Of a stretch of 64,000 nucleotides of DNA, positions 1-64,000 are shown in pieces. Positions within the stretch are counted from its first letter, which is position 1, and each line of letters begins with the position of its first letter. This DNA comes from an uncultured virus (IMG/VR IMGVR_UViG_2061766007_000872) (taxonomy: Duplodnaviria > Heunggongvirae > Uroviricota > Caudoviricetes). Under the pieces are notes generated by a model that had not been told where the DNA came from, searched no databases, and saw only the letters and a list, made by a program, of their open reading frames with translations. The translations under genes were made by a program, and so were the position numbers. Where the stretch lies: the IMG/VR virus record IMGVR_UViG_2061766007_000872; one strand, given 5' to 3'.

Positions 1-1
1 T

Positions 2-3000
2 ACTGAAAATAGTGAAAATGATGAATCACTATTTTATGATTTCTTTAGAGATTGTAAATATAATTCATTCTCAAAATTAAGTCAATGGAATAGTATATAT
101 GAAGATATTTTTGGTGAAGATTATGATGAAGAAGATGAGTTATATTCGTTCAGTGAGTGGTGTAGACAAATTGTATTGAGAGATTATTTAGAGTCTAACG
201 GCTATGATGGAATTTATTATTCAGATGAAGATGGCACTGAACAATATCAAATTTGGAATTTAGATGCACTTAAATCGCATAGTGGTGAGATAGAATCTCT
301 AGATGAAGAAAAAGCAATCACATGGGGTGACTTAGATGTTGCAAAGAAAACAGATACTAGAAGAATGATGAGTGGTAGAGGTACTGGTCATTTTGGTACT
401 GGTTTCTATTTTGTTGGAAAAGAAGGACCTTATGGCTTAGATAAAAATAACAACATTAAAGGTTATGACTATGAACCAAGTAGACCTATCTATGAAATTG
501 ATTTAGATAAATACAATCTCTATAAACCAAAAGATAATGATAGTGCTTATAGATTACATGATGCTATGGCTAGTATTAACAACTACTATAGTCCAGATAT
601 GAACAAATTCTTATTCTCTAACATTGATGCAGATGCACTTATGAATAGTTTTTATGATGCAGTTGCAAATCTAGATGAAGATGTTGAGGATGATGATTTT
701 GATGATTTAGATTTTGACTTTGATGATGTTGAAGACACAGAAGAAGATGATGTAGAAAAAGATTCAACTAAAGACAATTCAAAATATATTGATGTTGCAA
801 AATCATGGATTGAGAATAATGGCTTAACTGATTGGATAAATACTGGTTATGATGACTTAGACACCTGGCTAGATAAAAATAAAAACAAATTAGGTTTAAT
901 TGAAAGAGGTGTTGAAGATGCAATTGACAACAGAGATAAATATTTAGGCTATGTTGAATATGCTATTGATGTATTATGTAAAGCATTTAATACTGATAGA
1001 AATACATTAATGACAATGTGTAAAGCATTCTATAACATGAAGAGTGATGATACAATCTCAACACTATTATTTAAAGAATTTGGATATGAAGGTGTTGATG
1101 TTACACACTTAAATCATGATGCTCAAGGTCTTAGTGGTCTTGATAACTTTGGATATGGTACAGTTATCTATGACTTAAAGCCTGGTACATTTAAGAAGAT
1201 AGTTGAACCTAGAAGAGGTGGAAGTATACATGCAAAAGCAGGTGAATCTTTAGATGAAGAAGTCAAAGATAATGTTTTAGATGCTTTAGATAAAGAATTT
1301 GGACAAGAAGAACTTTATATGTGGTCAACTTATATTCTTCCTAATGGACATTTCTTGAATCCAGATAAAGGTAATCTTGAAGACCCTCAATATGAACATT
1401 GTGATTTTGAAGATTGGGCTTATCAAAATGGTTACAACACTCAAGATATTTATGATAATTGTATCAAGATGAATGTTACTTATCCATATTTAAGTATGCC
1501 AGATAAAGCAAGACCTACACAAGGACAATTTAATGCTGTTAGAAAAATATTAAATAGAAAAGATTTATTTGAACCAGAAGGTAGTTTTTATTGGTATGAT
1601 ATCTTTCCAAAAGAAAAGGTAGATAGCAAAGGTGAAAATCTTCTAGCAGTCTATACGCCTAAAGGTGATGAGTTATTTGATTTAGATGTTAGTGATGCTG
1701 ATGATATCATTAGAGCAATTAATCAAGCATATGTTAGAGGCTCTTTCTTAGGTGAAGAATTAGATGAAGATATTGATGACAAGTTACAAAGATGGCAAAA
1801 TGGTCTTGAACCTTTTGAAAATGTTTTTGATAAAGATGATATAGAGTATTTCAATAAAAATTTACAAACAACTACAACTGCTCTCTATAGATGTCAAATG
1901 AAAAAAGATACACCTAATTTAAAAGTTGGTGATGTCTTAGATTTTGATAGATATAGAAGTTTTAGTAAAACTGAAGCAGGTTTCTATGATGTCATGTTTA
2001 TGTGGGATGATTCATCTTTTGAAGATGATGTTGTTTGTTTTAAAACTGAAGGTGAAGTAAAATATTTTGACACAAAAAATAAATTCACAAAAGATATTCA
2101 TGCTGATGATTATGAATTTGGTGATTCTTTAGATACACAAGAAGAAGTATTTGTTAAAGGTAAATTTAAAATCATTAGAGAAGAAGAGGTGTATGATGAC
2201 TATATTGAGGTGTATCATAAGTTATTTGTAATTAAATACATTGATGATAAAGACTTAAATGAATACTTTGATACAGTAGAGGATAGTGGAGAAAAATATC
2301 GTAACTATGAAGTTTTAGATAGTGCTCCTATCTTTGTTACAGACGAAGTATACAAAATTAAAAATATGCTTGAGAATGATAACACTCCTTATAGAATTTT
2401 ATACTTGAATAAACAAAGATGTTATCTTATTCAAAATGCATTAGGAAATAAGACTCATTACGATATGTTTAAAACAGCATCACAAGAATTATTCATATCA
2501 GAGGATGACTACTTTGATGATGAGGACTATTTTGTCTTTATTCCAAAAGACTTTAATGGAAAATTAAGATATCATACAAGTTTGGGTGAGGATAACTATG
2601 ATGAATGCAGAGTTTATCCTTACGGCATTGTTTTTGTTAGAGATTCATATGCATATAATAACAAGTTTATCCAAGCACTAGGAGAACCAGAAAGAGAATT
2701 GTATTATGACCCACTAAGTGAAAAAGTAACAATAGTTAAAGGAAATACAGAAAAAGTTGTAGATGTTGAGGATGATTTAGGTGATGAACCAAATAATGCA
2801 CTTACATATGATGTTGATTCCAATGAATCTAAAGCAGACTTACCTGAGGATGTTACTATTAGAATAGTTCATGACCTAAATTTAACATATGATGAGTTTA
2901 AAACAATGGATAATGAAAATGTTTTTAATATTATTAAAGAGTTTTTACATTCTTTGTATAATTCAACTCCTAAAAACTTTGATTGGGGAAATAGTCCAAC

Positions 3001-3034
3001 AACAATTTTTGTTAGAGATATAGAGTGGGAATAG
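2..3034 (+). CDS. Large acidic multi-module protein (5'-truncated), putative internal head polyprotein with ADP-ribosyltransferase-like modules
   Basis: Frame is open from nt 2, so the TTG at 176 is not the true start. Contains GYDGI..E.QIW and GTGFYF...GYEGV segments, an LYR...SFS...QEE (R-S-E) ART signature, and ESLDEE linkers at 293 and 1244. Confidence 0.7.
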   Translation, partial: TENSENDESLFYDFFRDCKYNSFSKLSQWNSIYEDIFGEDYDEEDELYSFSEWCRQIVLRDYLESNGYDGIYYSDEDGTEQYQIWNLDALKSHSGEIESLDEEKAITWGDLDVAKKTDTRRMMSGRGTGHFGTGFYFVGKEGPYGLDKNNNIKGYDYEPSRPIYEIDLDKYNLYKPKDNDSAYRLHDAMASINNYYSPDMNKFLFSNIDADALMNSFYDAVANLDEDVEDDDFDDLDFDFDDVEDTEEDDVEKDSTKDNSKYIDVAKSWIENNGLTDWINTGYDDLDTWLDKNKNKLGLIERGVEDAIDNRDKYLGYVEYAIDVLCKAFNTDRNTLMTMCKAFYNMKSDDTISTLLFKEFGYEGVDVTHLNHDAQGLSGLDNFGYGTVIYDLKPGTFKKIVEPRRGGSIHAKAGESLDEEVKDNVLDALDKEFGQEELYMWSTYILPNGHFLNPDKGNLEDPQYEHCDFEDWAYQNGYNTQDIYDNCIKMNVTYPYLSMPDKARPTQGQFNAVRKILNRKDLFEPEGSFYWYDIFPKEKVDSKGENLLAVYTPKGDELFDLDVSDADDIIRAINQAYVRGSFLGEELDEDIDDKLQRWQNGLEPFENVFDKDDIEYFNKNLQTTTTALYRCQMKKDTPNLKVGDVLDFDRYRSFSKTEAGFYDVMFMWDDSSFEDDVVCFKTEGEVKYFDTKNKFTKDIHADDYEFGDSLDTQEEVFVKGKFKIIREEEVYDDYIEVYHKLFVIKYIDDKDLNEYFDTVEDSGEKYRNYEVLDSAPIFVTDEVYKIKNMLENDNTPYRILYLNKQRCYLIQNALGNKTHYDMFKTASQELFISEDDYFDDEDYFVFIPKDFNGKLRYHTSLGEDNYDECRVYPYGIVFVRDSYAYNNKFIQALGEPERELYYDPLSEKVTIVKGNTEKVVDVEDDLGDEPNNALTYDVDSNESKADLPEDVTIRIVHDLNLTYDEFKTMDNENVFNIIKEFLHSLYNSTPKNFDWGNSPTTIFVRDIEWE

Positions 3035-3051
3035 TGCTAAATTTTAAGATA
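3035..3051 (+). promoter_or_regulatory. TGCTAAATT motif, putative phage late promoter
   Basis: TGCTAAATTTTAAGATA, intergenic, just upstream of ATG 3062; one of 11 copies. Confidence 0.7.
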
Positions 3052-3061
3052 GAGAGAATTT

Positions 3062-6000
3062 ATGAGAACTAAAATTTATGAAGAATCAGATTACAATGTG
3101 ATGCTTAAAACTTTAGAAGAATTAACTCAAGGCTATGATTCTGAAGGAAATAAAGTTGCTGCGTATTTTGATGTTCATGAGTTAATGGATAATTTCGGCA
3201 TCACAATGGAAGAGGCAATTGACATTGCAGAGAATAATGGATATAATGTATTTAGGTTACCAGGTGGTGATAACTTAGTTAATCAAGTAGTTATTGCACA
3301 TGGTGATTTATCTTATGGTGATATAGTCAAAGAAGAAGAATCTGAGATTGAAGTTGATGATTCAGTTGATGCGGAGGATAGCAACATGCATAAACAAAGA
3401 CATGAAGATTTAAAAGAAGAAGTTGATGTTTCAATAATTGGAAAACCAGTTAAATATAGAAATGAAGAATGCACAATCAAAGATGTAGTAGAAGAAGATG
3501 ATGACGCAGTTATAATTCTTTCTAATGGCAAACAACTCTTAGCAAGTATTTGTGTTGCTAGAGGAACTCTTACAAGTGATGATGCAGATGTCAATGCATT
3601 TTTAGATAAATTCAAAGATGAAGAAGAACCAGAAGTTGAACCTGAACCAGAGAAAGAACCAGAAAAAGCAGTTGATAGCAAAGATGCAGTAATTCAACAA
3701 GCATTAAACGATGCTAGAGAAGATTGGGAAGAATATAAAGAATCTTCTCCAATGTTTAAGATGGTTAAAAAAGCAAGAAAGACTGGTAAATATGATAATA
3801 TTCCTACAGCATATCCAGAACTATATGCTGATACATATTATAAAGAATTTGATAGACTTATACACTCAGTTGAAAGTAAACTTGCAAAGAATTATGCAGG
3901 TATTATTGAAAGAACATATCCAGGTGAAGTTGATGAGTTAATTTTTTGGTTAAGACAAGCAATTACAAATATTCATGTTACATCTGGTGATGCCACAATG
4001 GCAATTACTCAAGAAAGAGTTGACTTCTTTAATGATAGAGATGGAACAAATGCTACAATTAGCAGACAAAACAATAAAATCTTTAGTTCTTGGATTGCAG
4101 ATTTAACTCAAAAAGAAGACATACTTAAAGATATGCCTATTGAAGTTTTAGATTGGAAGATTGATAAGAATAATGGTAGAGCATTTGAAGAAGATGAATT
4201 AGGTTTAGTTTACAATAAAAACAATAATGAATTAGGTTCAAATGCAGTTGTTTTAGATTTACTTTATGAATATGACTTTAAGTTAGGTAAACAAAAAACA
4301 AATGAAGAACTTGAAGAAGGTCTTAATAGAGATGTTAGAATTGAATACAATGACTTAGAAGTTGAACTTGATACTGAAGATGGTTTAAGAACAAAAACAT
4401 TTCACAATGTATCCTATATTGCAGATAGATATGATGTCTTAGAAGCATTGGAAAGAATTACCGACATTGACATTGATGAATTAGATGAAAGACTTGACTA
4501 TTATGTTGAAAAGTATTATGAAGATTTGAAAGATGTGTTCTATGATGCTGCAGCAAAGGCACAAGCAGAAGACTATGAAGAAAATCCAGAGGTCTATGCT
4601 TATCAACCAAGTTATGAAGATGAATCATTAAATGAGGATGTTTCATATGATAAGAAATATCTAGGTGATTTTAATACAAAATATAAAGAAACATTAATTG
4701 ACCAATATAAAAATGATGATGCTTGGTTTGTTAAAGTTAATGGTTGGGATAAAGATGGCAACAAATACAAAAATCCTATAGATACAGCAACTACTTTTGA
4801 TAATGCTTATAAGGCATTTGTTGACTTTGATGCTTCAAATTGCTCTATGAGTTGTTTTGTTAATCTTGTATGTAGAGAAGAAGTAGATGAGGATGAAACT
4901 GATATAGATTACTCACGTATTGATAGAGTTGTAATGAAGAGATATATCTACAACGGTGTAGAGAAATTAGATGAAAGTCTTGATTTACATGATGAGGTCT
5001 TTAATCTCTTCAGTGGTGAGAGAAGTGACGAAGAAGTTGATGCATATATTAAAAACATTAAAGACACACACAACTTCAAGTCTGATAAAGAATGTTTAGA
5101 CTATATTAAAGATAATTTGAATGAAGAACTTGAAGAAGATGCAAATGATGAAGTTGTTGAAGAAACAAATGAATATAAAATTGTTAAGACAATTCAACAC
5201 AATTTCAAGACAGTAAATGGTGTTGCTAGAAAAGGTAAAGATAAAGTTATTTATCAAGTTTATTTTAGAACACAAGATTACAATCCAGCAGTTGGTAGAT
5301 GGATGAATAGAGGTTGGACAAATTCAACTTCTGAACATGACTCAATTGAATCTGCTAGAGCATATGTTAAAAAATATGGTAAAGAATTAAAAGAAGATGT
5401 AAAAGAAATTCAAGTTAGAGATAATGAGAATATAGAAAAAGATGCAGAAGAATGTCCTCTTCCTTTAGAAATGATTCCTAATGAAATGGGTATCAATCTT
5501 TCTAATGTTGAAAAAGTTAAATGGGATGAGCAAGAAGATGGTCAACTAAAGAAGATTGAAATTGACTTTAATCCTGCAGATGAGTTAGAAGAAGGTATTA
5601 TGGGCGTATCTGGTATTAATGATGCGACTGCAAATAAAGAATTATTGAAAATTCTTCCATCAGATTTAAGAGCAAAAGAAATACATCTTGACTTAGGCAA
5701 TCAAAATTGTATTTTTACTCCATTATCAATTAAACAAGCAACTGAAATACTTAAAAATAATGGTTGGATAAAACCTAGAGATATTTCTTCATTAAGAAAA
5801 CAAGAATATGATGTAGGTGACAAATATAGATATAGTGTTTATACAAATGACCCTTATAGTACAACAGATATTTTATCTGAACCTAATTTATCAACAGTAC
5901 CTCAATATTGGTTTGATATTGTTCTAGGTCAAGATGATTTAGCATTCAATAGAAAGACAAACAAGCCTGCTACAAACATTACTATTTTAGGTTGGGGTGA

Positions 6001-7100
6001 GAATAAAAAACAAGAGTCTATAGAAGAAGATATTGAGAAACATGATACATTAAATCAAAAACTCTTTGATGGTGAAGAATTAAAACCTGAAATTAAAGAG
6101 AAGATTGAACAAATTGCTTATCAGTTTGTCAATGAATTAAATGAAGATGGCATTAGATTCACACTTAAAGATATTGTCTTATTAGGCAGTAATGTTTCTT
6201 ATAACTATACAAAAGATAGTGACTTAGACATCCACTTAATTGCAGATTCAAGTGGCTTAGAATGTCCAGACAACTTATATCCACTTCTTTATAGTGCATA
6301 TAGAAGTATGTTCAACAAGAACTATGACATCAAGATTAAAGGTATTCCAGCAGAAATCTATGTTGAAATGGATGAACCAGTTGCAAAGAGTAACGGCATC
6401 TATTCTTTAAATAATGGTTGGTTAAAGAAACCTGAACAAAGAGATATTCCAGACTTAGATGAAGAAGCATTTGATAAACTCTTCAATGAGTGGGAAGATA
6501 AATACTTTGAATTAATGGAAAAAGATGCTACAAGTGAAGATATAGAAAACTTCATTGAAGACTTATATGATTTAAGAAAAGAATCAATAGCAACAGAAGG
6601 TGAATATGGCCTTGGTAATCTAGTCTTCAAAGAATTTAGAAATATTGGTTACTTAGATGGCTTAAAAGAATTAAGAAAAGAGAAGAAAGGTAAAGAACTT
6701 TCTCTTGAACAATTAGAAGAAGATGCTAAGGAATCAAAGTTCTATGATACATTAGATACTGGTGCTACATTTGATTTAAATACTCTTNNNNNNNNNNNNN
6801 GTATATATTGTTCCTGTTGACTCTAAGAATTGGGATGATGAAAAACCTACATTAGAAGAATTTAATAAAGAGTTTTATAAATTTGTAAATGCTTATAGAG
6901 GAAAGAATGATAGAAAGTATGTCATAGGCACATATCATAATGAAGATACTGGTAGATATTCTATTGATATCAGTATTATTTTACCTGATAATGATGATAC
7001 AGCATTTGAAATTATAGATGACACTCAAGAAGAATTAGGACATCTTGATTCAGAAGGTAACTATGAAGATGTTAAGAATCCTAAATACAAAGCAAAGTAA
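3062..7100 (+). CDS. Large acidic multi-module protein with a pol-beta-family nucleotidyltransferase module
   Basis: ORF 3062..6820 resumes after the N-gap (6788-6800) as VYIVPVDSKNW...KYKAK* ending at 7100. Contains LLGSNVSYNYTKDSDLDIH (GS...DxD) and many LxE linkers. Confidence 0.7.
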
Positions 7101-7104
7101 TTCT

Positions 7105-7121
7105 TGCTAAATTAAATGATA
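7105..7121 (+). promoter_or_regulatory. TGCTAAATT motif, putative late promoter
   Basis: TGCTAAATTAAATGATA, intergenic. Confidence 0.7.
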
Positions 7122-7156
7122 AAGTATATAATTTTGTATAAACGGAGAAATTTAAT

Positions 7157-7983
7157 ATGAATGATATTAAAGAACTTGCAAAATGGCTAAAAGATGAAGT
7201 TGAATTCCTCAAAGCAAATCAAGATTATGTTGGTGGCTGGTATGACTTGGGTAATGGTCTTGCCGCAACAGTTCTTTGGGAAGATGGTTGGGGAGATGAA
7301 GCAAGNNNNNNNNNNNNNNNNNNNNNNNNNATTGGGCATTATGTGCAGGTGTTATGGTAATTAATAAAGATGACACACCAGATGGTTGGTTTATGCCTTG
7401 GGATAGTAAAACTGGTGATTTACTTTGTGAAACTACTGGCATTACTCCTAATGAAGACTATGAAAAACTTGCTAGTTGGCTATTAGATGATTTCAATAGA
7501 CTTAAAGGTGCTGATATCAAATCAAACGGTGAAACAATTTTTGGTGACCCAGAAAGAGAACCAGAAGCACTGGTAGAAACATCTGTTGAAGTTGAGGAAG
7601 AATCTTGTGAGTCTTGTAATAAAGAAGACAAGAAACCTATAAAAGAAGAAAATGAAATCCATAATTCTCCATATAAAGATATTATTGCAGAATATTTTGA
7701 CTATAGCGGTGATATGGAATTCTTAGATATCGTTGCATCTTGTCTAGAAAGAGTTGAAGACTTTGAAGACGATGAAGATATCTATAGCGCAATAGATGAT
7801 GAATTAATTTATACATATGACCAGTGGAAAGTTCTAGAACACTATTGTACTCCACAAGAAGCAAATTGGGATAGTGCATATAGTGATTTCATGAGTGATA
7901 TTTTTGCTATTTGTTCTAGAATTGCTGGTATGAATAATAAAGAAGATGACTTAGAAGAACCTGAAGAAGGAGAAGAAGATTAA
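7157..7983 (+). CDS. Acidic hypothetical protein (one gene split by an N-gap)
   Basis: GGAG RBS before ATG 7157; ORFs 7157..7360 and 7354..7983 flank the gap at 7306-7330. Confidence 0.6.
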
Positions 7984-9485
7984 TGGATAAGAAAATTAAT
8001 GAAGAAGTCCAAGAAGAGGCTTATAAGATTGCTGACCATATTTTAGATGCAATTAAAGATAGAGACACAATCACTAAAGATGAGTTTGAAGAACAAATTG
8101 CATTAGCATGTAGAGAACTCTATGGAATTGATAATGTTTGGGAAACAATGGACCATGAAAAAGGTTTAGCGACAATTAATGATAAGCAATTTGATATGAG
8201 TGACTTAGATGCAGATATTAGAGGAATTCTTAGTTATAAAGGATGGGCTACTGATTTTAAAGATGGTGACTTAACAACTAAAGAAATTGAAAATGAATCT
8301 TTGAAAGAAGATGCAAATGAGCCTAAATTAGAAACATTTGAAGAAAAGATTGATTTCTTAGTTAAGGATGAAGACGAAGCAATTGCTGGCTATGACAAGA
8401 TTATTGCCATGTTAGGTGATGACAGTGCCAATGCCATTGAACAATTAACACATATTAAAGAAGAAGAAATTGCACATAAAGACTTCTTAGAAGTTCTTAA
8501 GAAAGACCCAAGTGCTATCTATAATCATGAAGATGAAGAAGAACATGATGAATCTTTAAAAGAAACTTTAGAATTTGATGCAATGGAAGACCTCAAAAGT
8601 GAAGTCTATCATGCTCTTTCAGAAATCTATGCTAAGTATGAACTAAAAGGTGCTACACTCAACGAGTTTGACTCCGCAGTTGATTTTGCAACTATTCATA
8701 TGAGAGATGAATTTGGTGAATCTTTAAAAGAAGATACTGAAGTTGAAGCAGAAGTTAAAGTTGAAGAGCCAAAAGAAGAAGAACCAGTTGAAGAACATCC
8801 AATTGAAACAACAGTAGAAGAAGTTAAAGAAATTGCTTCTGAAGTTGCAAATAAAGTTGTAGAACCAGTTTCTACTGAAGAAGAAGCAGATGAACAACAA
8901 GAAGCAATTGAAGAAATAGTTGATGAAGTTGTTGATGATAAATTCGGTGAAGATGATGACTTTGATGATGAAGATGAAAAGATTGTCAGAGACAATGATG
9001 AAGTCATTGATTTAGATGATATTGATGATGACTTCGGTTTTGATGAAGAATTAAAAGAAGATACAGTCAAGAAAGACAACAAATGGGTAAATAAAGGTAA
9101 AGAAGGTACTCACGGTGAATTCAAGACTAAGAAAGAAGCAGATGCTCAAAGAAGAGCCATGTTCGCTAATGGTTATCATGAAGAAGTTGAAGAAGACTTT
9201 GATGATGACTTTGGTGGTGGTAGTGATAAGTTTGTTCCAGGTGAAGCAGAACACTTTGGTGTTACAGTGAATTGGGATGACATGGATGATGTTGAAGAAG
9301 AAGATACTAAGATGTTTAAGAAAGTCATTAAGAGTACAGATGATGAAATCTTAGACAAACATTTTGGTAAAGATACACCTGAAAGAAAATTAGTTGGTGC
9401 TATTAAAAAAGACATTGATGAAGAAACACATGAAACAGGTCATATCAAAGCAAAGAAACCAATTGAATTAAGAGCAAGAAGATAA
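7983..9485 (+). CDS. Acidic multi-module protein with a ferritin-like (ExxH) half-domain; putative prohead core/internal protein
   Basis: ESLKE three times (8295, 8550, 8718); DEDEAIAGY...EEEIAH module. Confidence 0.65.
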   Translation: MDKKINEEVQEEAYKIADHILDAIKDRDTITKDEFEEQIALACRELYGIDNVWETMDHEKGLATINDKQFDMSDLDADIRGILSYKGWATDFKDGDLTTKEIENESLKEDANEPKLETFEEKIDFLVKDEDEAIAGYDKIIAMLGDDSANAIEQLTHIKEEEIAHKDFLEVLKKDPSAIYNHEDEEEHDESLKETLEFDAMEDLKSEVYHALSEIYAKYELKGATLNEFDSAVDFATIHMRDEFGESLKEDTEVEAEVKVEEPKEEEPVEEHPIETTVEEVKEIASEVANKVVEPVSTEEEADEQQEAIEEIVDEVVDDKFGEDDDFDDEDEKIVRDNDEVIDLDDIDDDFGFDEELKEDTVKKDNKWVNKGKEGTHGEFKTKKEADAQRRAMFANGYHEEVEEDFDDDFGGGSDKFVPGEAEHFGVTVNWDDMDDVEEEDTKMFKKVIKSTDDEILDKHFGKDTPERKLVGAIKKDIDEETHETGHIKAKKPIELRARR

Positions 9486-9492
9486 ACAATAC

Positions 9493-9522
9493 TTGACAAT
9501 TAATATAAGAGAGATGTATAAT
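9493..9522 (+). promoter_or_regulatory. sigmaA-type promoter
   Basis: TTGACA-18 nt-TATAAT; overlaps a terminator-like hairpin. Confidence 0.45.
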
Positions 9523-9544
9523 ATCATATGCATCTTTTTTATTT
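9512..9544 (+). terminator. Intrinsic terminator
   Basis: AGATGTATA/TATGCATCT stem followed by a T-run, just after stop 9485. Confidence 0.55.
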
Positions 9545-9550
9545 ACAAAA

Positions 9551-9567
9551 TGCTAAATTAAACAAAA
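9551..9567 (+). promoter_or_regulatory. TGCTAAATT motif upstream of the RNA island
   Basis: TGCTAAATTAAACAAAA; 3' half diverges from the consensus. Confidence 0.55.
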
Positions 9568-9573
9568 TAACTA

Positions 9574-9602
9574 TTGCAATTTGAAAAATAAATTGTATAA
9601 TA
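9574..9602 (+). promoter_or_regulatory. sigmaA-like / TTGTATAATA promoter for the RNA island
   Basis: TTGCAA-16 nt-TATAAT. Confidence 0.55.
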
Positions 9603-9633
9603 GTATATAGATAATGCACAGAGTTGCTTTATC

Positions 9634-9696
9634 GGGCATGTGAGTAGTATTCCTCCTTTTCAAAATTAAATAATTCATTGACTAAATCACATGCTT
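9634..9696 (+). ncRNA. Hairpin presenting an anti-Shine-Dalgarno (UCCUCCUUU) loop
   Basis: GCATGTGA (9636-43) pairs with TCACATGC (9687-94); loop contains TCCTCCTTT (9651-59). Confidence 0.4.
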
Positions 9697-9766
9697 AGCC
9701 GAGAAAGTTTGGACATAAGTTCACTTTCCAGGGTTTGTAAGTTTTCCCTAAAAACTTACTTGACAT

Positions 9767-9841
9767 CGCAGGGTGGAACAGTGGTAGTTTGCTAGGCTCA
9801 TAACCTAGAGGTCGGTGGTTCAATCCCATCCCCTGCAACCA
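9767..9841 (+). tRNA. tRNA-Met(CAT), initiator (fMet) type
   Basis: Cloverleaf: acceptor CGCAGGG/CCCTGCA with C1:A72 mismatch, A11-U24 pair, anticodon arm CTAGG-CTCATAA-CCTAG, T arm GGTGG-TTCAATC-CCATC, encoded CCA. Confidence 0.95.
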
Positions 9842-9875
9842 ATTGAATATCCTTAGGCTTTATAGTCTAACGGTG

Positions 9876-10541
9876 ATAGATGGTAGGATTACCAGTCAAC
9901 CACAGTAACTGGTCGGGACCCTATATGGACGTTAACCGTAGGAGTGTTGACACTTCAGTGCACTAACAAGTGTTAGCACTGGTTATTTAAGTCTAGAAAT
10001 AGACACAAGACAAATGGAGTGGGACACCATTACCCACAGGGCTGAGCAACCTTATGTTCAATGCTTAGGACATTAACCTTTGCTTCAAATGGTAAGTAAA
10101 CCAGTGAGAGTAATTAACTCATTGAAGGATAAGAAGCATAAACAATATTGCTAGGGGTGTCAGTAATTAAGACATCCCTTGATTGGTAATTACATCTCAT
10201 GATGTGGTTATAAAAGTCTAAACATTGGGTAGAAATATTCGGTCGTTTAGGATTATGAGTCTTCATGATTCATAAGCACGGAGGCACACCCTCTATGATA
10301 TAAAGCACGGTGAACTGCCGTTGACGAATGTCAGATTATGAAGGAAGTGTTACCTTCTGATATGAGCAAATCTATCTCACTATGCTTAGGACAATAACCT
10401 TGAAGATGAAAGCACAGATATCAAATAAGTCTTCTAAACAATTTAATTCCTAGTCCCAGCCTTGTGCGTAAGTGGTCGGTGCTCCAGGTAAGTGGAGAAA
10501 AGTAGAATAGACTACGAACAAATCTTACCTACCTCATCTAT
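9876..10541 (+). ncRNA. Candidate large structured ncRNA (~670 nt; ROOL/GOLLD-like context)
   Basis: No long ORF and higher GC than flanks. Ends pair (ATAGATG/CATCTAT; GTAGGATT/AATCTTAC), GNRA-capped hairpins, an internal duplicated module, and it starts ~35 nt after the tRNA. Confidence 0.7.
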
Positions 10542-10682
10542 AGTTTCTAAATGTGTAAGACTAAATTATCGGCTATGTCTTTGAAGAAGCATGACCTTCT
10601 AATTAGCCGAGCATGCGATAGATTGAACACTAGGATAATATAGGACCTAGCATTTTTGTTAAAAAGAAAGGAAGAAGTAATT

Positions 10683-12014
10683 ATGAAAAAGAGTTTAAAG
10701 TTACTTTTTACAACATTAGCGTTGTTCACATTAGGATTAACTTCTTGCGGTACTAGAACTACTTCAAGTTCAACTGGTCCTGAATGGACAATTAAAGAAG
10801 ATGGTCATTTATATCATTTTGATGAAGATTTAGGTGATGTCACTGGTCCAAAAGGTGACAAAGGTGACCAAGGTGAAAAGGGCGATACTGGTGAAACAGG
10901 TGCTCAAGGCCCTAAAGGTGATACTGGTGAAACAGGCCCACAAGGTCCAGCCGGTCAAGATGGTGCAAATGGTCAAGACGGAGCAAACGGACAAGATGGT
11001 GCTCCAGGTGCCGATGGCAAAGATGGTGCTGATGGCAAAGATGGTGTTGGTATCAAAGACATTAGTAGAACAGACAATGATGGTGTCATGGATACCTACA
11101 CAATTACAATGACAGACGATTCAACATTTACATTTAAAGTTCCAAATGCTCCTACAAGTATGGCAGTTGTCAATAATAGAGTTGATGGTGACGGTGTTGA
11201 TTTACCTTATTATGTTGGAACAAGTGCTCCATTAGACATCACAGTTACTGCTACATTTGTTGATGGTAGTGAAATGGAAGTTAAGTCATTTGAAGTTACT
11301 GGTTTTGATACAACAACCGCTGGTAAGAAAGATGTTGTTGTTAAACTCGGTGCATTAAGTGATGCATTCAGTGTTGATGTTGTGAGTATTAGTGATGAAG
11401 TTGCTGATGCATTATCTGCAGAAGGTGTTAATGATACACTTCCAGGTTTAAGTTCTGGTGCAGTTGATTATCAATATGTCCCATCAGTGAATGTCTTATT
11501 AATTGCTTTAGATGAAGATGCAGACACAGATGCTATGATTACTCAATATGGTGCTGACTTAGTTGCCGCAGGATTCACAGCAGCAGGTGCTGACAGTTAT
11601 GGTGATATGCATTACTTATCTCCAAATAATGAATTTGATGTTTGTGCTTGGAATTACTATGGCTTAATTAGAGTTGACATCAAAGTTTATGCTCCATTCC
11701 CATTAGACCAAGTTAACACATTCTTAACAACTTATGGTTATTCATTCACATTTGATGCATCAATTGGTGAAGCATTCGGTAGAAACACTTGGATTGCTGA
11801 ATCAGATGAAAGTAGTGGTTATCATTATTTAGCCATTTATCTTGAAGGTGGTGACTATGTTGATGCTTGGAAAGCCATTCTCAATGATACATTAGTTGCT
11901 AATGACTTTGAATGGGATGATACATACGGATTTGTCAATTACACAACATATAAACAAATTAGTGTTTACTATAATGCTAATTATGATGTCTCAATCATTC
12001 AAATTTGGGAATAA
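10683..12014 (+). CDS. Lipoprotein with collagen-like repeats and an Ig-like domain
   Basis: MKKSLKLLFTTLALFTLGLTS-C lipobox; G-X-Y repeats; VTATFVDGSEMEV..FDTTTAGKKDVVVK Ig-like segment; RBS AAAGGAAG. Confidence 0.8.
   Translation: MKKSLKLLFTTLALFTLGLTSCGTRTTSSSTGPEWTIKEDGHLYHFDEDLGDVTGPKGDKGDQGEKGDTGETGAQGPKGDTGETGPQGPAGQDGANGQDGANGQDGAPGADGKDGADGKDGVGIKDISRTDNDGVMDTYTITMTDDSTFTFKVPNAPTSMAVVNNRVDGDGVDLPYYVGTSAPLDITVTATFVDGSEMEVKSFEVTGFDTTTAGKKDVVVKLGALSDAFSVDVVSISDEVADALSAEGVNDTLPGLSSGAVDYQYVPSVNVLLIALDEDADTDAMITQYGADLVAAGFTAAGADSYGDMHYLSPNNEFDVCAWNYYGLIRVDIKVYAPFPLDQVNTFLTTYGYSFTFDASIGEAFGRNTWIAESDESSGYHYLAIYLEGGDYVDAWKAILNDTLVANDFEWDDTYGFVNYTTYKQISVYYNANYDVSIIQIWE
10845..11051 (+). repeat. 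Collagen triple-helix G-X-Y repeat
   Basis: GPKGDKGDQGEKGDTGETGAQGPK...GADGKDGADGKDG. Confidence 0.9.
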
Positions 12015-12017
12015 AAG

Positions 12018-12027
12018 TTGTATAATA
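12018..12027 (+). promoter_or_regulatory. TTGTATAATA promoter-like motif at the start of the large non-coding region
   Basis: The same motif precedes several replication genes. Confidence 0.5.
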
Positions 12028-12029
12028 TA

Positions 12030-13662
12030 TTAGCCAAAGCATGTAAATGTTAAAAGACCATGGGTTTATGCTTAGACGGTAAACCTCAATTCTGGTGGGC
12101 TATGTGAAATTGAAGCATATCGTTAAAGAAGTAGGACAAATAAACAAAACCTCTTAATGAAAAATAAAATGCTAAATTATATACAAAGAGGATACTGCCC
12201 AACCTCTTTAAAAACATGAGAAACGGTTTTATGAGGAGCCGTGCAACGAAAGTCTTCCATGTAAAGTGAATGCTTTACAACAAATCCAATTTTATTGGTC
12301 ATAAGTTAAATCTTATGCTTCCCACTACTTCACAGAACTATTAGGCATAAAATCCTAGCAAAGAATTGATAATGTAGATGGGATATTGTCTAGGGATATG
12401 TATTAAGCATGTTCCTTGATGTAAACAACACAGTAATGTGTGAAATTATCCTAATGTCATGAACATTAGGCATCAAGAGAAACTTCGGTTTCTCAAGTAT
12501 GATAGTTACATCTCTTGAAATATTGTCTAAGATGTACCTGCGAGGCAACTAAGATGATAACAAAGAAGATGTGATTATAAATCTAATAACTATGTAAACC
12601 TCACCGACTGGAGTAACATTGTATCCGTAGGGATAGTGCCAGAACAAGTATTAGTTATTAGACTGATGAGAGTTGAATAGGCCAAGATTAGCCTTGAGAA
12701 ATCATTGTCTATGACGGTAAGTCCCGCATAGGGAGCCATTTAATCTCACAAGAATAGTGAACCCAAGTTGGCAAATGAAGCCTCCATCGGTTCATGACCT
12801 ATGAAGTTTGTACATGATAGCAAATGCAAATGGAGGTTTTATGTGAGTTGGTGTGCTCATGCTATCTAGATGAAAAGAAACTTAATCTAAGTAGTTGAAG
12901 AAAAAGACATCTTTAAAACTCCTCACTAACTGCTGACCGACATGAGGCAACAGTATTCTAGATTATAGTGAGGATGTTTAAGTTCTCTAAGCCTAGTCAC
13001 CTAGCAAATGATTCATCTTGGAGATGATGATGCTATAAGACTCATTGTAGTAGTACTTAGTCTACAGGGCAATGTTCCACCACCTGGTACTTGAAATTCA
13101 ATTTAGAATCTTCAAGTGATACGCTTAGCATCTATGATATTGGCCATATCAAATGAAATAAGACTAAGACAAAGCCGGGGAATTCCAGGAACTTACTCCT
13201 GCAAGGAGGGGTTGAGCCCTCCCTTAATTGATATTGACTCTTAATTGAGTTGATATAGATTACCTCCTTTCTATGACAAAGAGTGTAAACTCTAGTCTAG
13301 GTTGACTACTTACCTGAAGCAATCTATCAAAGAAGTGGAAGATGGTAACAACAGAAACTCTTGTAAACAGAAACCATCTATGTTGGTGAAACACACTCAA
13401 ACTTATAGATTTATTCTATATCTATAAGTCATACGACGGTAATATGCTCGTCTGAAATGGCCGGTATATTGCTCTCGTGTTAGAACATCATGCTACCCTT
13501 GTGGTTGAAGAGAATGAAGATGGTTATCCATCAGGTAGTGAGAATCATAAATCCTAGTATAAGTGATAACTACATGAATGTTCATCATTCCGTGAAAAGA
13601 ATACAAACACGGTAGACACACTAATGAAAATAGCATATACTTGATTATGTGCTTAAACATGC
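12030..13662 (+). ncRNA. Candidate very large structured ncRNA or ncRNA cluster (~1.6 kb)
   Basis: No ORF of 60 aa or more on either strand. Dense hairpins, including a C(UUCG)G loop at 12477-12494, GCAA/GUAA tetraloops and nested long-range stems. Bounded by promoter motifs and a terminator. Confidence 0.7.
12170..12186 (+). promoter_or_regulatory. TGCTAAATT motif inside the non-coding region
   Basis: TGCTAAATTATATACAA. Confidence 0.5.
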
Positions 13663-13697
13663 AAAACACCTAGAGACTTATCTAGGTGTTTTCTTTT
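13663..13697 (+). terminator. Intrinsic terminator
   Basis: AAAACACCTAGA-GACTTA-TCTAGGTGTTTT followed by CTTTT. Confidence 0.85.
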
Positions 13698-13733
13698 GCA
13701 AAAATGTTAAAAATTATACAATTTTTATATAAT

Positions 13734-13750
13734 TGCTAAATTTAATGATA
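13734..13750 (+). promoter_or_regulatory. TGCTAAATT motif, putative late promoter
   Basis: TGCTAAATTTAATGATA. Confidence 0.75.
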
Positions 13751-13778
13751 AAGTTTATTTTTACATGGAGAGTAATAG

Positions 13779-14525
13779 ATGACACTTCAAGAATATGTAG
13801 ATAATATCAAACTTGAGTTAACTGGTGGTGTTCTTGAGTTAGAAGTTGATGATGATACAATTGGCAAATATGTCATGCAAGCACTTAGAGAAATTCAAAG
13901 ATATATTGATGAAACTAAGTTAGTGCAAGTTCCATTTTCATCTTGCATTGATTTAGGAGAATATGTTGATGAACAAGGTAAGAAGCATGAATTTAAGCAT
14001 AGTTCAATAACAAATGTTTATAGATGTGAAGCAGTTGGTGACCAGGGCAAAGGTAATGGCGGAATTAGTAGTGTTGACCCAGCCTATGCTCAATTTTGGT
14101 TAGCATCAAGTAATGGTAGTTCAATGTATAATTTAAATAGTTGGTTAATGAACTATATGACATATAACACATTACTTCAATTGAGAAATACTACTTCTAC
14201 AGACTTAGCATTTAGAGAAGATAAACATCAAAATAAACTCTATATCAATGTCTCTGCTGGTAGACCAGATTATATTGCAATTGAGTATGTACCAATCTTT
14301 GAAGATGTTGATGACATTAAGAGTGATTATTGGAAAGAAATTCTATATAGACTTGCATTAGCAATTACTAAAATGGGTTTAGGTAGAATTAGAACATGGG
14401 CAAAACAAAATAATGCTTTGTATACAGTTGATGGAGATACAATACTTGAAGAAGGTAGAAATGAAAGAACAGAAATTGAACAAAGATTAATACAAAATAG
14501 TAATTTATTCTATCCAGTTGATTAA
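13779..14525 (+). CDS. Head completion/neck protein (T4 gp13-like)
   Basis: N-terminal IKLELTGGVLELEVDDDTI and C-terminal LALAITKMGLGRIR...VDGDTILEEG pattern; position before tail genes. Confidence 0.7.
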   Translation: MTLQEYVDNIKLELTGGVLELEVDDDTIGKYVMQALREIQRYIDETKLVQVPFSSCIDLGEYVDEQGKKHEFKHSSITNVYRCEAVGDQGKGNGGISSVDPAYAQFWLASSNGSSMYNLNSWLMNYMTYNTLLQLRNTTSTDLAFREDKHQNKLYINVSAGRPDYIAIEYVPIFEDVDDIKSDYWKEILYRLALAITKMGLGRIRTWAKQNNALYTVDGDTILEEGRNERTEIEQRLIQNSNLFYPVD

Positions 14526-14535
14526 GGAGATACAA

Positions 14536-17500
14536 ATGGGAAAATTAGAAACATTAAGAGCAGAATTAGAAAAAGCAAGAGAAAAACTTCATGCTAGAGG
14601 ATTTGAATATGATGGTAAAGCAAATGGCTATAAGGAATTAATGGCCGCAAAACCATTTGAAATTGCATATCAAGATGTTATTGAAAAGATTTGGCCAGAT
14701 AATGCTTGGTGGGAAGTCACACATTATTGGGATATTTTTGATGCAATGATGGGTGGTTTCAGTGATGAAGAAGTCATTGATGAAATTTGTAAGCATGTCG
14801 GTAAAGATTATCTTGATGAAGAAGTTGAATCAAATGTTGGAGGCGCATATGTTGAAAAAGGTCACAACATGAGAGAATACATTGAAAAGTTTGGTGATGC
14901 TTATGATAATGGCGAACTTTGGGATTTCTCAAAAGAAGATTTTGAAAATGGTGCAATAGATGTTAATCCATACATTATCTATTGGTATATGCAAGATTTA
15001 GATGGTGAGTGGAGATATTTTGAAACTAATCTTGAACCTAAGAAAGAATGTGTTAAAGAAGAAAAAAAGTTAGATGAAGGTACTTCTAATTTTGGTGCAG
15101 GTCCAGAGCATTTTCCATTATTAGTTTTCTATACTTATGATGAATATTTATATAATTTGACACATGCTCAAGATTATCCTCAAGAAGAACAATTTGAGGA
15201 TGAAGATGGCAAAATAGATTGGGATGCATTTGAAAATGCTAAAGAAGAATTTGAATTAAAATATGATGAATCAAATAAAATTTGTGTTTTAGATGAAGAT
15301 ACACAAGAAAGATTAGAGAATAAACTCTATGACTTTAATGAAGAATCTAAGAGAATAGCATGGGATGCAGATGTTGTTGATGGTGAACAACAATATGGCA
15401 ATAATCTTAGTCTTGAAGATGTTAAAGTAAATATTGAACCTGGTTATTATAGTGCAGCATATATTGATGTTGAGCATGAAGACTATCTTGAAGATTTAGA
15501 TGAAGATTTCAAAGCAAAACAATTTGAAAGATTTACTAAGTTATTCCAAGAATTAAAATCTGAATTTGGTTTAACTGAATTATCTGCTGGTCCTATGGCT
15601 TCTAATGGTGAAAGAGGTTACTCTATTGTCAATAATGAATCTTTAGACGAATCAAATAAAAAATATGCTTTAGTTGTTAATGGTGAGTGGTACTCAACTT
15701 ATGATTCATATGAAAAAGCACAAAAGGCACAAGAAAGATTCTTAGATGCAATTGATAATGATGAAGATGCTCAAAAAGAATATGGTGCTTTTGCAAATGT
15801 TGAAATTAAAGAAGTTAATGAGTCTTTAAATGAATCTATGGAAAGTGAAGTCACTAAATGGTGGAAAGATGTTGAAGATGCCAATAAAGAAATGAAATGG
15901 GATTTCAAGATTGACAATGGCGACTATAGCGATGTAGAAGCAATGCACGCAGCAATGTTTGACATGCTAGATGACCTTAAAGAAAAAGGTGCTAGTGACT
16001 TATTCAATAGAGGTAAAAAGATTTATAATAAATATGCTATTAGTAAATATAATGAAGAATTAAAAGAATCTTGCAGTGATAAAGAACTAGTTGATAAATT
16101 AGTTGCATTTGGTACTTGTGCTGATGAAAAAGAAGCAAAAGAAAGAGTTGCTAAAATGTCTAAAGAAGATAAAGAAAAAATGTGTAAATCTCTTTCCGCT
16201 CAAGCAAAAGACCATTTATTAAATGATTCTTTAAATGAGTCTGATGAGGTTGCAAGAGTAGAATATTGTGTTATGGATAAAGATAATAACAATATTGAAT
16301 GTTTTGATAATACTGATGATGCCATTGCTTTTGCTAAAGAGCATGAAGGTATTAGAGTTCTTGAAGTTCAATATGGACCAAAAGATGAAAACGGTGATGA
16401 AGAAGAATTAGGTTGTGAAGAAGTTTGGTCTATTAGAGAATCTTTAAAAGAAGANNNNNNNNNNNNNNNNNNNNNNNNNNNNNNNNNNNNNNNNNACAGG
16501 TGACCCAGCCAAAGATGCTGCCTTCTTTAATCATGCTATGGGCAGTGATAAAGGTGATGTCAGTGTTGAAAAATCTTCAGTTAGTTTAGGTGAAGGTTAT
16601 GTTGGACAAGATGTTGAAGACTTCTTAGATGTCATTAGTGACAATGAAGCAATTGAAACATTAGTTATCTCTAACATTGATGCAGATGATTATACAGAAG
16701 CATTCAAAGGTAAATATGAAGATTTAGATAGTAACTTACTACATTGTGAATATGCAGACTTTGATGTTGGTGGTGATATTTTAGTTGTCAATGTTAAAAC
16801 TGAATCAGATGATTGGAATGATTTATACTATGATGACTTGGAATCACTCTTAGAAGACTACAACGGCGATGAAATTAGAATTATAGATGTAGATACTGGT
16901 GAAACACTTTTTGAAGGTGATAAAGAAGATATTGATGATGAAGTTAAGGGATTAACTTTCTGGTCAATTGATACACCTAAGTATCTATGTGTTAATGCTC
17001 ATTGTGGTGAGATTGAAGACCTTGAACCAGATTTCGGTGAAGATGATGAATTAAAGATTGAATACTGGTATGATGAAGAATCTAGAGACCAAGGTTTAGG
17101 TGATATGTACTTTGGTGAAATTGAAGATGAAGAAGACGGCAAAAGAATTGTCAGAAAGATGATTGATAGAGATGGCTTTGCTTCAGCAGAACTTCAAAGA
17201 GGTGATACAGTTCTCTTTGGCTATGATGGTGAATCAACATGGGGAGAACTTGCAGAATCTTTAGATGAAGCATCTCATAGAGGTATGGATTATTATGAAT
17301 ATAAAGGTTGTCATGTTAGAGAAACACCTTCTTGCTTTGTTGCAACTGATGAACATGGCACAACTTTAGGTGACTCTAAAACAAAAGCCGGTGCAGAAGG
17401 AATCATTGATGACCATGTTGCTAAGAAAGATGAAAAGTTATCTAAGAAGCAAATAGATAAGAATGTCAAGAGAAATCTTGCTTATCTTAAGTGGCAAGGT

Positions 17501-17740
17501 GAGAGAGAATCAAAAAATAGAGATAACGAAAAGAAAGAAGAAGTTATGACAGAAGATAATGATGTCTATGCTTTACATCTTAAAGTTATAGATGCCAATA
17601 CAGGTAAGATTAATAAGATTGAAAGAATCTTTGTAGGTTCTAAGAAAGAATGTGATGTGAAGAAAAAACAACTTGAAGATGCAAGTCCAGAAGATGCTAA
17701 TCACAACAAGAATGTCTACAAAGTGAGCAAAGTTAAATAA
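14536..17740 (+). CDS. Large acidic multi-module protein (probably one gene split by an N-gap)
   Basis: AAGGAG RBS before ATG 14536. The frame after the gap (16455-16495) is open upstream of 16538 (TGDPAKDAAFFNHAMG). Linkers ESLDES, ESLNES, ESLKE, ESLDEA. Confidence 0.6.
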
Positions 17741-17750
17741 GGAGAGTTAT

Positions 17751-19865
17751 ATGCAAGAAGTTAAAGGTATTACAGTTTTAGATGCATTTAAGGCCCTTGA
17801 TGATGTTGATGATGTAGTCATTCAAGATGAAGTTGAAAAAATAACATCAAAAAAGAAACTAAAAGAATCTCTTAAAGAAGATAGAGTTGAAACTATTGAC
17901 ATTTCTGGTAGAGATATGTATGACAAAGGTCAAGCATATTATTATGCTAGAACTGGTGACAAAGTTGATTTTAGAGGTAATAAGTACACAATTGTCACTG
18001 ATGAAAAAGGTGGTCATAAAATCGGCTATAGTGATACAATCTTATTAAAAGGTCCAAATGGAAAGACAGTTGAAGTTGCTAAGAAAGACTTTATTAAAGA
18101 TGCTACTTTACTTAAAGAAGAAGCAATTGAAGAATCTGGTGATGACTATTGGGTTTTAAGTGATGGCCAAAATCCAAAGAACTCAAATGTTTTCTCCAAG
18201 ATTGATGACTTAGATGCAATTATCTCTAAGTTAGAAGCATCTAAAGGTAAAGGTCATTGGGAATTATTACATTATATCAATGGAACACCAAAGAAAGTTT
18301 GGGATAGTGAAAATGGTAGAGTTGATGAAGACATGAATGATGATATCACCAATTATATCAATAAATTTAAAAATAATGAGGGTAAATATATTGATAGTGA
18401 AGTTTTAGGTGATGCAATTTCTGACATGAAAAAAGCAAAAACATTATCCTCTGCTATGGAGATTGCAAGTGCATATACAAATTTAAATTTCTATAGATTT
18501 AATGATAATGATGAGATTGTTGGAAGTGCAGGTATGCATCCTGACAAGACAAAAAGTGGAAGAGATAGTAAAAAAATGGTCTTCACTCAAGGCAATAGAG
18601 TATATAATTCAAAAATTGAGAGAGATGCTGATAAAATTTATTTTGATAAAAAATTAGCACAACCATTTATTGATAAAGCATTAAGTGAAGAATGTAATCT
18701 TAAAGAAGAACCAACTTATGGCTTAGAACCAGAATATGATTCAAGAAAATCATTCTATGGAAAAGCAAAAGTTGAAGAAAGACCAGATGGTACAAAGATT
18801 CTCTATTCTTACGGAACTCCAGTTTGTAAGATTAAAGGTGACAAAGCAACATTATTAAGAAAAGGTTACTTAGGTTGGGCATCTTCTCAAACAACTTTAA
18901 GACATGTTAAAGAATTCTTAAAACAACATGGCTTTGAAGCAGGTAGTATCAATGATTTAAGAAATAAATATCCAGTTGAACAAGCAACATATAATGAAGC
19001 ACTTACTTTAACTGAAGGTATTTTAGTTGATATTCTTGATAAAGAAGAAGTTGAAGAAGGTAAAAAGTTCATTGAAGAAGATGATGATGAACATATTGAA
19101 CAAGTGGTTGATGTTGATGCAAATACAGTTGAAGAATTAAAAGACTCTTATGTTGGTAATGTCTTATTAAGATGTCCAGTTTGTAAAACACCAATCTTCA
19201 AGAAACCAGAATTATTAGAAAAACAAGAAGATACAGAAATCTATAATGTTGGTGAAACATGTCCACATTGTGGCTCTAAAGATGGTTTTGAATTAGTTGG
19301 TCAAATTGCAACTATGGATGTTCAACAACCAGAACCAGTTCCAACAACTGGTAAAGATGAAGTTGAATCAACAAGTTCTACACTTGAAGATAAAGTCACT
19401 GATAATGAAGTTGGTGATANNNNNNNNNNNNNNNNNNNNNAAAAGCCTGAAGAAGATAAAGAAGAAAATAAAAGACCATCAGTTATGGCAAAAGAATCTT
19501 TAGAACTTAAAGGTTTATCAGAAGATACATTTAATACATTAGTTAATAAATATCTTGAAGCAACATATAATAATGTTGAATGTTTCAATACAACAGAATG
19601 TGACTTAGAAGATAAGAATTTAATTGTTGAAGGTGTTATCAAATTCAAGAGCGGAAAAGAAAAACAAACAAAGTTTGTGTTAGAAAACAAAGTTGGTAAG
19701 AATCCAAATAAAATTAGATTTGTTGGAATGAATGAAACATTTAGCAAATCAAAAAGAACATTCAATTTAGTTTGCAGCAATGACAAAGGCAACTTAATGT
19801 GTGAAAGTTTATCCTATTGCTACAAAACAAAAGATAAAGATATTAAAGGTAAAGTTAAAAATTAA
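17751..19865 (+). CDS. Acidic multi-module protein with a Zn-ribbon; putative head internal protein
   Basis: ESLKED linker at 17865; CPVC...CPHC; RBS AGGAG. Confidence 0.65.
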   Translation: MQEVKGITVLDAFKALDDVDDVVIQDEVEKITSKKKLKESLKEDRVETIDISGRDMYDKGQAYYYARTGDKVDFRGNKYTIVTDEKGGHKIGYSDTILLKGPNGKTVEVAKKDFIKDATLLKEEAIEESGDDYWVLSDGQNPKNSNVFSKIDDLDAIISKLEASKGKGHWELLHYINGTPKKVWDSENGRVDEDMNDDITNYINKFKNNEGKYIDSEVLGDAISDMKKAKTLSSAMEIASAYTNLNFYRFNDNDEIVGSAGMHPDKTKSGRDSKKMVFTQGNRVYNSKIERDADKIYFDKKLAQPFIDKALSEECNLKEEPTYGLEPEYDSRKSFYGKAKVEERPDGTKILYSYGTPVCKIKGDKATLLRKGYLGWASSQTTLRHVKEFLKQHGFEAGSINDLRNKYPVEQATYNEALTLTEGILVDILDKEEVEEGKKFIEEDDDEHIEQVVDVDANTVEELKDSYVGNVLLRCPVCKTPIFKKPELLEKQEDTEIYNVGETCPHCGSKDGFELVGQIATMDVQQPEPVPTTGKDEVESTSSTLEDKVTDNEVGDXXXXXXXXKPEEDKEENKRPSVMAKESLELKGLSEDTFNTLVNKYLEATYNNVECFNTTECDLEDKNLIVEGVIKFKSGKEKQTKFVLENKVGKNPNKIRFVGMNETFSKSKRTFNLVCSNDKGNLMCESLSYCYKTKDKDIKGKVKN

Positions 19866-20371
19866 TGGAACAAAGAGATACAGGAATAGTACTAAATCAG
19901 AATAATCTAAAGTTACAGAGATTCTATTTTAAGCAAATGGTTAGACTTATTGGAATCAATGTACTTTTCAGAGCGCCTAGAGAAGGAAGCAAAGAGTACA
20001 ATGGTTATGGTGAGTTAGATAGTTTCTATGAAACTCCAGTTCCTGTAGGTTGTATATTTGTAGAACATCCTAATCAATACACTATGAAGAAGTTAGGATG
20101 GAATTCAGAGTTGAGTGAGGAAACATCTTTGATTCAAGTTCCTTATGATTTAAAAGGAGTTCAAAGAGGTGCACTATTTACACTTCCTTCAGCAATAGAT
20201 AATGCTCCTGGTAGAATGTTTAGAGTTGAAGATATGTATACAGATGCTGTGACACCAGCATTCATTACATGTAAACTTGCTCCATTTTGGGAAAATAAAT
20301 TTGAAAGTGGACAATTCTCACATACACAAAATGACTTTAACTTATTAAATGATGAGGAGGAAGAAGACTAG
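19865..20371 (+). CDS. Head closure/neck protein (gp14-like)
   Basis: FKQMVRLIGINVLFRAP...KKLGW pattern; synteny. Confidence 0.5.
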   Translation: MEQRDTGIVLNQNNLKLQRFYFKQMVRLIGINVLFRAPREGSKEYNGYGELDSFYETPVPVGCIFVEHPNQYTMKKLGWNSELSEETSLIQVPYDLKGVQRGALFTLPSAIDNAPGRMFRVEDMYTDAVTPAFITCKLAPFWENKFESGQFSHTQNDFNLLNDEEEED

Positions 20372-20373
20372 TT

Positions 20374-21248
20374 ATGGATGCTTATATATCTGATTTATTT
20401 AATAGTTTAAATGACAAGATGAGAGAAGTTCTTGCAAAGACCAAAGCGGATGGAAGTACAGAGANNNNNNNNNNNNNNNNNNNNNNNNAAATGCATTAAT
20501 TGAAATATTCTTGAGACAATCAATTGATACTGATAATAAATGGGGCAATGTTACAATGGATAAGATTGAACCTTATAAAGATGTATTGATTAAACTTTGT
20601 TCAGAGTTAGGTCTCAAAGAAATTATTAATCCATTCTTAAACTTCTTACCAGAATTCTATGCTAAAAATCCTAATGCAAATTTAACGAGAGATAACATGA
20701 TTGACTTAAACAATCTCTATGCAACTGATGTTATTAGCAAAGAAGACTTAATGGGAAAAGGAAAAGAGGGGTTAAATGATATCATCTTTGATAGTGAACT
20801 CTACACATTTGAAAATGTTGATAGAATGGTGTCTTACATTAAGTGGCTTGGCGATATTAGAAATCTCAAGAGAATGAATTGGCAAGAAATTAGAAGTGCT
20901 AATTTAACAGGTGCTATTAATGATGTAGCAGACGAAGTAGTTTCAAATATCGGTAAAAAGACTTTAGGTGATGATGATTGGGAAGAATTTAGAAACAAAC
21001 TTGTCTATGTAAATGGCATGGGTGGTAAAATCAATTCTCAAAACACACTAGAAAAACTCTTGGCAGCGGGTTCTGTAAATTCCAGTGTAGATGAACCAAA
21101 CACACAAGAACAGAGCGGAAACGGCTCGTATAATGAGTTTAAAAGAGCATTGAAGAATAGTTTGAATACTAAGTACAAAGATTTATCAAGAGATGAGTTA
21201 AGAGAAATCTTCTTAGATATCTTTGATGAATTAGGAGTTAGTAGATAA
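20374..21248 (+). CDS. Hypothetical virion-region protein (N-gap inside)
   Basis: ATG 20374 (MDAYISDLF...) with GAGGAGG upstream; continues after the gap into ORF 20511..21248. Confidence 0.55.
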
Positions 21249-21652
21249 TGCTAATGTATCTAGATGAGCATCTTAGCAAAGAGTTTGTTGAAAACTTTGT
21301 TATAAAGGCATTGATGTTAAAGATAGAAGCATCAGTGATAGATGCTAACACTACTAAAATGGATAAGTTTCTTGAAGATACTTATGGAATTAATGTTCAA
21401 ACAATTGTTGACAATATTAAAATCAAAGCATCAAAAGTTAATGACCATTGGAGTGTAAGCATAGATGATAACATAATTGAGCCAAAAAGTCAAGAAAAAG
21501 TTATATCATTAGTTAAATTAATTGAATATGGTAATCTTGAAATTAGAGGATTACATATTATAGATGCTTCATTTAAATACATAAAAGAACATCTATATGC
21601 ACTCTATAAGTTTTATGTGATGAAAGGAGGTAAAGCAAATGAAGACCAATAA
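21248..21652 (+). CDS. Hypothetical protein (tail-completion region)
   Basis: Coupled ORF with AGGAG RBS. Confidence 0.6.
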   Translation: MLMYLDEHLSKEFVENFVIKALMLKIEASVIDANTTKMDKFLEDTYGINVQTIVDNIKIKASKVNDHWSVSIDDNIIEPKSQEKVISLVKLIEYGNLEIRGLHIIDASFKYIKEHLYALYKFYVMKGGKANEDQ

Positions 21653-22340
21653 CAATAGTCAACCAGCAGGTGCAGGTCTCTATGATGAAGCACTTGCAAA
21701 TAAGATTAAAAATTGGTTGAAGGACAAATCTATTGAAGTCTTAAAGCCAGATGAAACAAATAGGCTTTTTAAGATGAAAGCAGACCAAAGAGCAGATAAG
21801 CCAATTACTCTACCTCTTATTGCATTATCCAGAAAGTCTCGTGTTCCAATTCTCAATACTGGAAAGAGACCGATGAGTTATGATGGTTTCAAAATCTTTG
21901 CATATAATGAAGATGGTACACTTGCAGATTTCAACAGTAAGCAAATGCAAAAATTAAATGCCATTCCTATTCAAATAGATTATCAACTTGATATCTATAC
22001 TGCTAACTTTTCAGAAGCAGATGAATATGCAAGGAACTTCATCTTCAACTTCATTAATTATCCAAATGTGAAAATTGAAATACCATATAACAATTGTAAA
22101 CTAATTCATGAGTCTACAGTTTACATTGATGAAAGTTTTGAAGATACAAGTGATATTCCACAAAGACTAGTTCCTGGTGAGTTCACAAGATTTACATTGA
22201 ATCTTTCAATAGACAATGCATATCTATTCAGTGCACCAGTAAAAGATAATGTATCTATCTCAAAAGTTGAACTGCAAGTCAAGAATAATGATACAGAAGT
22301 ATTAGAGCAATATGATATATTGCCTAAAGAAGAAATTTAA
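21639..22340 (+). CDS. Tail terminator / sheath stabiliser (T4 gp15-like)
   Basis: LPLIALSR...PIQIDYQLDIYT...RFTLNLSID; immediately before the sheath gene. Confidence 0.65.
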   Translation: MKTNNNSQPAGAGLYDEALANKIKNWLKDKSIEVLKPDETNRLFKMKADQRADKPITLPLIALSRKSRVPILNTGKRPMSYDGFKIFAYNEDGTLADFNSKQMQKLNAIPIQIDYQLDIYTANFSEADEYARNFIFNFINYPNVKIEIPYNNCKLIHESTVYIDESFEDTSDIPQRLVPGEFTRFTLNLSIDNAYLFSAPVKDNVSISKVELQVKNNDTEVLEQYDILPKEEI

Positions 22341-22341
22341 T

Positions 22342-22358
22342 TGCTAAATTTAATGATA
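22342..22358 (+). promoter_or_regulatory. TGCTAAATT motif, putative late promoter
   Basis: TGCTAAATTTAATGATA before the sheath gene. Confidence 0.75.
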
Positions 22359-22406
22359 AATTATATTTAGAATTGAATAAATACAATTTAAATAAGGAGA
22401 AATAAA

Positions 22407-23663
22407 ATGCCAAAAATTAGAATTAGAGAAGTTGATAATACTGGCACAGTAAGTCCATCTGAAGTTCCAAATGTTGTCTACATTCCTGGCCCTGCTCTTA
22501 CTGATGCTGTTGCTCCAAAACTTTTCACTAATGCAAAAGCATTCCATAATGAAGTTCATGCTTCAGGTAGTGGCTATGAATTAGATTCATTATCCGAAAA
22601 AATGGCCTATCATTTATTAACATTAGGTATGCATGTTATATATGAAGGTGTTGAAGTTGATAGCGTTACAGGTGAACCAGATTCAGAAACATGGAGTGAT
22701 GTTTGGGATAGATTAGTTGATAAGAACTTATTTGATGTAAGATTTTTAACAGCAGGTCAATTCCTTTTAGGTAAAGATGGTGAACAATCTACCTATAGTG
22801 AAAATGCATACAAGATGATTGAATGTGCTGCAACAAGATGCGATGCAGTTGCATTACTAGACTTTAAAACAGAAAATGACACCGTAGATGAATATAGAGA
22901 ATTTGCAGAAGATGTTGAAAATGCTGCGTCTTCAACATTGGAACTTGCTACAACAAAAGACCCTGCTTCATTTGCGGCAGCATTTGCTCCTAAATGGACT
23001 GGTTATGTCAAGACAGAAGATGGCACTGAACAAATTGAAAATCTTCCACCATCCTTTGCATACTTATGTGCATTTGCAAGAAGTGTTAAAGAAAATCCAA
23101 TGTGGTATGCAGTTGCAGGCTCATTCAGAGGTGTTATTCCAGAATTAGTTGAAGTTAATAAGAAGTATACAACAGCAGATGTTGAAATGCTTCAAGCGAG
23201 AAGTAAAACAGTTGAGGTAGCACTAGATGAATCTGGTGATAATGTTGGTGTTGCTATCAATCCAATTGCTTATAGAAGACCATTTGGTTATCTTATCTAT
23301 GGTGATAGAACATTAAGAAAAAACACAGCAGATGATGCAGGTGTCGGTGTCTTAAAAGCAACATCATTCTTGAATTGTAGAATTCTTTCTACAGAAGTTG
23401 CTAAAATTTCTTACAATGCTTCTAATAAATATCAATTTGAACAAAATAGTGAAACTCTCTGGACAAACTTCATATCTTACATCTTACCAACACTTGATAG
23501 AATGGCAACAGGAAATGGCATTTTAGACTATAAAATTGAAAGGATTGCTACTAATAAGAAAGCAAGACTTAGTGCTAGAATTTCATTAGAACCAATTGAA
23601 CCAGTAGAAGACTTTGATATTGAAATAGAATTAACTGATAGTATTTCAGTTAGTGCATCTTAA
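22407..23663 (+). CDS. Tail sheath protein
   Basis: MPKIRIREVD N-terminus; W..AG..RG; INPI...LIYGDRTL...FLNCR...FEQN..LW C-terminal sheath motifs. Confidence 0.9.
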   Translation: MPKIRIREVDNTGTVSPSEVPNVVYIPGPALTDAVAPKLFTNAKAFHNEVHASGSGYELDSLSEKMAYHLLTLGMHVIYEGVEVDSVTGEPDSETWSDVWDRLVDKNLFDVRFLTAGQFLLGKDGEQSTYSENAYKMIECAATRCDAVALLDFKTENDTVDEYREFAEDVENAASSTLELATTKDPASFAAAFAPKWTGYVKTEDGTEQIENLPPSFAYLCAFARSVKENPMWYAVAGSFRGVIPELVEVNKKYTTADVEMLQARSKTVEVALDESGDNVGVAINPIAYRRPFGYLIYGDRTLRKNTADDAGVGVLKATSFLNCRILSTEVAKISYNASNKYQFEQNSETLWTNFISYILPTLDRMATGNGILDYKIERIATNKKARLSARISLEPIEPVEDFDIEIELTDSISVSAS

Positions 23664-23678
23664 TAAAGGAGATAGAAT

Positions 23679-24269
23679 ATGGCAGAAAATACAGGCACAT
23701 ACCATCTTGCGGATAATCCAAAACTTTATGAACCAGCAAGAAGTAATAACTTTGAATTTCAAGTTACTGGTATTGATAGACTTTTAAAAGCAGGTGTTAA
23801 GGCTAGTGGTTTAACAGATGAAAATAATTACATCACAAATGGTCAAGAAACAATAAAGATTTCCGTTGATGCATCTTCTGTTCCACACTTCACTCTTGGT
23901 GTCATTGATATCAAGAGAGGTAATAACACAATGCATGTTGCAGGTACTCCAACATTTGATAATCACACATTGATTTTAAATGACTATATTGGTGCTAAGA
24001 CAAAAGATGTCTTATTGGCTTGGCAAGCACAAGCATATGATGTTAGAACAGAAAAAGTTCATACAATGGATAAGTACAAACATGATTGTTGGTTGTATGA
24101 ATATTCTCCAGACTATGATACAGTCATTAGAAAATGGAGAATGGTTGGTTGTTGGATTAGTGGCATTAATGAAGACAACTTCAGTCATGAAAACAATGAA
24201 AAGAGACAACTCACTGCTACGATTATCTATGATAAAGCCATTCCAATGGGTGCTGATGAAGTAGAATAG
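23679..24269 (+). CDS. Tail tube protein (T4 gp19-like)
   Basis: R.NNFE...VP...AGTPTF...W...YK...W.MVGCW...ATIIYD; follows the sheath gene. Confidence 0.85.
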   Translation: MAENTGTYHLADNPKLYEPARSNNFEFQVTGIDRLLKAGVKASGLTDENNYITNGQETIKISVDASSVPHFTLGVIDIKRGNNTMHVAGTPTFDNHTLILNDYIGAKTKDVLLAWQAQAYDVRTEKVHTMDKYKHDCWLYEYSPDYDTVIRKWRMVGCWISGINEDNFSHENNEKRQLTATIIYDKAIPMGADEVE

Positions 24270-24286
24270 TTTAGTAAAACAAATTT

Positions 24287-24313
24287 AAAAGAGGTCTTAA
24301 TTGACCTCTTTTT
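24287..24313. terminator. Bidirectional intrinsic terminator
   Basis: AAAAGAGGTC-TTAATT-GACCTCTTTTT between convergent genes. Confidence 0.85.
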
Positions 24314-24343
24314 GTTTATTTAATATTGCTATTACTTGAGAAG

Positions 24344-24724
24344 TTACTTTGCAACTCTAACAGTGCACCAACTAATTGTACGTCTTGTTTCACCAATGAC
24401 TGAATAGTAGTCATACTTGTCTTCTTCAAAATCTGCTAATTTAGCCATCTGACTTACAAAATCAAAGTACTCTGACATTGGCTTAGTAACTAATTCTACT
24501 TTATTACTAAGTTTGAGTTCTTCAAGTTCTTCTTTACTTGCTTCTTTTAATGCTAAACTGCTTGCATCATGATTTTTATAGAATCTATTGAAATGTTCTC
24601 TTAACCAAAATTTCTTATAGTGAACTTCGTCATAACTACCTGAGGTACTAATAAGATAGTTTTTTGTAATGGTTGGATGTCCTTCAAATTTTGACCTTAA
24701 TGGTAATTGTTGAATTGTTTTCAT
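24344..24724 (-). CDS. Hypothetical protein with its own sigmaA promoter
   Basis: 126 aa ORF; GAGGG RBS; promoter at 24755-24783. Confidence 0.7.
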   Translation of the reverse strand: MKTIQQLPLRSKFEGHPTITKNYLISTSGSYDEVHYKKFWLREHFNRFYKNHDASSLALKEASKEELEELKLSNKVELVTKPMSEYFDFVSQMAKLADFEEDKYDYYSVIGETRRTISWCTVRVAK

Positions 24725-24754
24725 AATTTTACTTCCCTCAATCTTTACTCTTCT

Positions 24755-24783
24755 ATTATAATAGTGTTTTGATGTTATGTCAA
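24755..24783 (-). promoter_or_regulatory. Consensus sigmaA promoter
   Basis: TTGACA-17 nt-TATAAT on the minus strand. Confidence 0.85.
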
Positions 24784-24998
24784 TATAATTTTATTTTGCC
24801 CATCTTTAAGCAATCTTTTAGATAGTCAAATTCTTTTGGACTCAAAAAGTAGTCTTGTTCATATACGCCACCATAATTGTAATTAAATAAGCAAGATGCA
24901 CCTTTTAAAGCAATAGCATTGACTCTTTTTTCTTGAAATATTTTTTCTGCTTTAGAGTCATTGATTTCAACTTTGAATAATCCACATGTTGTAGTCAT
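24780..24998 (-). CDS. Hypothetical protein with its own sigmaA promoter
   Basis: 72 aa ORF; GAGGA RBS. Confidence 0.65.
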   Translation of the reverse strand: MTTTCGLFKVEINDSKAEKIFQEKRVNAIALKGASCLFNYNYGGVYEQDYFLSPKEFDYLKDCLKMGKIKLY

Positions 24999-25026
24999 AA
25001 ATTGTTCCTCAAACTTCTACAATACT

Positions 25027-25055
25027 ATTATATAAGTGTATCAAGGAGATGTAAA
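25027..25055 (-). promoter_or_regulatory. sigmaA promoter
   Basis: TTTACA-17 nt-TATAAT on the minus strand. Confidence 0.7.
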
Positions 25056-25084
25056 GTATATTTTTAAAATTTTTTAAAAATGAT

Positions 25085-25101
25085 TGCTAAATTAGATGAG
25101 A
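25085..25101 (+). promoter_or_regulatory. TGCTAAATT motif, putative late promoter
   Basis: TGCTAAATTAGATGAGA. Confidence 0.65.
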
Positions 25102-25123
25102 TAATTGAAAGGAAGCAATACTC

Positions 25124-25306
25124 ATGATTAAAAAAGAAGATGAAAGAGAACTAAAGATTATAGGTGTTCAGTTACCTAAACATCTTAGAAAACCATTAGA
25201 AGAAGAGGCTGGATATATGTGTTTATCCATTTCAGCAATGATTAGATTAATACTAGCACAGAGATATAGAGATGATGCTAAATTTAATGATGTGGAGGGT
25301 GATTAA
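25124..25306 (+). CDS. Ribbon-helix-helix DNA-binding protein
   Basis: IIGVQLPKHLRKPLEEEA...LSISAMIRLIL matches the CopG/Arc pattern. Confidence 0.65.
   Translation: MIKKEDERELKIIGVQLPKHLRKPLEEEAGYMCLSISAMIRLILAQRYRDDAKFNDVEGD
25276..25292 (+). promoter_or_regulatory. TGCTAAATT motif embedded in the 3' end of the RHH gene
   Basis: TGCTAAATTTAATGATG, 33 nt before ATG 25309. Confidence 0.65.
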
Positions 25307-25308
25307 TT

Positions 25309-26064
25309 ATGGTTAAGAATTCCACAACTATTACAGAAAGATATACCCTTCCATCAAAAGGATTAATCTATGGTGAAAAGTTCAATCCAACAGTAACTTT
25401 GAGAAGTTGGACAACTGAAGAAGAGATGCTTAGATGTTCACCAAATGAACTTGAGTATGAAAACATGGCGAAAGTCATTGATGCATGTATAATGGAAGAA
25501 TTACCAATATCAGCATATGATATGTGTGTAGGTGATTATACATTCCTTCTTCATAAGTTAAGAATTGTATCTAAAGGTAAAATTTATCCTATGGTTGTAC
25601 AATGTCCAAATTGTGGTGAAATTGTCAAAGCAGATGTTAATTTAGATACTGAACTTGTTCATGAGTTTGACCCAGATAAGGGTTTAGACAATGAAATTAC
25701 ATTACCTATTTCCGGTGATGTGATTAAGTTGTCATTACAAACACCTAGAAAGATAGATGAAGTTAAGATAAAAGCCAAGGAAAAGAAAAAGAAAACTGGT
25801 CTTAATCTTGATTATTCTATCATGTATTCAGCAATGTCTTATGTTAGTAAAGTTAATGGGAAAGTTTTTAACGAAGTTGAACTTGAAAATTACATCAGAA
25901 AACTTAACATTGAAGACTTGAATACAATTAGACTCAAAGGTTTAGAATTAGATGGAAAGGTAGGGTTAGACAATTCAGTAATTGCTAAGTGTAAGAACTG
26001 TAATTATGAAATTGTCACAGCCTTTCGCGAACAACCAAACTTTCTTGGACCCGTTGTATACTGA
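25309..26064 (+). CDS. Baseplate hub/tail assembly chaperone (T4 gp26-like)
   Basis: YTLPSKG..Y...LR..T.EEE...GD..FLL..LR..S.G...CPNC...CKNC. Confidence 0.75.
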   Translation: MVKNSTTITERYTLPSKGLIYGEKFNPTVTLRSWTTEEEMLRCSPNELEYENMAKVIDACIMEELPISAYDMCVGDYTFLLHKLRIVSKGKIYPMVVQCPNCGEIVKADVNLDTELVHEFDPDKGLDNEITLPISGDVIKLSLQTPRKIDEVKIKAKEKKKKTGLNLDYSIMYSAMSYVSKVNGKVFNEVELENYIRKLNIEDLNTIRLKGLELDGKVGLDNSVIAKCKNCNYEIVTAFREQPNFLGPVVY

Positions 26065-26278
26065 GAATGGTGAACCTTATGGTCCTGCAAGATATAGAAG
26101 ACTTATGCAAGAGTGCTTCTTAATAAGTAAGAATATGAACACATCTTATAGTGATGTTAAGAAGATAACACCAAGAGAAAGAGAGCAACTAATCAATTTC
26201 TTATTAGAAGATTATAAAGAGNNNNNNNNNNNNNNNNNNNNNNNNNNNCAAGAACAAATGAACATTAAAAAGAAGTAG
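26042..26278 (+). CDS. Tail assembly chaperone C-terminal part (gp51/GT-like); start uncertain, possibly reached by frameshift
   Basis: +1 frame overlapping the end of the previous gene; SYSDVKKITPREREQLINFL helix pattern; directly before the tape measure gene. Confidence 0.55.
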   Translation, partial: FLDPLYTENGEPYGPARYRRLMQECFLISKNMNTSYSDVKKITPREREQLINFLLEDYKEXXXXXXXXXQEQMNIKKK

Positions 26279-26291
26279 TTGAGGAAAATGT

Positions 26292-28415
26292 ATGGCCAAG
26301 AAAAATAATGATAAAGTCAGTTTAATGGATAAAAGTGAATTTAAGACATTAGATGAATTTTTTAAGGCTGAAGAAAATAACATTAAAAAAGTTCAACAAC
26401 TTCGTTTAAANNNNNNNNNNGCACAAGAAAGAGAGATGAGAAATTTTGTCAGAAGATGGACTGATGAAGAAGAAACTCTTAGAAAATCAGGCATTAAAGA
26501 TTTGCATGAATATCAAATGCATCTTATTAAACAGAGAAATGAAGAAGATTACAAGAGAAGACTTGAAGTTGAGAATAAAATCTACAAGCAACAAGTTGAG
26601 AACTCAAAGAAGTCTGTTCAAAAACAAAAGATACAAGATGCAATTAATCATAAAGAAGATAACCAAGCATGGCTTAAACTTTATGATAAGTTAGATGCTG
26701 AAGGAAAGTTAACATCTGACAAAAAAGAAGATAGAAAAAGAAGACAAGAAGAATTAAACTTAGCAAATAAGTCATTAAAAGAACAACAAAAACAAACTGC
26801 ATTATCTAAGATGATGAATGCAACAATGAATGCAACATTAAATGCAGTTAATACAGGTATTAATACATATGCTAAGTATCAAGGTGGTATTAATGCTAGA
26901 CTTCAAGGCTCTAATCTTGGAGGTAGATTACCTTCTGAATTGAGATTTGGAACAAATGCATTTGGTGTTCTTGAGAATAGATTGAATACAGCAGTTGGCA
27001 TTCAACCATACGTTAAGACAGAAGCAATGCTTACAAATCTTGATGAACTTGTTAAGACTGGTATTGCTGCCAATGTTGAACAAAGAGCATTTTTAAATAC
27101 AGTAAAAGACAACATTGCAGAGACTTTTGATGCAGCAAATAGTTCTTTATTAAGAATTATAAGATTGCAACAGCATGATAGCACTGCAGCACGTTTAGGT
27201 ATGGAAGCATACTTGACTAGATTCTTAAACCAAATGGTTGAGAATACAGAGTATTTAAGTACTACTTTTGATAGTGTTGAAGAAGCATTAATTGAAGCAT
27301 CTTCTCAAATGACTATGCAAGCATCCACTGAATTTGAATATGTTGTTCAAAAATGGTTAGGTGCTCTTACTGGAACAGGTTTATCAGAAAACACTGCAAC
27401 TCAACTTGCTCAAGCAATTGGCTACTTAGGAAGTGGTAATGTTGAAGGCTTTGGTAGTTCAAGTATGCAAGGACTTTTAACAATAGCAGCAAGTAGAAGT
27501 GGTCTTGATATTGGCTCAATATTGAACAACGGATTAAATGCAAAAACAACAAATACTTTATTAAATGCTATTGCTAATTATATGGTTGAAATTGGTGGAA
27601 ATTCAAGTAATGTTGTGAGGTCAAGTTTGGCTCAAACATTTGGATTAAACATTTCAGATATCAGAGCAGCACAACAATTAGCAGGTAGTTTCGGTGCTAT
27701 TAATAGAAACATGCTATCTTATGGTGGAATGTATGGAGCATTGAATCAACAAATGCTTGCTCTTCCAGGTAGAATTTCAACTGCAGAGATGATTCAAAAT
27801 TTATTTGATAACTCATTCTTCTCATTAGCAGAAAATATTGCTTCAAACCCGGCATTAGCCGCAATTTGGAGAATTACAGATTTAATTGAATCTACTACTG
27901 GTGGTATTAATATCCCAGCAATTGAAGCCTTAACAGTTGGCACAGGTGGTATGCTTGATATGAATGCTACTGTTGAACAATTAATGAAGTTAGGTATTGT
28001 TGGTATTGGCTCATTAGGAATGATTGGTGATATTATTAGTGGCTTAGGTTCAACTATGATGCCTTCATCAATGCTTCAAAAGTTAGGTATTTTTGGTGGA
28101 AATACTGCAATAGTTAGAGGAAATGGTTTAACCTCAATGCTAAGTGGCTTTTCTACATCTCAATCTTCATTTGTAGGTAATTCTGCAGGTGGTGATGTTT
28201 ATCAACAAACATTACAAGGTAGTATGGAAAGTGCTCAGAATGATGAGACACTTCAACCTCAACAAGAACAAGGTGATACAGAGATACTTCCAAATATAGA
28301 TAGAAATGTCAATGAAATAATGGAAACATTGAAACGTATTGAACAAAGACTTGATGGTGAATTTGAAGTTAGAAGTTCAAGCACATTACCTCCATATGGT
28401 GGACTATTAGTGTAG
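26292..28415 (+). CDS. Tape measure protein
   Basis: Charged coiled-coil N-terminus, then Ala/Gly/Leu-rich helical body; position after the chaperones. Confidence 0.75.
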   Translation: MAKKNNDKVSLMDKSEFKTLDEFFKAEENNIKKVQQLRLXXXXAQEREMRNFVRRWTDEEETLRKSGIKDLHEYQMHLIKQRNEEDYKRRLEVENKIYKQQVENSKKSVQKQKIQDAINHKEDNQAWLKLYDKLDAEGKLTSDKKEDRKRRQEELNLANKSLKEQQKQTALSKMMNATMNATLNAVNTGINTYAKYQGGINARLQGSNLGGRLPSELRFGTNAFGVLENRLNTAVGIQPYVKTEAMLTNLDELVKTGIAANVEQRAFLNTVKDNIAETFDAANSSLLRIIRLQQHDSTAARLGMEAYLTRFLNQMVENTEYLSTTFDSVEEALIEASSQMTMQASTEFEYVVQKWLGALTGTGLSENTATQLAQAIGYLGSGNVEGFGSSSMQGLLTIAASRSGLDIGSILNNGLNAKTTNTLLNAIANYMVEIGGNSSNVVRSSLAQTFGLNISDIRAAQQLAGSFGAINRNMLSYGGMYGALNQQMLALPGRISTAEMIQNLFDNSFFSLAENIASNPALAAIWRITDLIESTTGGINIPAIEALTVGTGGMLDMNATVEQLMKLGIVGIGSLGMIGDIISGLGSTMMPSSMLQKLGIFGGNTAIVRGNGLTSMLSGFSTSQSSFVGNSAGGDVYQQTLQGSMESAQNDETLQPQQEQGDTEILPNIDRNVNEIMETLKRIEQRLDGEFEVRSSSTLPPYGGLLV

Positions 28416-28424
28416 GAGATTATT

Positions 28425-29835
28425 ATGATTAAATTCAATGATGATAACATATATGTTGGATACATAAAAGAATTACTTCACTCTTTTAATCTACCTACAT
28501 GCAAAGTTAAGAAAGACAATAGCAAGTTTGTTCTTGGTGAATACTATATAGATAGAGATTTAGAAGAAGTTCGTGTTGTCACACAACTCAACTCTTCTGG
28601 AGAGATTGTTGATTCACAAAGAATTTGTGATTACAAGTTTAATGATAAAGTTTTAAATCTCACAAAGAATCTTGAAATTAGAAATGCTTACTATGATGCA
28701 TATACACATANNNNNNNNNNNNATTTTTAAGAGATTATCTAGATTTAGATTTAATGCAGATGTACAATTGTTTTTCAAATGAATCTCCTGCAAATATTAA
28801 TATTGAAGTAGTTGATATTAATGATTCTCAATTTAGTTATCCTATTTCAACAAATGATTCATACAATATATTTATGATATCTGTTAAGCCAGATACCACA
28901 TATACATTGTCTTTGGAATANNNNNNNNNNGTGGATTCTATTCAAATAATAAATACATAGAGATGATTAATACTCCTCCAGATTCAACAGATAGTTTAGA
29001 GGCTAAGACATTAAAGACAATTGGTAGTGGATGCTCTTTCAATAGACCAATTATGATTCACATTCCTGCATTAAGTACGGAAGAAGAAATTAGACAAGAA
29101 AGTAATTTAAAATTATTTATTTGTTTACCAAATACATATACAGATAACATTGTTCTTTTAGAAGGTGACTATTCTAAAAATACACAAATCATTATTACTA
29201 ATAGTGGAGAAAAACTTGCTGATGCATTCTTTGAACATAGACCAGAAGCAATGTATCAAAAAGATGGCTATTGGTGGTTCAATGAAATCAATACAGGAAA
29301 GTCAGATACATTAGAGGTGACAAGTTGTGAGTACATTCATGATACTCAGAGATATTTCATTACATTTAGTGATGATTCAACATTCACAACTCCAACTATT
29401 CCTCTTGTGGGAAACTATGATTTTATTACAAGAAATCAATTGATGGAATTTAAAACACCAGTAAAGTACTTACTTGCCGATAGACTAGTTGAATATCTAT
29501 CAGATAATGTCATAACTCATGTAGATGAGATTATAGACAATATAAAGAGAGTTCAAGTATTACTTGCAGGTTATGATGAAAACTTCAAAGATGAGAAGTA
29601 TGGCAAGTGGTCAAGAGATATAAATAAATGGATATATAAATATATCTCAACACATGGAAATAGTGGTGATTTATTTTATAGAGATATCTACAAAGATATT
29701 CTATGTTTTGTTGACAAAGACATTGAGAGTGTTCTTGTGAGTATTAAGAAGTCATTGGTTGAAAATGAAAATAAATCAGATAGAGAGTTAAAAGCATTGA
29801 AATTACTTGATGCTTTAGGAGGTTTGTATGCCTAA
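28425..29835 (+). CDS. Hypothetical tail/baseplate protein (probably one gene split by two N-gaps)
   Basis: ORF fragments break at the gaps 28711-28722 and 28921-28930. Confidence 0.5.
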
Positions 29836-30400
29836 TAATCCAGCATCACCAACAATTAAAAATGTTATTTATCTATATCACACAGATGAGTGGTTACTTT
29901 TACCTGAATGGCCAGATTCAATTATGGACAAGATGGGTTCAACATTTGCAACAACAAATGCTTTAAGTAGAACTGCTCCTGTATTTACTTACTCCTATAG
30001 TGGTCCTAGAGAAGTTCAAGTACAACTCCATTTACACAGGGATATTGTGAGAGATTTAAATATTAACTATGCAAAATGGGGTTTAGAAGAGAATGAAGAT
30101 TTTGTAGAAGCATTGATTAGAAAGTTGCAAGCAATTGCATTACCAAAATACAATGCTTCAAGTAAAGCAGTAGTTCCTCCTATGATAGCAGTTAAATTTG
30201 GTAAAGATATTTTCATCAAAGGTGTTGTCAATAGTGGTGTTTCTATTGAATATCAAAAGCCAATTTTAGATGATGATAAATATTCACAAGTTGTACTCAA
30301 CTTTAGTGTATATGAAGTTGAACCTTATGATGCTGTGAGTGTTGCTAAAGAAGGTTCATTTAGAGGTATAACAAAAGCATTTAGAGAAAAGTTTCAATAG
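29828..30400 (+). CDS. Baseplate/tube-initiator-like protein
   Basis: GSTFA..NALSRTAPVFTYSYSGPREV...PP...FG...KGVV pattern typical of contractile-tail tube initiators. Confidence 0.6.
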   Translation: MPNNPASPTIKNVIYLYHTDEWLLLPEWPDSIMDKMGSTFATTNALSRTAPVFTYSYSGPREVQVQLHLHRDIVRDLNINYAKWGLEENEDFVEALIRKLQAIALPKYNASSKAVVPPMIAVKFGKDIFIKGVVNSGVSIEYQKPILDDDKYSQVVLNFSVYEVEPYDAVSVAKEGSFRGITKAFREKFQ

Positions 30401-30409
30401 GAGATTGAT

Positions 30410-30733
30410 ATGGACGTATTAGATGATAAATCAAAAAAAGCATATTCATATATATCAAGATATGCACCTTTTCCCTATTACTATCACACTAAAGATAAGA
30501 AGTATATCTATGGTATTACTTCATACTTAAAAGAAGATGCTCCTTATGTTCTTCATGATGTCAAAGAAGTTGATACTCTTTTCTCACTTGCTGAACATTA
30601 TTATGGTAGACCAGATTTGTACTGGATTATCGGGGATTACAATAGGATTGTTGATGCAACAATAGAAATATTCGGAAGATACAAAACACTCAAAATTCCG
30701 TCTATTAGCGATATTACATTCAAGCAAGATTAA
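30410..30733 (+). CDS. LysM-like baseplate wedge protein (gp53-like)
   Basis: HDVKEVDTLFSLAEHYYGRPDLYWIIGDYN...LKIP. Confidence 0.8.
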   Translation: MDVLDDKSKKAYSYISRYAPFPYYYHTKDKKYIYGITSYLKEDAPYVLHDVKEVDTLFSLAEHYYGRPDLYWIIGDYNRIVDATIEIFGRYKTLKIPSISDITFKQD

Positions 30734-30745
30734 AGGTAGAAATAC

Positions 30746-32026
30746 ATGGCAGATAAAAAAGATAAAGTATTAAACTTATTAGCAAATCCAAGTAGAGTAG
30801 AAACTCCTTTTATTAAGATTTCAATAGGGAAGTATACTTTTGGTGTGTATGACAAAGTTAGTTCAAATGGCTTTGATGCTAGTGGTGTCTATACAATTAA
30901 TAAGATTAAGTATCCTAACTATGTTCAAAGACTAACAGTTGAGAAGATTAATGGTGTTGTTAATAAATATACTTTGTACTTAACTTATGCAGTTACAGAA
31001 GCAGATGACCCTAATTTCTTTTACAAAGTTTTTAGTAGTGTTAGTAAAACAAGAAAGATTGTTTTTAGTTATGGTGATTTATCTGCTCCAACATTTATAT
31101 ACAAAGATGAAGAAGCAATAATTCTTAGTGTCAAGCAAAGACTTCAAGCATCTTCTTCAAAGATTACATATGTTGTTAAAGCAGTTAGTGTAGGTAAAAC
31201 TCTTAGCATGGGTGCATTTAGTTTTGCTACCCCTAACTGGACAGGTAAACATAAAGCAAGTGCATTAATAAAGAGATTAGTTTTTGACCCTAAGTATGGA
31301 TTACAAGATGTTTTCTATGGAATGAGTGATAAGTCTGTAGTTGAATTTGAAGGACTTATTCCAGAAACAGATGTTCATGTTGAAGTTGAGGCAAAAGTAA
31401 ATATATCTCCAATTGATTACTTATTGTATTTAGTAAGTATTATGAAGCCTTCAAAGTCATCTGGCATGATTAAAAATGGTGTATACACACTTGTATGTGT
31501 AGATGATGTTAGTGGAAAGTTTAAAGGGCCATATTTTAAAATTATTTTAGTTGAAAAGAAAAAAGACATGCCACTTGCATTTGATTTAGATGTCGGCTAT
31601 CCATCTCAAAACATTGTTACTGATTTAGAGATAGAAGACGATGAAGGTTATACAATTTTCTATAATTTCTATGAAGAATTGAATACCGACCAATATGTTC
31701 AAAGAATCAATGATAGAGGTGAGTTAGAAGAAGTCTATGCACCACTATTAGGTAGTGACAATTCACATAGAAAAGCAACAGAAGAAGAAAAAACTTGGTG
31801 GACAACTATTACAGAGTTTCCAATTAAAGCAAAGATTACAATGAAAGGTTTGTTAAGACCTGCAATATTGATGTCACATATTAGATTAAATATTTATTTC
31901 TATGGTAGAAGACATTTAGGTTCCGGTTTGTATATGGTCACAAAACAAATTGATGATATTAGTGAATCTGGTTTTAGAACAACATTAGGTTTATTGAGAG
32001 TTGGACAAGCAGATGATTTAGACTAA
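30746..32026 (+). CDS. Baseplate hub protein
   Basis: C-terminal SGLYMVTKQIDDISESGFRTTLGLLR; synteny. Confidence 0.65.
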   Translation: MADKKDKVLNLLANPSRVETPFIKISIGKYTFGVYDKVSSNGFDASGVYTINKIKYPNYVQRLTVEKINGVVNKYTLYLTYAVTEADDPNFFYKVFSSVSKTRKIVFSYGDLSAPTFIYKDEEAIILSVKQRLQASSSKITYVVKAVSVGKTLSMGAFSFATPNWTGKHKASALIKRLVFDPKYGLQDVFYGMSDKSVVEFEGLIPETDVHVEVEAKVNISPIDYLLYLVSIMKPSKSSGMIKNGVYTLVCVDDVSGKFKGPYFKIILVEKKKDMPLAFDLDVGYPSQNIVTDLEIEDDEGYTIFYNFYEELNTDQYVQRINDRGELEEVYAPLLGSDNSHRKATEEEKTWWTTITEFPIKAKITMKGLLRPAILMSHIRLNIYFYGRRHLGSGLYMVTKQIDDISESGFRTTLGLLRVGQADDLD

Positions 32027-32040
32027 AATTTGAGGTATTT

Positions 32041-32763
32041 ATGATTACAAAAGGAATTATTTTAGATAGAATTATCAATACAAATACATACTATGTGAGA
32101 GTACCTTATTTAGAGAGTTCATCTAATGATGCATCTAGATTAGAGGCTACTGTTTCAGACAATCCTTCAATCTCTGAAGAATATCAAGTTGGTGATGTTG
32201 TGTATGTTGCTTTTGAAGAGCATCAAGCAAATAAACCAGTCATCATAGGAAGACTCTATGTAGAAGGAAATAGTGCAAGAGGAAGTGCAAACTTTGAAGC
32301 ATTAAATGTGCTTACAAGAGTGTCTTTACCTGAGCAAACAACAATTGGTGGAAAAGATGTGATGAAACTCTTGAATAAAGTTGAGAATTTAACACAGCCT
32401 GTTGAGCAAAATGCTACAGGAAGTTCTGCTCAGAAAAATGTCATTGCAACATTTAATACAAATGATTTTGTAATGAGTGGTTCTGATGACTTCTACTCAG
32501 CAACATTAACAATCTCAAATTATATAGCAAATTCTGATATGCTAACAATTACATGGGGTAATTGCTTTGTGATGTGTCCAATTCCTCAAAGTGGAGCAGG
32601 TCATTCTGTAGGTGTTTTACTTAATGATTCAAACATATCTCAGATTGTAAGAGTTAAATATGAATTGCTTAATGATAATACCTCTCTTTTAGTTGCTTTA
32701 GATAGCACATTTACACCTCCAAGTAATTACTTGGGTTATGTAATATGCATGAAGGCTTTCTAG
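32041..32763 (+). CDS. Baseplate spike (gpV/gp5 OB-fold)
   Basis: YVRVP...YQVGDVVYVAFEE...PVIIG. Confidence 0.7.
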   Translation: MITKGIILDRIINTNTYYVRVPYLESSSNDASRLEATVSDNPSISEEYQVGDVVYVAFEEHQANKPVIIGRLYVEGNSARGSANFEALNVLTRVSLPEQTTIGGKDVMKLLNKVENLTQPVEQNATGSSAQKNVIATFNTNDFVMSGSDDFYSATLTISNYIANSDMLTITWGNCFVMCPIPQSGAGHSVGVLLNDSNISQIVRVKYELLNDNTSLLVALDSTFTPPSNYLGYVICMKAF

Positions 32764-32771
32764 TCTATTAG

Positions 32772-32788
32772 TGCTAAATTAAATGATA
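32772..32788 (+). promoter_or_regulatory. TGCTAAATT motif, putative late promoter
   Basis: TGCTAAATTAAATGATA. Confidence 0.75.
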
Positions 32789-32819
32789 GATTTTTAAAAT
32801 TTCAAAAAAAGGATTAACT

Positions 32820-33194
32820 ATGAACAGCATTAAATTTCCAAATATGTTCAATACTTGTAATACAAATGTAGTGAGAGATTCAAGAGATGCTTCTTTACAA
32901 TGCATTCGTTTACTTATGTATAGTGAAAAAGGTGAGTTTATTTATGACCCATTTTTTGGGATTAGATTAAGAAGAGTTATGTTTGAACCTAACAATGATG
33001 TGCTAAAAGATATTTTAGTAGATGAAATCTACACTCAATTGCAAGTATTTGCTCCACAAATAACAACACAGAGAAAAGATATTAAAATCATACAAGAAGG
33101 TAAAAATGTTAAGATAAGATTTAAAGCAATTAACAACTTAGATTTTACAACAAATATGTATGAATTAGCATTGTTTAGTAGTGAAGAAAGGTAG
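32820..33194 (+). CDS. Baseplate wedge/sheath initiator (gp25-like)
   Basis: LLMYSEKGEFIYDPFFGIRLRRVMFEP...FAPQI. Confidence 0.85.
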   Translation: MNSIKFPNMFNTCNTNVVRDSRDASLQCIRLLMYSEKGEFIYDPFFGIRLRRVMFEPNNDVLKDILVDEIYTQLQVFAPQITTQRKDIKIIQEGKNVKIRFKAINNLDFTTNMYELALFSSEER

Positions 33195-33200
33195 TGAAGT

Positions 33201-36200
33201 ATGATTAATGAAAAAGAATTAAGAATCTCAAACAAAAGTTATATAAATAGAGACTTTGCAACAATCTATCCACAACTCATTGAATTCATTGAAAATGAGA
33301 CAAATAGATGGAGTCCAAGTACATCAAATGAAAGTGACCCAGGTGTTGTTCTTGTCAAGTTGATGGCTTTTGTTACTGATATCTTAGGATATAATGTTGA
33401 CAAGAATGTTTTGGAAAACTTCTTACTTTCTGCTACTCAAGAATCTTCTGTTAGAAAATTGTGTGACATATTAGGATATCAAATGAAATACTATGTTGCA
33501 CCAACAACAAATTTAACTTTAACTTATGTAGATGAATTAAGTTCTGCAATTGAATTTCCTGCACTTAGTACAGTCTTCACAAGCAAAGATGAAGATTCAA
33601 GTGTCTCATTCATTTCAACAAAGACAGTCACATTAAGTAAGCAAAATGAGCCACAAACATGTCCTGTAATGCAAGGTAGATTAAAAGAATTAAGAGTTAA
33701 TACAAGTGGTGATGTTACAACAAGTGAGAACAAACCACTCGTTCAACTGATTAATCTTGATGATAATAATAGATTGTACTTTCCAGAGGTGAATGTTGCA
33801 GAGAATGGTGTATTTGTTGCAAATAGCACTGGTTTGGATGAATTCTGGAGTGTAAAGAAATCACTCAATGATGTTGCACCAATGACTAGATGCTTTAAGT
33901 TTGGTTATGACTCATCTAGAGAGTTACCATATATTGAATTTCCAAAAGATATTGCATCTTTAATTGGTAATGGTCTTTATATAAGATACATCTTAACTGA
34001 TGGTCAAAATGGTAATGTATCAGCAAATGTAATAAATACATTGGACAGTACAACATCTGATAGTTGGAATGCTCTTGTTGAAACTGATGATTCAGCAATA
34101 GATAAGTTGTATGTTAGAAATTATAGTGCAACTATAAACGGCACAAATCCAGAGTCTATAGATAGTGCTTACAACAACTATAAAAAAGTTGTGGGTACTT
34201 TTAATACCTTAACAACTTGTAGAGACTATGCAAATGCTATCTACAACTTAACTGAAGATGATGGTGTAGATTCACTTGTTTCAAATATTCAAGTTTCTGA
34301 TAGAAGAGATGACTTCAACTATGCAAAGAGAGTTATGTCAAGGGATGGACTTGGTGATGTTATCATCAATAAGACAGACACATCTCTTTTAAATGCATTT
34401 CAATTATGTTGCTATCCACTTGCACCAATTTCATCTACAAGTGATGTGAGACAATATGAACATTCATTTTCTCCACTAACAAATGCAGGAAGAAGTCTCA
34501 CATCTCAAATTGAGGGTGCAATTGAAACATATAAAACAATTTCACATGATTATAAAATTTTAGAATCTAATGATGTCTATGCATTTAAAAATAAATTAAC
34601 TTTAGAGGGTGGTTTAATTACAAATTATAAAGTAAATGCATATGAGGCAGTAGAAGTTGATAACAATGTGATTAATCAACTAATTACTGATTTTAATGCG
34701 AGAAAAGTTGACTATGGTTATGAGATTCCATATGATTCTATAGTTTCAAGCATCATGAATGCTGATAAGAGAATCAATTATGTTAGTCTTATGGAACCAA
34801 AGTTAACAACATATGTTATGTTAAGAAATGGTGATGAAGTTCCTTTGTTATCTTCACAAGGCTCAACACACTATGTAGGATTACTTGCAAAGAATATTCT
34901 TACAGGTAAGATTCCTTTGTTTGAATATGACACAAGATTCAATTTTGAATTAGGTCAAAAAAAGATTACAGGCAAAAACATGGTGAATGAAAAAGTTAAA
35001 AGCATCACAACTGCATTAAATTTAACTTTAACAAATGGAGAAGAAGAACAACTATATAAAAATGAGGCGATTCAATTTATTGCTCCAAACATTATCACTG
35101 AATTAACATATCCTGCATATTGTTACTTTAGATTTGTTAGTGCAAGTCACACATATGCAAATCCAATTACAGCAAATACTATGTATGAGTTACAGGCAGG
35201 TGAAGTTCTCTATATGGGATATACAGAAAATGATATTTGGAAAGTAGTTAAATATACTGCTGGTGAAATCATTAAACCTGTGGGCTTTAATTTGTTCAAT
35301 ACACCAAATAATAATGACCAGTATTCAACATACGGTAGAACTGCATTCCACAAGTCTAATCCGATTGATTTAGACCAAGATTGGTTCTTCTCTTTAACTG
35401 CATCAGAATCTATTGAAAAACAAAAGATTAACAAAGTAGAACTTAGTAAGAAAACAAAGTGCTATTGGATTAGAGAAAATGCTTCTAATAGACTTTTCAC
35501 AGATGATGAGTGGGATAGTGGCACAGGAGAAACAATTCTCAAAGAAGGCGAATACTTCTTCTACACTGATGCCGCAGAGACACAACTTGTTTCTTTAGGT
35601 AGCGGAACAACAATTAAATCTAATTTAAGTACAACAGAATATGTTACAGCAGACATAGTTGATTTGGCAGATGTCATTGAAAATGGAATGCTTGCTTTAA
35701 AAGATAAGTGGAAAGTGTTAAATTTCACACCACAAACTCCAATGACAGTGCAAGAAAATAACATATTGACACTTGCAGAAAACGATACACTTACAATGAG
35801 AAATGCACCTAGTACATTTACAATCACAAGTGAGTTGACATCTATTCCAATAGGCGCTGCATTTGAATATTCAATTGATGGAGCAAGTTCAGAACAACTT
35901 GAACCTATTCAAATTACAAATTGCAATTGGAAAGTAAGGTCTAGATTACATGTCAATGTGTCAAAAACTGAACCTCAAATAATCAATGAAGGAATTAGTG
36001 GCACAGCAAATAGGCAATCTGTTTCATTTGCATTGGATGGAGTTGTAATTCCAGTTGTGTTGAATACTACAGGTCAACATTTCAATTTAAATACTGAAAT
36101 GCACAATGAGGGTGGTACAATTGACACATCAGTTGAAGTTAATGGCGAAGTTGAACCAAGATATCCAGTATCAATGTACTGCTATGAGGTTGCAGTTGAT

Positions 36201-36866
36201 AGTAATGATGAAGAACAAACACCAAAAAGAGATTTGAATGGATATGCATCTTATGAGATAGTAGAAGAAGGTGATATCATTAGTTTTGATTTACCAGAAG
36301 TGCTAAATAGTGCTCAAAAAGAAAATGCAGTGTTGATGCTTTACTTCAACAAGACAGGTGGTTCTGGTACATTGTCAATATCAGTTGGTGGAGATGACTC
36401 TTATACCTATGAGGCTCAGAAATTTAATCCTGAAGAAGATGATTATGGTGAAGTTGAACTCACTGACGGAATTTGTGTTTTAGACTTACATAGAACAACT
36501 AGTGGTACAACAAGTAGCAAGTTAACAATTCTAAATCCTGCTGGTTCAAGTCTCACAGGTTACTTAACCGTTGGCACATTAGATTTCTATTCAGGTTTAA
36601 ATAAGAAGTTAGATATAGAAGAATATGTTGCAAATGTTGGTTCTTCTGTTACAGTTGCAGGTCTTGAAGATGCCCTTATGGATAAGATTAGAGATGATGA
36701 CTTCTATTATAATTGTAAGATTGATAATGCATCAGCAATTGAATCTAAGAGTATGATATCTCCATATGCATTCTATGATGCCAACAATGTTGCAAATAAA
36801 TTCACAATTTCTCAAATTGATTTCAGCAATTCAGATATTGATGTCATAAAGAGTTCAAGACAATAG
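33201..36866 (+). CDS. Baseplate wedge protein (gp6/J-like)
   Basis: RDF..I...W...NESDPG..LV...A...D.L.YN.D...E.FL.SA...LGY; GTNPESID...T..DY. Confidence 0.85.
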   Translation: MINEKELRISNKSYINRDFATIYPQLIEFIENETNRWSPSTSNESDPGVVLVKLMAFVTDILGYNVDKNVLENFLLSATQESSVRKLCDILGYQMKYYVAPTTNLTLTYVDELSSAIEFPALSTVFTSKDEDSSVSFISTKTVTLSKQNEPQTCPVMQGRLKELRVNTSGDVTTSENKPLVQLINLDDNNRLYFPEVNVAENGVFVANSTGLDEFWSVKKSLNDVAPMTRCFKFGYDSSRELPYIEFPKDIASLIGNGLYIRYILTDGQNGNVSANVINTLDSTTSDSWNALVETDDSAIDKLYVRNYSATINGTNPESIDSAYNNYKKVVGTFNTLTTCRDYANAIYNLTEDDGVDSLVSNIQVSDRRDDFNYAKRVMSRDGLGDVIINKTDTSLLNAFQLCCYPLAPISSTSDVRQYEHSFSPLTNAGRSLTSQIEGAIETYKTISHDYKILESNDVYAFKNKLTLEGGLITNYKVNAYEAVEVDNNVINQLITDFNARKVDYGYEIPYDSIVSSIMNADKRINYVSLMEPKLTTYVMLRNGDEVPLLSSQGSTHYVGLLAKNILTGKIPLFEYDTRFNFELGQKKITGKNMVNEKVKSITTALNLTLTNGEEEQLYKNEAIQFIAPNIITELTYPAYCYFRFVSASHTYANPITANTMYELQAGEVLYMGYTENDIWKVVKYTAGEIIKPVGFNLFNTPNNNDQYSTYGRTAFHKSNPIDLDQDWFFSLTASESIEKQKINKVELSKKTKCYWIRENASNRLFTDDEWDSGTGETILKEGEYFFYTDAAETQLVSLGSGTTIKSNLSTTEYVTADIVDLADVIENGMLALKDKWKVLNFTPQTPMTVQENNILTLAENDTLTMRNAPSTFTITSELTSIPIGAAFEYSIDGASSEQLEPIQITNCNWKVRSRLHVNVSKTEPQIINEGISGTANRQSVSFALDGVVIPVVLNTTGQHFNLNTEMHNEGGTIDTSVEVNGEVEPRYPVSMYCYEVAVDSNDEEQTPKRDLNGYASYEIVEEGDIISFDLPEVLNSAQKENAVLMLYFNKTGGSGTLSISVGGDDSYTYEAQKFNPEEDDYGEVELTDGICVLDLHRTTSGTTSSKLTILNPAGSSLTGYLTVGTLDFYSGLNKKLDIEEYVANVGSSVTVAGLEDALMDKIRDDDFYYNCKIDNASAIESKSMISPYAFYDANNVANKFTISQIDFSNSDIDVIKSSRQ

Positions 36867-36869
36867 GAG

Positions 36870-37562
36870 ATGTTGATGTTAAAGACAAAGAATCTTGTAC
36901 CAGAGGTATATTACAATCAATCAAGAGACTTCCAATTACTTGGTAGGGCTTTTGATGTTGCTGTAAATTATGCAAAGATGAATGCTGATATCATGCGAGG
37001 TCTTCCATTAAGTGACAATTCAGATGATAGCATGATTTCATTAACAGCAAGTTCACTTGGATTTGAAACAAAGCATCAATATAATGCAAGAGATTTGAAA
37101 AATATCTGCGCAGTGTTTAGAGATTTGATTAAAGACAAAGGAACAAAGAGTGCTATAGAGAGAGCAGTGAAAACTCTAATGAATGCTCAAAATATTGGCG
37201 GTGAACCATTTGTAGATATTGATAATGTACACTATACATTAGATATATATGTTCCTTATGGTATCCAAGATTTAATATTATTAGAAGACCTATTTGATTA
37301 TATTCTACCTGCTGGATATGACTATAGATTCATTTATGGTGCTGAAGGTAAGAATGTGCTTAAAGAAACAACAAGTGTAGGTACATCTATCACAACATAT
37401 AAAGTTAGGGATGGTTTGATTGGTAGAATTGTTAGAAGCAACTACAACGATAAGAGACCTGATGATTCAACAAATGATATTGACAATAAAGGTGTTGCTA
37501 CAACATATACATCTAAGATTGTTAGTGGTGAACACATAGAACCATTTGATGAAGGAGAGTAG
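36870..37562 (+). CDS. Baseplate wedge protein (gp7/P2 I-like)
   Basis: LVPEVY...LGF...KGTKSAIERAV...ILPAG. Confidence 0.65.
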   Translation: MLMLKTKNLVPEVYYNQSRDFQLLGRAFDVAVNYAKMNADIMRGLPLSDNSDDSMISLTASSLGFETKHQYNARDLKNICAVFRDLIKDKGTKSAIERAVKTLMNAQNIGGEPFVDIDNVHYTLDIYVPYGIQDLILLEDLFDYILPAGYDYRFIYGAEGKNVLKETTSVGTSITTYKVRDGLIGRIVRSNYNDKRPDDSTNDIDNKGVATTYTSKIVSGEHIEPFDEGE

Positions 37563-37563
37563 T

Positions 37564-38076
37564 ATGAGAAAAGTAAAGAGAAAACAAGTTAAAGATGATT
37601 TAAAAGTTTCATATACTGGTAATGTCACAATCAAAGTTGTTAAAGACAATGAAGTTGTTAAGATTGTGAATGGACACAATGCAGGAACAACAAGATTATT
37701 TGAATATATTGCAAAGTGTTTAATTGGTTTATATGAATCATCTTATGCACCTAAATACATTCAATGTTTCTATTCAACTAGTAGTACTCCAGATTTAGAT
37801 AGTCTTGATTCATTATCTGGTATAATTCCAGTTAGTTCTACAACATATGAGACAGACACAAATGTAAGTACTGCAAAATTAACATTTGTTATTCCTGGAA
37901 GTTTCTTTGTTGAAAATGAAAATGTTGTTAATTTCTTTGCACTATATAACTATAAAGAATATGAGAACAAAGCACATCCAATGGCAACATACTACAGTGC
38001 AGAACCTATTAGTGTTGATGTAAGTTCAAATTTAATTGTTGTATGGGAGTTGCAAATAGGTAATGCCACAAACTAG
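37564..38076 (+). CDS. Hypothetical baseplate/fibre-attachment protein
   Basis: AAGGAG RBS before ATG 37564; HN.GT...W.LQI pattern. Confidence 0.55.
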   Translation: MRKVKRKQVKDDLKVSYTGNVTIKVVKDNEVVKIVNGHNAGTTRLFEYIAKCLIGLYESSYAPKYIQCFYSTSSTPDLDSLDSLSGIIPVSSTTYETDTNVSTAKLTFVIPGSFFVENENVVNFFALYNYKEYENKAHPMATYYSAEPISVDVSSNLIVVWELQIGNATN

Positions 38077-38082
38077 AGTTTG

Positions 38083-38099
38083 TGCTAAATTTAATGATA
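38083..38099 (+). promoter_or_regulatory. TGCTAAATT motif, putative late promoter
   Basis: TGCTAAATTTAATGATA. Confidence 0.75.
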
Positions 38100-38111
38100 T
38101 AGGAGATAGAT

Positions 38112-39704
38112 ATGGCTAAATTCTTGTCTAGTGATAAAATTAAAGTGTTTCCAACAGCATTCAGAGGTAAAGATGCAAATGGTAAAGTTATTGACCCTAA
38201 TGCATTTCTTACAACTGAAGAGAATTTTGTGAACATTGCAAATAAAGTACTCTATAAAGGTAAAAATTACTTCTTCAATGATGGAGATATAATTCACTTA
38301 ATTTTAGGTGGATATTATTTTGTATTTAATAAAAATGATATCACATCACAATTTACAAGTGATGATGTAATTTGGGCAGGTATACTTGTAAATAATTTAT
38401 CACAATCTTATGAGTCTTATACAACAAAGACACTAACTCCTAAAGGTGGTTCTGCAGGAGATGTGCTTGATGTTGGTTCTTCAGGTACTTTACAAGAATT
38501 TAAGGGATTGTCTTTTGTAGGGGATACAGACCCAGATTTGGAAACATTCACATATAAGTTACCTATACTTGAATTTACAAGAAATGGATGGAAAGCAATT
38601 AAAGGTAGCATGCTTAACTTATCTACTCAGCAAATTGCTGATGGTAACATTTCAGAAGATGGTACAAGTAATTCAATTTCAGATGAATTCACAACAGCAA
38701 AATTAAATGCTGATTCAATCTATACTGATAAAGTAGAGTTTAGAGGAGATTTTGATGCAATATATCCTAAACTCTCTTCAAATAGATGTACAGTTGGCAC
38801 ACAATCAAGTGCCTTTAATTCAGGTTACTTTAAAACTCTAAATACACAAACTTTGAATGTGCAATCTATAAGTGGATTAGCCTCTATGGTGACAATTGAT
38901 ACAGAAAATATAGAGTTAGTAGCAAGTAGTACTATCAGTAATGATGCTTCTACAATATCAAATTTTGCACAAGTGTATACTATATCAGCATCATCAAATA
39001 TCACACTTAGAACAAGTGGAACTTTGAGTTTGTCTGCAGCAAGTACACATGCAAACATTTACTCTTCAGGGATTAATCTTAGTACTAATGGAAATATTAG
39101 TTTGAATGCAAGTGTAATCTCAATAAATACTGATGATTATGCTTGTATGTATTCTCCTTCTATTATTAACCTCTCAACAAGCACATATGCACTAAGATTA
39201 CAGGACAAGAGGATGTTCTTCGGATATGGAAGTAATTCATGTATGTTTGAAACATCAACAAATCATACAACAAATTTTGCTGCAGTATATGCATCAGCAT
39301 CTTTATGTATTAAAGATTTTAAATCAATAAGCATTGATGATTATAAAGTAAGACCTTATGAACATAGAATGATGATTACACTTAGCAATAGTGCATCTAA
39401 TAAAGCAACTATAATTGCTAATCCTAAATTATTTACATCACAATCAATAAGTACAAAGAGTGAATTATTAACAGCATTAAATAGTGCATCATACTTCATA
39501 CAGATGTCAACTGCAAGTGGAAATGTTTATTCTCCATTAGTTGCTACAGGAAAATTCTATAATAGTGGTTTAGATACTCTTTATGATGTTATGGGTATTG
39601 GCGTAGGAACATATGGCAGCAANNNNNNNNNNNNNNNNNNNNNNNNNNNNNNNNNNNNNNNNNNNNNNNNNNNNNNNACCTTTGAGATTAAAGATTTAGT
39701 GTAA
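38112..39704 (+). CDS. Putative tail fibre/spike protein
   Basis: Ser/Thr-rich beta-repeat-like middle region; last gene of the tail cluster; N-gap near the end. Confidence 0.55.
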   Translation: MAKFLSSDKIKVFPTAFRGKDANGKVIDPNAFLTTEENFVNIANKVLYKGKNYFFNDGDIIHLILGGYYFVFNKNDITSQFTSDDVIWAGILVNNLSQSYESYTTKTLTPKGGSAGDVLDVGSSGTLQEFKGLSFVGDTDPDLETFTYKLPILEFTRNGWKAIKGSMLNLSTQQIADGNISEDGTSNSISDEFTTAKLNADSIYTDKVEFRGDFDAIYPKLSSNRCTVGTQSSAFNSGYFKTLNTQTLNVQSISGLASMVTIDTENIELVASSTISNDASTISNFAQVYTISASSNITLRTSGTLSLSAASTHANIYSSGINLSTNGNISLNASVISINTDDYACMYSPSIINLSTSTYALRLQDKRMFFGYGSNSCMFETSTNHTTNFAAVYASASLCIKDFKSISIDDYKVRPYEHRMMITLSNSASNKATIIANPKLFTSQSISTKSELLTALNSASYFIQMSTASGNVYSPLVATGKFYNSGLDTLYDVMGIGVGTYGSXXXXXXXXXXXXXXXXXXXTFEIKDLV

Positions 39705-39720
39705 TTGATAAAAATACCTC

Positions 39721-39750
39721 AAAAACACATCTTAATTGATGTGTTTTTGT
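39721..39750 (+). terminator. Intrinsic terminator
   Basis: AAAAACACATC-TTAATT-GATGTGTTTTT. Confidence 0.85.
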
Positions 39751-39797
39751 TATATAAATAATGTATAATATATTAGATGTGTTTTAAGGAGACATTA

Positions 39798-40091
39798 ATG
39801 ACAACAAAAATTATATGCCCAAAATGTGGTGCAGAATATCTCATTGAAGAAGTATTTATGGGAGATGATGTAATTGGCACAAGAATGGCTAGTAAAGATG
39901 AAAAAGGTAAGATTATTTATGTTGATGGAGATGCACCGGAATTAAGTGCAGAATACATATGTGATTATTGTGATACAAAGTTTACAGTAAAATTAAAAGT
40001 TGATGTTGACTCTGTTGAAAAGTTTGTTGATGATTTTGATGAAGAATATAAAGTTGAAATACACAAAAATAGAATTGAATTAGCAGAATAA
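39798..40091 (+). CDS. Small Zn-ribbon protein
   Basis: CPKC...CDYC; AAGGAG RBS before ATG 39798. Confidence 0.65.
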   Translation: MTTKIICPKCGAEYLIEEVFMGDDVIGTRMASKDEKGKIIYVDGDAPELSAEYICDYCDTKFTVKLKVDVDSVEKFVDDFDEEYKVEIHKNRIELAE

Positions 40092-41830
40092 TGATTCGTA
40101 TATTTGAAGATAAGAAAATGAAATTAAGTGGCATAAAGTCACTTTATGTTAGTTTTCATTGTGGTGATGATGAAATTCAAGAAAATATTGAGAACATGAT
40201 TAAATCATGTGGTACTTATTTTCATCATGCAAAAAGTAATTTATGGGAAGTTCCTATCACCACATTAGCGTATCTTCTAGATAATTTATTCTATTTTGAT
40301 GACATTGATTTGATTGTTGATGATTCAGAAGAGAGTGAGAATCAAAGACATGCAATTTTAAGGTATAAGACAACTCCATATCAGTATCAAAAAGAAGGCA
40401 TAGAATATGGATTAAATCATGACAAGTGGTTACTTCTAGATATGCCGGGTTTAGGTAAGACTCTTCAGATGATTTGTCTTGCAGAAGAATTAAAGGCTCA
40501 AGATAAGATTGAGCATTGTCTGATAGTGTGTGGAATCGCTTCTCTGAGAGACAATTGGAGAAAGGAAATACTAAAACACTCTGATGAGTCTTGTGTGATT
40601 ATAGGCGAGAGGATTACAAAAACTGGAAGTAGAGTTTGGGAATCTGTAAAAAATAGGGCAATTCAACTACAAAATAAGATTGATGAATTTTTTGTGATTA
40701 TAAATGTTGAATCTCTTAGATATGATGAAATTATAGAAGCCTATAAGCATAGTGCAAATAAATTTGGACTCATTGTTTTAGATGAAGCACATAAGTGTAA
40801 AGGATGGAGAAGCCAGCAAGGAGTCAATCTCTTGGAACTTCAAGCACCAAAGCAAGTTGCAATGACAGGTACTTTATTGTTAAATAGACCTTTAGATGCT
40901 TTTATGCCTCTTGCTTGGATAGGTGTAGAAAAGAAAAGTAGAATGGCTGGAAAAACTGGTATTTCAAAGTTTAAAGATACCTTTTGTGTCTATGATGATG
41001 AAAGAAAAAAAGAGAGAGTTATTGGATATAAAAATCTTGAAGTATTAAAAGATGAGATTGATTCATGCTCACTTAGAAGAACAAAAGATTTATTAGATTT
41101 ACCAGAAAAAACAATTATTGATGAGTATTTAACTATGGAACCTGCTCAACAAAAACTTTATGATGAAATTAAATTGTCTGTTAAAGATGAGTTTAATAGA
41201 ATGTGGGCAAAAGCAGATTGCGACAAGATAAAGTTAAATACAAATAATCTGTTAGCATTGACAACTCGTTTACAGCAAGTTACAAGTTGTCCAGGTGTGT
41301 TGACAAGTCAAGACATTACATCTTGTAAATTAGAACGTGTAGTTGACTTAGTTGATGAAATAACAAGTAACGGAAACAAAGTAGTTGTACTTTCTAGATT
41401 TAAAGAACCTATTAATCAACTTAAGACATTACTTGCAGATTATAAACCTCTAATCGGTACTGGTGAGGGAAAAGATTATGAGATATCTAAGAACATTGAT
41501 ACTTTCCAAGAAGATGATGAGCATAAAGTGTTTTTAGGTACTATTGCAAAAATGGGAACAGGTTTTACATTGACAAAAGCATCTTACATGATTTTTATAG
41601 ACTTGCCTTGGGAACCAGGAAGTTATGGACAAGCATGTGACAGAATTCATAGAATAGGTGCCGATAAGAAGAAGCCTGTGTTTATATATAACTTGCTTTG
41701 TAAAGATACAATTGATGAAGCCACACAAAAAGCGATTACACTAAAACAAGCATTTAGTGATTACATGATTGATGATGATTTATCCCCTGAAGTGACTAAT
41801 CTCATAGCAAATTATTTGTGTGATTTATGA
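40091..41830 (+). CDS. SNF2-family helicase/ATPase
   Basis: DMPGLGKT, DEAH, MTGT, LRRTK, GFTLT, QACDRIHRIG motifs. Confidence 0.9.
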   Translation: MIRIFEDKKMKLSGIKSLYVSFHCGDDEIQENIENMIKSCGTYFHHAKSNLWEVPITTLAYLLDNLFYFDDIDLIVDDSEESENQRHAILRYKTTPYQYQKEGIEYGLNHDKWLLLDMPGLGKTLQMICLAEELKAQDKIEHCLIVCGIASLRDNWRKEILKHSDESCVIIGERITKTGSRVWESVKNRAIQLQNKIDEFFVIINVESLRYDEIIEAYKHSANKFGLIVLDEAHKCKGWRSQQGVNLLELQAPKQVAMTGTLLLNRPLDAFMPLAWIGVEKKSRMAGKTGISKFKDTFCVYDDERKKERVIGYKNLEVLKDEIDSCSLRRTKDLLDLPEKTIIDEYLTMEPAQQKLYDEIKLSVKDEFNRMWAKADCDKIKLNTNNLLALTTRLQQVTSCPGVLTSQDITSCKLERVVDLVDEITSNGNKVVVLSRFKEPINQLKTLLADYKPLIGTGEGKDYEISKNIDTFQEDDEHKVFLGTIAKMGTGFTLTKASYMIFIDLPWEPGSYGQACDRIHRIGADKKKPVFIYNLLCKDTIDEATQKAITLKQAFSDYMIDDDLSPEVTNLIANYLCDL

Positions 41831-41831
41831 G

Positions 41832-41848
41832 TGCTAAATTAACATGAA
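41832..41848 (+). promoter_or_regulatory. TGCTAAATT motif, followed by TTGTATAATA at 41864
   Basis: TGCTAAATTAACATGAA. Confidence 0.55.
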
Positions 41849-41892
41849 CTCATATTGAGAAAATTGTATAATACAGAGAAAGGAAGATAATC

Positions 41893-42027
41893 ATGAGAGA
41901 TGATTTTATTGATAAACTCATTGAAGAAGATAGAAATGAGTTTGATGTTTTAATTGACACTTTAAAAGAGGTGTTTGAAAAAGATAGAATCTATCAAAAG
42001 AAAGGTAATAAACAGCATGGAAAGTAA
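41893..42027 (+). CDS. Small hypothetical protein (44 aa)
   Basis: AAAGGAAG RBS; MRDDFIDKLIEED...QHGK*. Confidence 0.45.
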   Translation: MRDDFIDKLIEEDRNEFDVLIDTLKEVFEKDRIYQKKGNKQHGK

Positions 42028-42238
42028 TGTAATTTTATATCACCAACAAGGTTGTGGTATGTGCAGAGCAGTTGAGATGCTCTTAAATAAAAAAGGTATA
42101 AAGTATGAATCAGAACTCATTACTTTAGATAATATAAAAGAAGCGCAAGCAAAAGGAATAACTGGTACTCCGACATTAGTTGTAGGTGAGCAAAAGTTCA
42201 TCAAAAAAGAATGTCTAGATTGGATTAATCAACAATAG
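42017..42238 (+). CDS. Glutaredoxin/NrdH-like redoxin
   Basis: LYHQQGCGMC (CxxC) and TPTLVV cis-Pro motif. Confidence 0.8.
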   Translation: MESNVILYHQQGCGMCRAVEMLLNKKGIKYESELITLDNIKEAQAKGITGTPTLVVGEQKFIKKECLDWINQQ

Positions 42239-42248
42239 AGGTATCAGT

Positions 42249-44162
42249 ATGGATAAGCAAACATTAGAAAGAAAATTAAAATTTATAGATGAATATAATT
42301 TGGCAAGTAATGCAGCAACTGGAAGTCAGTTTGATAGCAATGCCAATGTTTCTTCAAAGAATCTTGCTACACAAGAATGTGAATTAGGTAAAAAAGATTT
42401 CATTGATTTAAATAGAGCATTAGTGAAGAGATATCTCACTAGACTTTATGGAGAAAGTGTTGCAACTGAATATGATTTAGACTTAAAGAATCACATAATC
42501 TATGTGCATGATGAAAGTTCTTTAAAGCCTTATTGTGTTGCTGCCTCACTCTATTCTTTCTTATTAGATGGCCTTCAAGGACTTGGTGGTAGTGCATTTC
42601 AACCTAAGCATGCAAATAGTTACATTGGAAGTTTAATTAACTTAATCTTCTTACTTGCATCTCAATTTGCTGGTGCTGTTGCTATACCAGAATTCTTGAC
42701 ATACTTTGACCACTTTTTAAGATTAGATTATGGTGATGATTACATTGACCACCTTGATGATGTAGTTGAAAAAGTTGGTGAACATGAATTTAACTTAAGA
42801 CATAAGATTGAGGACTGGTTCCAACAATTTGTCTATAGTGTTAATCAACCAGCAGGTGCTAGAAATTATCAATCTCCATTTATTAACATTAGTTATTTTG
42901 ATAAGTATTATTTTGAAAGTATTTTCCATGACTTTTTCTTTCCAGATGGAGATGAGCCATGTTGGAGAACAACTAAAGAACTTCAAAAGATGTTTATGAG
43001 ATGGTTTAATAAAGAAAGAGAAAAAACAACAATTACTTTCCCTGTTGAATCATTCAATTTATTAGTAGATAAAGAAACACACAAGTATAAAGATGAAGAG
43101 AGTGCAGATTTTTGTGCAGAGATGCATTCGTTAGGACATTCATTCTTCATCTATCAAAGTGATAGTGCGGACTCATTAAGTTCATGTTGTAGACTTAGAA
43201 ATGGTATTGAGGAAAATGTCTTTAGTACATCTATGGGTGCTGGTGGTGTCATGACAGGAAGTAAGAAAGTCATTACACTTAATCTCAATAGAATAGTTCA
43301 AGATTGGTACAAACATCATGGACCACTTGGTGATGATGTTGAGTATACATTGCAAGAATATATTACTAAAATTGTTGAGAGAGTTCATAAATATTTGAAC
43401 GCCTGGGATGCAAAGTTAAGAGACGACTATGATAATGACATGCTTCCTGCTTACAAGTCTGGATTCATTGATTTAGATAAACAATTCTTAACAGTAGGTG
43501 TTAATGGCTTTGTTGAAGCAGCAGAATTCTTAGCAACAAAAGAANNNNNNNNNNNNNNNNNNNNNNNNNNNNNNNTTGACCCAGATAATGATGGCTACAA
43601 AGAACTTGCAAAAGATGTTTTAGGTACAATTAAGACATTGAATAGAAATGCAAGAAATGAACATAGAAAGTATAACACAGAATTTGTTCCTGGTGAGAAT
43701 GCCAGTGCAAAGTTATATGAATGGGATAAGAGGGATGGATATCTTGTTCCTCAAGGTAGAAATCTTTATAACTCATATTTCTATGTTGTTGAAGATACAA
43801 CAATTGACCCTGTGAAGAAATTTTATTATCAAGGTAATGGCTTTGCCACTGAGTGCGATGGTGGAGTCGCTCTTCACAACAATCTAAGTGAATTCTTATC
43901 TAAGAGACAATATAGATATTTAATGGATGTTGCAGTTAAGGCTGGTTGTAACTACTTCACATACAATATTCCAGCAACAATTTGCAATGATTGTGGTTGT
44001 AGAGATAAGAGATACTTACATGAATGTCCAAAGTGTGGTTCAACAAATCTTGATTATGAAACAAGAATCATTGGATATTTAAGAAGAGTGAGTAACTTTA
44101 GTGAAGCAAGACAAAAAGAAGCCGCTAAAAGGGCTTATGGAAAGGTAGAAGAAAATGCTTAA
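42249..44162 (+). CDS. nrdD: Anaerobic (class III) ribonucleoside-triphosphate reductase
   Basis: IYVHD, PYC, SCCRL, CNDC...CPKC Zn site, RIIGYL glycyl-radical motif. Confidence 0.95.
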   Translation: MDKQTLERKLKFIDEYNLASNAATGSQFDSNANVSSKNLATQECELGKKDFIDLNRALVKRYLTRLYGESVATEYDLDLKNHIIYVHDESSLKPYCVAASLYSFLLDGLQGLGGSAFQPKHANSYIGSLINLIFLLASQFAGAVAIPEFLTYFDHFLRLDYGDDYIDHLDDVVEKVGEHEFNLRHKIEDWFQQFVYSVNQPAGARNYQSPFINISYFDKYYFESIFHDFFFPDGDEPCWRTTKELQKMFMRWFNKEREKTTITFPVESFNLLVDKETHKYKDEESADFCAEMHSLGHSFFIYQSDSADSLSSCCRLRNGIEENVFSTSMGAGGVMTGSKKVITLNLNRIVQDWYKHHGPLGDDVEYTLQEYITKIVERVHKYLNAWDAKLRDDYDNDMLPAYKSGFIDLDKQFLTVGVNGFVEAAEFLATKEXXXXXXXXXXXDPDNDGYKELAKDVLGTIKTLNRNARNEHRKYNTEFVPGENASAKLYEWDKRDGYLVPQGRNLYNSYFYVVEDTTIDPVKKFYYQGNGFATECDGGVALHNNLSEFLSKRQYRYLMDVAVKAGCNYFTYNIPATICNDCGCRDKRYLHECPKCGSTNLDYETRIIGYLRRVSNFSEARQKEAAKRAYGKVEENA

Positions 44163-44715
44163 AGTTTATGATAGTGCAGTGACATTTACTGAATTCCCTG
44201 ATGAAATTACATTATGTGTAAATATTAGTAATTGTCCAGGTATGTGTGACGGATGTAGTGAGCCTTGGTTACTTGAAGATGTAGGTGATGAACTTACTGA
44301 AGAAAAGATTGATGAACTCATTAGAGAACACTCTGACATTACAGTATTTGGTTTAATGGGTGGTGATAGTGACCATGATGATGTTGTTAGAATTGCTAAC
44401 TACATTCACTCTAAATATGCTGATATTAAAGTAGGTATGTATAGTGGCAGAGAATACATGAGTACTAAACTTCTCAATTGTTTAGATTTATATAAAATTG
44501 GTAGATGGATTATGCCTAAAGGTAAACCAGAAGAATGGCATCAAACAAATAATGGTGTTCTTCAATTCCCATGGAGTAATCAACTCTTGTTTGAAAAGTT
44601 AAATACAAAAGATGGTGAATCTTGGGTAAATACAACATATAAGTTTAGAAAAGAAAAAGTTGGTAATCCAGCAAGATACATCATTACACAAGAAGACAAT
44701 AAAGACTCTATGTGA
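44155..44715 (+). CDS. nrdG: Class III RNR activating radical-SAM protein
   Basis: CPGMCDGC (CxxxCxxC), MGGD; adjacent to nrdD. Confidence 0.9.
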   Translation: MLKVYDSAVTFTEFPDEITLCVNISNCPGMCDGCSEPWLLEDVGDELTEEKIDELIREHSDITVFGLMGGDSDHDDVVRIANYIHSKYADIKVGMYSGREYMSTKLLNCLDLYKIGRWIMPKGKPEEWHQTNNGVLQFPWSNQLLFEKLNTKDGESWVNTTYKFRKEKVGNPARYIITQEDNKDSM

Positions 44716-44729
44716 GTCTTTTCTTTTTG
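44701..44729 (+). terminator. Intrinsic terminator
   Basis: AAAGACTC-TATGT-GAGTCTTT followed by TCTTTTT. Confidence 0.75.
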
Positions 44730-44777
44730 CACATTATTTTGTATTTTTTAGTGTGTATTTGCAAGTTAAGGCGTAAT

Positions 44778-44953
44778 CAATCAAAAATAGTTGATTTAAA
44801 AATTTCAAGCAAAATTGGTTGATTTTAGTATGCATTTAAAAGATTGTATAGTATAGTATGAAGTTGCAAATTACATTGAAAGAGATTGAAAGTGATAAAT
44901 ATAGTTTGCAACCAAAAACGATTTAAATTTTAAATTACAACCAAAAACGATTG
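44778..44953. repeat. Four imperfect 16-bp quasi-palindromic repeats (CAAnCAAAAnnnnTTK)
   Basis: Copies at 44778, 44806, 44909 and 44938 in an AT-rich intergenic region. Confidence 0.65.
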
Positions 44954-44963
44954 TAATTTTTAT

Positions 44964-44992
44964 TTGACAAATTTTTGATGTTTTGATATAAT
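44964..44992 (+). promoter_or_regulatory. Strong sigmaA (early) promoter
   Basis: TTGACA-17 nt-TATAAT with TGn extension. Confidence 0.85.
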
Positions 44993-45020
44993 TATAGATG
45001 AAGATTAGAGGTAATTTAAA

Positions 45021-45707
45021 ATGAAAACTAAAGTTGAACCAAAATTAAAATTTGAAGTCGGTGAAAAGGTTGTTATTACAGACTATCATTATTCTATTAC
45101 TAATGATAGAGATACTTGGCCAGATGAAGATGATTTTACTATTACAACAATTACTAAAGTTAATGATGATGGTAGTGTTGAAGTTGAAGGTGGCTATGTC
45201 TATAGACAATCCTATCAAACAGAATTTGGCTTTACAGAAGTTCATAACTACTTTAGAATCAAGAGAAGACCATCAGATGGAAAGTATACCAAGTTTGATA
45301 GCAAGAGATATACAAGTAGTGGCATTGGTTGTCATTGTGAAGTGAGTGATGTCGCTTGGTTTAGTGATGTTACATATTTATTAAAATTCTCAAAGAAGTT
45401 TGAAGATAAAATTGTTGAAATCCAAAAGCAATATGATGAAGAAAAAATTGCTCAAGCAGAAAGACAGAAAGCACATGATGAAAAAGAAGCAAAGAGAAGA
45501 CCTCATTTAGATGCTTTTAAAGACTTCATGGAACCACTAGAGAAAGAATTCTATGAAAAAAAGTGCAAAGCATGGAAAGAATTAATCTGTGCTAATTGTA
45601 AACATAATTTCGGTGGTAAATGTTCTAAGTGGAAAGATGAAAACAATAGTTATCAAGATATTAAAACAATGGAAGTTTCTTCATGCTCCGCTTTTGAAGG
45701 AAGATAA
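45021..45707 (+). CDS. Hypothetical early protein
   Basis: GAGG RBS; FEVGEKV N-terminus; Cys cluster at the C-terminus. Confidence 0.7.
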   Translation: MKTKVEPKLKFEVGEKVVITDYHYSITNDRDTWPDEDDFTITTITKVNDDGSVEVEGGYVYRQSYQTEFGFTEVHNYFRIKRRPSDGKYTKFDSKRYTSSGIGCHCEVSDVAWFSDVTYLLKFSKKFEDKIVEIQKQYDEEKIAQAERQKAHDEKEAKRRPHLDAFKDFMEPLEKEFYEKKCKAWKELICANCKHNFGGKCSKWKDENNSYQDIKTMEVSSCSAFEGR

Positions 45708-45710
45708 TAG

Positions 45711-45739
45711 TTGACATTTAGGTGTTATACTTGTATAAT
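45711..45739 (+). promoter_or_regulatory. sigmaA promoter
   Basis: TTGACA-17 nt-TATAAT. Confidence 0.85.
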
Positions 45740-45760
45740 TAAGCAAAAGAGGTATCAAAT

Positions 45761-45955
45761 ATGACAAAGAAAAAATTTGAAGAAATCATTAGTGATGCTA
45801 TTGCAGATTTAGAATCTTGTGTTAAAGACGAAGAGAGACATTCTAAAGAACCTTTTATGTCTGATTATGAAAGAGGTTGCATTGAAGGTAGAATTGACGG
45901 CTATGAAAAGTCAATTGAACTCTTAGAATTTATGAAGAAAGTGTGGGCAAAATAA
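45761..45955 (+). CDS. Hypothetical protein
   Basis: GAGG RBS; 64 aa. Confidence 0.6.
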   Translation: MTKKKFEEIISDAIADLESCVKDEERHSKEPFMSDYERGCIEGRIDGYEKSIELLEFMKKVWAK

Positions 45956-46260
45956 TGAGACAAGTAATTGTTAGATTAAGAGATTGTAGACCAACATATA
46001 CAAAAACAATTAAAACATGTTACTACTATTCTCAAGCACAATATAAATCAGAAGTCTTTAATGACTTTGAAAATTTGATGCCTGGCCAAGAAATCTATGT
46101 CAAAATCGGCAATAGATATTGCATTTGGATTACCTATGAAGAGGCTGAAAGCGCATCTAATTCAGGTGATTATGATAGTGTTGAAGACTATATCTACAAT
46201 AAACTTGTGAGAGATTACTCTTTGAATTATCATGTTGAAAATTATTTGCCTAGATATTAG
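45943..46260 (+). CDS. Hypothetical protein
   Basis: Coupled ORF; start may be ATG 45955. Confidence 0.55.
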   Translation: MGKIMRQVIVRLRDCRPTYTKTIKTCYYYSQAQYKSEVFNDFENLMPGQEIYVKIGNRYCIWITYEEAESASNSGDYDSVEDYIYNKLVRDYSLNYHVENYLPRY

Positions 46261-46270
46261 AGGTTGAATC

Positions 46271-46498
46271 ATGAAGATTGATGAAGAACTTAGAGGTATA
46301 TTAAAAGAAGTAGCACCAGTTGAAGTAGCAGAGACATCTGCTCCTTTACCAACAGAGTATGACAGCACAATGCATACTTCTACAAATTGTGGTGAAAAAC
46401 TTTCTATAAATATTGTTTACAATAGAGAAGTTCGTAGATATGCTAAAAAGCATAATATCTCAGAAGAAGAAGCATTTAAGAAAATATATAAGAGGTAA
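46271..46498 (+). CDS. Hypothetical protein
   Basis: GAGG RBS. Confidence 0.6.
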   Translation: MKIDEELRGILKEVAPVEVAETSAPLPTEYDSTMHTSTNCGEKLSINIVYNREVRRYAKKHNISEEEAFKKIYKR

Positions 46499-46501
46499 CG
46501 T

Positions 46502-46687
46502 ATGATTACAATTTATTATTTTAGTTTAATTACTAGAAAACAAGAAGAGATGCAATGTGATTATCCAGAGCAAGCAGTTTCTTTTATCCAAAACACAAAG
46601 GCTTCAGCAATCATCACTGGCATATCTTGTGTTGATGATGAAGACTTACAATATATCAATGAGAGGAATTATTATGAAAAAAGATAA
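46502..46687 (+). CDS. Hypothetical protein
   Basis: GAGG RBS. Confidence 0.55.
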   Translation: MITIYYFSLITRKQEEMQCDYPEQAVSFIQNTKASAIITGISCVDDEDLQYINERNYYEKR

Positions 46688-46829
46688 ATGTAAAGGTTGT
46701 CCTTATTCTCATAACTCAAATTGTAATGGTTGTGGTGAGTATTGGAGTGAGTGTTATAGTGATAAAAAACACAAAGACTTTATGGCTTTATTAGATGAAA
46801 TTGATAACGAAAAAGGAGAAAGAAAATGA
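46674..46829 (+). CDS. Small Cys-rich protein
   Basis: GAGG RBS; MKKDKCKGC...CNGC...C. Confidence 0.5.
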   Translation: MKKDKCKGCPYSHNSNCNGCGEYWSECYSDKKHKDFMALLDEIDNEKGERK

Positions 46830-47437
46830 AAGCAATAATGATGACTGTTAGACTTTGGTGGTTTTATCTAACATATAAAGGTATTAAGAAAGCCGAAATT
46901 AGAAAGAGATTCGCAAAAGACTTTAAGGGCAAAATCTTTGAGTGTGTTTCTAAAACAAACTGGAAAAAAGACTTGATGAAGATACCAGAAGAAGAGAGAG
47001 AGTTCTTTAAACAATTCGTAGGCAAGGTAGGTTTATGTTTTGAGTGTGATAAGGTGGAAGATTTTGAATTTTGTGAATTTAGCAAATATAAAGACAATTT
47101 AGAACTTTATAATGAATGCATAAGAAAAGACAATGAATTATGTAAGAAAGCGTGTATAAGTTGTGTTCAAATGGTTCAATACCTTGACACAAAAGCCATA
47201 GGCAAAGATATGTTTGGTAAAGCCATTCACATTACCAACTTAGAAATCTTTGACGAGCCAAAAGAAATAGGCGAGTTCTACAAAGTTGGCTATTACAAAG
47301 CAGCAGAAGAATGCTATAATGATAATCTAGATGATGGATACGACAAGAGTAGAGCGTGGACAAAAGCAGAACGAAGTGTTCATCGTGACTTCGCTCTAAC
47401 TTGTGCACCACAAAGTTATTACTATATTGAGGTGTAG
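46826..47437 (+). CDS. ASCH/PUA-like domain protein (paralogue of 56010..56690)
   Basis: MKAIMMTV...GIKKAEIRK...GKV...F.CD...GKAIHI...APQSYYYI. Confidence 0.6.
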   Translation: MKAIMMTVRLWWFYLTYKGIKKAEIRKRFAKDFKGKIFECVSKTNWKKDLMKIPEEEREFFKQFVGKVGLCFECDKVEDFEFCEFSKYKDNLELYNECIRKDNELCKKACISCVQMVQYLDTKAIGKDMFGKAIHITNLEIFDEPKEIGEFYKVGYYKAAEECYNDNLDDGYDKSRAWTKAERSVHRDFALTCAPQSYYYIEV

Positions 47438-47440
47438 AAT

Positions 47441-47605
47441 ATGAGAATCTTAATAGAAGGAAAACAAGTTAATCCAGAAAATGCACCTAATTTACATTTC
47501 GGTGTTGATAAGTGCGGAACACAATATATTGAAAATGTTGATGATGTTGAATCAAATAAAGAAAGAACAAAATTGATGAAGAGTTTACAAAGGAGTAGAT
47601 ACTAG
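47441..47605 (+). CDS. Small hypothetical protein (54 aa)
   Basis: GAGGTG RBS; MRILIEGKQV... Confidence 0.5.
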   Translation: MRILIEGKQVNPENAPNLHFGVDKCGTQYIENVDDVESNKERTKLMKSLQRSRY

Positions 47606-47607
47606 TT

Positions 47608-47859
47608 ATGATTGATTTTAAAAAAGTAAGTTGTCCACATTGTGGCAAAAAAGATTTCAAAATCTATAGTACTGATAGTACATGTATGTATTATCCTCCA
47701 AGATATGTAAATGGTGTCAATGTTAATCCAGATAAGAATGTTCAGTTTACTACTTGTAAATGTTGTGCATGTGGTAAAGAGTTCTATGTTAAGAGTCGCC
47801 ACATAGAACAAAAGATTTTTAAGACTCGTGATGAGGCAGAACCTACTTGGAGTTTTTAA
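47608..47859 (+). CDS. Small Zn-ribbon protein
   Basis: CPHC...CCAC; AAGGAG RBS. Confidence 0.6.
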   Translation: MIDFKKVSCPHCGKKDFKIYSTDSTCMYYPPRYVNGVNVNPDKNVQFTTCKCCACGKEFYVKSRHIEQKIFKTRDEAEPTWSF

Positions 47860-47860
47860 T

Positions 47861-48676
47861 ATGTTGAAACATTCATATAATTTATTTTTAGAAGATGCTC
47901 AAAGATTACATGACTTTGTGCCATGTACGAAAGAAGAGCGTAAAGATATCAGTAAGATAGCAAATGCTTATATTAAATATGAAATGCAAGGCAACAAAGA
48001 TATGATGAGTAGTTGCTTAAGTGCATTGATGATTAGGTATTGGTACATGATTCCTTTCTTGTATGAACAATGCAAGTCTTTAAGAATTGACATTGATGAT
48101 GTTGTGAATATGCTTTATGAAGCATTAACAAAAGCATTTAAGTATAAGGGTTGGATTGATGCTACACAATCAGTTAGCAAAGAAGAAAATGCTGTAGAGA
48201 AGTGCATTCATCAATGTATCTCATCAGTAAAAGCAGGTGCATTCCAAAACTCAAATAAAGCATTAAGAAAATTGAACTATATGACATTCTCAATTGAAGA
48301 ATCAGTTGAAATTTTTGGAGATTCTTCAGAGTGCTTGTATGCTGAAGATGTTGATGAGTATGCAGGTGTTAGAGAATTAGTTGAAAACAAATTAAAGTCA
48401 AAAGACATTTTAAGTGCCCTTGTTATTGATGGTATTTGTTTCTGTAATTGTTTTGACAAGAACGGTTTCAATATGCCTAAACTTGTCTCCATTATTAAGA
48501 AAGATGACTACATTTCACTCTTTAAAGATAGATATAATGTTGATAAGTCATTAAGTAGTAAAATCAACAATATTCAAAAGAGCAATAGAAAAGTGCTTAA
48601 GCAATTAGTTGATTATACGATTGATAATTTAAAGAAAGATAAGGGATTAATTTACAATGCTTTTGGGTGTTGTTAA
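47861..48676 (+). CDS. Putative phage sigma-factor-like protein
   Basis: ALMIRYWYMI...IDIDDVVNMLYEALTKAF...CI...RKLNYMTFSIE resembles sigma70 region 2. Confidence 0.45.
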   Translation: MLKHSYNLFLEDAQRLHDFVPCTKEERKDISKIANAYIKYEMQGNKDMMSSCLSALMIRYWYMIPFLYEQCKSLRIDIDDVVNMLYEALTKAFKYKGWIDATQSVSKEENAVEKCIHQCISSVKAGAFQNSNKALRKLNYMTFSIEESVEIFGDSSECLYAEDVDEYAGVRELVENKLKSKDILSALVIDGICFCNCFDKNGFNMPKLVSIIKKDDYISLFKDRYNVDKSLSSKINNIQKSNRKVLKQLVDYTIDNLKKDKGLIYNAFGCC

Positions 48677-48703
48677 GCATCTAGAATATTGTATAATATA
48701 ATG

Positions 48704-49405
48704 ATGAAAAATTTAGAAGTATGTAAAAATTGTTGGCTTAAGAATGATTGTAATGATAGTGGATATAGTTGCACAAATTCATTCTGTGTAAAGAATTTCA
48801 AATTGAGCAAGTTATATGACAATGCATTAATTTCACTTAAGCAAAGACAAAAAATTAATTGGTTTCCAACAGATAACGAAGAAGATGCAAAAAACTTTAA
48901 GTATCTTGCTTCAGTAGAAAAGAATATTATGAACTTTGTTGACCAAGGTGGCAATTTGTTTATTCACTCATCAGTTACTGGTAATGGCAAAACAAGTTGG
49001 GCATTGAGATTAGTTCAAGCGTATTTTAACAATGTGTGGTTTGAAGCATCAATAGAAGACTGTAGAGCATTGTTTATCAATGTTCCTAGATATTTACTAG
49101 CAATTAAAGATAATATCTCTCAGAAGAGCGATTATGTGCAATATATCAAAGATAATGTATTAAATGCAGACATTGTTATTTGGGATGAAGTTGGAACAAA
49201 AGGTTTGACTCAATTTGAACATGAGAATATCTTAAACTTAGTTAGTGTTAGAATTGATACAGGTAAAGCAAATATCTATACATCAAATCTTAATGATGAA
49301 GAGTTACACAAATTTGTTGGTGATAGACTTTATTCTAGAATTGTTCTATTATCTGATGAAGTTGAATTGTTTGGTTCAGATAAGAGGTCTTTAGTTGGGA
49401 GATAG
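48704..49405 (+). CDS. DnaC/IstB-like helicase loader ATPase
   Basis: N-terminal Cys cluster, TGNGKT Walker A, IWDEVG Walker B, YTSN, RLYSRI; start 48701 or 48704. Confidence 0.85.
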   Translation: MKNLEVCKNCWLKNDCNDSGYSCTNSFCVKNFKLSKLYDNALISLKQRQKINWFPTDNEEDAKNFKYLASVEKNIMNFVDQGGNLFIHSSVTGNGKTSWALRLVQAYFNNVWFEASIEDCRALFINVPRYLLAIKDNISQKSDYVQYIKDNVLNADIVIWDEVGTKGLTQFEHENILNLVSVRIDTGKANIYTSNLNDEELHKFVGDRLYSRIVLLSDEVELFGSDKRSLVGR

Positions 49406-49407
49406 AA

Positions 49408-50721
49408 ATGGCGGTAAATCAAATTCCACAATTACAAGTATTAAATTATATTTTAAATACAAAAGATAGTTCATTAATTTCTCTTAATAATCTTACTGAT
49501 GAATATTTTAGAGACTTTAAGAAAGAGTTCAACTTTATTAAGAATCACATAGATACCTATGGTAGAGTTCCAGATGTTGAGACTTTTTTCTCTACTTTTA
49601 AAAGTTGTAAGAGAATTGTTGTTAATGAATCTCCTTCTTTTTTAATTAAGAATCTATATGATGACTACAATACGAAAAAGATTGTTGAAGTTGTCAATGC
49701 TATTAAGCCAGCATTATTAGAAGGTAAAGTTGATGATGCAGTTGCAAAGATTAAAGACACAATGGAAAACATGTCTCAAGGCATTAGTTTACAATGTGTT
49801 GACCTTTTAAGAGATACAAGCAGATATGATGCTTATGTAGAAAGAACAAAAGATTTTGGTAGATATTATATCTCAACTGGTTTTCCAGAACTTGACCAGA
49901 TTGTTGGTGGTTTTGATAGAGAAGAAGAATTAGCAGTAATTGTTGCTAGAACTAACTTCGGTAAATCTTGGATTTTATTGAAGATGGCTATTGCATCTTT
50001 AAGTCAAGGTTTAAATGTCGGTATTTATTCTGGTGAAATGAGTGATAGAAAAGTCGGCTATAGAGTTGATACTTTAATTGGCAAGATTCCTAATGGCAGT
50101 TTGACTCATGGCAATGTTGAGATTCAAAATTTATACAAGAGATATATTGATTCTTTACCGGAAATGTTTAAAGGTTCATTGAAAGTAATAACTCCAAGTA
50201 TGATTGGTGGTCTTGCTGATGTGAATACTTTACAATTATTCATGGAGAAAGAGCATCTTGATGTTTTATATGTTGACCAATTGACATTACTTGAAGACCA
50301 GAGAAATGGTAAATCTCCAGTTGAGAAGATGAATAATATCTCCAAAGATATGAAGAAACTTCAAGTCTTAAAGAAAAGACCAATCATTAGTGTTCATCAA
50401 CAGAATAGAACTACAAATGATGATGGTGAGTTTGATACAAGACAAATTGCTGGTTCAGATAGAATTGGTCAAGATGCTACAATGGTAATCTTCTTAGAGA
50501 AGAAAGATGATATCATGAAACTTCATTTAAAGAAGTCTAGAGATAGTGAAAATAATAAAGTATTGACATATCATGTTGACTTGAATGTTGGTGAGTTTAC
50601 ATATATTCCAGATGCTAAAGATGGTATTGGTGGTAAGCAACAACCAAATGTTGAAGATAAGTTTGAACAAGTTGAAGTGATAAAAGATTTTCCACAAGAT
50701 AGTGGAGAGGATTGTTTCTAA
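49408..50721 (+). CDS. dnaB: Replicative DnaB-like helicase
   Basis: TGFPELD, ARTNFGKS, SGEM, YVDQL, QQNR, AGSDRIGQDA, KSR. Confidence 0.9.
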   Translation: MAVNQIPQLQVLNYILNTKDSSLISLNNLTDEYFRDFKKEFNFIKNHIDTYGRVPDVETFFSTFKSCKRIVVNESPSFLIKNLYDDYNTKKIVEVVNAIKPALLEGKVDDAVAKIKDTMENMSQGISLQCVDLLRDTSRYDAYVERTKDFGRYYISTGFPELDQIVGGFDREEELAVIVARTNFGKSWILLKMAIASLSQGLNVGIYSGEMSDRKVGYRVDTLIGKIPNGSLTHGNVEIQNLYKRYIDSLPEMFKGSLKVITPSMIGGLADVNTLQLFMEKEHLDVLYVDQLTLLEDQRNGKSPVEKMNNISKDMKKLQVLKKRPIISVHQQNRTTNDDGEFDTRQIAGSDRIGQDATMVIFLEKKDDIMKLHLKKSRDSENNKVLTYHVDLNVGEFTYIPDAKDGIGGKQQPNVEDKFEQVEVIKDFPQDSGEDCF

Positions 50722-51698
50722 TGAGTGAACTTGTTATAGACGGTTATCTTATAGATGCACCTATAGAAGAGATTTTAACTAAAGTAAAGAGTCAATTGAC
50801 AAATGGAAAACTTCGCTATTTTAAAGTAAAAGGTAATGAAGTGAAGGTAACTTGTCCTCATCACGGTGATGGTCAAGAAAAGAATCCAGACTGCTATATT
50901 GTCAATGAAAAAGATGATAAGTTAGAGTATGGTACATGTCATTGCTTTGCTTGTGGCTTTAGTGGAAGATTATCTAAATTTGTAGGTGAATGCTTTGATG
51001 AAGATGAGAAGTTTGGTGAGAAGTGGTTAGTTGATAACTACGGTTCACTTACAGAGGGTATCAAAGGGTTGCTTTATGATTATTCTTGTTTTGATGATGA
51101 TATTAAACCAAAAGAAATATTAGATGAATCAATTCTTGATACATATCAAAAGTGGCATCCATATCTTGATAAGAGACATATTTCAAGACAAGTATGTGAG
51201 AAGTTTAAATTGAGATATGACCCTGAAACAGAGTGCATTGTTTTTCCTGTTTGGGATGAAGATGACAATCTTGTGATGTTTACAAAAAGAAGTGTGAACA
51301 CTAAGATGTTCGTTATTGATGAAGATAAAGAGAAGCCAATTTATCTTTATAATGTTATTAAAAGAAATAATATACAAGAGGTAACAATAGTTGAGTCACA
51401 ATTCAATTGTTTAACATTGTGGTCTTGGAATATTCCAGCAGTAGCATTGTTTGGTACTGGTGACCCATATCAATATGAAATATTAAACAATAGTAACATT
51501 AAGCATTATTATCTAGCATTTGATGGTGATAGTGCTGGTGACAAAGGACTTCGTAGATTCTTGAAAAATATTAGAAGAGATGTATTTGTAGATATCATCT
51601 TAATTCCTAGAGGAAAAGATGTTAATGACTTAACAGAAGAAGAGTTCAACTCTTTGCAAATAATAGATAGTCAAGAGTGGTTGAGAAATAATTCTTGA
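50721..51698 (+). CDS. dnaG: DNA primase (Zn finger + TOPRIM)
   Basis: CPHH...CFAC Zn finger; VE, FDGD.AG, KDVND. Confidence 0.9.
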   Translation: MSELVIDGYLIDAPIEEILTKVKSQLTNGKLRYFKVKGNEVKVTCPHHGDGQEKNPDCYIVNEKDDKLEYGTCHCFACGFSGRLSKFVGECFDEDEKFGEKWLVDNYGSLTEGIKGLLYDYSCFDDDIKPKEILDESILDTYQKWHPYLDKRHISRQVCEKFKLRYDPETECIVFPVWDEDDNLVMFTKRSVNTKMFVIDEDKEKPIYLYNVIKRNNIQEVTIVESQFNCLTLWSWNIPAVALFGTGDPYQYEILNNSNIKHYYLAFDGDSAGDKGLRRFLKNIRRDVFVDIILIPRGKDVNDLTEEEFNSLQIIDSQEWLRNNS

Positions 51699-51722
51699 CT
51701 TTTTATTTAGAAACATTATAAT
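51695..51722 (+). promoter_or_regulatory. sigmaA promoter
   Basis: TTGACT-16 nt-TATAAT. Confidence 0.6.
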
Positions 51723-51747
51723 TATAAGTGAAAGTTGAGGTAGCACT

Positions 51748-51948
51748 ATGTCAGGAACATCAATTAAAAGTAGAAGAAGTGTCTCTAGAAAGAAAGAATA
51801 TATTGTTAAGTTCTATTCTTTAGCAGATGACCACTATGTTTGCAAAACAAAAGAAGATGATTTAATGACTTTAAGACAAGCAGAAAAGTGTGCTTTATCT
51901 TTAGCATTTGATGGTCTTTATGGTGTTCCAGCAAAGGTAGGTGAATAA
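51748..51948 (+). CDS. Hypothetical protein
   Basis: GAGG RBS. Confidence 0.55.
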   Translation: MSGTSIKSRRSVSRKKEYIVKFYSLADDHYVCKTKEDDLMTLRQAEKCALSLAFDGLYGVPAKVGE

Positions 51949-51950
51949 TT

Positions 51951-52196
51951 ATGTTACAAAAACCAGATGTTAAATATCAATATTCAGATACTGAACAATA
52001 TTATGGTAATGATTGTCTCATTACTTTAGTTGTTACAGTAGTTGAAGTTGAGTGTTGTTTTATTGCTACATGCACAAGAATTGTTAGTGGATGGATGGGA
52101 CAAGACTCTGATAGTGCTTCTAAAGTATTTAAGTCATACAAAGAAGCAGAAGACTATTGTGAAAAGTATATGGAAAATCATGGATTACTATATTAA
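51951..52196 (+). CDS. Hypothetical protein
   Basis: AGGTG RBS. Confidence 0.55.
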   Translation: MLQKPDVKYQYSDTEQYYGNDCLITLVVTVVEVECCFIATCTRIVSGWMGQDSDSASKVFKSYKEAEDYCEKYMENHGLLY

Positions 52197-52231
52197 AGTT
52201 GTATAATAAATAGAAGAAAGAGGTTTAAATT

Positions 52232-52654
52232 ATGATTTTAACATTAATTTTCGGAGTAATAACTCTAGTAGCAATTGTGCTTGTAGTTCTTGGATTTAGA
52301 ACTGGTGATAGTGATTTCTTTGGATGGGCAGCAATAGGAGGATTTTTGGGTGGAATACCGCTTCTTTTCAGCATCATCATTATTTGTTGTGTGCAAAGTC
52401 CAATTGCACAAGAAGCAGTAAAAGTTAAGCATGAACAATCTATCGCACAACTAACTTCAACAAGAGAATACATTAATAATCTTACTGATGATTATGCAAA
52501 GAGTGTTGCTGTACAACAATACAATATTGATGTCAGAAATTTCAAGCAAGAAATTATGATACAACAATTACATCTAAGGAATCCTTGGATTAGTTGGTAT
52601 CACTCTTATGCATATTTAAAACTTGATGCTGATGTTGTTTCATATATCAACTAG
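52232..52654 (+). CDS. Membrane protein (two N-terminal TM helices)
   Basis: Two hydrophobic stretches; YN...NPWI C-terminal motif. Confidence 0.65.
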   Translation: MILTLIFGVITLVAIVLVVLGFRTGDSDFFGWAAIGGFLGGIPLLFSIIIICCVQSPIAQEAVKVKHEQSIAQLTSTREYINNLTDDYAKSVAVQQYNIDVRNFKQEIMIQQLHLRNPWISWYHSYAYLKLDADVVSYIN

Positions 52655-52660
52655 AAAGAG

Positions 52661-53257
52661 GTGATTTTAATGGCATTGATTGATTATGGTGCATTAGTTA
52701 AGAAGAACGGTATTCTTCTTCCGTACACAGATTTATTTAATAACTACTCAACATTGAACGGAGGCGAATTAGCAGAAGTTTATAGTGAGAAAGAAGATGA
52801 AGAACTCGGAAAATATAGATGCTTAGAGAAGAGCGAATATGTCGGAGATGAGTCTGTGAGAGAATTTCCTAAATCTCCTTATGATTATGATTACAACTCA
52901 AAGCGTAGTGTTATACATAACTACATGGCAGTTGTAGGCGACAACAAGTTTTTAGTTGCTACATATAAGACAGGTTTAGCGACATTTGATAGCGAGAAAT
53001 ATCTATTTGACTATTGCTTAGAAGATTGCAAGTTTGCAAAGGTACTTAAGAATGACTTTGCTGATATCAAGATTAAGAAGTTAGGAAATGACTTTGTTGG
53101 TATTGCATCATTTAGATATAATGGCGATAACTATGAAATCTTATTTGGTTGTGGTGTTGACAGTCCAAAATTCTTAATGAGTAAAAAAGCAGTTGGTTAC
53201 ATGAGTGCAAAGACATTAAGAAAGGTTAGAAGATGGGTAAAAAGAAGTTTAAGTTAA
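52661..53257 (+). CDS. Hypothetical protein
   Basis: 198 aa ORF; start may be ATG 52670. Confidence 0.65.
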   Translation: MILMALIDYGALVKKNGILLPYTDLFNNYSTLNGGELAEVYSEKEDEELGKYRCLEKSEYVGDESVREFPKSPYDYDYNSKRSVIHNYMAVVGDNKFLVATYKTGLATFDSEKYLFDYCLEDCKFAKVLKNDFADIKIKKLGNDFVGIASFRYNGDNYEILFGCGVDSPKFLMSKKAVGYMSAKTLRKVRRWVKRSLS

Positions 53258-53577
53258 TACATTTACTTTGTAAGAGCGGAAAAAATGTCCGTGTATATTC
53301 TCCAACTACTTATGGTTGTGAGACATGGGGAAGTACCAGTCAAGACTCCATAGAAAAGAAGAGGAAATACTGGTATATTTGCTCTTGGACAAGCGGAAAT
53401 GAGTGGTTTGATGATATTACATTTAGTTACAAATTAAACGTGATTCTTGAGACACAAGATGTCAAAGAATTGCTCAAATATGTCAAAAATAATTATCCAC
53501 ATTGTCTAGAATCTGTTAAAGATGATTGTGAAAACATACAGGAAACATTCAATAAAATATTAAGTTGGGGCAAATAA
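53233..53577 (+). CDS. Hypothetical protein
   Basis: Overlapping coupled ORF. Confidence 0.55.
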   Translation: MGKKKFKLIHLLCKSGKNVRVYSPTTYGCETWGSTSQDSIEKKRKYWYICSWTSGNEWFDDITFSYKLNVILETQDVKELLKYVKNNYPHCLESVKDDCENIQETFNKILSWGK

Positions 53578-53600
53578 CCAAGGAGAAGAGAGATTGATTT

Positions 53601-53849
53601 ATGGCTAAAGGATTAAAAGCATTAAAAACATTGATAGATACAATGCCATTCGTATTTTTAGAAAGTCGCACAAAACAAAACTGCATTAAGGATATTGAGT
53701 GCGAACTCAAAGCATTAAAGGTCATAGTAAAAACTCTCAACATTCGGGTTTCTATCAATAAGTTAGGCCAGTGTTTCTTGGAAGACAATCATTGTATCTA
53801 TGCAATATCGCAATCAACTTATGATTTATTGAAAGAGGTACTAAAATGA
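53601..53849 (+). CDS. Small protein, KGLxAL...LLKEVL family
   Basis: MAKGLKALK...ELKALK...YDLLKEVLK. Confidence 0.65.
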   Translation: MAKGLKALKTLIDTMPFVFLESRTKQNCIKDIECELKALKVIVKTLNIRVSINKLGQCFLEDNHCIYAISQSTYDLLKEVLK

Positions 53850-54214
53850 ATAAAGGATTAAAGACATTAGAAAAATTAAGACAATATTGGAACAATAATA
53901 TACCATTAAGTGTTAGACAAGGATTAAAAATTGTTTCCACCCTTGAAGAAGAACTCAAGGACAAAGATGAATTGACACAAGCATTAAGTATTGCCACATG
54001 CGAAAATGGTGATTTGTTGAAATACAAGAAAGCATTTGACATTATTAAAAATAAAAGCGCTAATACTAGAAATCTAGTAATTTACTGTTTTGAAATGGAT
54101 GATACATATGAAGAATATGTTGATGCATTTAACTACAATGATAATTATTGGGAATTAGGTAATGAATTATTAACAGAAGAAGAATATAACTTGCTAAAAG
54201 AGATGTTATTATGA
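53846..54214 (+). CDS. Small protein, KGLxAL...LLKEVL family
   Basis: MNKGLKTLEK...LTEEEYNLLKEMLL. Confidence 0.65.
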   Translation: MNKGLKTLEKLRQYWNNNIPLSVRQGLKIVSTLEEELKDKDELTQALSIATCENGDLLKYKKAFDIIKNKSANTRNLVIYCFEMDDTYEEYVDAFNYNDNYWELGNELLTEEEYNLLKEMLL

Positions 54215-54375
54215 TTTTATTTAGTCAAAGACATAAATTAGGAGAACTGTTTGAAAAATATTGTAAAGAAAATAGTGTATTAAACTGTCCTGAAAGTATG
54301 GCAACTTGGTTATATGGCTTGGGTTTGTTAAACGAAGAAAAAGTTAAAGAATACTTACAAGGAGAACAACAATGA
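54211..54375 (+). CDS. Small hypothetical protein (54 aa)
   Basis: ATGA-coupled at both ends; MILFSQRHKLG...EQQ*. Confidence 0.5.
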   Translation: MILFSQRHKLGELFEKYCKENSVLNCPESMATWLYGLGLLNEEKVKEYLQGEQQ

Positions 54376-54590
54376 GCAAAGGTTTAGAGGCATTAAAATA
54401 CTTGAAAGAAAACAAACGTAAACATTGGCTTGATAATGATAAATCAAATGAATGTTTGAACGACATTGAGAAAGAACTCAAAGACCAAAGGAAAAAACTA
54501 ACAATCATTGGTGAGATTTTGGTAGATATTTCAAAAGGCAATTATAGTGATTTAAAAGTTGCCATTAAAAAAATTAGAGAGGCATTATAA
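54372..54590 (+). CDS. Small protein, KGLxAL family
   Basis: MSKGLEALK...IEKELK. Confidence 0.65.
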   Translation: MSKGLEALKYLKENKRKHWLDNDKSNECLNDIEKELKDQRKKLTIIGEILVDISKGNYSDLKVAIKKIREAL

Positions 54591-54591
54591 T

Positions 54592-54831
54592 ATGAGTAAA
54601 AGTTTAGATGCATTAAAGAGAGTAAAAACAAGTTTTAATTCTAATTGTTTATGGGCACAAGAAAGTTGCAATATCATTGAAAAAGAACTTAAAGCACTAG
54701 AAATATTAAAAGCATTTGATTTTGATATTGAAGATTATACAGAAGAATTGAATGGTTCAGTAATTGTTAAATTCAAAAGAATCATTTTAGATAATGATGA
54801 AATAGATTTATTAAAAGAGGTATTGTTATGA
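54592..54831 (+). CDS. Small protein, KGLxAL...LLKEVL family
   Basis: MSKSLDALK...IEKELKALEI...DLLKEVLL. Confidence 0.65.
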   Translation: MSKSLDALKRVKTSFNSNCLWAQESCNIIEKELKALEILKAFDFDIEDYTEELNGSVIVKFKRIILDNDEIDLLKEVLL

Positions 54832-55112
54832 TTAACAAAGCAAGACAAGCAGTATCTGCATTAGAAATGTCAGCAGTTAAAGATATACCTGTTGAAAAAG
54901 CAGAAGAATTAAGAAAAGTTGTCTATCAAGTTCTAGACCAAGCAGAGAAGAATAATAAAGCATTAGCGACTATTCAAGAAAAACAAGTCAATGTCAGTGC
55001 ATTATTAGAACTCAATAATTTACAACAATACAATGATTATTGTGTTGTGACTGGTGGTTGTAAAAAACTAACTCAAGAAGAATGGAACTTATTAAAAGAG
55101 GAATTAAAATAG
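54828..55112 (+). CDS. Small protein, LLKE family
   Basis: KALATIQEKQVN...LTQEEWNLLKEELK. Confidence 0.6.
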   Translation: MINKARQAVSALEMSAVKDIPVEKAEELRKVVYQVLDQAEKNNKALATIQEKQVNVSALLELNNLQQYNDYCVVTGGCKKLTQEEWNLLKEELK

Positions 55113-55324
55113 TGAAAACTTACGAAGTTATATTTGATGGTGGACATAAAATATTCAATAGTGGGAATGNNNNNNNNNNNNNNNNNNNNNNNNCACTAAA
55201 CTTCTGCAAACAATTTTATGAAAAGTCATTAAGATATAGTTATGAATTTGATAGATATATTACGGAGACTAAGCCGATAATGGGTGGTTGCTGTTTAATT
55301 ACTAGAGAGGAATTAGAGAGATGA
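55112..55324 (+). CDS. Hypothetical protein (N-gap inside)
   Basis: GTG start after GAGG; ends EELER*. Confidence 0.45.
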   Translation: MKTYEVIFDGGHKIFNSGNXXXXXXXXXLNFCKQFYEKSLRYSYEFDRYITETKPIMGGCCLITREELER

Positions 55325-55503
55325 TTGGTTTTATTCTTATTTTAGTAGTAATTCTTTCATTACTAGTTTTTATAGTATTTGGTCTCTTATTAAAATATGG
55401 AAAGCATCATAAGTCTTATGAATTATATGCTTGGTTTACTTCACTAATGTTTTTGTTTATGCTATTTTTAGTTATCAAGGGCATGACAAATATAATAAAT
55501 TGA
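55321..55503 (+). CDS. Small two-TM membrane protein
   Basis: Two hydrophobic helices. Confidence 0.55.
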   Translation: MIGFILILVVILSLLVFIVFGLLLKYGKHHKSYELYAWFTSLMFLFMLFLVIKGMTNIIN

Positions 55504-55728
55504 TTTTAAGAGGAGTGGAATTGTAAATGACTTTGNNNNNNNNNNNNNNNNNNNNNNNNNNNNNNNNNNNNNNNNNNNNNNNNNNNNNNNNNNNNNNNNN
55601 NNNNNNNNNNNNNNNCCTAAAACAGCAGATGCAATGGGAAGCCTGTTTAGTTAGTAGAGGCACTGTTAAGCAGGAGAGAGATATGATTATCTTTGAAGCC
55701 TTTCTATGGCAATAAGGAGATTGATGAA

Positions 55729-56013
55729 ATGAAAACAAATAAAAAATTGCCTATTGGCGAAAAAGTTTGGTTCTACAATAAAGAAACCAAAAAGATAGAA
55801 AGCGACTATTTATGGGGTGTTGTCTATTCAAAAACTCCACCAAATGCAAGTAGAGATGCAAACAAAATCTACGTTAGCAAATACGTTCTAGGTGAATACA
55901 CAAGCCAAAGACAAGTGCTACGTTGGTTGTGTTTCTTTACTTGGAAAGAGGTGCTTAATTTTCTTGCCTCAAACTGTGAATTACCTCTAAAAAAGGAGGA
56001 ATTAGAGAGATGA
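55729..56013 (+). CDS. Hypothetical protein
   Basis: AAGGAG RBS before ATG 55729; ends EELER*. Confidence 0.55.
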   Translation: MKTNKKLPIGEKVWFYNKETKKIESDYLWGVVYSKTPPNASRDANKIYVSKYVLGEYTSQRQVLRWLCFFTWKEVLNFLASNCELPLKKEELER

Positions 56014-56690
56014 AGGCAATAATTTTAGTAGCATCACCAGAAGAATGTTGCAATTTATTAAATGGTGATTTATCAGTATTAGCACGTAAAAAGTTTCCAA
56101 GCGATTATGTCGGCTGGGTGTATACCTATTGCATGAAAGGGAAACCCTATGCGCGGTCATATTTAGTCAGAGGAAACGGATTGGCTGATTATCTTGCAAA
56201 GGCATATGACAAAAACTATGTTGTTAAACCAAAAAAGTTTGAATTATATAACTTTGAAGATAATGGATATAGTGCAGAGTTTTATGACTTTTATGGTGGT
56301 AAAGTAGTTGCTAGGTTTTGGTGCGATAATGTAGCGAGAATAATTAACTTTCCTAATGGATATGAAACTTATGTAAGTGGAACATTTCCTAACATTAAAG
56401 TAATGGAAGAAGAAGAACTCTTAAAATTGTCTTGTCTCACAAGAGAAGAATTAAGAAACTATCTTCCTTGCGATAAAGAAAGAATAGGCAAAGCCATTCA
56501 TGTTGCTAAAGTGAAACCATTTGATAAGCCGAAAGAGATTAAAGAATTTAGTGCATATTGCAAACGCGGAGTGAAATGCCTACATTGTAAGTACTATTGG
56601 ACTGATGATAGTGCTGGCTATTCTATTCCTATGTGTTCTAAAACTTTAACTTGTGCACCACGAAGTGGTTATTGTTATATTGAAATATAA
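56010..56690 (+). CDS. ASCH/PUA-like domain protein (paralogue of 46826..47437)
   Basis: MKAIIL...ARKKFP...GKVVARFWCD...GKAIHV...LTCAPRSGYCYI. Confidence 0.6.
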   Translation: MKAIILVASPEECCNLLNGDLSVLARKKFPSDYVGWVYTYCMKGKPYARSYLVRGNGLADYLAKAYDKNYVVKPKKFELYNFEDNGYSAEFYDFYGGKVVARFWCDNVARIINFPNGYETYVSGTFPNIKVMEEEELLKLSCLTREELRNYLPCDKERIGKAIHVAKVKPFDKPKEIKEFSAYCKRGVKCLHCKYYWTDDSAGYSIPMCSKTLTCAPRSGYCYIEI

Positions 56691-56704
56691 GGAGATTTAA
56701 TTGT

Positions 56705-57199
56705 ATGGAAAAACTTTTATCAAATTTGAACATGATTAAGTGTGTTGCAGGTGTCATCACAATAATGGCACCCGGTAGAAAACCTAGAAATTTACAAAAA
56801 ATAGTTGACTATGTTGATAGTTACTTTAGAGAAAAATGCACACACAGAAAAAAGTATTATTGTGGTGATAGACTTGTAATGTTTTATATTGACCACAATG
56901 AAATCTATGATTTTACAGATGAGATGCTTAAGGGATGTAAGGAATTCAATGACCTTAATTTATCTCAAGATGAAATAGATAGAGGCATTGCTGTTGATGA
57001 CCCATCAAGACCAAAATGGGTAATAGGTGGAGCAAGTGATGGAACTCATTTAAAAGAATATTATGACTTCATTGATTTAGATGCTGGTGTCAGAAATATT
57101 GTTAGTGAATTAGAGTGGGAACTACTAGATAATGACCTCTATAGTGGTAGAGCAGAGATTGTCTATAAAGATACACAAACTCAAAATGTTGAAGAATAA
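56705..57199 (+). CDS. Hypothetical protein
   Basis: AAGGAG RBS; 164 aa. Confidence 0.65.
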   Translation: MEKLLSNLNMIKCVAGVITIMAPGRKPRNLQKIVDYVDSYFREKCTHRKKYYCGDRLVMFYIDHNEIYDFTDEMLKGCKEFNDLNLSQDEIDRGIAVDDPSRPKWVIGGASDGTHLKEYYDFIDLDAGVRNIVSELEWELLDNDLYSGRAEIVYKDTQTQNVEE

Positions 57200-57254
57200 T
57201 AGCAGAAAATAATATTAAAATATTGTATAATATTATGATTAGAAAGGAGCATTT

Positions 57255-58091
57255 ATGCCAAAATATTCATTAGATACATGTCCAGCATTTACAAAACAAC
57301 AAGACAATAAAGAAAGAAAAGTTGGATATTTCAAATTAGGTCCAGGTGAGAAAGCAATTGTTAGATTTGCTTATACATCCGCAAGAGAAATTGAAATTGC
57401 TACTGTTCATGAAGTCAAAGTCAAAGACAAGTACAGAACAGTTTTATGCATTAGAGATGCAAAAGAACCATTAGATACATGTCCTTTGTGTGCTAATGGC
57501 ACTCAAATCAAGTCAAGAGCATATGTTAAACTTTTAAGATATGAACTTGATGAACAAGGTAAAGTTACAAATGTGTTTGCTGAAGTTGCCAATTGGCCAA
57601 AGAAATATGCAGATACATTAGCAGTTAGAAATAACGAATACGGTGACTTACAAGATAGTTTATTTACTGTTACAAGAATGGGTACAGGTAAAGAAACAAG
57701 TTATGATATTCAATACGCTAATCCAATGAAATATAATGAAACAAATGGCTTTGTTAAAGATTTCAGTGATTTTGAAGGTTTTGAATTAGCACATCATTCT
57801 TACATGGAAAGAAGTAAAGAAGACATTGAAGAATTCTTACAATCTGGTGAATTTCCAATGCCAAAGAAAAACAACCAAGAACAAGTGAATCAAGTTAATT
57901 CTATGCAACAACCTGTATTGGAACAACAAGTTCCAGTTACACAAACTAGATTCAATACAGTAGTTCCTCAACCTACATATGAACATGTTTCTACAAATCC
58001 AGTTGAACAAAGTACACCATGTACGCCACAAAGAGTAGACACTAATAGTGACTTCATGCAAAGACCAAGAAGAACATACGATATTAAATAA
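57255..58091 (+). CDS. Single-stranded DNA-binding protein (gp32-like)
   Basis: YFKL..GE...VRF...H...C...CPLC, TRMGTGKETSY; next to the polymerase gene. Confidence 0.7.
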   Translation: MPKYSLDTCPAFTKQQDNKERKVGYFKLGPGEKAIVRFAYTSAREIEIATVHEVKVKDKYRTVLCIRDAKEPLDTCPLCANGTQIKSRAYVKLLRYELDEQGKVTNVFAEVANWPKKYADTLAVRNNEYGDLQDSLFTVTRMGTGKETSYDIQYANPMKYNETNGFVKDFSDFEGFELAHHSYMERSKEDIEEFLQSGEFPMPKKNNQEQVNQVNSMQQPVLEQQVPVTQTRFNTVVPQPTYEHVSTNPVEQSTPCTPQRVDTNSDFMQRPRRTYDIK

Positions 58092-60652
58092 TGGCTGAAA
58101 AGGGTTTATGGGAAGATAACTTCATTAATGAAGATTCAACCCAAGAAATTTTAGACAATATAGATAATCCAAAGGAAGTTAAGAAGAGCAAAAAAAGTTC
58201 TTCAAAACTTCCTCTTTGTGATAGATTAGCATTAATCAATGCAGAAGTGCTTAGAGTTTTAGGTAAAGACAAAGATAAGATTGTTGTTATTAAGACTCAA
58301 GAAGAACTTCATAAATATATTCAATCAGCAATTGCAGTAGGTAGATTGGGTCTTGATACAGAAACAAATAAAAGTGTTGACCCATTTACTGGTAAGTTTG
58401 TTGGTTGGTGTATCTACACTCCAGGTCAAAAGTGGGCCTATATTCCAATTAATCACTGTGACTTAAATGGTGTAAGACTTGATTGGCAATTAACAGAAAG
58501 ACAAGTTTATGATGAACTTCAATTTCTATTATCTTCAAATCTTAAACTATATTTAAGTAATGGTAAGTTTGATTATATGTTCATTAAGAAAGTCGGTCAA
58601 AGATTATTTAATGAAGTATATGAGATACCAGTTTGGTGGGATACTCAAATTGCTGCGAGATTGTTAGATGAGAATCAAAAAAGAATTGGTCTAAAATATC
58701 AATACATTAAACATTGTGAACCAGGTCAAGAGTATTACTCAATTGAAGGTTTATTTGAAGGTGTTGAATATGAATATGTTGACCCTGAAATCTTTGCCTT
58801 ATATGCTGCCAAAGACCCTTACATGTCAGTAACATTAGCAGATTGGCAAGAACAAGAATTTAAGAATCAACATATTGATAAAGTCTTTAGATTGTTCAGA
58901 GAGGTTGAGATGCCAGTATTACAAGTCACAGCAGAAATGGAACTTGATGGTATTGAACTTGATGAAGAATATGCTAAGAGACTTAGTGAGAAGTATACAA
59001 AGATTGCAGATGAGCAAGATAGAGAAGTTTATTTAGAACTTGAAAAGCATAGGCAAGAAATTGATGCTTGGAGAATTTCTCCAGATGCAACTAATAGACC
59101 TAAGAAAGAAATCACAAAAGAATCTTATCTTAATAATGCTACTAAAAACTCTAAAGACTATATTTGCGAAAATGGTAAGTATTATAAGTTTGGTAAGTCT
59201 AAAGGTGAACAACTTGAAGACCCTATCAACTTAGAGTCTCCAACTCAACTTGCAATTTTATTGTATGATGTATTAAAGTGCCCTGTAGTCAATAAAAAGA
59301 CTCCAAGGTCAACTGACAAGAAGACATTGCCTTTACTTGAAAAGCAAGTTCCATTTGTTAAAATTTACTTACAAGGTAAGAAGATGAAGACATTACTTAA
59401 CAACTTCATCAATAAGTTACCAACGATGTTGGGACCAGATGGAAGAATTCATGGCAAGTTCAATCAACTTGGCAATGAAGAAGAAGGCAATGAAGAAACA
59501 GTTGTTACTGGTAGAATGAGTAGTTCTAATCCTAATTTACAACAAATTCCTTCAAAAGCAAAAGATATTCGTATGATGTTTAAAGCATCAGAAGGCAATG
59601 TCCTTGTCGGTGCAGACTTTTCTGCTCAAGAACCAAGAATTTTATCTATGTATTCTCAAGATATGAAGTTAATTAACAACTTTAGAGAAGGCAAAGATAT
59701 GTATGCTACAATTGGTACAGCAGTTTTCAAAAATGACTATTGGGATAACATGGAGCACTATCCAGATGGAAGTTCAAATCCAGAAGGTAAGAAGAGAAGA
59801 AGTAAATGTAAAGTTATTTATCTTGGTATTTCTTATGGTATGGGTCCTAAGACACTTTCAGAGTCTGTTGGATGCTCATTTGAAGAGGCCAAGACAATTA
59901 TTTCAGACTTCTTTAAAGGATTCCCTAAAGTTGAGCAGTGGATGAATGAAACAAAAGCATTTGCAAAGAAAAATGGCTATGTTGAAGACTGGTTTGGTAG
60001 AAGAAGAAGACTTCCAGAGTTACTTTTACCCCCTTATGAGATAAAAGACATGAAAGCACAAGGTAAATTCAACCCATTCTTATGTTGTAGTGATGAAGTT
60101 GATTCGCCATTAGCAAATAAGTATCTTGATATGCTTAATAATGCTAAAGATTGGCGTTCAAGAAGCAAAATCAAGCAACAAATTGCGGATGCAGGATTAA
60201 CTTTAGTTGATAATACTGGCTTTATCTCAGAAGCAGAGTTACAATCAGTAAATGCTAGAGTTCAAGGTGGTGCTGCCACAATGACAAAGATAGCGATGAG
60301 AAATATCTTTAATGATGAAGAGATGAGAAGACTCGGATTTAGATTAAGATTAGCAGTGCATGATGAACTTATTGGTGAATGTCCAAAAGAGAATGAGGAA
60401 GCATGCTCTAAGAGATTAAGTTATCTTATGGAGCATTGTATAGATGATTTGTTTAATGTTCCAAATAAGCCAGGATTCCAATGTGATGCTGATGCCAGTG
60501 AACATTGGTACTACAATGACTATTGTGCAGAACTCGTTAAAGAATATAAGGGTTTGTTACATGACATGTCTAAAGAAGATGCTATTAACAACATTTACAC
60601 CAATCATACAGAAATGACACATGAACAATTAGATTCAATTTTACATCTATAA
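58091..60652 (+). CDS. polA: DNA polymerase, family A, with 3'-5' exonuclease
   Basis: Exo motifs DTET, NGKFD, YAAKD; TGRMSSSNPNLQQIP; DFSAQEPR; R...K....GISYGMG; VHDEL. Confidence 0.95.
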   Translation: MAEKGLWEDNFINEDSTQEILDNIDNPKEVKKSKKSSSKLPLCDRLALINAEVLRVLGKDKDKIVVIKTQEELHKYIQSAIAVGRLGLDTETNKSVDPFTGKFVGWCIYTPGQKWAYIPINHCDLNGVRLDWQLTERQVYDELQFLLSSNLKLYLSNGKFDYMFIKKVGQRLFNEVYEIPVWWDTQIAARLLDENQKRIGLKYQYIKHCEPGQEYYSIEGLFEGVEYEYVDPEIFALYAAKDPYMSVTLADWQEQEFKNQHIDKVFRLFREVEMPVLQVTAEMELDGIELDEEYAKRLSEKYTKIADEQDREVYLELEKHRQEIDAWRISPDATNRPKKEITKESYLNNATKNSKDYICENGKYYKFGKSKGEQLEDPINLESPTQLAILLYDVLKCPVVNKKTPRSTDKKTLPLLEKQVPFVKIYLQGKKMKTLLNNFINKLPTMLGPDGRIHGKFNQLGNEEEGNEETVVTGRMSSSNPNLQQIPSKAKDIRMMFKASEGNVLVGADFSAQEPRILSMYSQDMKLINNFREGKDMYATIGTAVFKNDYWDNMEHYPDGSSNPEGKKRRSKCKVIYLGISYGMGPKTLSESVGCSFEEAKTIISDFFKGFPKVEQWMNETKAFAKKNGYVEDWFGRRRRLPELLLPPYEIKDMKAQGKFNPFLCCSDEVDSPLANKYLDMLNNAKDWRSRSKIKQQIADAGLTLVDNTGFISEAELQSVNARVQGGAATMTKIAMRNIFNDEEMRRLGFRLRLAVHDELIGECPKENEEACSKRLSYLMEHCIDDLFNVPNKPGFQCDADASEHWYYNDYCAELVKEYKGLLHDMSKEDAINNIYTNHTEMTHEQLDSILHL

Positions 60653-60689
60653 TTATTGTATAATATATTGATTGAGAGGAAATTACATA

Positions 60690-61838
60690 ATGATTTTACA
60701 AGTAGAAAAATTTCAAGAAGTTTGTAAATATATTGCAAGTGCAGTTGATACAGACAGCACATTAAAGAATCTTGCATTTATTGATGCAGTTGAATTAGTG
60801 GCAAAAGATAAAGAATTAAGATTAAATGTTACTAACGGTGAATACTATGTCTCAGTTTCTTTACCTTTAGAAGAAGAATCTTCAATGAGAGCAGTTGTTG
60901 ATGCAAAATTATTCTTAGCATTAATTAGCAAGATTACAACAAAGTCAGTTGAATTAGAAACAGTTGATAATGCACTTGTTGTTAAAGCAAATGGTACATA
61001 CAAATTCCCATTAAAATTTGATGTTGACTCCATGTTGACTTTACCAAGAATTGAAATTAATAATCCAACATCAACATTTAAAGTTAATGGTGAAACATTG
61101 GTTTCTATTCTAGACAACAACACAAGAGAAGTTAATCCATTATCAGCAGCAAAGAAATGTAGATATTACTATCTTGATAATGAAGGTTGTTTAACATTCG
61201 TTTCAGATGCCTCTAGTGCATGTGTCAATAACTTTAAATTAGACACAACAGTTAAACTTATGCTTACAACTAAGTTGGTTAAGTTATTCAAATTATTCAA
61301 GAGTGGTGATGTTGATGTTACTTTAGGTTTTGAAGAAGTTAGTGGTGTTGCTCAAACAAGAGTTAGATTTGCTCAAGATGATGTTGAAGTTACATCAATC
61401 TTACAAAATGACCAAGCATTAATTAGTTCAGTTCCAGCAACTGCTATTAGAAATGTTGCAAATCAAGTGTTTGAAAATACAATCTCTTTTGACAAGAAAG
61501 AATTCATGGATGCTATTGATAGATTACTCTTATTAGATACATCTATCTCACTTAATAAAGGTGTTGGTATTCTTTCATTTGCAGAAACATGTGTCACACT
61601 CTATGACCATAGAAGAGCAAATAACAAAGATGACATGGCTTCAAATAGTGAAGTTATTACATACATGGCAGGTACTGTTGACACACCATGCACACTCAAT
61701 TTAAGATTAGATAAGATTAGAGAGATTCTCATGGGCACAGATGCTCAAACATTTAACTTATGTTTTGGTAATACAAAAGCAGTTTCAATCACATTTGGTA
61801 ATGTGAGAAATGTTCTTTCTCAATCAAGAATTCATTAA
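60690..61838 (+). CDS. DNA polymerase sliding clamp (DnaN/beta-clamp-like)
   Basis: ~380 aa alpha/beta pattern like the beta clamp (L.LNVTNGE...VDAKLF..LISKI...FDKKEFMDAIDR); follows polA. Confidence 0.65.
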   Translation: MILQVEKFQEVCKYIASAVDTDSTLKNLAFIDAVELVAKDKELRLNVTNGEYYVSVSLPLEEESSMRAVVDAKLFLALISKITTKSVELETVDNALVVKANGTYKFPLKFDVDSMLTLPRIEINNPTSTFKVNGETLVSILDNNTREVNPLSAAKKCRYYYLDNEGCLTFVSDASSACVNNFKLDTTVKLMLTTKLVKLFKLFKSGDVDVTLGFEEVSGVAQTRVRFAQDDVEVTSILQNDQALISSVPATAIRNVANQVFENTISFDKKEFMDAIDRLLLLDTSISLNKGVGILSFAETCVTLYDHRRANNKDDMASNSEVITYMAGTVDTPCTLNLRLDKIREILMGTDAQTFNLCFGNTKAVSITFGNVRNVLSQSRIH

Positions 61839-61843
61839 GGTAG

Positions 61844-62299
61844 GTGATTTATATGCCAGACGGTTTATTTGATTTATTCAGTGAAGATGAACTTCAAGAA
61901 GACAAGAAGTATACAACAAAGGTAAATATTCCACAATATCTTCCAAGTGCTGATTGTCCTAGGATTGATAGTCTAATTGATTTAACTAAATATAGAGAAT
62001 TAGTTAGAAATATCAATGCATCAAATGTTAGTGATGCAGAAAAAGAATTCCTTAGATATGCTGCAGCAAGACATATTGTATTTACATATTCAAAGATTGC
62101 AGATTACTATGCTCATGCAACTCCAGAGATGCAAAAACTCATGGAACAAAGTGCATTAGTTATCATTGATATGGATGATGCTATTGCCAATGGCTATGTC
62201 AAGTTATCTAAGAATATTGAAAAGATTATGAAAGATACTGGTAGACCAGTCAAAGAAGAGTTTTATAATCAAACAACCGGTAAAAAAGGTGAACAATAA
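61844..62299 (+). CDS. Hypothetical protein coupled to the glycosyltransferases
   Basis: TAATG overlap with the next gene; YTTKV..PQY...AAARH...IADYYAHA. Confidence 0.7.
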   Translation: MIYMPDGLFDLFSEDELQEDKKYTTKVNIPQYLPSADCPRIDSLIDLTKYRELVRNINASNVSDAEKEFLRYAAARHIVFTYSKIADYYAHATPEMQKLMEQSALVIIDMDDAIANGYVKLSKNIEKIMKDTGRPVKEEFYNQTTGKKGEQ

Positions 62300-63153
62300 T
62301 GGTAAGAGATAGTTTTGCTATATTTATCTTAACACATGGTAGACCAGATAAAGTCTTAACTTTAACTCTTCTTGAAAAGTGTAATTATACAGGTAAATGG
62401 TATCTTGTTATTGATAATGAAGACAAGACAGCAGATAGATACTATGAACTTTATGGTAAAGAACATGTTGTCATGTTTGATAAGTTAAAGAAAGCACAAG
62501 AATTTGATACCTGTGATATTTTATCAAGAGATAGAAGAGCAATTGTTTATGCGAGAAACGCAGCATTTGATATTGCAGAAAATCTCGGCTTAACTTATTT
62601 CTTAGAACTTGATGATGACTACACAGAATTTAGAATGAGATATGACCTCAATGGTGTCTTCTCATCTTTATATGTCACACAATTAGACCCACTTATTGAA
62701 GAAACACTTGACTTCTTAGATACAAGTGGTGCACTTACAGTAGCATGGGCTCAAACTGGTGACTTCATTGGTGGCATGGGCTCAAGAGTTTATAAAGAGA
62801 GATTGACAAGAAAAGCCATGAACTCATTCTTCTGCAGAGTTGATAGAAGATTTGACTTTGTTGGTAGAATTAATGAAGATGTTAATACATATACTTGGAG
62901 AGGTACAAGAGGTGAATTGTTTTTTACAATTGCAGATATGTCGTTGAATCAACAAGACTCACAACAAAATAGTGGTGGTATGACAGAGTTGTATTTAAAT
63001 GCAGGTACATATGTCAAGTCATTCTATTCAGTTATTGTTGCTCCTTCTTGTGTTAAGATTGCAGAAATGGGTTGTGGCCATAGAAGAATTCACCACTTAG
63101 TTGATTGGGAAACATGTACTCCAAAGATTATAAGTAGTAGATTTAAAAAATAA
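62299..63153 (+). CDS. GT-A fold glycosyltransferase (TET-associated/GREB1-like family), putative DNA modification
   Basis: ILTHGR, ARN, LELDDDY (DxD), GRINED motifs. Confidence 0.7.
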   Translation: MVRDSFAIFILTHGRPDKVLTLTLLEKCNYTGKWYLVIDNEDKTADRYYELYGKEHVVMFDKLKKAQEFDTCDILSRDRRAIVYARNAAFDIAENLGLTYFLELDDDYTEFRMRYDLNGVFSSLYVTQLDPLIEETLDFLDTSGALTVAWAQTGDFIGGMGSRVYKERLTRKAMNSFFCRVDRRFDFVGRINEDVNTYTWRGTRGELFFTIADMSLNQQDSQQNSGGMTELYLNAGTYVKSFYSVIVAPSCVKIAEMGCGHRRIHHLVDWETCTPKIISSRFKK

Positions 63154-63154
63154 T

Positions 63155-64000
63155 ATGAGAAATGATTTTGCAGTATTCATTCTTTCTCATGGTAGACCAG
63201 ATAAGGTTGTTACATTAAAAACACTTAAAAGAATTGGCTATACTGGAAAGTATTATATTGTACTTGATGATGAAGATAAAACTTTACAAGAGTATAAAAA
63301 TACTTTTGGTGAAGACCATATTCTTTTATTTAATAAAGACAAAGTTGAACAATCATTTGATACCATGGATAATCTAAGCAACAAGAAAGTTGTTGTATAT
63401 GCCAGAAACGTTTGTTTTGATTTTGCAAGACAATTAGGTCTAAAATACTTTCTTGAATTAGATGATGATTATGTTAGATTAGAGTTAAGAACTGAAGAAT
63501 GTGGGAAATTGCTTACAACAGAACTGAGGAACGCTGATTCAATATTTGAATGTATGTTAGACTTTTTAGAAGATTCCAAAGCCCTATCAGTTGCTTTTGC
63601 ACAAGGTGGAGATTTGATTGGTGGTCTTGGAGGAACAATGTGGAAAGTTAAACTCAAAAGAAAAGCAATGAATTCCTTTTTCTGCAAGACGGATAGACCA
63701 TTCTCATTTATAGGAAGAATCAATGAGGATGTTAATACATATACAACTTTAGGTTCTAGAGGTAATTTATTCTTCACAATAGCAAATATAGATTTAATTC
63801 AAGCACCAACACAAGCACATGATGGTGGCATGAGTGATGTCTATCTTGACTCTGGAACTTATCTAAAATCATTTTATACAATTATGTCAATGCCATCATG
63901 TGTATCAATTGATATGATGGGAGAACAACATAGAAGAATACATCATAAAGTAGATTGGGAAACTTGTGTTCCTAAGATTATTAGTGGGAGATTTAAAAAT
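63155..64000 (+). CDS. Second paralogous glycosyltransferase (stop lies beyond the window; missing from the ORF track)
   Basis: MRNDFAVFILSHGRPD...ARN...LELDDDY...GRINEDVNTY...PKIISGRFKN, open to the end of the window. Confidence 0.75.
   Translation, partial: MRNDFAVFILSHGRPDKVVTLKTLKRIGYTGKYYIVLDDEDKTLQEYKNTFGEDHILLFNKDKVEQSFDTMDNLSNKKVVVYARNVCFDFARQLGLKYFLELDDDYVRLELRTEECGKLLTTELRNADSIFECMLDFLEDSKALSVAFAQGGDLIGGLGGTMWKVKLKRKAMNSFFCKTDRPFSFIGRINEDVNTYTTLGSRGNLFFTIANIDLIQAPTQAHDGGMSDVYLDSGTYLKSFYTIMSMPSCVSIDMMGEQHRRIHHKVDWETCVPKIISGRFKN

Follow-up and report, generated by a model that had tools for sequence, protein, structure and literature searches.

An ESLxE motif punctuates acidic multi-module proteins of an uncultured T4-superfamily myovirus: candidate head-packaged cargo polyproteins

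In phage T4, Alt and the internal proteins IPI–III, which include an ADP-ribosyltransferase, are substrates of the prohead protease gp21 that are packaged into the head and delivered to the host by injection. They are cut after the Glu of (L/I)-x-E, with Alt being cut at ITE-6 and LTE-619 (PMC5694885), and each is a single protein that loses a short propeptide. Among the inner-body or ejection proteins of the giant phages phiKZ, 201phi2-1 and SPN3US, according to the accounts of gp175/gp245 processing in PMC5694885 and PMC10052503, many head proteins are likewise cleaved behind the Glu of a short consensus, in some cases more than once per protein, an example being phiKZ gp93, cut at SLE-13 (PMC5694885), and the protease gp175/gp245 self-cleaves where its catalytic domain ends on the C-terminal side. 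As described there, the giant phages use A/S/G-x-E, and what cutting removes is in most cases a long propeptide at the N terminus; a series of modules is not set free, and the lineage is another one.

The polyvalent proteins defined by Iyer et al. in 2017 also carry many unrelated domains per chain, are encoded beside virion genes and were predicted to be packaged and injected (PMC5512222). The word “linker” does not occur in the main text of that paper, and a punctuating inter-module motif was not found described there. The polyproteins of RNA viruses, an analogy already drawn by Iyer et al. (PMC5512222), are one product with repeated consensus sites that are cut by a viral protease, but the likeness to the locus described here is functional only, as they belong to another realm and use other proteases, and here the polyprotein would be cargo and not a replication or structural set.

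The window, i.e., the whole stretch of 64,000 nucleotides that was analysed (IMG/VR record IMGVR_UViG_2061766007_000872), spans the head-to-tail region of a novel T4-superfamily myovirus, which is uncultured and has a low GC content. No cultured member of the group was found. The nearest cultured capsid proteins, those of Bacillus SP-15, Listeria LIS04 and Bacillus HSE3, have 29–32% identity, and the cultured relative Streptococcus phage GXN1 contains ESLxE just once within 30 kb around the genes from capsid to sheath, so that no cultured relative examined has the arrays described below. About 14 kb of the window consists of genes for acidic “beads-on-a-string” proteins; in the relative G001 the acidic ORFs occupy ~23 kb (34321–57107) between the capsid and tail genes, a candidate cargo region that sets both apart from T4. 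In the window, these ORFs flank the head-tail adaptor gene (13779..14525; phrog_211, E 1.2e-10), which anchors synteny with 29 related loci, and the genes for sheath and tube follow downstream of them. The layout is that of an operon, running from the adaptor through three acidic ORFs to the ORFs upstream of the sheath with codon overlaps or gaps of a few bases, one junction being hidden by an N run (16455–16495). No S77 protease was found within the window, because the head genes lie upstream of base 1; this phage's protease, scaffold and capsid genes are all outside it.

All window features given here are on the + strand. The first acidic multi-module ORF, 2..3034 (1010 aa; D 13.5%, E 8.7%), has its 5′ end cut by the window, carries ESLDEE at aa 98 and aa 415 and EELDED at aa 585, and has parts whose homologous counterparts are found at various positions of a 2072-aa G001 ORF. 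It is followed by ORF 3062..6820 (1252 aa), with ESLNED at aa 521, looser sites at aa 415, 688, 840, 985 and 1216, and a C-terminal NTase-like module (aa 990–1220, nt 6029–6721) that matches phrog_36119 at E 7.4e-30. An initial sequence-only reading had extended this ORF to 7100; the open frame exists, but it stops in frame at 6820, and a second frame of 99 codons (6801..7097) begins in another frame directly after a 13-base N run (6788–6800). This frame, for which no homologue was found among the relatives compared, may be a continuation of the 3062 ORF or a separate gene, the junction being masked. Two further frames, 7157–7360 and 7354–7983, are split at an N run (7306–7330) and are one gene in relatives, where ORF 50761–51501 of G001 and ORF 4975–6504 of locus L153 match both. 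The acidic 500-aa ORF 7983..9485 (E 17.8%, D 14.2%), with ESLKE at aa 105, 190 and 246 and EELKE at aa 355, is made up of a module at the N terminus, the two-helix “ferritin-like” module (nt 8310–8564), the LEFDAMED module, an acidic stretch, a basic “KW” mini-module (nt 9060–9176) and a C-terminal module.

Beyond the adaptor, a single ORF had been read at 14536–17740, where there are two frames, 14518..16503 and 16538..17740, set apart by a 41-base N run that masks their junction. The former (661 aa; first ATG 14536), whose start overlaps the end of the adaptor gene, contains ESLDES at aa 374, ESLNES at aa 435, EELKES at aa 513, DSLNES at aa 570 and, just before the N run, ESLKE at aa 641, and the latter (400 aa), which is open back into the N run, contains ESLLED at aa 102 and ESLDEA at aa 240. 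Recoding was considered as a join for the split frames of the 3062 and 14536 ORFs, and TAG or TGA readthrough codes do not join them. The last ORF, 17751..19865 (704 aa; ESLKED at aa 39), has a zinc ribbon (aa 426–520) and a C-terminal domain (aa 584–704) that are kept in relatives, with a hypervariable middle, and its gene is mostly placed by relatives directly after the adaptor. The boundaries first given for the ORFs at 2–3034, 7983–9485 and 17751–19865 were correct.

The exact motif ESLxE is found at 12 sites of 15 nt each, starting at 293, 1244, 4622, 8295, 8550, 8718, 15637, 15820, 16438, 16841, 17255 and 17865 (span 293..17879). Eleven of these had been recognised from the outset, all of them present and in the frame of the large ORFs, and ESLLE at 16841 is the twelfth; the looser forms EELDED, EELEEG, ESIEED, EQLEED, EELKED and DSLNES were also recovered. 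L-x-E is contained in all 12 sites. The head-region frames (5,620 aa) hold all 12 copies, versus 0 in the 13,816 aa of the other + strand frames, and the initial impression that ESLxE is missing from the tail and replication ORFs agrees with this, as every copy lies before nt 17880 and none in the + frames of the other 44 kb. When the seven acidic ORFs (4,736 aa) were shuffled as whole proteins 300 times, the 12 observed copies compared with 0.26 on average and never more than 2, and shuffling within 30-aa blocks gave 0.27 on average and again at most 2. Because the shuffle counts are so low, the Glu content of these proteins is not the explanation for ESLxE. It is also the top abc.x.d pattern in the acidic ORFs (12 copies; runner-up 5), and none of the shuffles brought any pattern above 8 copies.

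Searching with the 500-aa ORF yielded 723 representative proteins at E <= 1e-3, and in the best 150 of these ESLxE occurs 265 times (shuffle mean 4.4, max 13), spread over 105 proteins. Upstream of one shared module, for which 94 distinct contexts were collected, P1 is Glu in 94/94 and P3 is L in 76, I in 13, A in 3 and V in 2 (L/I in 89/94), whereas P4 is Ser in only 42/94, being otherwise G, C, E, P or K, and P2 varies freely. Downstream of the same module, (L/I)-x-E follows within 9 aa in 60 of 95 contexts versus a background of 17%. As judged from these alignments, the core of the motif that is kept over hundreds of homologues is (L/I)-x-E, and it matches the specificity of the T4 enzyme; the window sites fit the T4 rule at the sequence level and carry an extra Glu-Ser prefix. 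The residues that follow the motif mostly differ among 102 distinct sites (P1′ = S 26, D 26, E 13, A 13), with flanks otherwise near background, and around 258 sites no extended linker composition was found, only the five post-motif residues being less hydrophobic. Some sites are located in homologous modules, e.g., ESL(K/T/N)EDTVKQ and ESLNESKQD. The commonest cassette is a basic peptide of ~45 residues (DTVKQ..KWVNKG..ANGYK) with the motif on both sides, and one homologue, P0101, has 8 motifs ahead of 8 different modules.

Across the window and 27 related loci, 76 ESLxE sites were compared, in which Ser is encoded by both codon families (TCN and AGY) and Leu by several codons, and ESLxE ranks first or close to first among the patterns listed for related loci, whose GC is 28–53%. 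Because both Ser codon families are used and the motif is kept by relatives of 29–53% GC, selection, as read from the codons, is on the protein and not on the DNA. In whole proteomes, ESLxE is the commonest abc.x.d pattern in G001 (20 copies) and G003 (14 copies); 16 of the 20 in G001 are in the acidic ORFs between the capsid and tail genes, and ESLxE-bearing acidic ORFs are also found away from the head genes (G001 156050–158785, G003 95569–101068).

In relatives, the counterparts of the window ORFs' modules are spread over different proteins and positions, and in one alignment (A5) modules are permuted and inserted exactly between two motif copies. The starts of internal homology pile up at 0 to +2 from ESLxE, and 27/176 start-breakpoints are within 12 aa of the motif (random mean 6.2%, max 12.5%). 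The idea that modules are exchangeable at the motif is thus supported by swaps, permutation and insertion exactly there, but 149/176 start-breakpoints lie elsewhere, more than 12 aa away. The ends of homology near ESLxE were not significantly enriched (17/184; random max 11.4%), and in the window alone there was no enrichment of the strict motif at HSP borders (0.04 versus 0.04). An AlphaFold model of the 500-aa ORF places 4/4 motifs in segments with pLDDT < 50 and a confident two-helix module exactly between two of them; in this low-confidence model, two motifs are placed at helix ends and not in coil.

The enzyme labels that had been attached to three modules fared unequally. The NTase and “ferritin-like” modules do lie between motifs, being flanked by ESIEED and EQLEED and by two ESLKE, respectively. 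Against Pfam NTP_transf_2, whose cut-off is 21 bits, the NTase-like module scores 16.7 bits (E 0.01), and one homologue reaches E 3.9e-5; the G-S ... D-x-D signature was sought and GSNVSYNYTKDSDLDIH is visible in the translation, and phrog_36119 is a family without function annotation. The “ferritin-like” module, which may resemble encapsulated ferritin, has no Pfam match at E <= 1, and its 7-sequence profile found nothing below E 0.25 among PDB sequences, with ferritin-like entries only at E 1.1–6; its D20, E21, E23, Y28, E52, E53 and H56 columns are invariant, on two predicted helices. The ART label (nt 308–1258) was not upheld, as neither Pfam (E <= 1) nor the PDB sequences gave a match, the sole lead being ART-PolyVal in a language-model Atlas (0.88, under the tool's own 0.9 mark). 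The hallmarks of polyvalent proteins are weak or partial here, namely LPD5 in ORF 3062..6820 (19.9 bits against a cut-off of 27; E 9e-4), LPD11 in 2/62 multi-motif homologues and the ART-PolyVal lead. Few of these 62 homologues match Pfam (9 families), and neither a peptidase family nor MuF was found in them or in the acidic ORFs of the window. In contrast, the release of polyvalent proteins was proposed to occur via embedded peptidase domains (PMC5512222); judged at the sequence level, the fixed inter-module motif fits a prohead protease acting in trans.

A gp21-like protease had been expected outside the window and was located in the genomes of relatives. Syntenic relatives encode a gp21-type protease of the T4 family S77, which in them is joined to a scaffold of the coiled-coil type, and their capsid protein is gp23-like. 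The protease was detected in 9/10 related records searched, in G001 via PF03420 (30.8 bits, above the cut-off) and in 8/9 others by homologue search, the miss being G004, which is 86% complete. The columns of T4 His85 and Ser140, presumably the catalytic residues, are invariant in four clade proteases aligned with T4 gp21. The capsid protein of the relatives matched 808 phage records, the T4-likes from residue 63, and has FLTE, YLNE, KMNE or FMAE near residue 53, ~27 residues before a conserved IPNLIA block; the T4 counterpart is FLTE65, the T4 capsid propeptide being 65 residues long (PMC5694885). The same motif had been anticipated at the capsid propeptide, where (L/M)-x-E is present in the relatives but the Glu-Ser prefix is absent. 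The scaffolds also have (L/M)-x-E, mostly without Glu-Ser, and P4 is Ser-rich only in G006 (7 SLxE). Because the prefix is absent at the capsid junction and in most scaffolds, the protease rule accounts for L-x-E and not for ESLxE.

On sequence and by analogy with T4, we lean, somewhat beyond even chances, towards late, head-packaged cargo polyproteins that would be cut at the motif by the phage's own gp21-type protease, and the acidic proteins as a whole are best explained, at a similar level of belief, as an extreme form of phage polyvalent proteins. They would be made along with the late structural genes and be incorporated into the prohead, where the gp21-type serine protease would cut after the Glu of (E)-(S)-L-x-E and free modules with a median of ~110 aa. 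Like T4 Alt and the internal proteins, the freed modules would be retained in the head and pass into the host together with the DNA. Whereas the T4 substrates lose a short propeptide, here there are up to 8 unrelated modules per chain with the site repeated between them, and cassettes could be gained, lost and reordered without upsetting processing because each module carries its own leading motif. In our judgement, proteins with 20–32% Asp plus Glu are unusual companions for packed DNA, which counts against packaging. A more far-reaching version, which we hold only tentatively and at somewhat less than even chances, is a plug-and-play cargo with a standard cleavable junction read by the capsid's maturation protease, so that any small protein appended to a head-targeted carrier could be packed, cut free and injected, with the ~45-residue basic peptide as a released DNA-associated head peptide. 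One genome would then carry dozens of early effectors in few genes, and relatives would reshuffle them freely.

The enzyme that cuts at the motif could instead be a Glu-specific endopeptidase of the host or some other protease of the phage, acting in the cytoplasm either ahead of packaging or once the proteins have been injected, or the proteins could be non-virion anti-defence polyproteins. The lack of Glu-Ser at the capsid and scaffold sites of relatives and the acidic ORFs away from the head genes in G001 and G003 would agree with this, and peptidase release after injection was proposed for polyvalent proteins by Iyer et al. (PMC5512222). The invariant positions are, however, exactly P3 L/I and P1 E of the T4-type rule, most such genes lie between capsid and tail genes, and the search for peptidase families in the acidic ORFs and the 62 homologues was negative, and we regard this explanation as quite improbable.

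It is also unlikely, to our mind, that the motif is an uncut, standard junction marking module starts, whether as a signature of helix starts, as a signal for docking or capsid targeting, or as a preferred place for cassettes to recombine. Homology begins exactly at the motif, which therefore travels with the downstream module; S-x-x-E is a classical helix capping box, two motifs abut helices in the predicted model, and the identical 17-nt copies at 8718 and 16438 could serve microhomology. Yet the supposed cap Ser is the variable residue, whereas the Leu/Ile, irrelevant to capping, is the one that is kept, and a pure junction need not retain the P1 Glu in every context. The codons, moreover, differ widely between genomes, so that there is no conserved DNA signal. 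Inflation of the counts by a few duplicated modules that start with ESLxE would suit the sites in homologous modules, but it is very improbable, as the post-motif residues differ among most of the 102 distinct sites, the 12 window sites precede unrelated sequences, and P0101-type proteins have a different module after each of their 8 motifs.

If the motif is a prohead-protease site, this would be a dsDNA phage lineage with true polyproteins as virion cargo, and polyvalent proteins and T4-type head processing would be joined by a simple sequence rule. The rule would predict mature termini for hundreds of proteins (one query gave 723 representative clusters at E <= 1e-3), open up a large pool of candidate injected effectors, few of them with a Pfam match, and explain the evolution of the arrays by cassette exchange. 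It would also serve as a model, taken from nature, for how foreign proteins could be loaded into phage heads and released. Even if the motif is uncut, the arrays would still show modular protein evolution with unusual clarity, the junction being conserved.

ESLxE occurs twelve times in the window, and all 12 copies lie in large acidic ORFs before nt 17880, with none in the other plus-strand frames (0 in the remaining 13,816 aa); the confinement to the head region seen in the sequence-only reading is thus borne out, as are the 11 positions it had counted, with one extra copy at 16841. There is no general excess of L-x-E in the cargo ORFs, i.e., plain L-x-E was found 68 times in the 5,620 aa of head-region frames versus 103 times in 13,816 aa elsewhere, and both ratios are near the expectation calculated from the Leu and Glu fractions. 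An (L/I)-x-E within the first 9 residues was present in 3/6 cargo ORFs as against 6/45 others, which are small numbers. The five large ORFs listed at the outset were recovered only in part: three are continuous, and two are broken in the available sequence, the ORF from 3062 by an in-frame stop at 6820 and the other by lying in two different frames (14518–16503 and 16538–17740). Both interruptions coincide with a run of N, and N runs at 6788–6800, 7306–7330 and 16455–16495 each sit exactly at an apparent ORF break; the pieces 7157–7360 and 7354–7983 match a single gene in relatives. Alternative genetic codes (TAG read as Gln; table 4) were rejected as the cause of the breaks, as they neither lengthened nor joined the ORFs.

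Megablast of the first 20 kb of the window found no match among cultured phages, single-protein scans of IMG/VR viral contigs found no close relative, and the window's sheath protein matched eight cultured-phage records at 22–25% identity. The 17-base coding form of ESLKED, used as a scan pattern, returned 119 loci, mostly by chance, of which one, L065, stands out: its acidic ORF of 1062 aa has ESLxE four times, and the two-helix module of the window has a clear homologue there. L065 lies on G001, a contig of 161 kb (91% complete) that shares synteny with the window. On G001, the terminase and portal genes come first, followed by those for the protease and the major capsid protein, then by a stretch of mostly acidic ORFs that includes the head–tail adaptor (34321–57107), and lastly by the tail genes; ESLxE occurs 16 times in that stretch and nowhere else in the first 80 kb. 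An alignment of the adaptors of the window and G001 recovered 29 related loci, the nearest being L153 with an adaptor identity of 71%. ESLxE ranked first or second among patterns in seven of these (L126, L129, L130, L133, L143, L144 and L153, with GC contents of 0.29–0.53) and is rare or absent in the remoter ones, and L139 has KSLxE seven times. ESLxE-bearing acidic ORFs were also observed outside the capsid-to-tail stretch, at 156050–158785 in G001 and at 95569–101068 and 125611–133717 in another relative, G003. No cultured member of the ESLxE clade was found; in Streptococcus phage GXN1, the one cultured relative studied in detail, the 30 kb surrounding the genes from capsid to sheath contain 1 ESLxE.

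To follow the family further, the 500-aa ORF (7983–9482) was used as a HMMER query against 1.84 billion representative proteins; 723 of them matched at E ≤ 1e-3, and for 363 of these E was ≤ 1e-10. Among the best 150 of the 723, 105 contain ESLxE, and no pattern of the shared module itself reaches more than half its frequency; one protein may hold up to 8 copies, ahead of 8 different modules, and the median spacing between motifs, with the wider pattern E[SG][LI]xE, is 108 aa. An (L/I)-x-E falls within the first 12 residues of 73/148 proteins of this global set versus about 17% of random 10-aa windows. The commonest module is basic and spans about 45 residues (DTVKQ..KWVNKG..ANGYK). Represented in the window at 9060–9176 (DTVKQ..KWVNKG..THG.FKTKKEADAQRKAMFANGYK), this mini-module is much more widespread than any other cassette, with 101 occurrences in the best 150 of the 723 and the motif on either side. 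Numbering the motif back from its last Glu (P1), the 94 distinct contexts upstream of the basic module have E at P1 in 94, L at P3 in 76 (I 13, A 3, V 2), E at P5 in 63 and S at P4 in 42 (otherwise G, C, E, P, K or N), with P2 unconstrained. Downstream of it, an (L/I)-x-E follows within 9 residues in 60/95 contexts versus 17% of random windows, and small stand-alone versions of the module carry a short leader with the same ending, e.g., M-K-L-Y-L-N-E before DTIKQ.

Explanations other than a processing site were also considered, one being that proteins so rich in Glu contain the motif by composition. The seven acidic ORFs of the window (4,736 aa) hold 12 ESLxE versus a mean of 0.26 and a maximum of 2 in 300 composition-keeping shuffles, and a mean of 0.27 when blocks of 30 residues were shuffled; among patterns of three plus one residues in these ORFs, ESLxE comes first with 12, the runner-up has 5, and no pattern exceeded 8 in any shuffle. 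In the best 150 of the 723 homologues (86,053 aa), 265 ESLxE were counted where shuffles gave 4.4 on average and 13 at most, and a composition artefact is thus ruled out for both sets. A repeat or recombination signal at the DNA level would tie the motif to particular codons; in fact, across 76 sites from the window and 27 related loci (L136 being omitted as a duplicate of L135), Glu is encoded by GAA and GAG, Ser by TCN and AGY, and Leu by TTA, TTG, CTA, CTT and CTC. The codons differ from genome to genome, so that a DNA signal was rejected as the main cause and selection must act on the protein. A helix capping box, S-x-x-E, would give the opposite conservation to the strict P3 and P1 and loose P4 seen before the basic module, whereas strict P3/P1 with loose P4/P2 is, at the level of sequence, what the published T4 rule would lead one to expect. 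In a logo of 102 distinct sites, where P5–P3 (E-S-L) and P1 (E) were fixed by the search pattern, P7 is hydrophobic (V, L or F in 43), P6 is D, N or E, P2 is K in 47, N in 14, T in 8 and D in 8, and P1′ is S in 26, D in 26, E in 13 and A in 13.

The expected exchange of modules at the motif was seen in an alignment of the 500-aa ORF (7983–9485) with its 12 nearest representatives, which shows both permutation and insertion between motif copies. The LEFDAMED module follows the two-helix module in the window and precedes it in the homologue P0001, lying between motif copies both times; P0002 has another module in its position, and in P0009–P0012 ...FGESLxE is separated from ...(E)SLKEDTVKK by additional modules, the two being a single site in the window. 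In a breakpoint test on 53 acidic clade proteins that carry the motif, 27/176 starts of internal homology lay within 12 aa of ESLxE (random mean 6.2%, maximum 12.5%), peaking sharply at 0 to +2, and the ends were not significantly enriched (17/184; random maximum 11.4%). In the window alone, strict ESLxE was not enriched at the borders of homologous segments (0.04 versus 0.04), and a looser pattern was (0.22 versus 0.05, from non-independent hits). The claim that domain boundaries coincide with the motif therefore stands for some cassette starts only, the majority of breakpoints lying away from it; judged from these homologies, ESLxE is the start mark of a subset of cassettes. An AlphaFold model of the 500-aa ORF, built from a 13-sequence alignment (mean pLDDT 55), places 4/4 motifs in segments with pLDDT < 50, which total 224/500 residues, two of the motifs at predicted helix ends, and the confident two-helix module (aa 119–174) exactly between two motifs. 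Around 258 motif sites there is no long linker composition, and hydrophobicity is lower only in the five residues after the motif (0.22 versus 0.31).

Profile searches found no capsid, portal, terminase or protease gene within the 64-kb window, the first ORF of which extends past its 5′ end; the gp21-like protease predicted to lie outside it is present in relatives. In G001 a Peptidase_S77 match (30.8 bits, E 1.5e-8, above the cut-off) lies within a 519-aa frame that is coiled-coil-like over its C-terminal two thirds, and homologues were found in 8/9 further related records, the exception being G004 (86% complete). The columns of H85 and S140 of T4 gp21, which we take to be the catalytic pair, are invariant in the aligned clade proteases, and where the protease domain ends and T4 has I-T-E-S, the alignment shows V-N-E-S, V-T-E-S, I-S-E-G and M-T-E-G in the clade, on the border to the scaffold-like part. 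The capsid protein of the relatives matched 808 phage records, the nearest being Bacillus SP-15 (32%), Listeria LIS04 (30%), Bacillus HSE3 (29%) and Streptococcus GXN1 (27%), and in the T4-like matches among those listed the alignment begins at query residue 55–63. The propeptide of T4 gp23 is given as 65 residues (PMC5694885), and the T4 sequence has F-L-T-E65 followed by A66. At a position near residue 53, which precedes a common IPNLIA block by about 27 residues, the clade capsid proteins have F-L-T-E, Y-L-N-E, K-M-N-E or F-M-A-E. The capsid propeptide of the relatives thus shares the hydrophobic-x-Glu element expected of it and lacks the Glu-Ser prefix, and the protease and capsid sites together fit T4-type maturation under a hydrophobic-x-Glu rule. 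The scaffold parts of ten relatives contain 8–13 L-x-E apiece with mixed P4, G006 alone being Ser-rich there (7 SLxE versus 0.42 expected); this was given little weight, since coiled-coil composition may explain much of the density. Two relatives have a broken major capsid gene, G002 (L156/L160; an insert of ~1.4 kb with a 344-aa ORF) and G006 (L158/L159; a ~140-base gap with a stop), and that of SP-15 is annotated as two pieces plus an endonuclease; introns or homing elements in this gene are likely.

Very little of the content of the modules is recognisable. The NTase-like module of the window matches phrog_36119 (E 7e-30), with NTP_transf_2 below the cut-off, and one module has a sub-threshold LPD5 match. 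The labels "ferritin-like" and "ART" were not confirmed: family searches did not bear out the former, the two-helix module nevertheless retaining Asp/Glu, Tyr and E-x-x-H on its two helices, and the latter has a single weak lead as its basis. Searches of PDB sequences with three window ORFs gave nothing useful. Pfam searches of 62 multi-motif representatives found only 9 families, among them LPD11 (2 proteins), NTP_transf_2 (1), a PemK-like toxin (1) and BspA-type LRR (3); P0032 (857 aa, seven ESLxE) has an N-terminal PemK/MazF-like toxin domain (PF02452, E 5.2e-4). The family of ORF 17751–19865 directly follows the adaptor in most relatives (L125–L153). Its N-terminal leader (..EAFK.L..L.E..F) and its helix-plus-sheet C-terminal domain are conserved; it also has a zinc ribbon and, in the middle, a hypervariable region into which foreign modules, Gly-rich membrane-like stretches among them, are taken up. 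An AlphaFold model of this post-adaptor protein (pLDDT 76) had no PDB match at E ≤ 0.001, and its only match among viral models was an uncharacterised homologue.

All large ORFs of the window are on the plus strand, and the GC content is ~30%. Profile searches identified the head–tail adaptor (13779–14525), tail sheath (22407–23663), tail tube (23679–24269), T4-type baseplate proteins (25309–33194) and, from ~40 kb, a replication module with an SNF2 helicase, anaerobic ribonucleotide reductase, DnaB-like helicase, primase and family A polymerase. The reductase, taken with the low GC content, points to a low-GC host that lives anaerobically. The same module has two TET-associated glycosyltransferases, tandem paralogues at 62299–63153 and 63155–64000 (PF20691, E 2e-36 and 2.4e-34), which suggest DNA with a glycosylated hydroxymethyl-pyrimidine, and a homologue of the Thoeris inhibitor Tad5 lies at 56705–57199 (PF25190, E 1.1e-12, 48.5 bits, exceeding the cut-off of 27). 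From the adaptor, the end of which is overlapped by the first acidic ORF downstream, up to the sheath gene, the ORFs overlap or follow one another with no more than ~140 bases between them, except at the masked junction 16455–16495. No terminator-like sites above chance were found between them, and sigma-70-type promoters and terminators in 1–20000 were at chance level only; this layout and the lack of terminators are compatible with co-expression alongside the late structural genes, the timing being presumed. Between the acidic ORFs and the adaptor lies a GC-richer island of 4.3 kb (9486–13778; 0.35–0.38 versus ~0.30) with a perfect TTGACA-18-TATAAT (9493–9522), a tRNA-Met (CAT; 9767–9841), which was the only Rfam match, and a collagen-repeat protein (10656–12014; Pfam Collagen E 5.6e-10, Big_3 E 1.2e-5). 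This protein has a signal peptide, together with a lipobox-like LTSCG, and downstream of its gene the island contains no ORF of at least 60 codons over ~1.76 kb (12015–13778). The syntenic position of G001 lacks such an insert.

Polyvalent proteins were described, and their packaging predicted, in the passages of Iyer et al. 2017 (PMC5512222) found by term search, where they are likened to RNA-virus polyproteins and embedded peptidases are proposed as the means of release; those passages describe no punctuating motif, the main text does not contain the word "linker", and "prohead protease" appears in the reference list only. Cleavage after Glu at short motifs is reported for T4, phiKZ and SPN3US in passages of Ali et al. 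2017 (PMC5694885) and of a 2023 study of SPN3US (PMC10052503), several cuts in one protein being among those documented. Full-text searches with ESLxE-type strings gave only unrelated old matches, and no paper describing such motif-punctuated arrays was found in the literature searched. The Glu-Ser prefix and the strong acidity of the cargo proteins are left unaccounted for by a prohead-protease reading. The recurring ESLxE is real, under selection at the protein level and typical of a large uncultured clade, and on balance we lean slightly towards its being a processing site for the T4-type prohead protease of that clade. In this reading the protease would process packaged polyvalent proteins at ESLxE; their packaging, cleavage and injection are all inferred.

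Follow-up and report, generated by a model that had tools for sequence, protein, structure and literature searches.

A mosaic ORF-free island with a conserved 3' RNA domain behind an initiator-like tRNA-Met in a bovine gut or rumen phage contig

The phage contig and its ORF-free islands

The window, by which we mean the whole 64,000-nt stretch of DNA analysed here, comes from an uncultured member of the Caudoviricetes (IMG/VR record IMGVR_UViG_2061766007_000872). It has a GC content of 31.6%, and its long ORFs (at least 120 aa) lie nearly all on the + strand. PHROG and Pfam searches matched a tail sheath, a head-tail adaptor and tail-fibre-like collagen repeats, as well as a DNA polymerase, a DnaB-type helicase, an SNF2 helicase and NrdD, and because of these protein matches we regard the window as a large myovirus-like phage contig. 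A sequencing-run index gave bovine gut or rumen samples as its source, and blastn of the window against the phage GenBank collection found no match. Only two stretches of 500 nt or more in the window are free of ORFs, 9486-10546 and 12015-13778 (region B). Between them sits a tail-fibre-like gene with collagen repeats and a Big_3 domain (10684-12014, + strand; Pfam Collagen and Big_3, PHROG tail-fibre families), which probably starts at the ATG at 10684. The N-terminus of its product (10684-10755), read from the sequence, is MKKSLKLLFTTLALFTLGLTSCG, resembling the signal peptide and lipobox of a lipoprotein, a feature unusual in a tail fibre. A diversity-generating retroelement template was considered and rejected, there being no repeat of at least 37 nt that links 10656-12014 to the non-coding stretches.

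A promoter-like site, TTGCAA-16-TATAAT (9574-9601, + strand, 10/12 matches), lies within the first island and contains the motif TTGTATAAT. The window has 10 copies of this motif where 2.6 are expected, nine of them on the + strand (2954, 9593, 12018, 41864, 45731, 48689, 52199, 57223 and 60656) and one on the − strand (13713). Several copies lie directly 5' of gene starts, and TTGTATAAT also precedes the islands of the related loci L001, L089 and others described below. It is likely the −10 consensus of the phage promoters. The sequence AAAATGCTAAATTA recurs at 9547-9567, at 12166-12186 and near 13735, close to island promoters, and the similar GTGCTAAATTAAATG precedes the island promoter of L001; this motif is a candidate regulator site. 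The promoter-like sites listed for the first island (9493-9522, 9500-9527 and 9574-9601) are all on the + strand, as is the tRNA that follows. From a predicted transcription start, a putative leader (9608-9766, + strand, folding z = −3.3) would run to a tRNA-Met with anticodon CAT and an encoded CCA (9767-9841, + strand; ARAGORN, Rfam 59.4 bits). The first acceptor pair of this tRNA reads as a C1xA72 mismatch, which we take to be the hallmark of an initiator tRNA. The first-pass annotation, made from the sequence alone, had proposed a structured RNA of ~670 nt (9876-10541) directly after a tRNA, and the ARAGORN and Rfam calls confirm that the tRNA-Met is directly upstream.

The claim that the proposed RNA contains no ORF also holds. 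Stretch 9486-10546 has no ORF of about 60-70 aa or longer, and an artefact of the genetic code was rejected, since no long frame appears when TAG, TGA or TAA is given a sense meaning (longest frame 123 aa). The GC content is 0.388 in 9842-10655 and 0.395 in 9876-10541, compared to 0.316 for the window. Folding of 9842-10560 against 20 shuffles per strand favoured the + strand (z = −5.18, compared with −2.87 for the − strand). Folded separately, 9846-10211 (unit A1) gave z = −3.53, 10212-10655 (unit A2) stayed at shuffle level (z = −0.43), and the 5' body of A2 (10212-10477) gave z = −1.15; 20 coding pieces of 400 nt used as controls had a mean z of −0.99 (sd 0.89, minimum −2.43). Both GNRA hairpins that had been pointed out are there, GTCTA-GAAA-TAGAC at 9991-10004 and GGGTA-GAAA-TATTC at 10227-10240. 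A 40-nt motif, TGAGCAA-N13-ATGCTTAGGACAWTAACCTT (repeat family D8), is present twice on the + strand, at 10043-10080 and 10363-10401, and the local alignment of the two copies scores 37 vs 19.5 ± 2.2 for shuffles (maximum 27). The sequence ATGCTTAG has four copies within the two ORF-free islands (9691, 10061, 10382 and 12068) and seven in the whole window, where 2.8 are expected and 3/100 shuffles reach seven; it is similar to the start of the tRNA D-arm region in the compared sequences.

Mosaic modules in related islands and RNA libraries

Related loci were sought through the neighbouring proteins. The 500-aa protein encoded upstream led to one relative, L001. The 248-aa protein encoded downstream has 1436 homologues, the 25 closest at 67-98% identity, and its alignments gave 79 viral and 71 metagenome loci; a single-protein locus search with this neighbour returned nothing. 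ORF-free islands of at least 1 kb lie 5' of the 248-aa gene in the closest clade only (63-72% protein identity). Among the viral loci such an island occurs in L012 only, which is L001's contig, and in 13 others the gaps measure 560-987 nt and are mostly found in other parts of the locus. Five of the 71 metagenome loci have one (L082, L083, L084, L088 and L089), where the islands of L082 and L083 are identical and L088 is again L001's contig. Pattern scans added two more islands, L154/L167 and L155, that lie in different genomic surroundings; L155 is contig C106 of a Bacilli MAG, and C106 has no protein in common with the window at a tblastx threshold of 1e-10.

BLAST between the islands of L001, L082, L084, L089, L154 and C106 and that of the window recovered only modules of 30-180 nt, in changing order. 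The module at 10043-10153 (+ strand) matches L001 5343-5452 at 81% identity, and in L001 it sits downstream of the match to 10490-10541, that is, after the 3' domain described below. Segment 10556-10610 matches L082, and 10613-10649 matches five islands. Neither 9846-10042 nor 10154-10481 found a homologue in the DNA collections, so most of the stretch lacks a comparative test. A pattern scan of the viral contigs for 10090-10114 found L001's contig only, and a 24-mer from the A2 body had no match in such a scan. Several islands lie near tRNAs: the island of L001 ends with a tRNA-Met, that of L167 has four tRNAs ~1.6 kb upstream, and that of C106 follows a tRNA at a distance of ~1.2 kb, its contig also having a 22-tRNA array with a ROOL RNA inside. 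The tRNA ~1.2 kb before the module island of C106 is one that ARAGORN labels SeC (L164 8668-8762, − strand); it is 95 nt long, has the anticodon TCA and could act as a suppressor that reads UGA.

The sequence also turns up in RNA libraries. Words of 9000-14000 occur, at 10-19% of the total, in eleven RNA runs that belong to three studies, and one run per study (X3, X4 and X14), together with the DNA run X5, was aligned to 7000-15000 at 90% identity or more; these data are assembled contigs, which carry no strand, RNA ends or expression level and may include DNA carry-over. Run X4 has contigs over 9910-10157 (two differences) and 10201-10644, the latter preceded by 20 unrelated letters, with depths of 18.3 for A1 and 17.5 for A2. 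An X14 contig joins 64 letters ending at 9845, the tRNA end, to 10212-10611 and skips 9846-10211; it thus spans the tRNA 3' end and 10212-10611, although contigs cannot prove a single transcript or RNA ends. The X3 contig runs over 10265-10611, and each of the three RNA runs also has contigs in region B, within 12036-13670. The common stop of X3 and X14 at 10611 probably reflects a break in assembly, not the end of an RNA, because no DNA run continues and a conserved repeated module begins at 10612. The RNA runs have next to no contigs over the flanking genes (7000-8600, 8869-9669 and 13675-15000) and X5 has next to none over 9670-10737; neither was counted as evidence. A DNA joint from 8733 to 13887 was disregarded, one of its sides having only 20 letters. 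By hand comparison the variants of the RNA contigs fit the predicted hairpins, several falling in loops and one (10280 G>A) changing G-U to A-U, in a set that is too small and too incompletely listed to serve as evidence.

The island is thus mosaic at the level of strains, with a boundary at ~10201-10212. From the rearranged modules and the RNA-library contig that joins the tRNA end to 10212, we therefore read at least two units on the + strand. A1 (9846-10211) is rich in hairpins and varies between strains, as seen from its folding and from the X14 and X4 contigs. A2 opens with a 5' body (10212-10477) that is a string of hairpins covered by contigs of X4, X14 and X3.

A conserved 3' domain and the question of end-to-end closure

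The 3' end of A2 is a conserved domain of ~180 nt (10478-10655, + strand), described by covariance model R1 and aligned with L001, L084, L089, L154 and L155rc (the − strand of L155). It lies mostly beyond 10541, where the first-pass annotation had put the 3' boundary; we move that limit to near 10650. Five helices were defined. S1 pairs CTCCA with TGGAG (10482-86/10493-97) and is invariant among relatives bar one U-G. S2 pairs GTAAG with CTTAC (10488-92/10524-28), which reads CCAAG/CTTGG in five relatives and GTAGT/ACTAC in L082. An inner hairpin, GTAG/CTAC (10502-05/10512-15), is GTAA/TTAC in two relatives, and Px pairs ATCTATAGT with GCGATAGAT (10536-44/10615-23), with ATTCAT/ATGAGT in L082. 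The terminal hairpin pairs CTAGG with CCTAG (10630-34/10646-50) around the loop ATAATATAGGA; its closing pair is C-G, A-U or G-C, and the 11-nt loop is near-invariant (ATAATAWAGGA, with C at the W position in L082). All are on the + strand, which is the preferred RNA sense because the U-G pairs of S1 and Px would become A-C mismatches on the other strand. S1 and S2 would form an H-type pseudoknot, because S2 begins in the S1 loop, and the 3' domain is probably pseudoknotted; S1 shows no compensatory change, so the pseudoknot itself has no compensatory support.

Covariation was counted in three ways. In the MAFFT alignment, S1, S2 and the inner hairpin have 100% of cells pairing and 3/14 pairs changed on both sides, a result reached by 4/500 shuffles. 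With all five helices, 95.2% of cells pair and 5/28 pairs are double-changed (2/500 shuffles). In the R1-fitted alignment of seven sequences from six lineages, 94.8% of cells pair and 8/23 pairs are double-changed (0/500 shuffles; slid controls 27-40%), these pair counts being biased by L082, whose alignment came from the model. R1 found seven full-length copies in 30 sources (402 kb, of ~170 loci), namely the six training rows and a new divergent copy at L082 1622-1777 (41.4 bits, E = 1e-6). Loops and junctions of the domain are invariant across lineages that have no proteins in common. Folded alone, the domain shows no excess (z = −0.47).

The domain is rare, with occurrences in two IMG/VR contigs and one record of the species-genome collection. 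Over 106 genomes of the order of G003, the genome of contig C106, R1 gave a single match, in G003 itself, and two looser scans for the terminal hairpin found only the two known contigs and L168. The L168 match was dropped as chance, since it lies inside ORFs and only 28 nt match at the pattern site. A promoter motif of the TATAAT type precedes the domain by ~200-340 nt in L001 and L089 (both TTGTATAAT) and in L084 (ATGTATAAT).

The insert enclosed by Px ranges in length from 17 to ~140 nt; in the window it holds a variable hairpin at 10569-10610. The inserts of two relatives recall bacterial tRNA-like RNAs by a T-arm-like hairpin, GGTTCAAATCC (AATGG-TTCAAAT-CCATT) in L084 at about 1375-1391 and GGTTCGATTCC (CTTGG-TTCGATT-CCAAG) in L155rc, at about 1925-1945 on the − strand of L155, whereas the window insert has no T-loop. 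We rejected tRNA-like inserts, since neither ARAGORN nor Rfam called them and the inserts fold at z ~0.

The first-pass annotation had proposed that the ends of the ~670 nt RNA pair with each other. The segments are complementary as described, ATAGATG (9876-82) with CATCTAT (10535-41) exactly and GTAGGATT (9883-90) with AATCTTAC (10521-28) with one G-U, and the nested stem 9911-19/10453-61 has 5+2 pairs with two mismatches. As a closing structure the two end helices are at chance level: the best duplex of the terminal 100-nt windows has −20.2 kcal/mol vs −19.6 ± 2.5 for shuffles, 34/100 of which equal it. The closing helix of the minimum-energy fold differs once the 3' boundary goes from 10560 to 10660, and in each of the two terminal helices the 3' strand shares positions with a covarying local helix, Px (10536-44) or S2 (10524-28). 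Between A1 and A2, a search with 32-nt windows found an interrupted duplex, 10014-10045/10452-10483, whose −28.3 kcal/mol is marginal against shuffles (−23.45 ± 2.4; 1/40 equal). The proposal of a structured non-coding RNA stands. One closed 670-nt fold with ends at 9876 and 10541 is argued against by the chance-level helices, the rearranged modules, the X14 joint and the position of the one part with comparative support (10478-10655), which is mostly outside these ends.

Relation to known RNAs and candidate roles

All 4227 Rfam 15 families were scanned. At gathering score the tRNA was the only match in the whole window; at E up to 10, 9400-10800 gave three chance-level hits and nothing relevant, and neither region B nor the islands of relatives had a match. 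Group I and group II introns, self-cleaving ribozymes, tmRNA and RNase P RNA gave no Rfam match at the stretch. The ROOL model (RF03087, cut-off 99.1 bits) had no match in the window, L001, G001 or G002 and scored 196.6 bits on contig G003:C106, used as a positive control. GOLLD was covered only by the whole-Rfam scans, which gave no match to it. We found no paper describing this locus. The 3' domain looks previously undescribed, and it is for 10478-10655 that the earlier suggestion of a new RNA is upheld.

The first-pass annotation had likened the locus to ROOL and GOLLD; the phage and tRNA context of this comparison is sound and membership of either family is not, given the lack of an Rfam 15 match. 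ROOL is a phage-borne rumen RNA of several hundred nt, found near tRNAs and of no known function (PMC5737381). The locus has all four of these traits, rumen, phage, tRNA proximity and length, lying on a phage contig with tRNA-Met directly upstream. The two differ in that ROOL keeps a single conserved architecture of 574 positions, while the locus is a mosaic of which only ~180 nt are conserved. The genuine ROOL found here (196.6 bits) lies at L164 18507-19067 on the − strand (G003:C106:38507-39067), inside the 22-tRNA array. Its contig, C106, is 41.7 kb long, phage-like and binned with the Bacilli MAG, and carries the conserved 3' domain ~12 kb from the ROOL on the same strand.

In GOLLD the 5' part varies while the 3' part is conserved; the RNA occurs in phages and prophages near tRNA islands, with one studied member downstream of a Met-tRNA and tRNAs sometimes within the linker (bioRxiv 10.1101/2024.12.08.627333). 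The locus resembles GOLLD in its Met-tRNA context and has an analogous layout, whose 5' and 3' parts may belong to one RNA or to several; it differs in having a far smaller conserved core.

The architecture of the locus also resembles that of stable RNAs made from tRNA operons. The tRNA region of phage T4 yields the stable RNAs species 1 and 2 (RNA C and D), of ~120-140 nt and unknown function, which are transcribed and processed together with the tRNAs. The T4 RNAs are not known to be mosaic.

We consider it somewhat more probable than not that the island is a promoter-driven operon of an initiator-like tRNA and stable RNAs, in which a conserved 3' domain is combined with exchangeable 5' bodies. 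The TTGTATAAT-type phage promoter at 9574-9601 would drive a single + strand transcript of leader, initiator-like tRNA-Met and ~810 nt of structured RNA (9842-10655). Host tRNA-processing nucleases would excise the tRNA and thereby set the 5' end of the downstream RNA, which would consist of at least two separable units, A1 (9846-10211) and A2 (10212-10655). The functional core would lie in the terminal ~180-nt domain of A2, as a structure that either binds a conserved partner or protects the end of the RNA, while the 5' bodies would be swapped between phages through recombination. The most likely reading of the product, which we hold with a little better than even confidence, is a stable RNA acting in trans through a conserved partner-binding core, this being its putative function. 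A shared partner and rapid diversification, the pattern of conflict systems, are suggested by the swappable bodies on a conserved 3' core. Perhaps the RNA serves as a decoy or sponge in phage-host conflict, with which fast module turnover would fit.

An unlikely but arguable alternative is one large ornate RNA of a new GOLLD-like class behind the tRNA-Met, folding as a whole and perhaps multimeric, like the homo-oligomeric nanocages of ROOL and GOLLD. The whole stretch does fold with a stronger z score (−5.18) than its parts (−3.53 and −0.43), A1 and A2 have similar depth in X4, their duplex is marginally above chance, and a true ROOL shares a contig with the domain; the layout with a conserved 3'-terminal domain is GOLLD-like, and one GOLLD member lies downstream of a Met-tRNA. 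Against this reading, X14 has 10212-10611 without 9846-10211, L001 carries the 10043-10153 module downstream of the 3' domain and not upstream of it, the terminal helices are at chance level, no Rfam family matches, and the conserved core measures only ~110-180 nt. A bolder version is more doubtful still, in which a new large phage RNA on the GOLLD plan, with an exchangeable 5' body of 0.3-0.65 kb and a pseudoknotted 3' domain, would be made together with the initiator tRNA and serve as an RNA-only assembly or tether for tRNA or ribosomes, region B (~1.65 kb) being a second, still larger member.

That the island is hyperplastic DNA without an RNA function, left by recombination scars or decay between promoter repeats and transcribed incidentally, we judge improbable. 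Module order is indeed shuffled between relatives, promoter motifs stand at island borders and A2 has no excess folding energy, but the compensatory changes in the helices and the loops and junctions kept invariant across lineages without common proteins speak against it, as do the enriched GC and the presence of the stretch in RNA libraries of three studies. Least probable of all is a cis-acting leader controlling translation or mRNA stability of the collagen-like tail-fibre gene, for although the domain ends at 10650-55, ~30 nt before the RBS and the ATG at 10684, with no intrinsic terminator found between, in L001, L089, L154 and L082 it is followed by further non-coding sequence and not by a gene, and the interval of L001 equivalent to the collagen-repeat gene has no ORF of at least 60 aa.

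The tRNA-linked phage RNAs of the ROOL and GOLLD types are abundant and structurally remarkable and are still without a function. What the locus contributes is a domain outside Rfam, common to rumen phages that have no proteins in common. The islands around it include tRNAs, and one contig with the domain has a ROOL as well. The locus can be followed up with existing data, because the sequence is in RNA libraries of three independent rumen or bovine-gut studies.

The second island, region B (12015-13778, + strand), is also preceded by a TTGTATAAT promoter-like site (11998-12026), from which it extends for ~1.65 kb to a hairpin and T-run near 13668-13700. It has modules in common with L001, L082 and L084. 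Region B folds strongly in each of its thirds (z = −5.15, −3.69 and −5.18), and it may be the more striking candidate for a large RNA.

Follow-up and report, generated by a model that had tools for sequence, protein, structure and literature searches.

The stretch from 12030 to 13662 (region B) of the window, by which we mean the whole 64,000-nucleotide DNA of an uncultured virus (IMG/VR record IMGVR_UViG_2061766007_000872) that was analysed, is a genuine transcribed, structured non-coding locus, and the source is a large low-GC cattle-rumen myophage. Region B has no coding signal, belongs to no Rfam family, is matched by contigs from RNA libraries, has ORF-free homologues in related phages and contains a covarying module, and these observations support the first-pass annotation, made from the sequence alone, that it is a giant phage ncRNA or an array of ncRNAs. 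As between those two, an array fits better, without the choice being settled. The covarying module, a three-helix motif, appears to be an RNA family present in no catalogue searched here, a view supported by its covariation. The coordinates of all features are collected in Table 1.

Coding capacity, structure and transcription of region B

The window is gene-dense and low in GC (~31%), with ORFs of at least 100 aa nearly all on the + strand; the products that can be recognised include a tail sheath, a head-tail adaptor and a collagen-repeat protein resembling a tail fibre. The gap at 12015-13778 runs from the stop of a collagen-repeat gene (12014) to the start of the adaptor gene (13779), and the earlier claim that no ORF of 60 aa or more exists here on either strand is confirmed under table 11, where the longest are 58, 52 and 49 aa. 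Alternative genetic codes do not open the gap, the maxima being 109 aa under table 4 (with 5 TGA read through), 105 aa with TAG read as Q and 124 aa with TAA read as Q. Recoding of the large downstream gene was also rejected: its 1069-aa homologue spans two window ORFs, but the split is an N mask at 16455-16495.

Table 1. Features of the two ORF-free regions and their surroundings (positions in the window)
Feature	Position	Strand	Evidence or content
Sister ORF-free region A	9486-10683	+	two promoters, tRNA-Met, modules M2 and M1
tRNA-Met	9767-9841	+	ARAGORN and Rfam; only tRNA in the window
Module M2, two copies	10028-10125 and 10346-10443	+	in region A
Module M1	10472-10658	+	in region A
Sigma-70-like promoter, extended -10	11998-12026	+	TTCAAA-17-TATAAT, TG before -10; 10/12 matches; just past the lipoprotein gene stop
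ORF-free region B	12030-13662	+	transcribed; folded modules plus lineage-specific structured sequence
Phage's own upstream motif, 1 mismatch	12170-12180	+	TGCTAAATT(T/A)A; motif search of the window
Module U1	12400-12529	+	UUCG hairpin 12477-12494; homologous to L006 1881-1998; nhmmer E 3.9e-4
Hairpin domain	12582-12757	+	stem 12582-12592/12652-12662 plus what follows; absent as a block from a related RNA contig
Conserved three-helix motif	13069-13226	+	R2 model match, covariation; CCACCA ahead of P0
Motif helix P0	13083-13088/13174-13179	+	encloses a variable insert; then the GAAUUC linker
Motif helix P1	13186-13190/13197-13201	+	then CAAG
Motif helix P2	13205-13210/13217-13222	+	loop GUUGAG
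Module M5	13234-13400	+	conserved with L001 8353-8542, L006 2782-2933
Module M6	13483-13640	+	conserved with L001 8594-8765
Intrinsic-terminator hairpin, 12 bp	13663-13692 (13663-13674/13681-13692)	+	then TTTTCTTTT; sequence and MFE fold

Perfect inverted repeats (arm of at least 7, loop of 3-120) number 44 in 12030-13662 versus 16.7 +/- 5.6 in 200 dinucleotide shuffles, of which none (0/200) reaches 44; three coding controls of equal length hold 31 versus 24.3, 29 versus 25.2 and 23 versus 22.7 in their shuffles, none of them significant. The 12030-13000 segment folds to -255 kcal/mol on the + strand (z -4.58) and to -229.7 kcal/mol on the - strand (z -4.92), and because the two z values are similar they cannot tell the strand. 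In 240-nt windows the mean z is -2.6 in region B (n=6) versus about -0.75 in coding sequence (n=23), a noisy measure with 25 shuffles each. Structure in region B is thus in excess of both shuffles and coding controls. All nine of the stems listed in the first-pass annotation are present at their positions, AAGCCTCCAT/ATGGAGGTTT with one G.U pair, and two of the nine conflict with the comparative model set out below: CTCCT-GCAA-GGAG (13196) uses strands of the covariation-supported helices P1 and P2, and CTTAGTCT/AGACTAAG (13056/13161) crosses P0.

Among the 21 public sequencing runs listed, 20 contain part of 9486-13778; 14 are RNA libraries, from five studies, and two DNA runs are the probable origin of the sequence. 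We compared four RNA runs, from four cattle-gut studies and all in the form of assembled contigs, with 8000-15500; their contigs fall on 9645-10651 and 12187-13670, with the reading limits that assembled contigs cannot show strand, ends or level and that RNA libraries can hold DNA. One contig (X3, 578 nt) is identical to 12589-13166, and word depths are 38.6-40.1 in one run (X4, 48 million letters) and 73.5-81.6 in another (X8, 197 million letters). Individual contigs of 529-578 nt cross several predicted domains, and some bridge the end of the upstream lipoprotein gene into region B. A related contig from X8 skips the 176 nt of 12582-12757, with 'GA' between, and the differences listed at 13411-13419 fall in the loop of hairpin 13401-13429. 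In each of the four studies there are contigs that end within 13612-13670, close to the terminator, a pattern that counts as a weak hint. The flanks at 13773-15500 and 9004-9505 have next to no cover in the four runs; missing cover is no evidence here, and the runs were moreover chosen by words from 9486-13778. Shares below 0.2 in the other runs likewise carry no weight.

The two promoter motifs claimed at 12018 and 12170 are both present, one as a sigma-70-like site and the other as a one-mismatch copy of a motif of the phage's own. Promoter-like sites in 9000-14500 are no commoner than in shuffles (25 versus 23.2), so the promoter scan alone proves nothing. A similar TTGTATAAT promoter lies ahead of region A (9574-9601) and in the related contig L001 at about 7040-7053. 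The phage motif has eight exact copies in the window, all on the + strand and most a short way ahead of a gene start (those at 13734, 22342, 25276, 32772 and 38083 among them), with an exact copy ahead of region A at 9551. The strong terminator claimed at 13663 is also there, a hairpin with its TTTTCTTTT tail that forms in the MFE fold; it is missing from the output of a simple terminator scan, and homologous hairpins stand at 9158-9185 in L001 and at 2951-2978 in L006.

The three-helix motif and its tRNA company

When the best-conserved patch of region B is aligned with its relatives, the hairpin stems differ in sequence yet still pair. In its compact form this motif has a core of ~79 nt, consisting of CCACCA, helix P0, GAACUC, helix P1, CAAG and helix P2 with the loop GUUGAG, and P0 encloses a loop or insert of up to about 290 nt. 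Members were gathered by scanning IMG/VR and GTDB contigs with patterns in which some of the primary sequence is fixed, though not the covarying stem letters. A stricter pattern was passed by 15 of the 142 loci fetched in two scans; three of the 15 duplicate contigs already collected, another (L075) looked like a chance match from its coding context and was left out of model searches, and the loci that fail the stricter pattern are chance matches in coding DNA of unrelated organisms.

Across 13 sequences 94.8% of cells pair and 8 of the 15 pairs change on both sides (29 cells), for a covariation score of 0.479 versus 0.220 in shuffles (0/500 reach 0.479), figures to be read with the structure having been drawn by RNAalifold from the same alignment. 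When the partners are shifted by 1-3 columns, pairing is 31-58%. Covarying helices are thus found in one module of region B, 13069-13226. A U.G pair occupies one P0 position in 7 of the 13 sequences and G.U pairs occur in P1, so that the motif fits the + strand only; in this module, at least, the + strand RNA claimed from the earlier stems holds. For region B as a whole the + strand is suggested by the G.U pairs, the promoter, the terminator and the gene orientation taken together.

A covariance model (R2) whose 12 seed sequences exclude the window and its close relatives matches 13069-13226 on the + strand only, at 64.5 bits (E 2.7e-15) over positions 1-89 of 89 and with no non-standard pair flagged. 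The window copy is a member of the three-helix family, with P0, P1 and P2 all formed and with the CCACCA, GAAYUC, CAAG and GGUUGWGCC-loop elements in place. R2 also finds L021, L006, L026, L001, L149 and L022, and L009 weakly; a second model, R1, returns 22 matches at E <0.01 in 48 sources, some of them outside its seed. The single-sequence MFE fold of the window does not form P0 or P1. Two other pairings were tried and rejected: the helix AGUUCC/GGAACU is seen in the close family but fails in the compact forms, so that P0 took its place, and a pseudoknot of the P2 loop with CUCAGC is, by our reading, uncompensated where the loop differs.

The motif occurs in about 20 other viral or MAG contigs and is single-copy in all but one of them (L168, which has a second copy); the window has one copy, as do the whole records of two relatives. 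It is absent from the full records of two more distant relatives, G001 (86% complete) and G002 (99% complete), and is therefore dispensable in this group. In 7 of 15 loci the motif-bearing element, of 119-349 nt, lies between co-oriented tRNA genes, and there the tRNA often starts about ten bases or fewer past P2, so the motif can stand on its own as one element within the transcript of a tRNA cluster. The 12 motif loci that were scanned hold about 100 tRNA matches, in large phage tRNA arrays, and two ROOL RNAs, both on the motif's strand, one about 0.9 kb away (L156, 333.3 bits) and one, truncated, several kb away (L089). The window copy has its nearest tRNA 2.2 kb upstream, with a protein gene between, and because that is the window's one tRNA, the label 'tRNA-array RNA' describes a context borrowed from other phages.

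Relatives, modules and the sister region

Relatives were sought with a profile of the large downstream protein in IMG/VR and JGI metagenomes. Three distinct ones (n=3, L006 being duplicated as L007) have an ORF-free gap at the same place, between a 500-aa gene and the adaptor gene, of 2369 nt in L001, 1924 nt in L006 and 1330 nt in L009. Coding flanks are about 75% identical to L001, and inside the gap identity is confined to patches of 72-100%, which we name M1, M2, the M3/M4 core, M5, M6 and U1; their order and spacing vary between genomes. Module M1, for example, adjoins the three-helix motif in L009 and L026 and is far from it in the window. Searches farther afield returned no match: 50,697 isolate phage records (blastn, tblastn) for the region, a neighbouring protein or the compact motif; IMG/VR in a single-protein search with the 248-aa adaptor; and GTDB contigs in a protein-profile scan.

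For most of 12030-13068 (1.05 kb), which holds the majority of the stems first listed, L001, L006 and L009 offer no detectable counterpart except to U1 and a 39-nt patch, so that the structure of this part comes from single-sequence statistics only. The U1 profile matches only the window and L006, and its UUCG hairpin recurs in L006 with, by our reading, a compensatory change in the stem. M5 begins with a near-invariant TTACCTCCTTTCTATG (13260-13275), followed by a hairpin of different sequence in each genome; the GTAA hairpin at 13281 gives way, in L001 and in L006, to other hairpins in the corresponding position.

Upstream of region B, the product of the gene that begins at 10684 has a lipoprotein-type signal peptide and then collagen-like repeats, and on the other side of this gene lies region A. 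One of the two region A promoters is a perfect TTGACA-18-TATAAT, and past the tRNA-Met there is 0.84 kb of GC-raised sequence; one folding window of region A reaches z -6.3. Regions A and B have no similarity to each other beyond chance. The lipoprotein gene is absent from L001, and the L006 and L009 gaps have no ORF of 80 aa or more; A-type and B-type modules are contiguous in all three relatives, and the tRNA-Met of L001 stands at the far end of its gap. From these arrangements, regions A and B appear to be one 'RNA island', split in the window by the lipoprotein gene. The island itself is a mosaic of separately conserved modules, with fast-changing, indel-rich yet hairpin-rich sequence between them.

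Known RNA families and the nature of the transcript

A search of the whole window against Rfam 15 at gathering score returns the tRNA-Met only (9767-9838), and a search of 11500-14200 at E up to 10 returns only weak rows far below threshold, so that region B lies in no known family at either setting. The same is true of the motif: no Rfam family matches it in the 12 loci at gathering score, and none matches a compact copy (L160 3915-4045) even when E up to 10 is allowed. ROOL (RF03087) gives no row in the window at gathering score (99.1 bits) or in 11500-14200 at E up to 10, with L156 as positive control; GOLLD and OLE give none in the window at gathering score or at E up to 10, nor in L001, L006 and L009 at E up to 1. 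A tmRNA, including the two-piece or permuted form (the CCACCA...GGGG words), was rejected as well: ARAGORN is negative in the window and in 20 motif loci, no Rfam tmRNA model has a row in the window, and the earlier statement that no tmRNA could be recognised stands. An array of tRNAs or decayed tRNA genes in 12015-13778 was set aside because tRNA models match nowhere in 11500-14200, even at E up to 10. The words CCACC...GAACUC we take to resemble 5S rRNA, for which there is no row at E up to 10 in the window or in the compact motif of L160 (3915-4045).

The closest comparisons are of context. In the tRNA cluster of phage T4, small stable non-tRNA RNAs (rnaC and rnaD, 'species 1 and 2') lie among tRNA genes and on the same transcripts; the inter-tRNA position of our motif in 7 of 15 loci resembles this in kind, a likeness of context and not a claim of relationship, and in the window the motif differs in standing in a kilobase-long, tRNA-poor unit and not in a tRNA cluster. 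PMC5737381 describes ROOL as a large RNA of rumen data, phages and prophages, often beside tRNAs, and GOLLD as a large RNA of bacteria and phages that frequently lies close to tRNAs and within prophages; GOLLD is also reported, in PMC12286853, to form RNA-only assemblies. With ROOL the motif shares the rumen and phage occurrence, the tRNA neighbourhood and, in two loci, the strand, but it has three helices and about 80-90 conserved positions where ROOL has six multistem junctions, and the window's unit, poorly conserved overall, is roughly three times as long as ROOL (581 nt). With GOLLD the likeness is again the tRNA-neighbour context; unlike GOLLD, the unit has no Rfam match and a single conserved large fold is not evident here. 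Fremin et al. 2023 (PMC10690425) report 8,495 unnamed candidate structures from IMG/VR, where most members of the motif were also found, and some of these overlap tRNA predictions or are tRNA-like. Full-text literature searches found no description of the three-helix motif, which the unnamed PMC10690425 candidates may include.

What follows on the ends, processing and function of the region B transcript we infer rather than observe. The long transcript is probably, though by no means securely, a precursor or array yielding several stable RNAs; an array is likelier than one giant RNA because the RNA is modular and its core motif is an independent inter-tRNA unit elsewhere. The + strand unit may be driven by the host-type promoter together with the phage motif, and processing like that of tRNA-cluster transcripts would then most likely release several stable RNAs from the transcript, which would act in trans. 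From the company of tRNA arrays and ROOL one may speculate about a role in translation, in a tRNA-related takeover of the host or in counter-defence.

The main competitor is one giant ornate RNA of 1.5-1.65 kb, running from ~12030 or 12190 to the terminator, in which the motif would be the core and the variable sequence peripheral domains, a larger analogue of GOLLD and ROOL. It draws on one promoter region and one strong terminator that bracket the stretch with no convincing internal terminator in region B, on hairpins that are dense throughout, on RNA contigs long enough to span several predicted domains, on relatives that run 1.2-3.3 kb from promoter to terminator, and on the large insertions in P0 and P1 (up to about 290 nt), which resemble the peripheral domains of ornate RNAs. 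Against it, the motif stands in other phages as a unit of 119-349 nt between tRNAs, the order of the modules varies and most of the 5' kilobase is unconserved even in close relatives, and no long-range helix closing the whole of region B was found in a fold with pair span of up to 400 nt. We regard a single giant RNA as rather unlikely. More doubtful still is a bolder version, in which the motif would be the core of a new, abundant class of phage RNA that travels with tRNA arrays and ROOL and has grown in this lineage into a single ornate RNA of at least 1.5 kb, larger than GOLLD. An RNA of this kind could act directly on the host's translation machinery, with a candidate site in the near-invariant pyrimidine tract that lies exposed at 13260-13275 and presumably resembles the mRNA-binding 3' end of 16S rRNA.

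Region B might instead be junk, a decayed spacer left over from a tRNA array or from dead genes, transcribed only by read-through and with the motif its sole functional piece. Six to 21 tRNAs surround the motif in relatives versus one in the window, most of 12030-13068 is unconserved, and the RNA contigs that run on from the lipoprotein gene are what read-through would give. Yet 11500-14200 yields no tRNA remnant at E up to 10, the excess of inverted repeats and folding energy over shuffles extends well beyond the motif, GC is raised (0.34-0.39 inside region B versus 0.27-0.33 in the downstream genes), M5, M6 and U1 are conserved outside the motif, and a gene-dense phage keeps 1.3-2.4 kb at this place in three syntenic relatives; a spacer of this kind is accordingly improbable.

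An element acting at the DNA level or in cis (an origin, a packaging site or a long leader for the downstream structural genes) has in its favour that region B immediately precedes the genes for the head-tail adaptor and the tail and is flanked by copies of the phage upstream motif, but between region B and the adaptor gene stand a strong terminator and a distinct promoter motif, iterons or tandem repeats are absent at region B beyond chance two-copy matches, covarying helices with G.U pairs argue for RNA and not DNA, and elsewhere the motif precedes tRNAs and not a conserved gene, all of which leaves this explanation very improbable. Least credible is a cluster of very small protein genes, each under 60 aa, for which eleven stop-to-stop frames of at least 35 aa (39-61 aa) are open in region B, but 0/11 has a credible Pfam or PHROG match (the sole row is HCMV_UL116 at E 0.018 and 14.7 bits versus a cut-off of 30), the conserved blocks vary by indels and hairpin swaps with no three-base pattern, and the conserved SD-like complement at 13260-13275 is, by our reading, not followed by a start codon on the - strand.

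Few big structured RNAs still lack a known function; the phage-borne GOLLD and ROOL are two of these, and both are known for their tRNA neighbourhood. With the present locus a third structured RNA family, unrelated to the other two, joins them in keeping company with tRNAs, which suggests that phage 'tRNA arrays' may be broader RNA islands. The family's sizes, from a 79 nt core up to kilobase-long units, form a natural series in which to study the role of extra domains. Its compact members are covariation-supported targets for structure probing, pull-downs and cryo-EM, and the word depth of the locus is high in small rumen RNA libraries.

Conserved tracts in the ORF-free region

The tract TTACCTCCTTTCTATG is identical in the window and the related phage locus L001, with one base changed in a second relative, L006. 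It is mainly unpaired in the MFE fold and may resemble the anti-Shine-Dalgarno tract, with which 16S rRNA of Firmicutes ends at its 3' side. Close to the 5' end of their ORF-free region, L001 (7078-7114) and L006 (1338-1374) also share a 37-nt block at 100% identity, far above the similarity of their coding DNA; no window counterpart of this block was found in blastn and nhmmer comparisons.

Features of the RNA island, its relatives and other motif-bearing contigs
Feature	Position	Strand	Remarks
TTACCTCCTTTCTATG	window 13260-13275; L001 about 8399-8414; L006 about 2826-2841
TGCTAAATT(T/A)A, exact copies	window 7105, 9551, 13734, 22342, 25276, 32772, 38083, 41832	+	
Promoters, two	within window 9486-10683		one a perfect TTGACA-18-TATAAT at 9493-9522
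tRNA-Met	window 9767-9841		inside ORF-free 9486-10683
Conserved modules M2 and M1	within window 9486-10683		in the 0.84 kb that follows tRNA-Met
True ROOL RNA	L156 2508-3110	-	333 bits
True ROOL RNA	L089 7765-8036	-	111 bits

Region A and the gene within the RNA island

The sister stretch, region A (window 9486-10683), likewise lacks an ORF and has raised GC. RNA contigs cover window 9645-10651, the folding z is -6.3 for 10040-10279, and a 20-nt word, ATGCTTAGGACAWTAACCTT, occurs at both 10061 and 10382. The product of the gene at window 10684-12014 begins with a lipoprotein-type signal peptide, continues into collagen-like GXY repeats and has PHROG tail-fibre matches. Because this gene interrupts the RNA island midway and has no counterpart at the corresponding place in the three relatives compared (L001, L006 and L009), it looks like an inserted moron.

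An upstream motif of the phage and other gaps

All eight exact copies of TGCTAAATT(T/A)A in the window are on the same strand, mostly shortly upstream of gene starts, and the motif recurs ahead of genes in three relatives (L001, L002 and L004), within patches matched by blastn. It is probably a promoter motif of the phage itself, perhaps of the late class. Two further gaps lack any ORF of at least 80 aa, at window 6821-7353 (533 nt) and 24725-25308 (584 nt), and the TGCTAAATTAA motif occurs without mismatch in the former. A masked run of N at 16455-16495 splits a gene, so that its 1069-aa protein appears as two ORFs of 661 and 400 aa.

ROOL and a tRNA-like element near copies of the new motif

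In both L156 and L089, contigs carrying the new three-helix motif, ROOL, a known large structured RNA, lies within a phage tRNA array, downstream of the motif and on its strand, at about 0.9 kb in L156 and several kb in L089. About 60-260 nt upstream of the L089 motif copy (reverse strand) is a tRNA-like 3' half, uncalled by ARAGORN: a T-arm-like hairpin followed by a strand with an ACCA end. Some 150 nt upstream stands a word, GGGUCGA, to which this acceptor strand is complementary, and the element is possibly a long tRNA-like RNA of an unusual kind.
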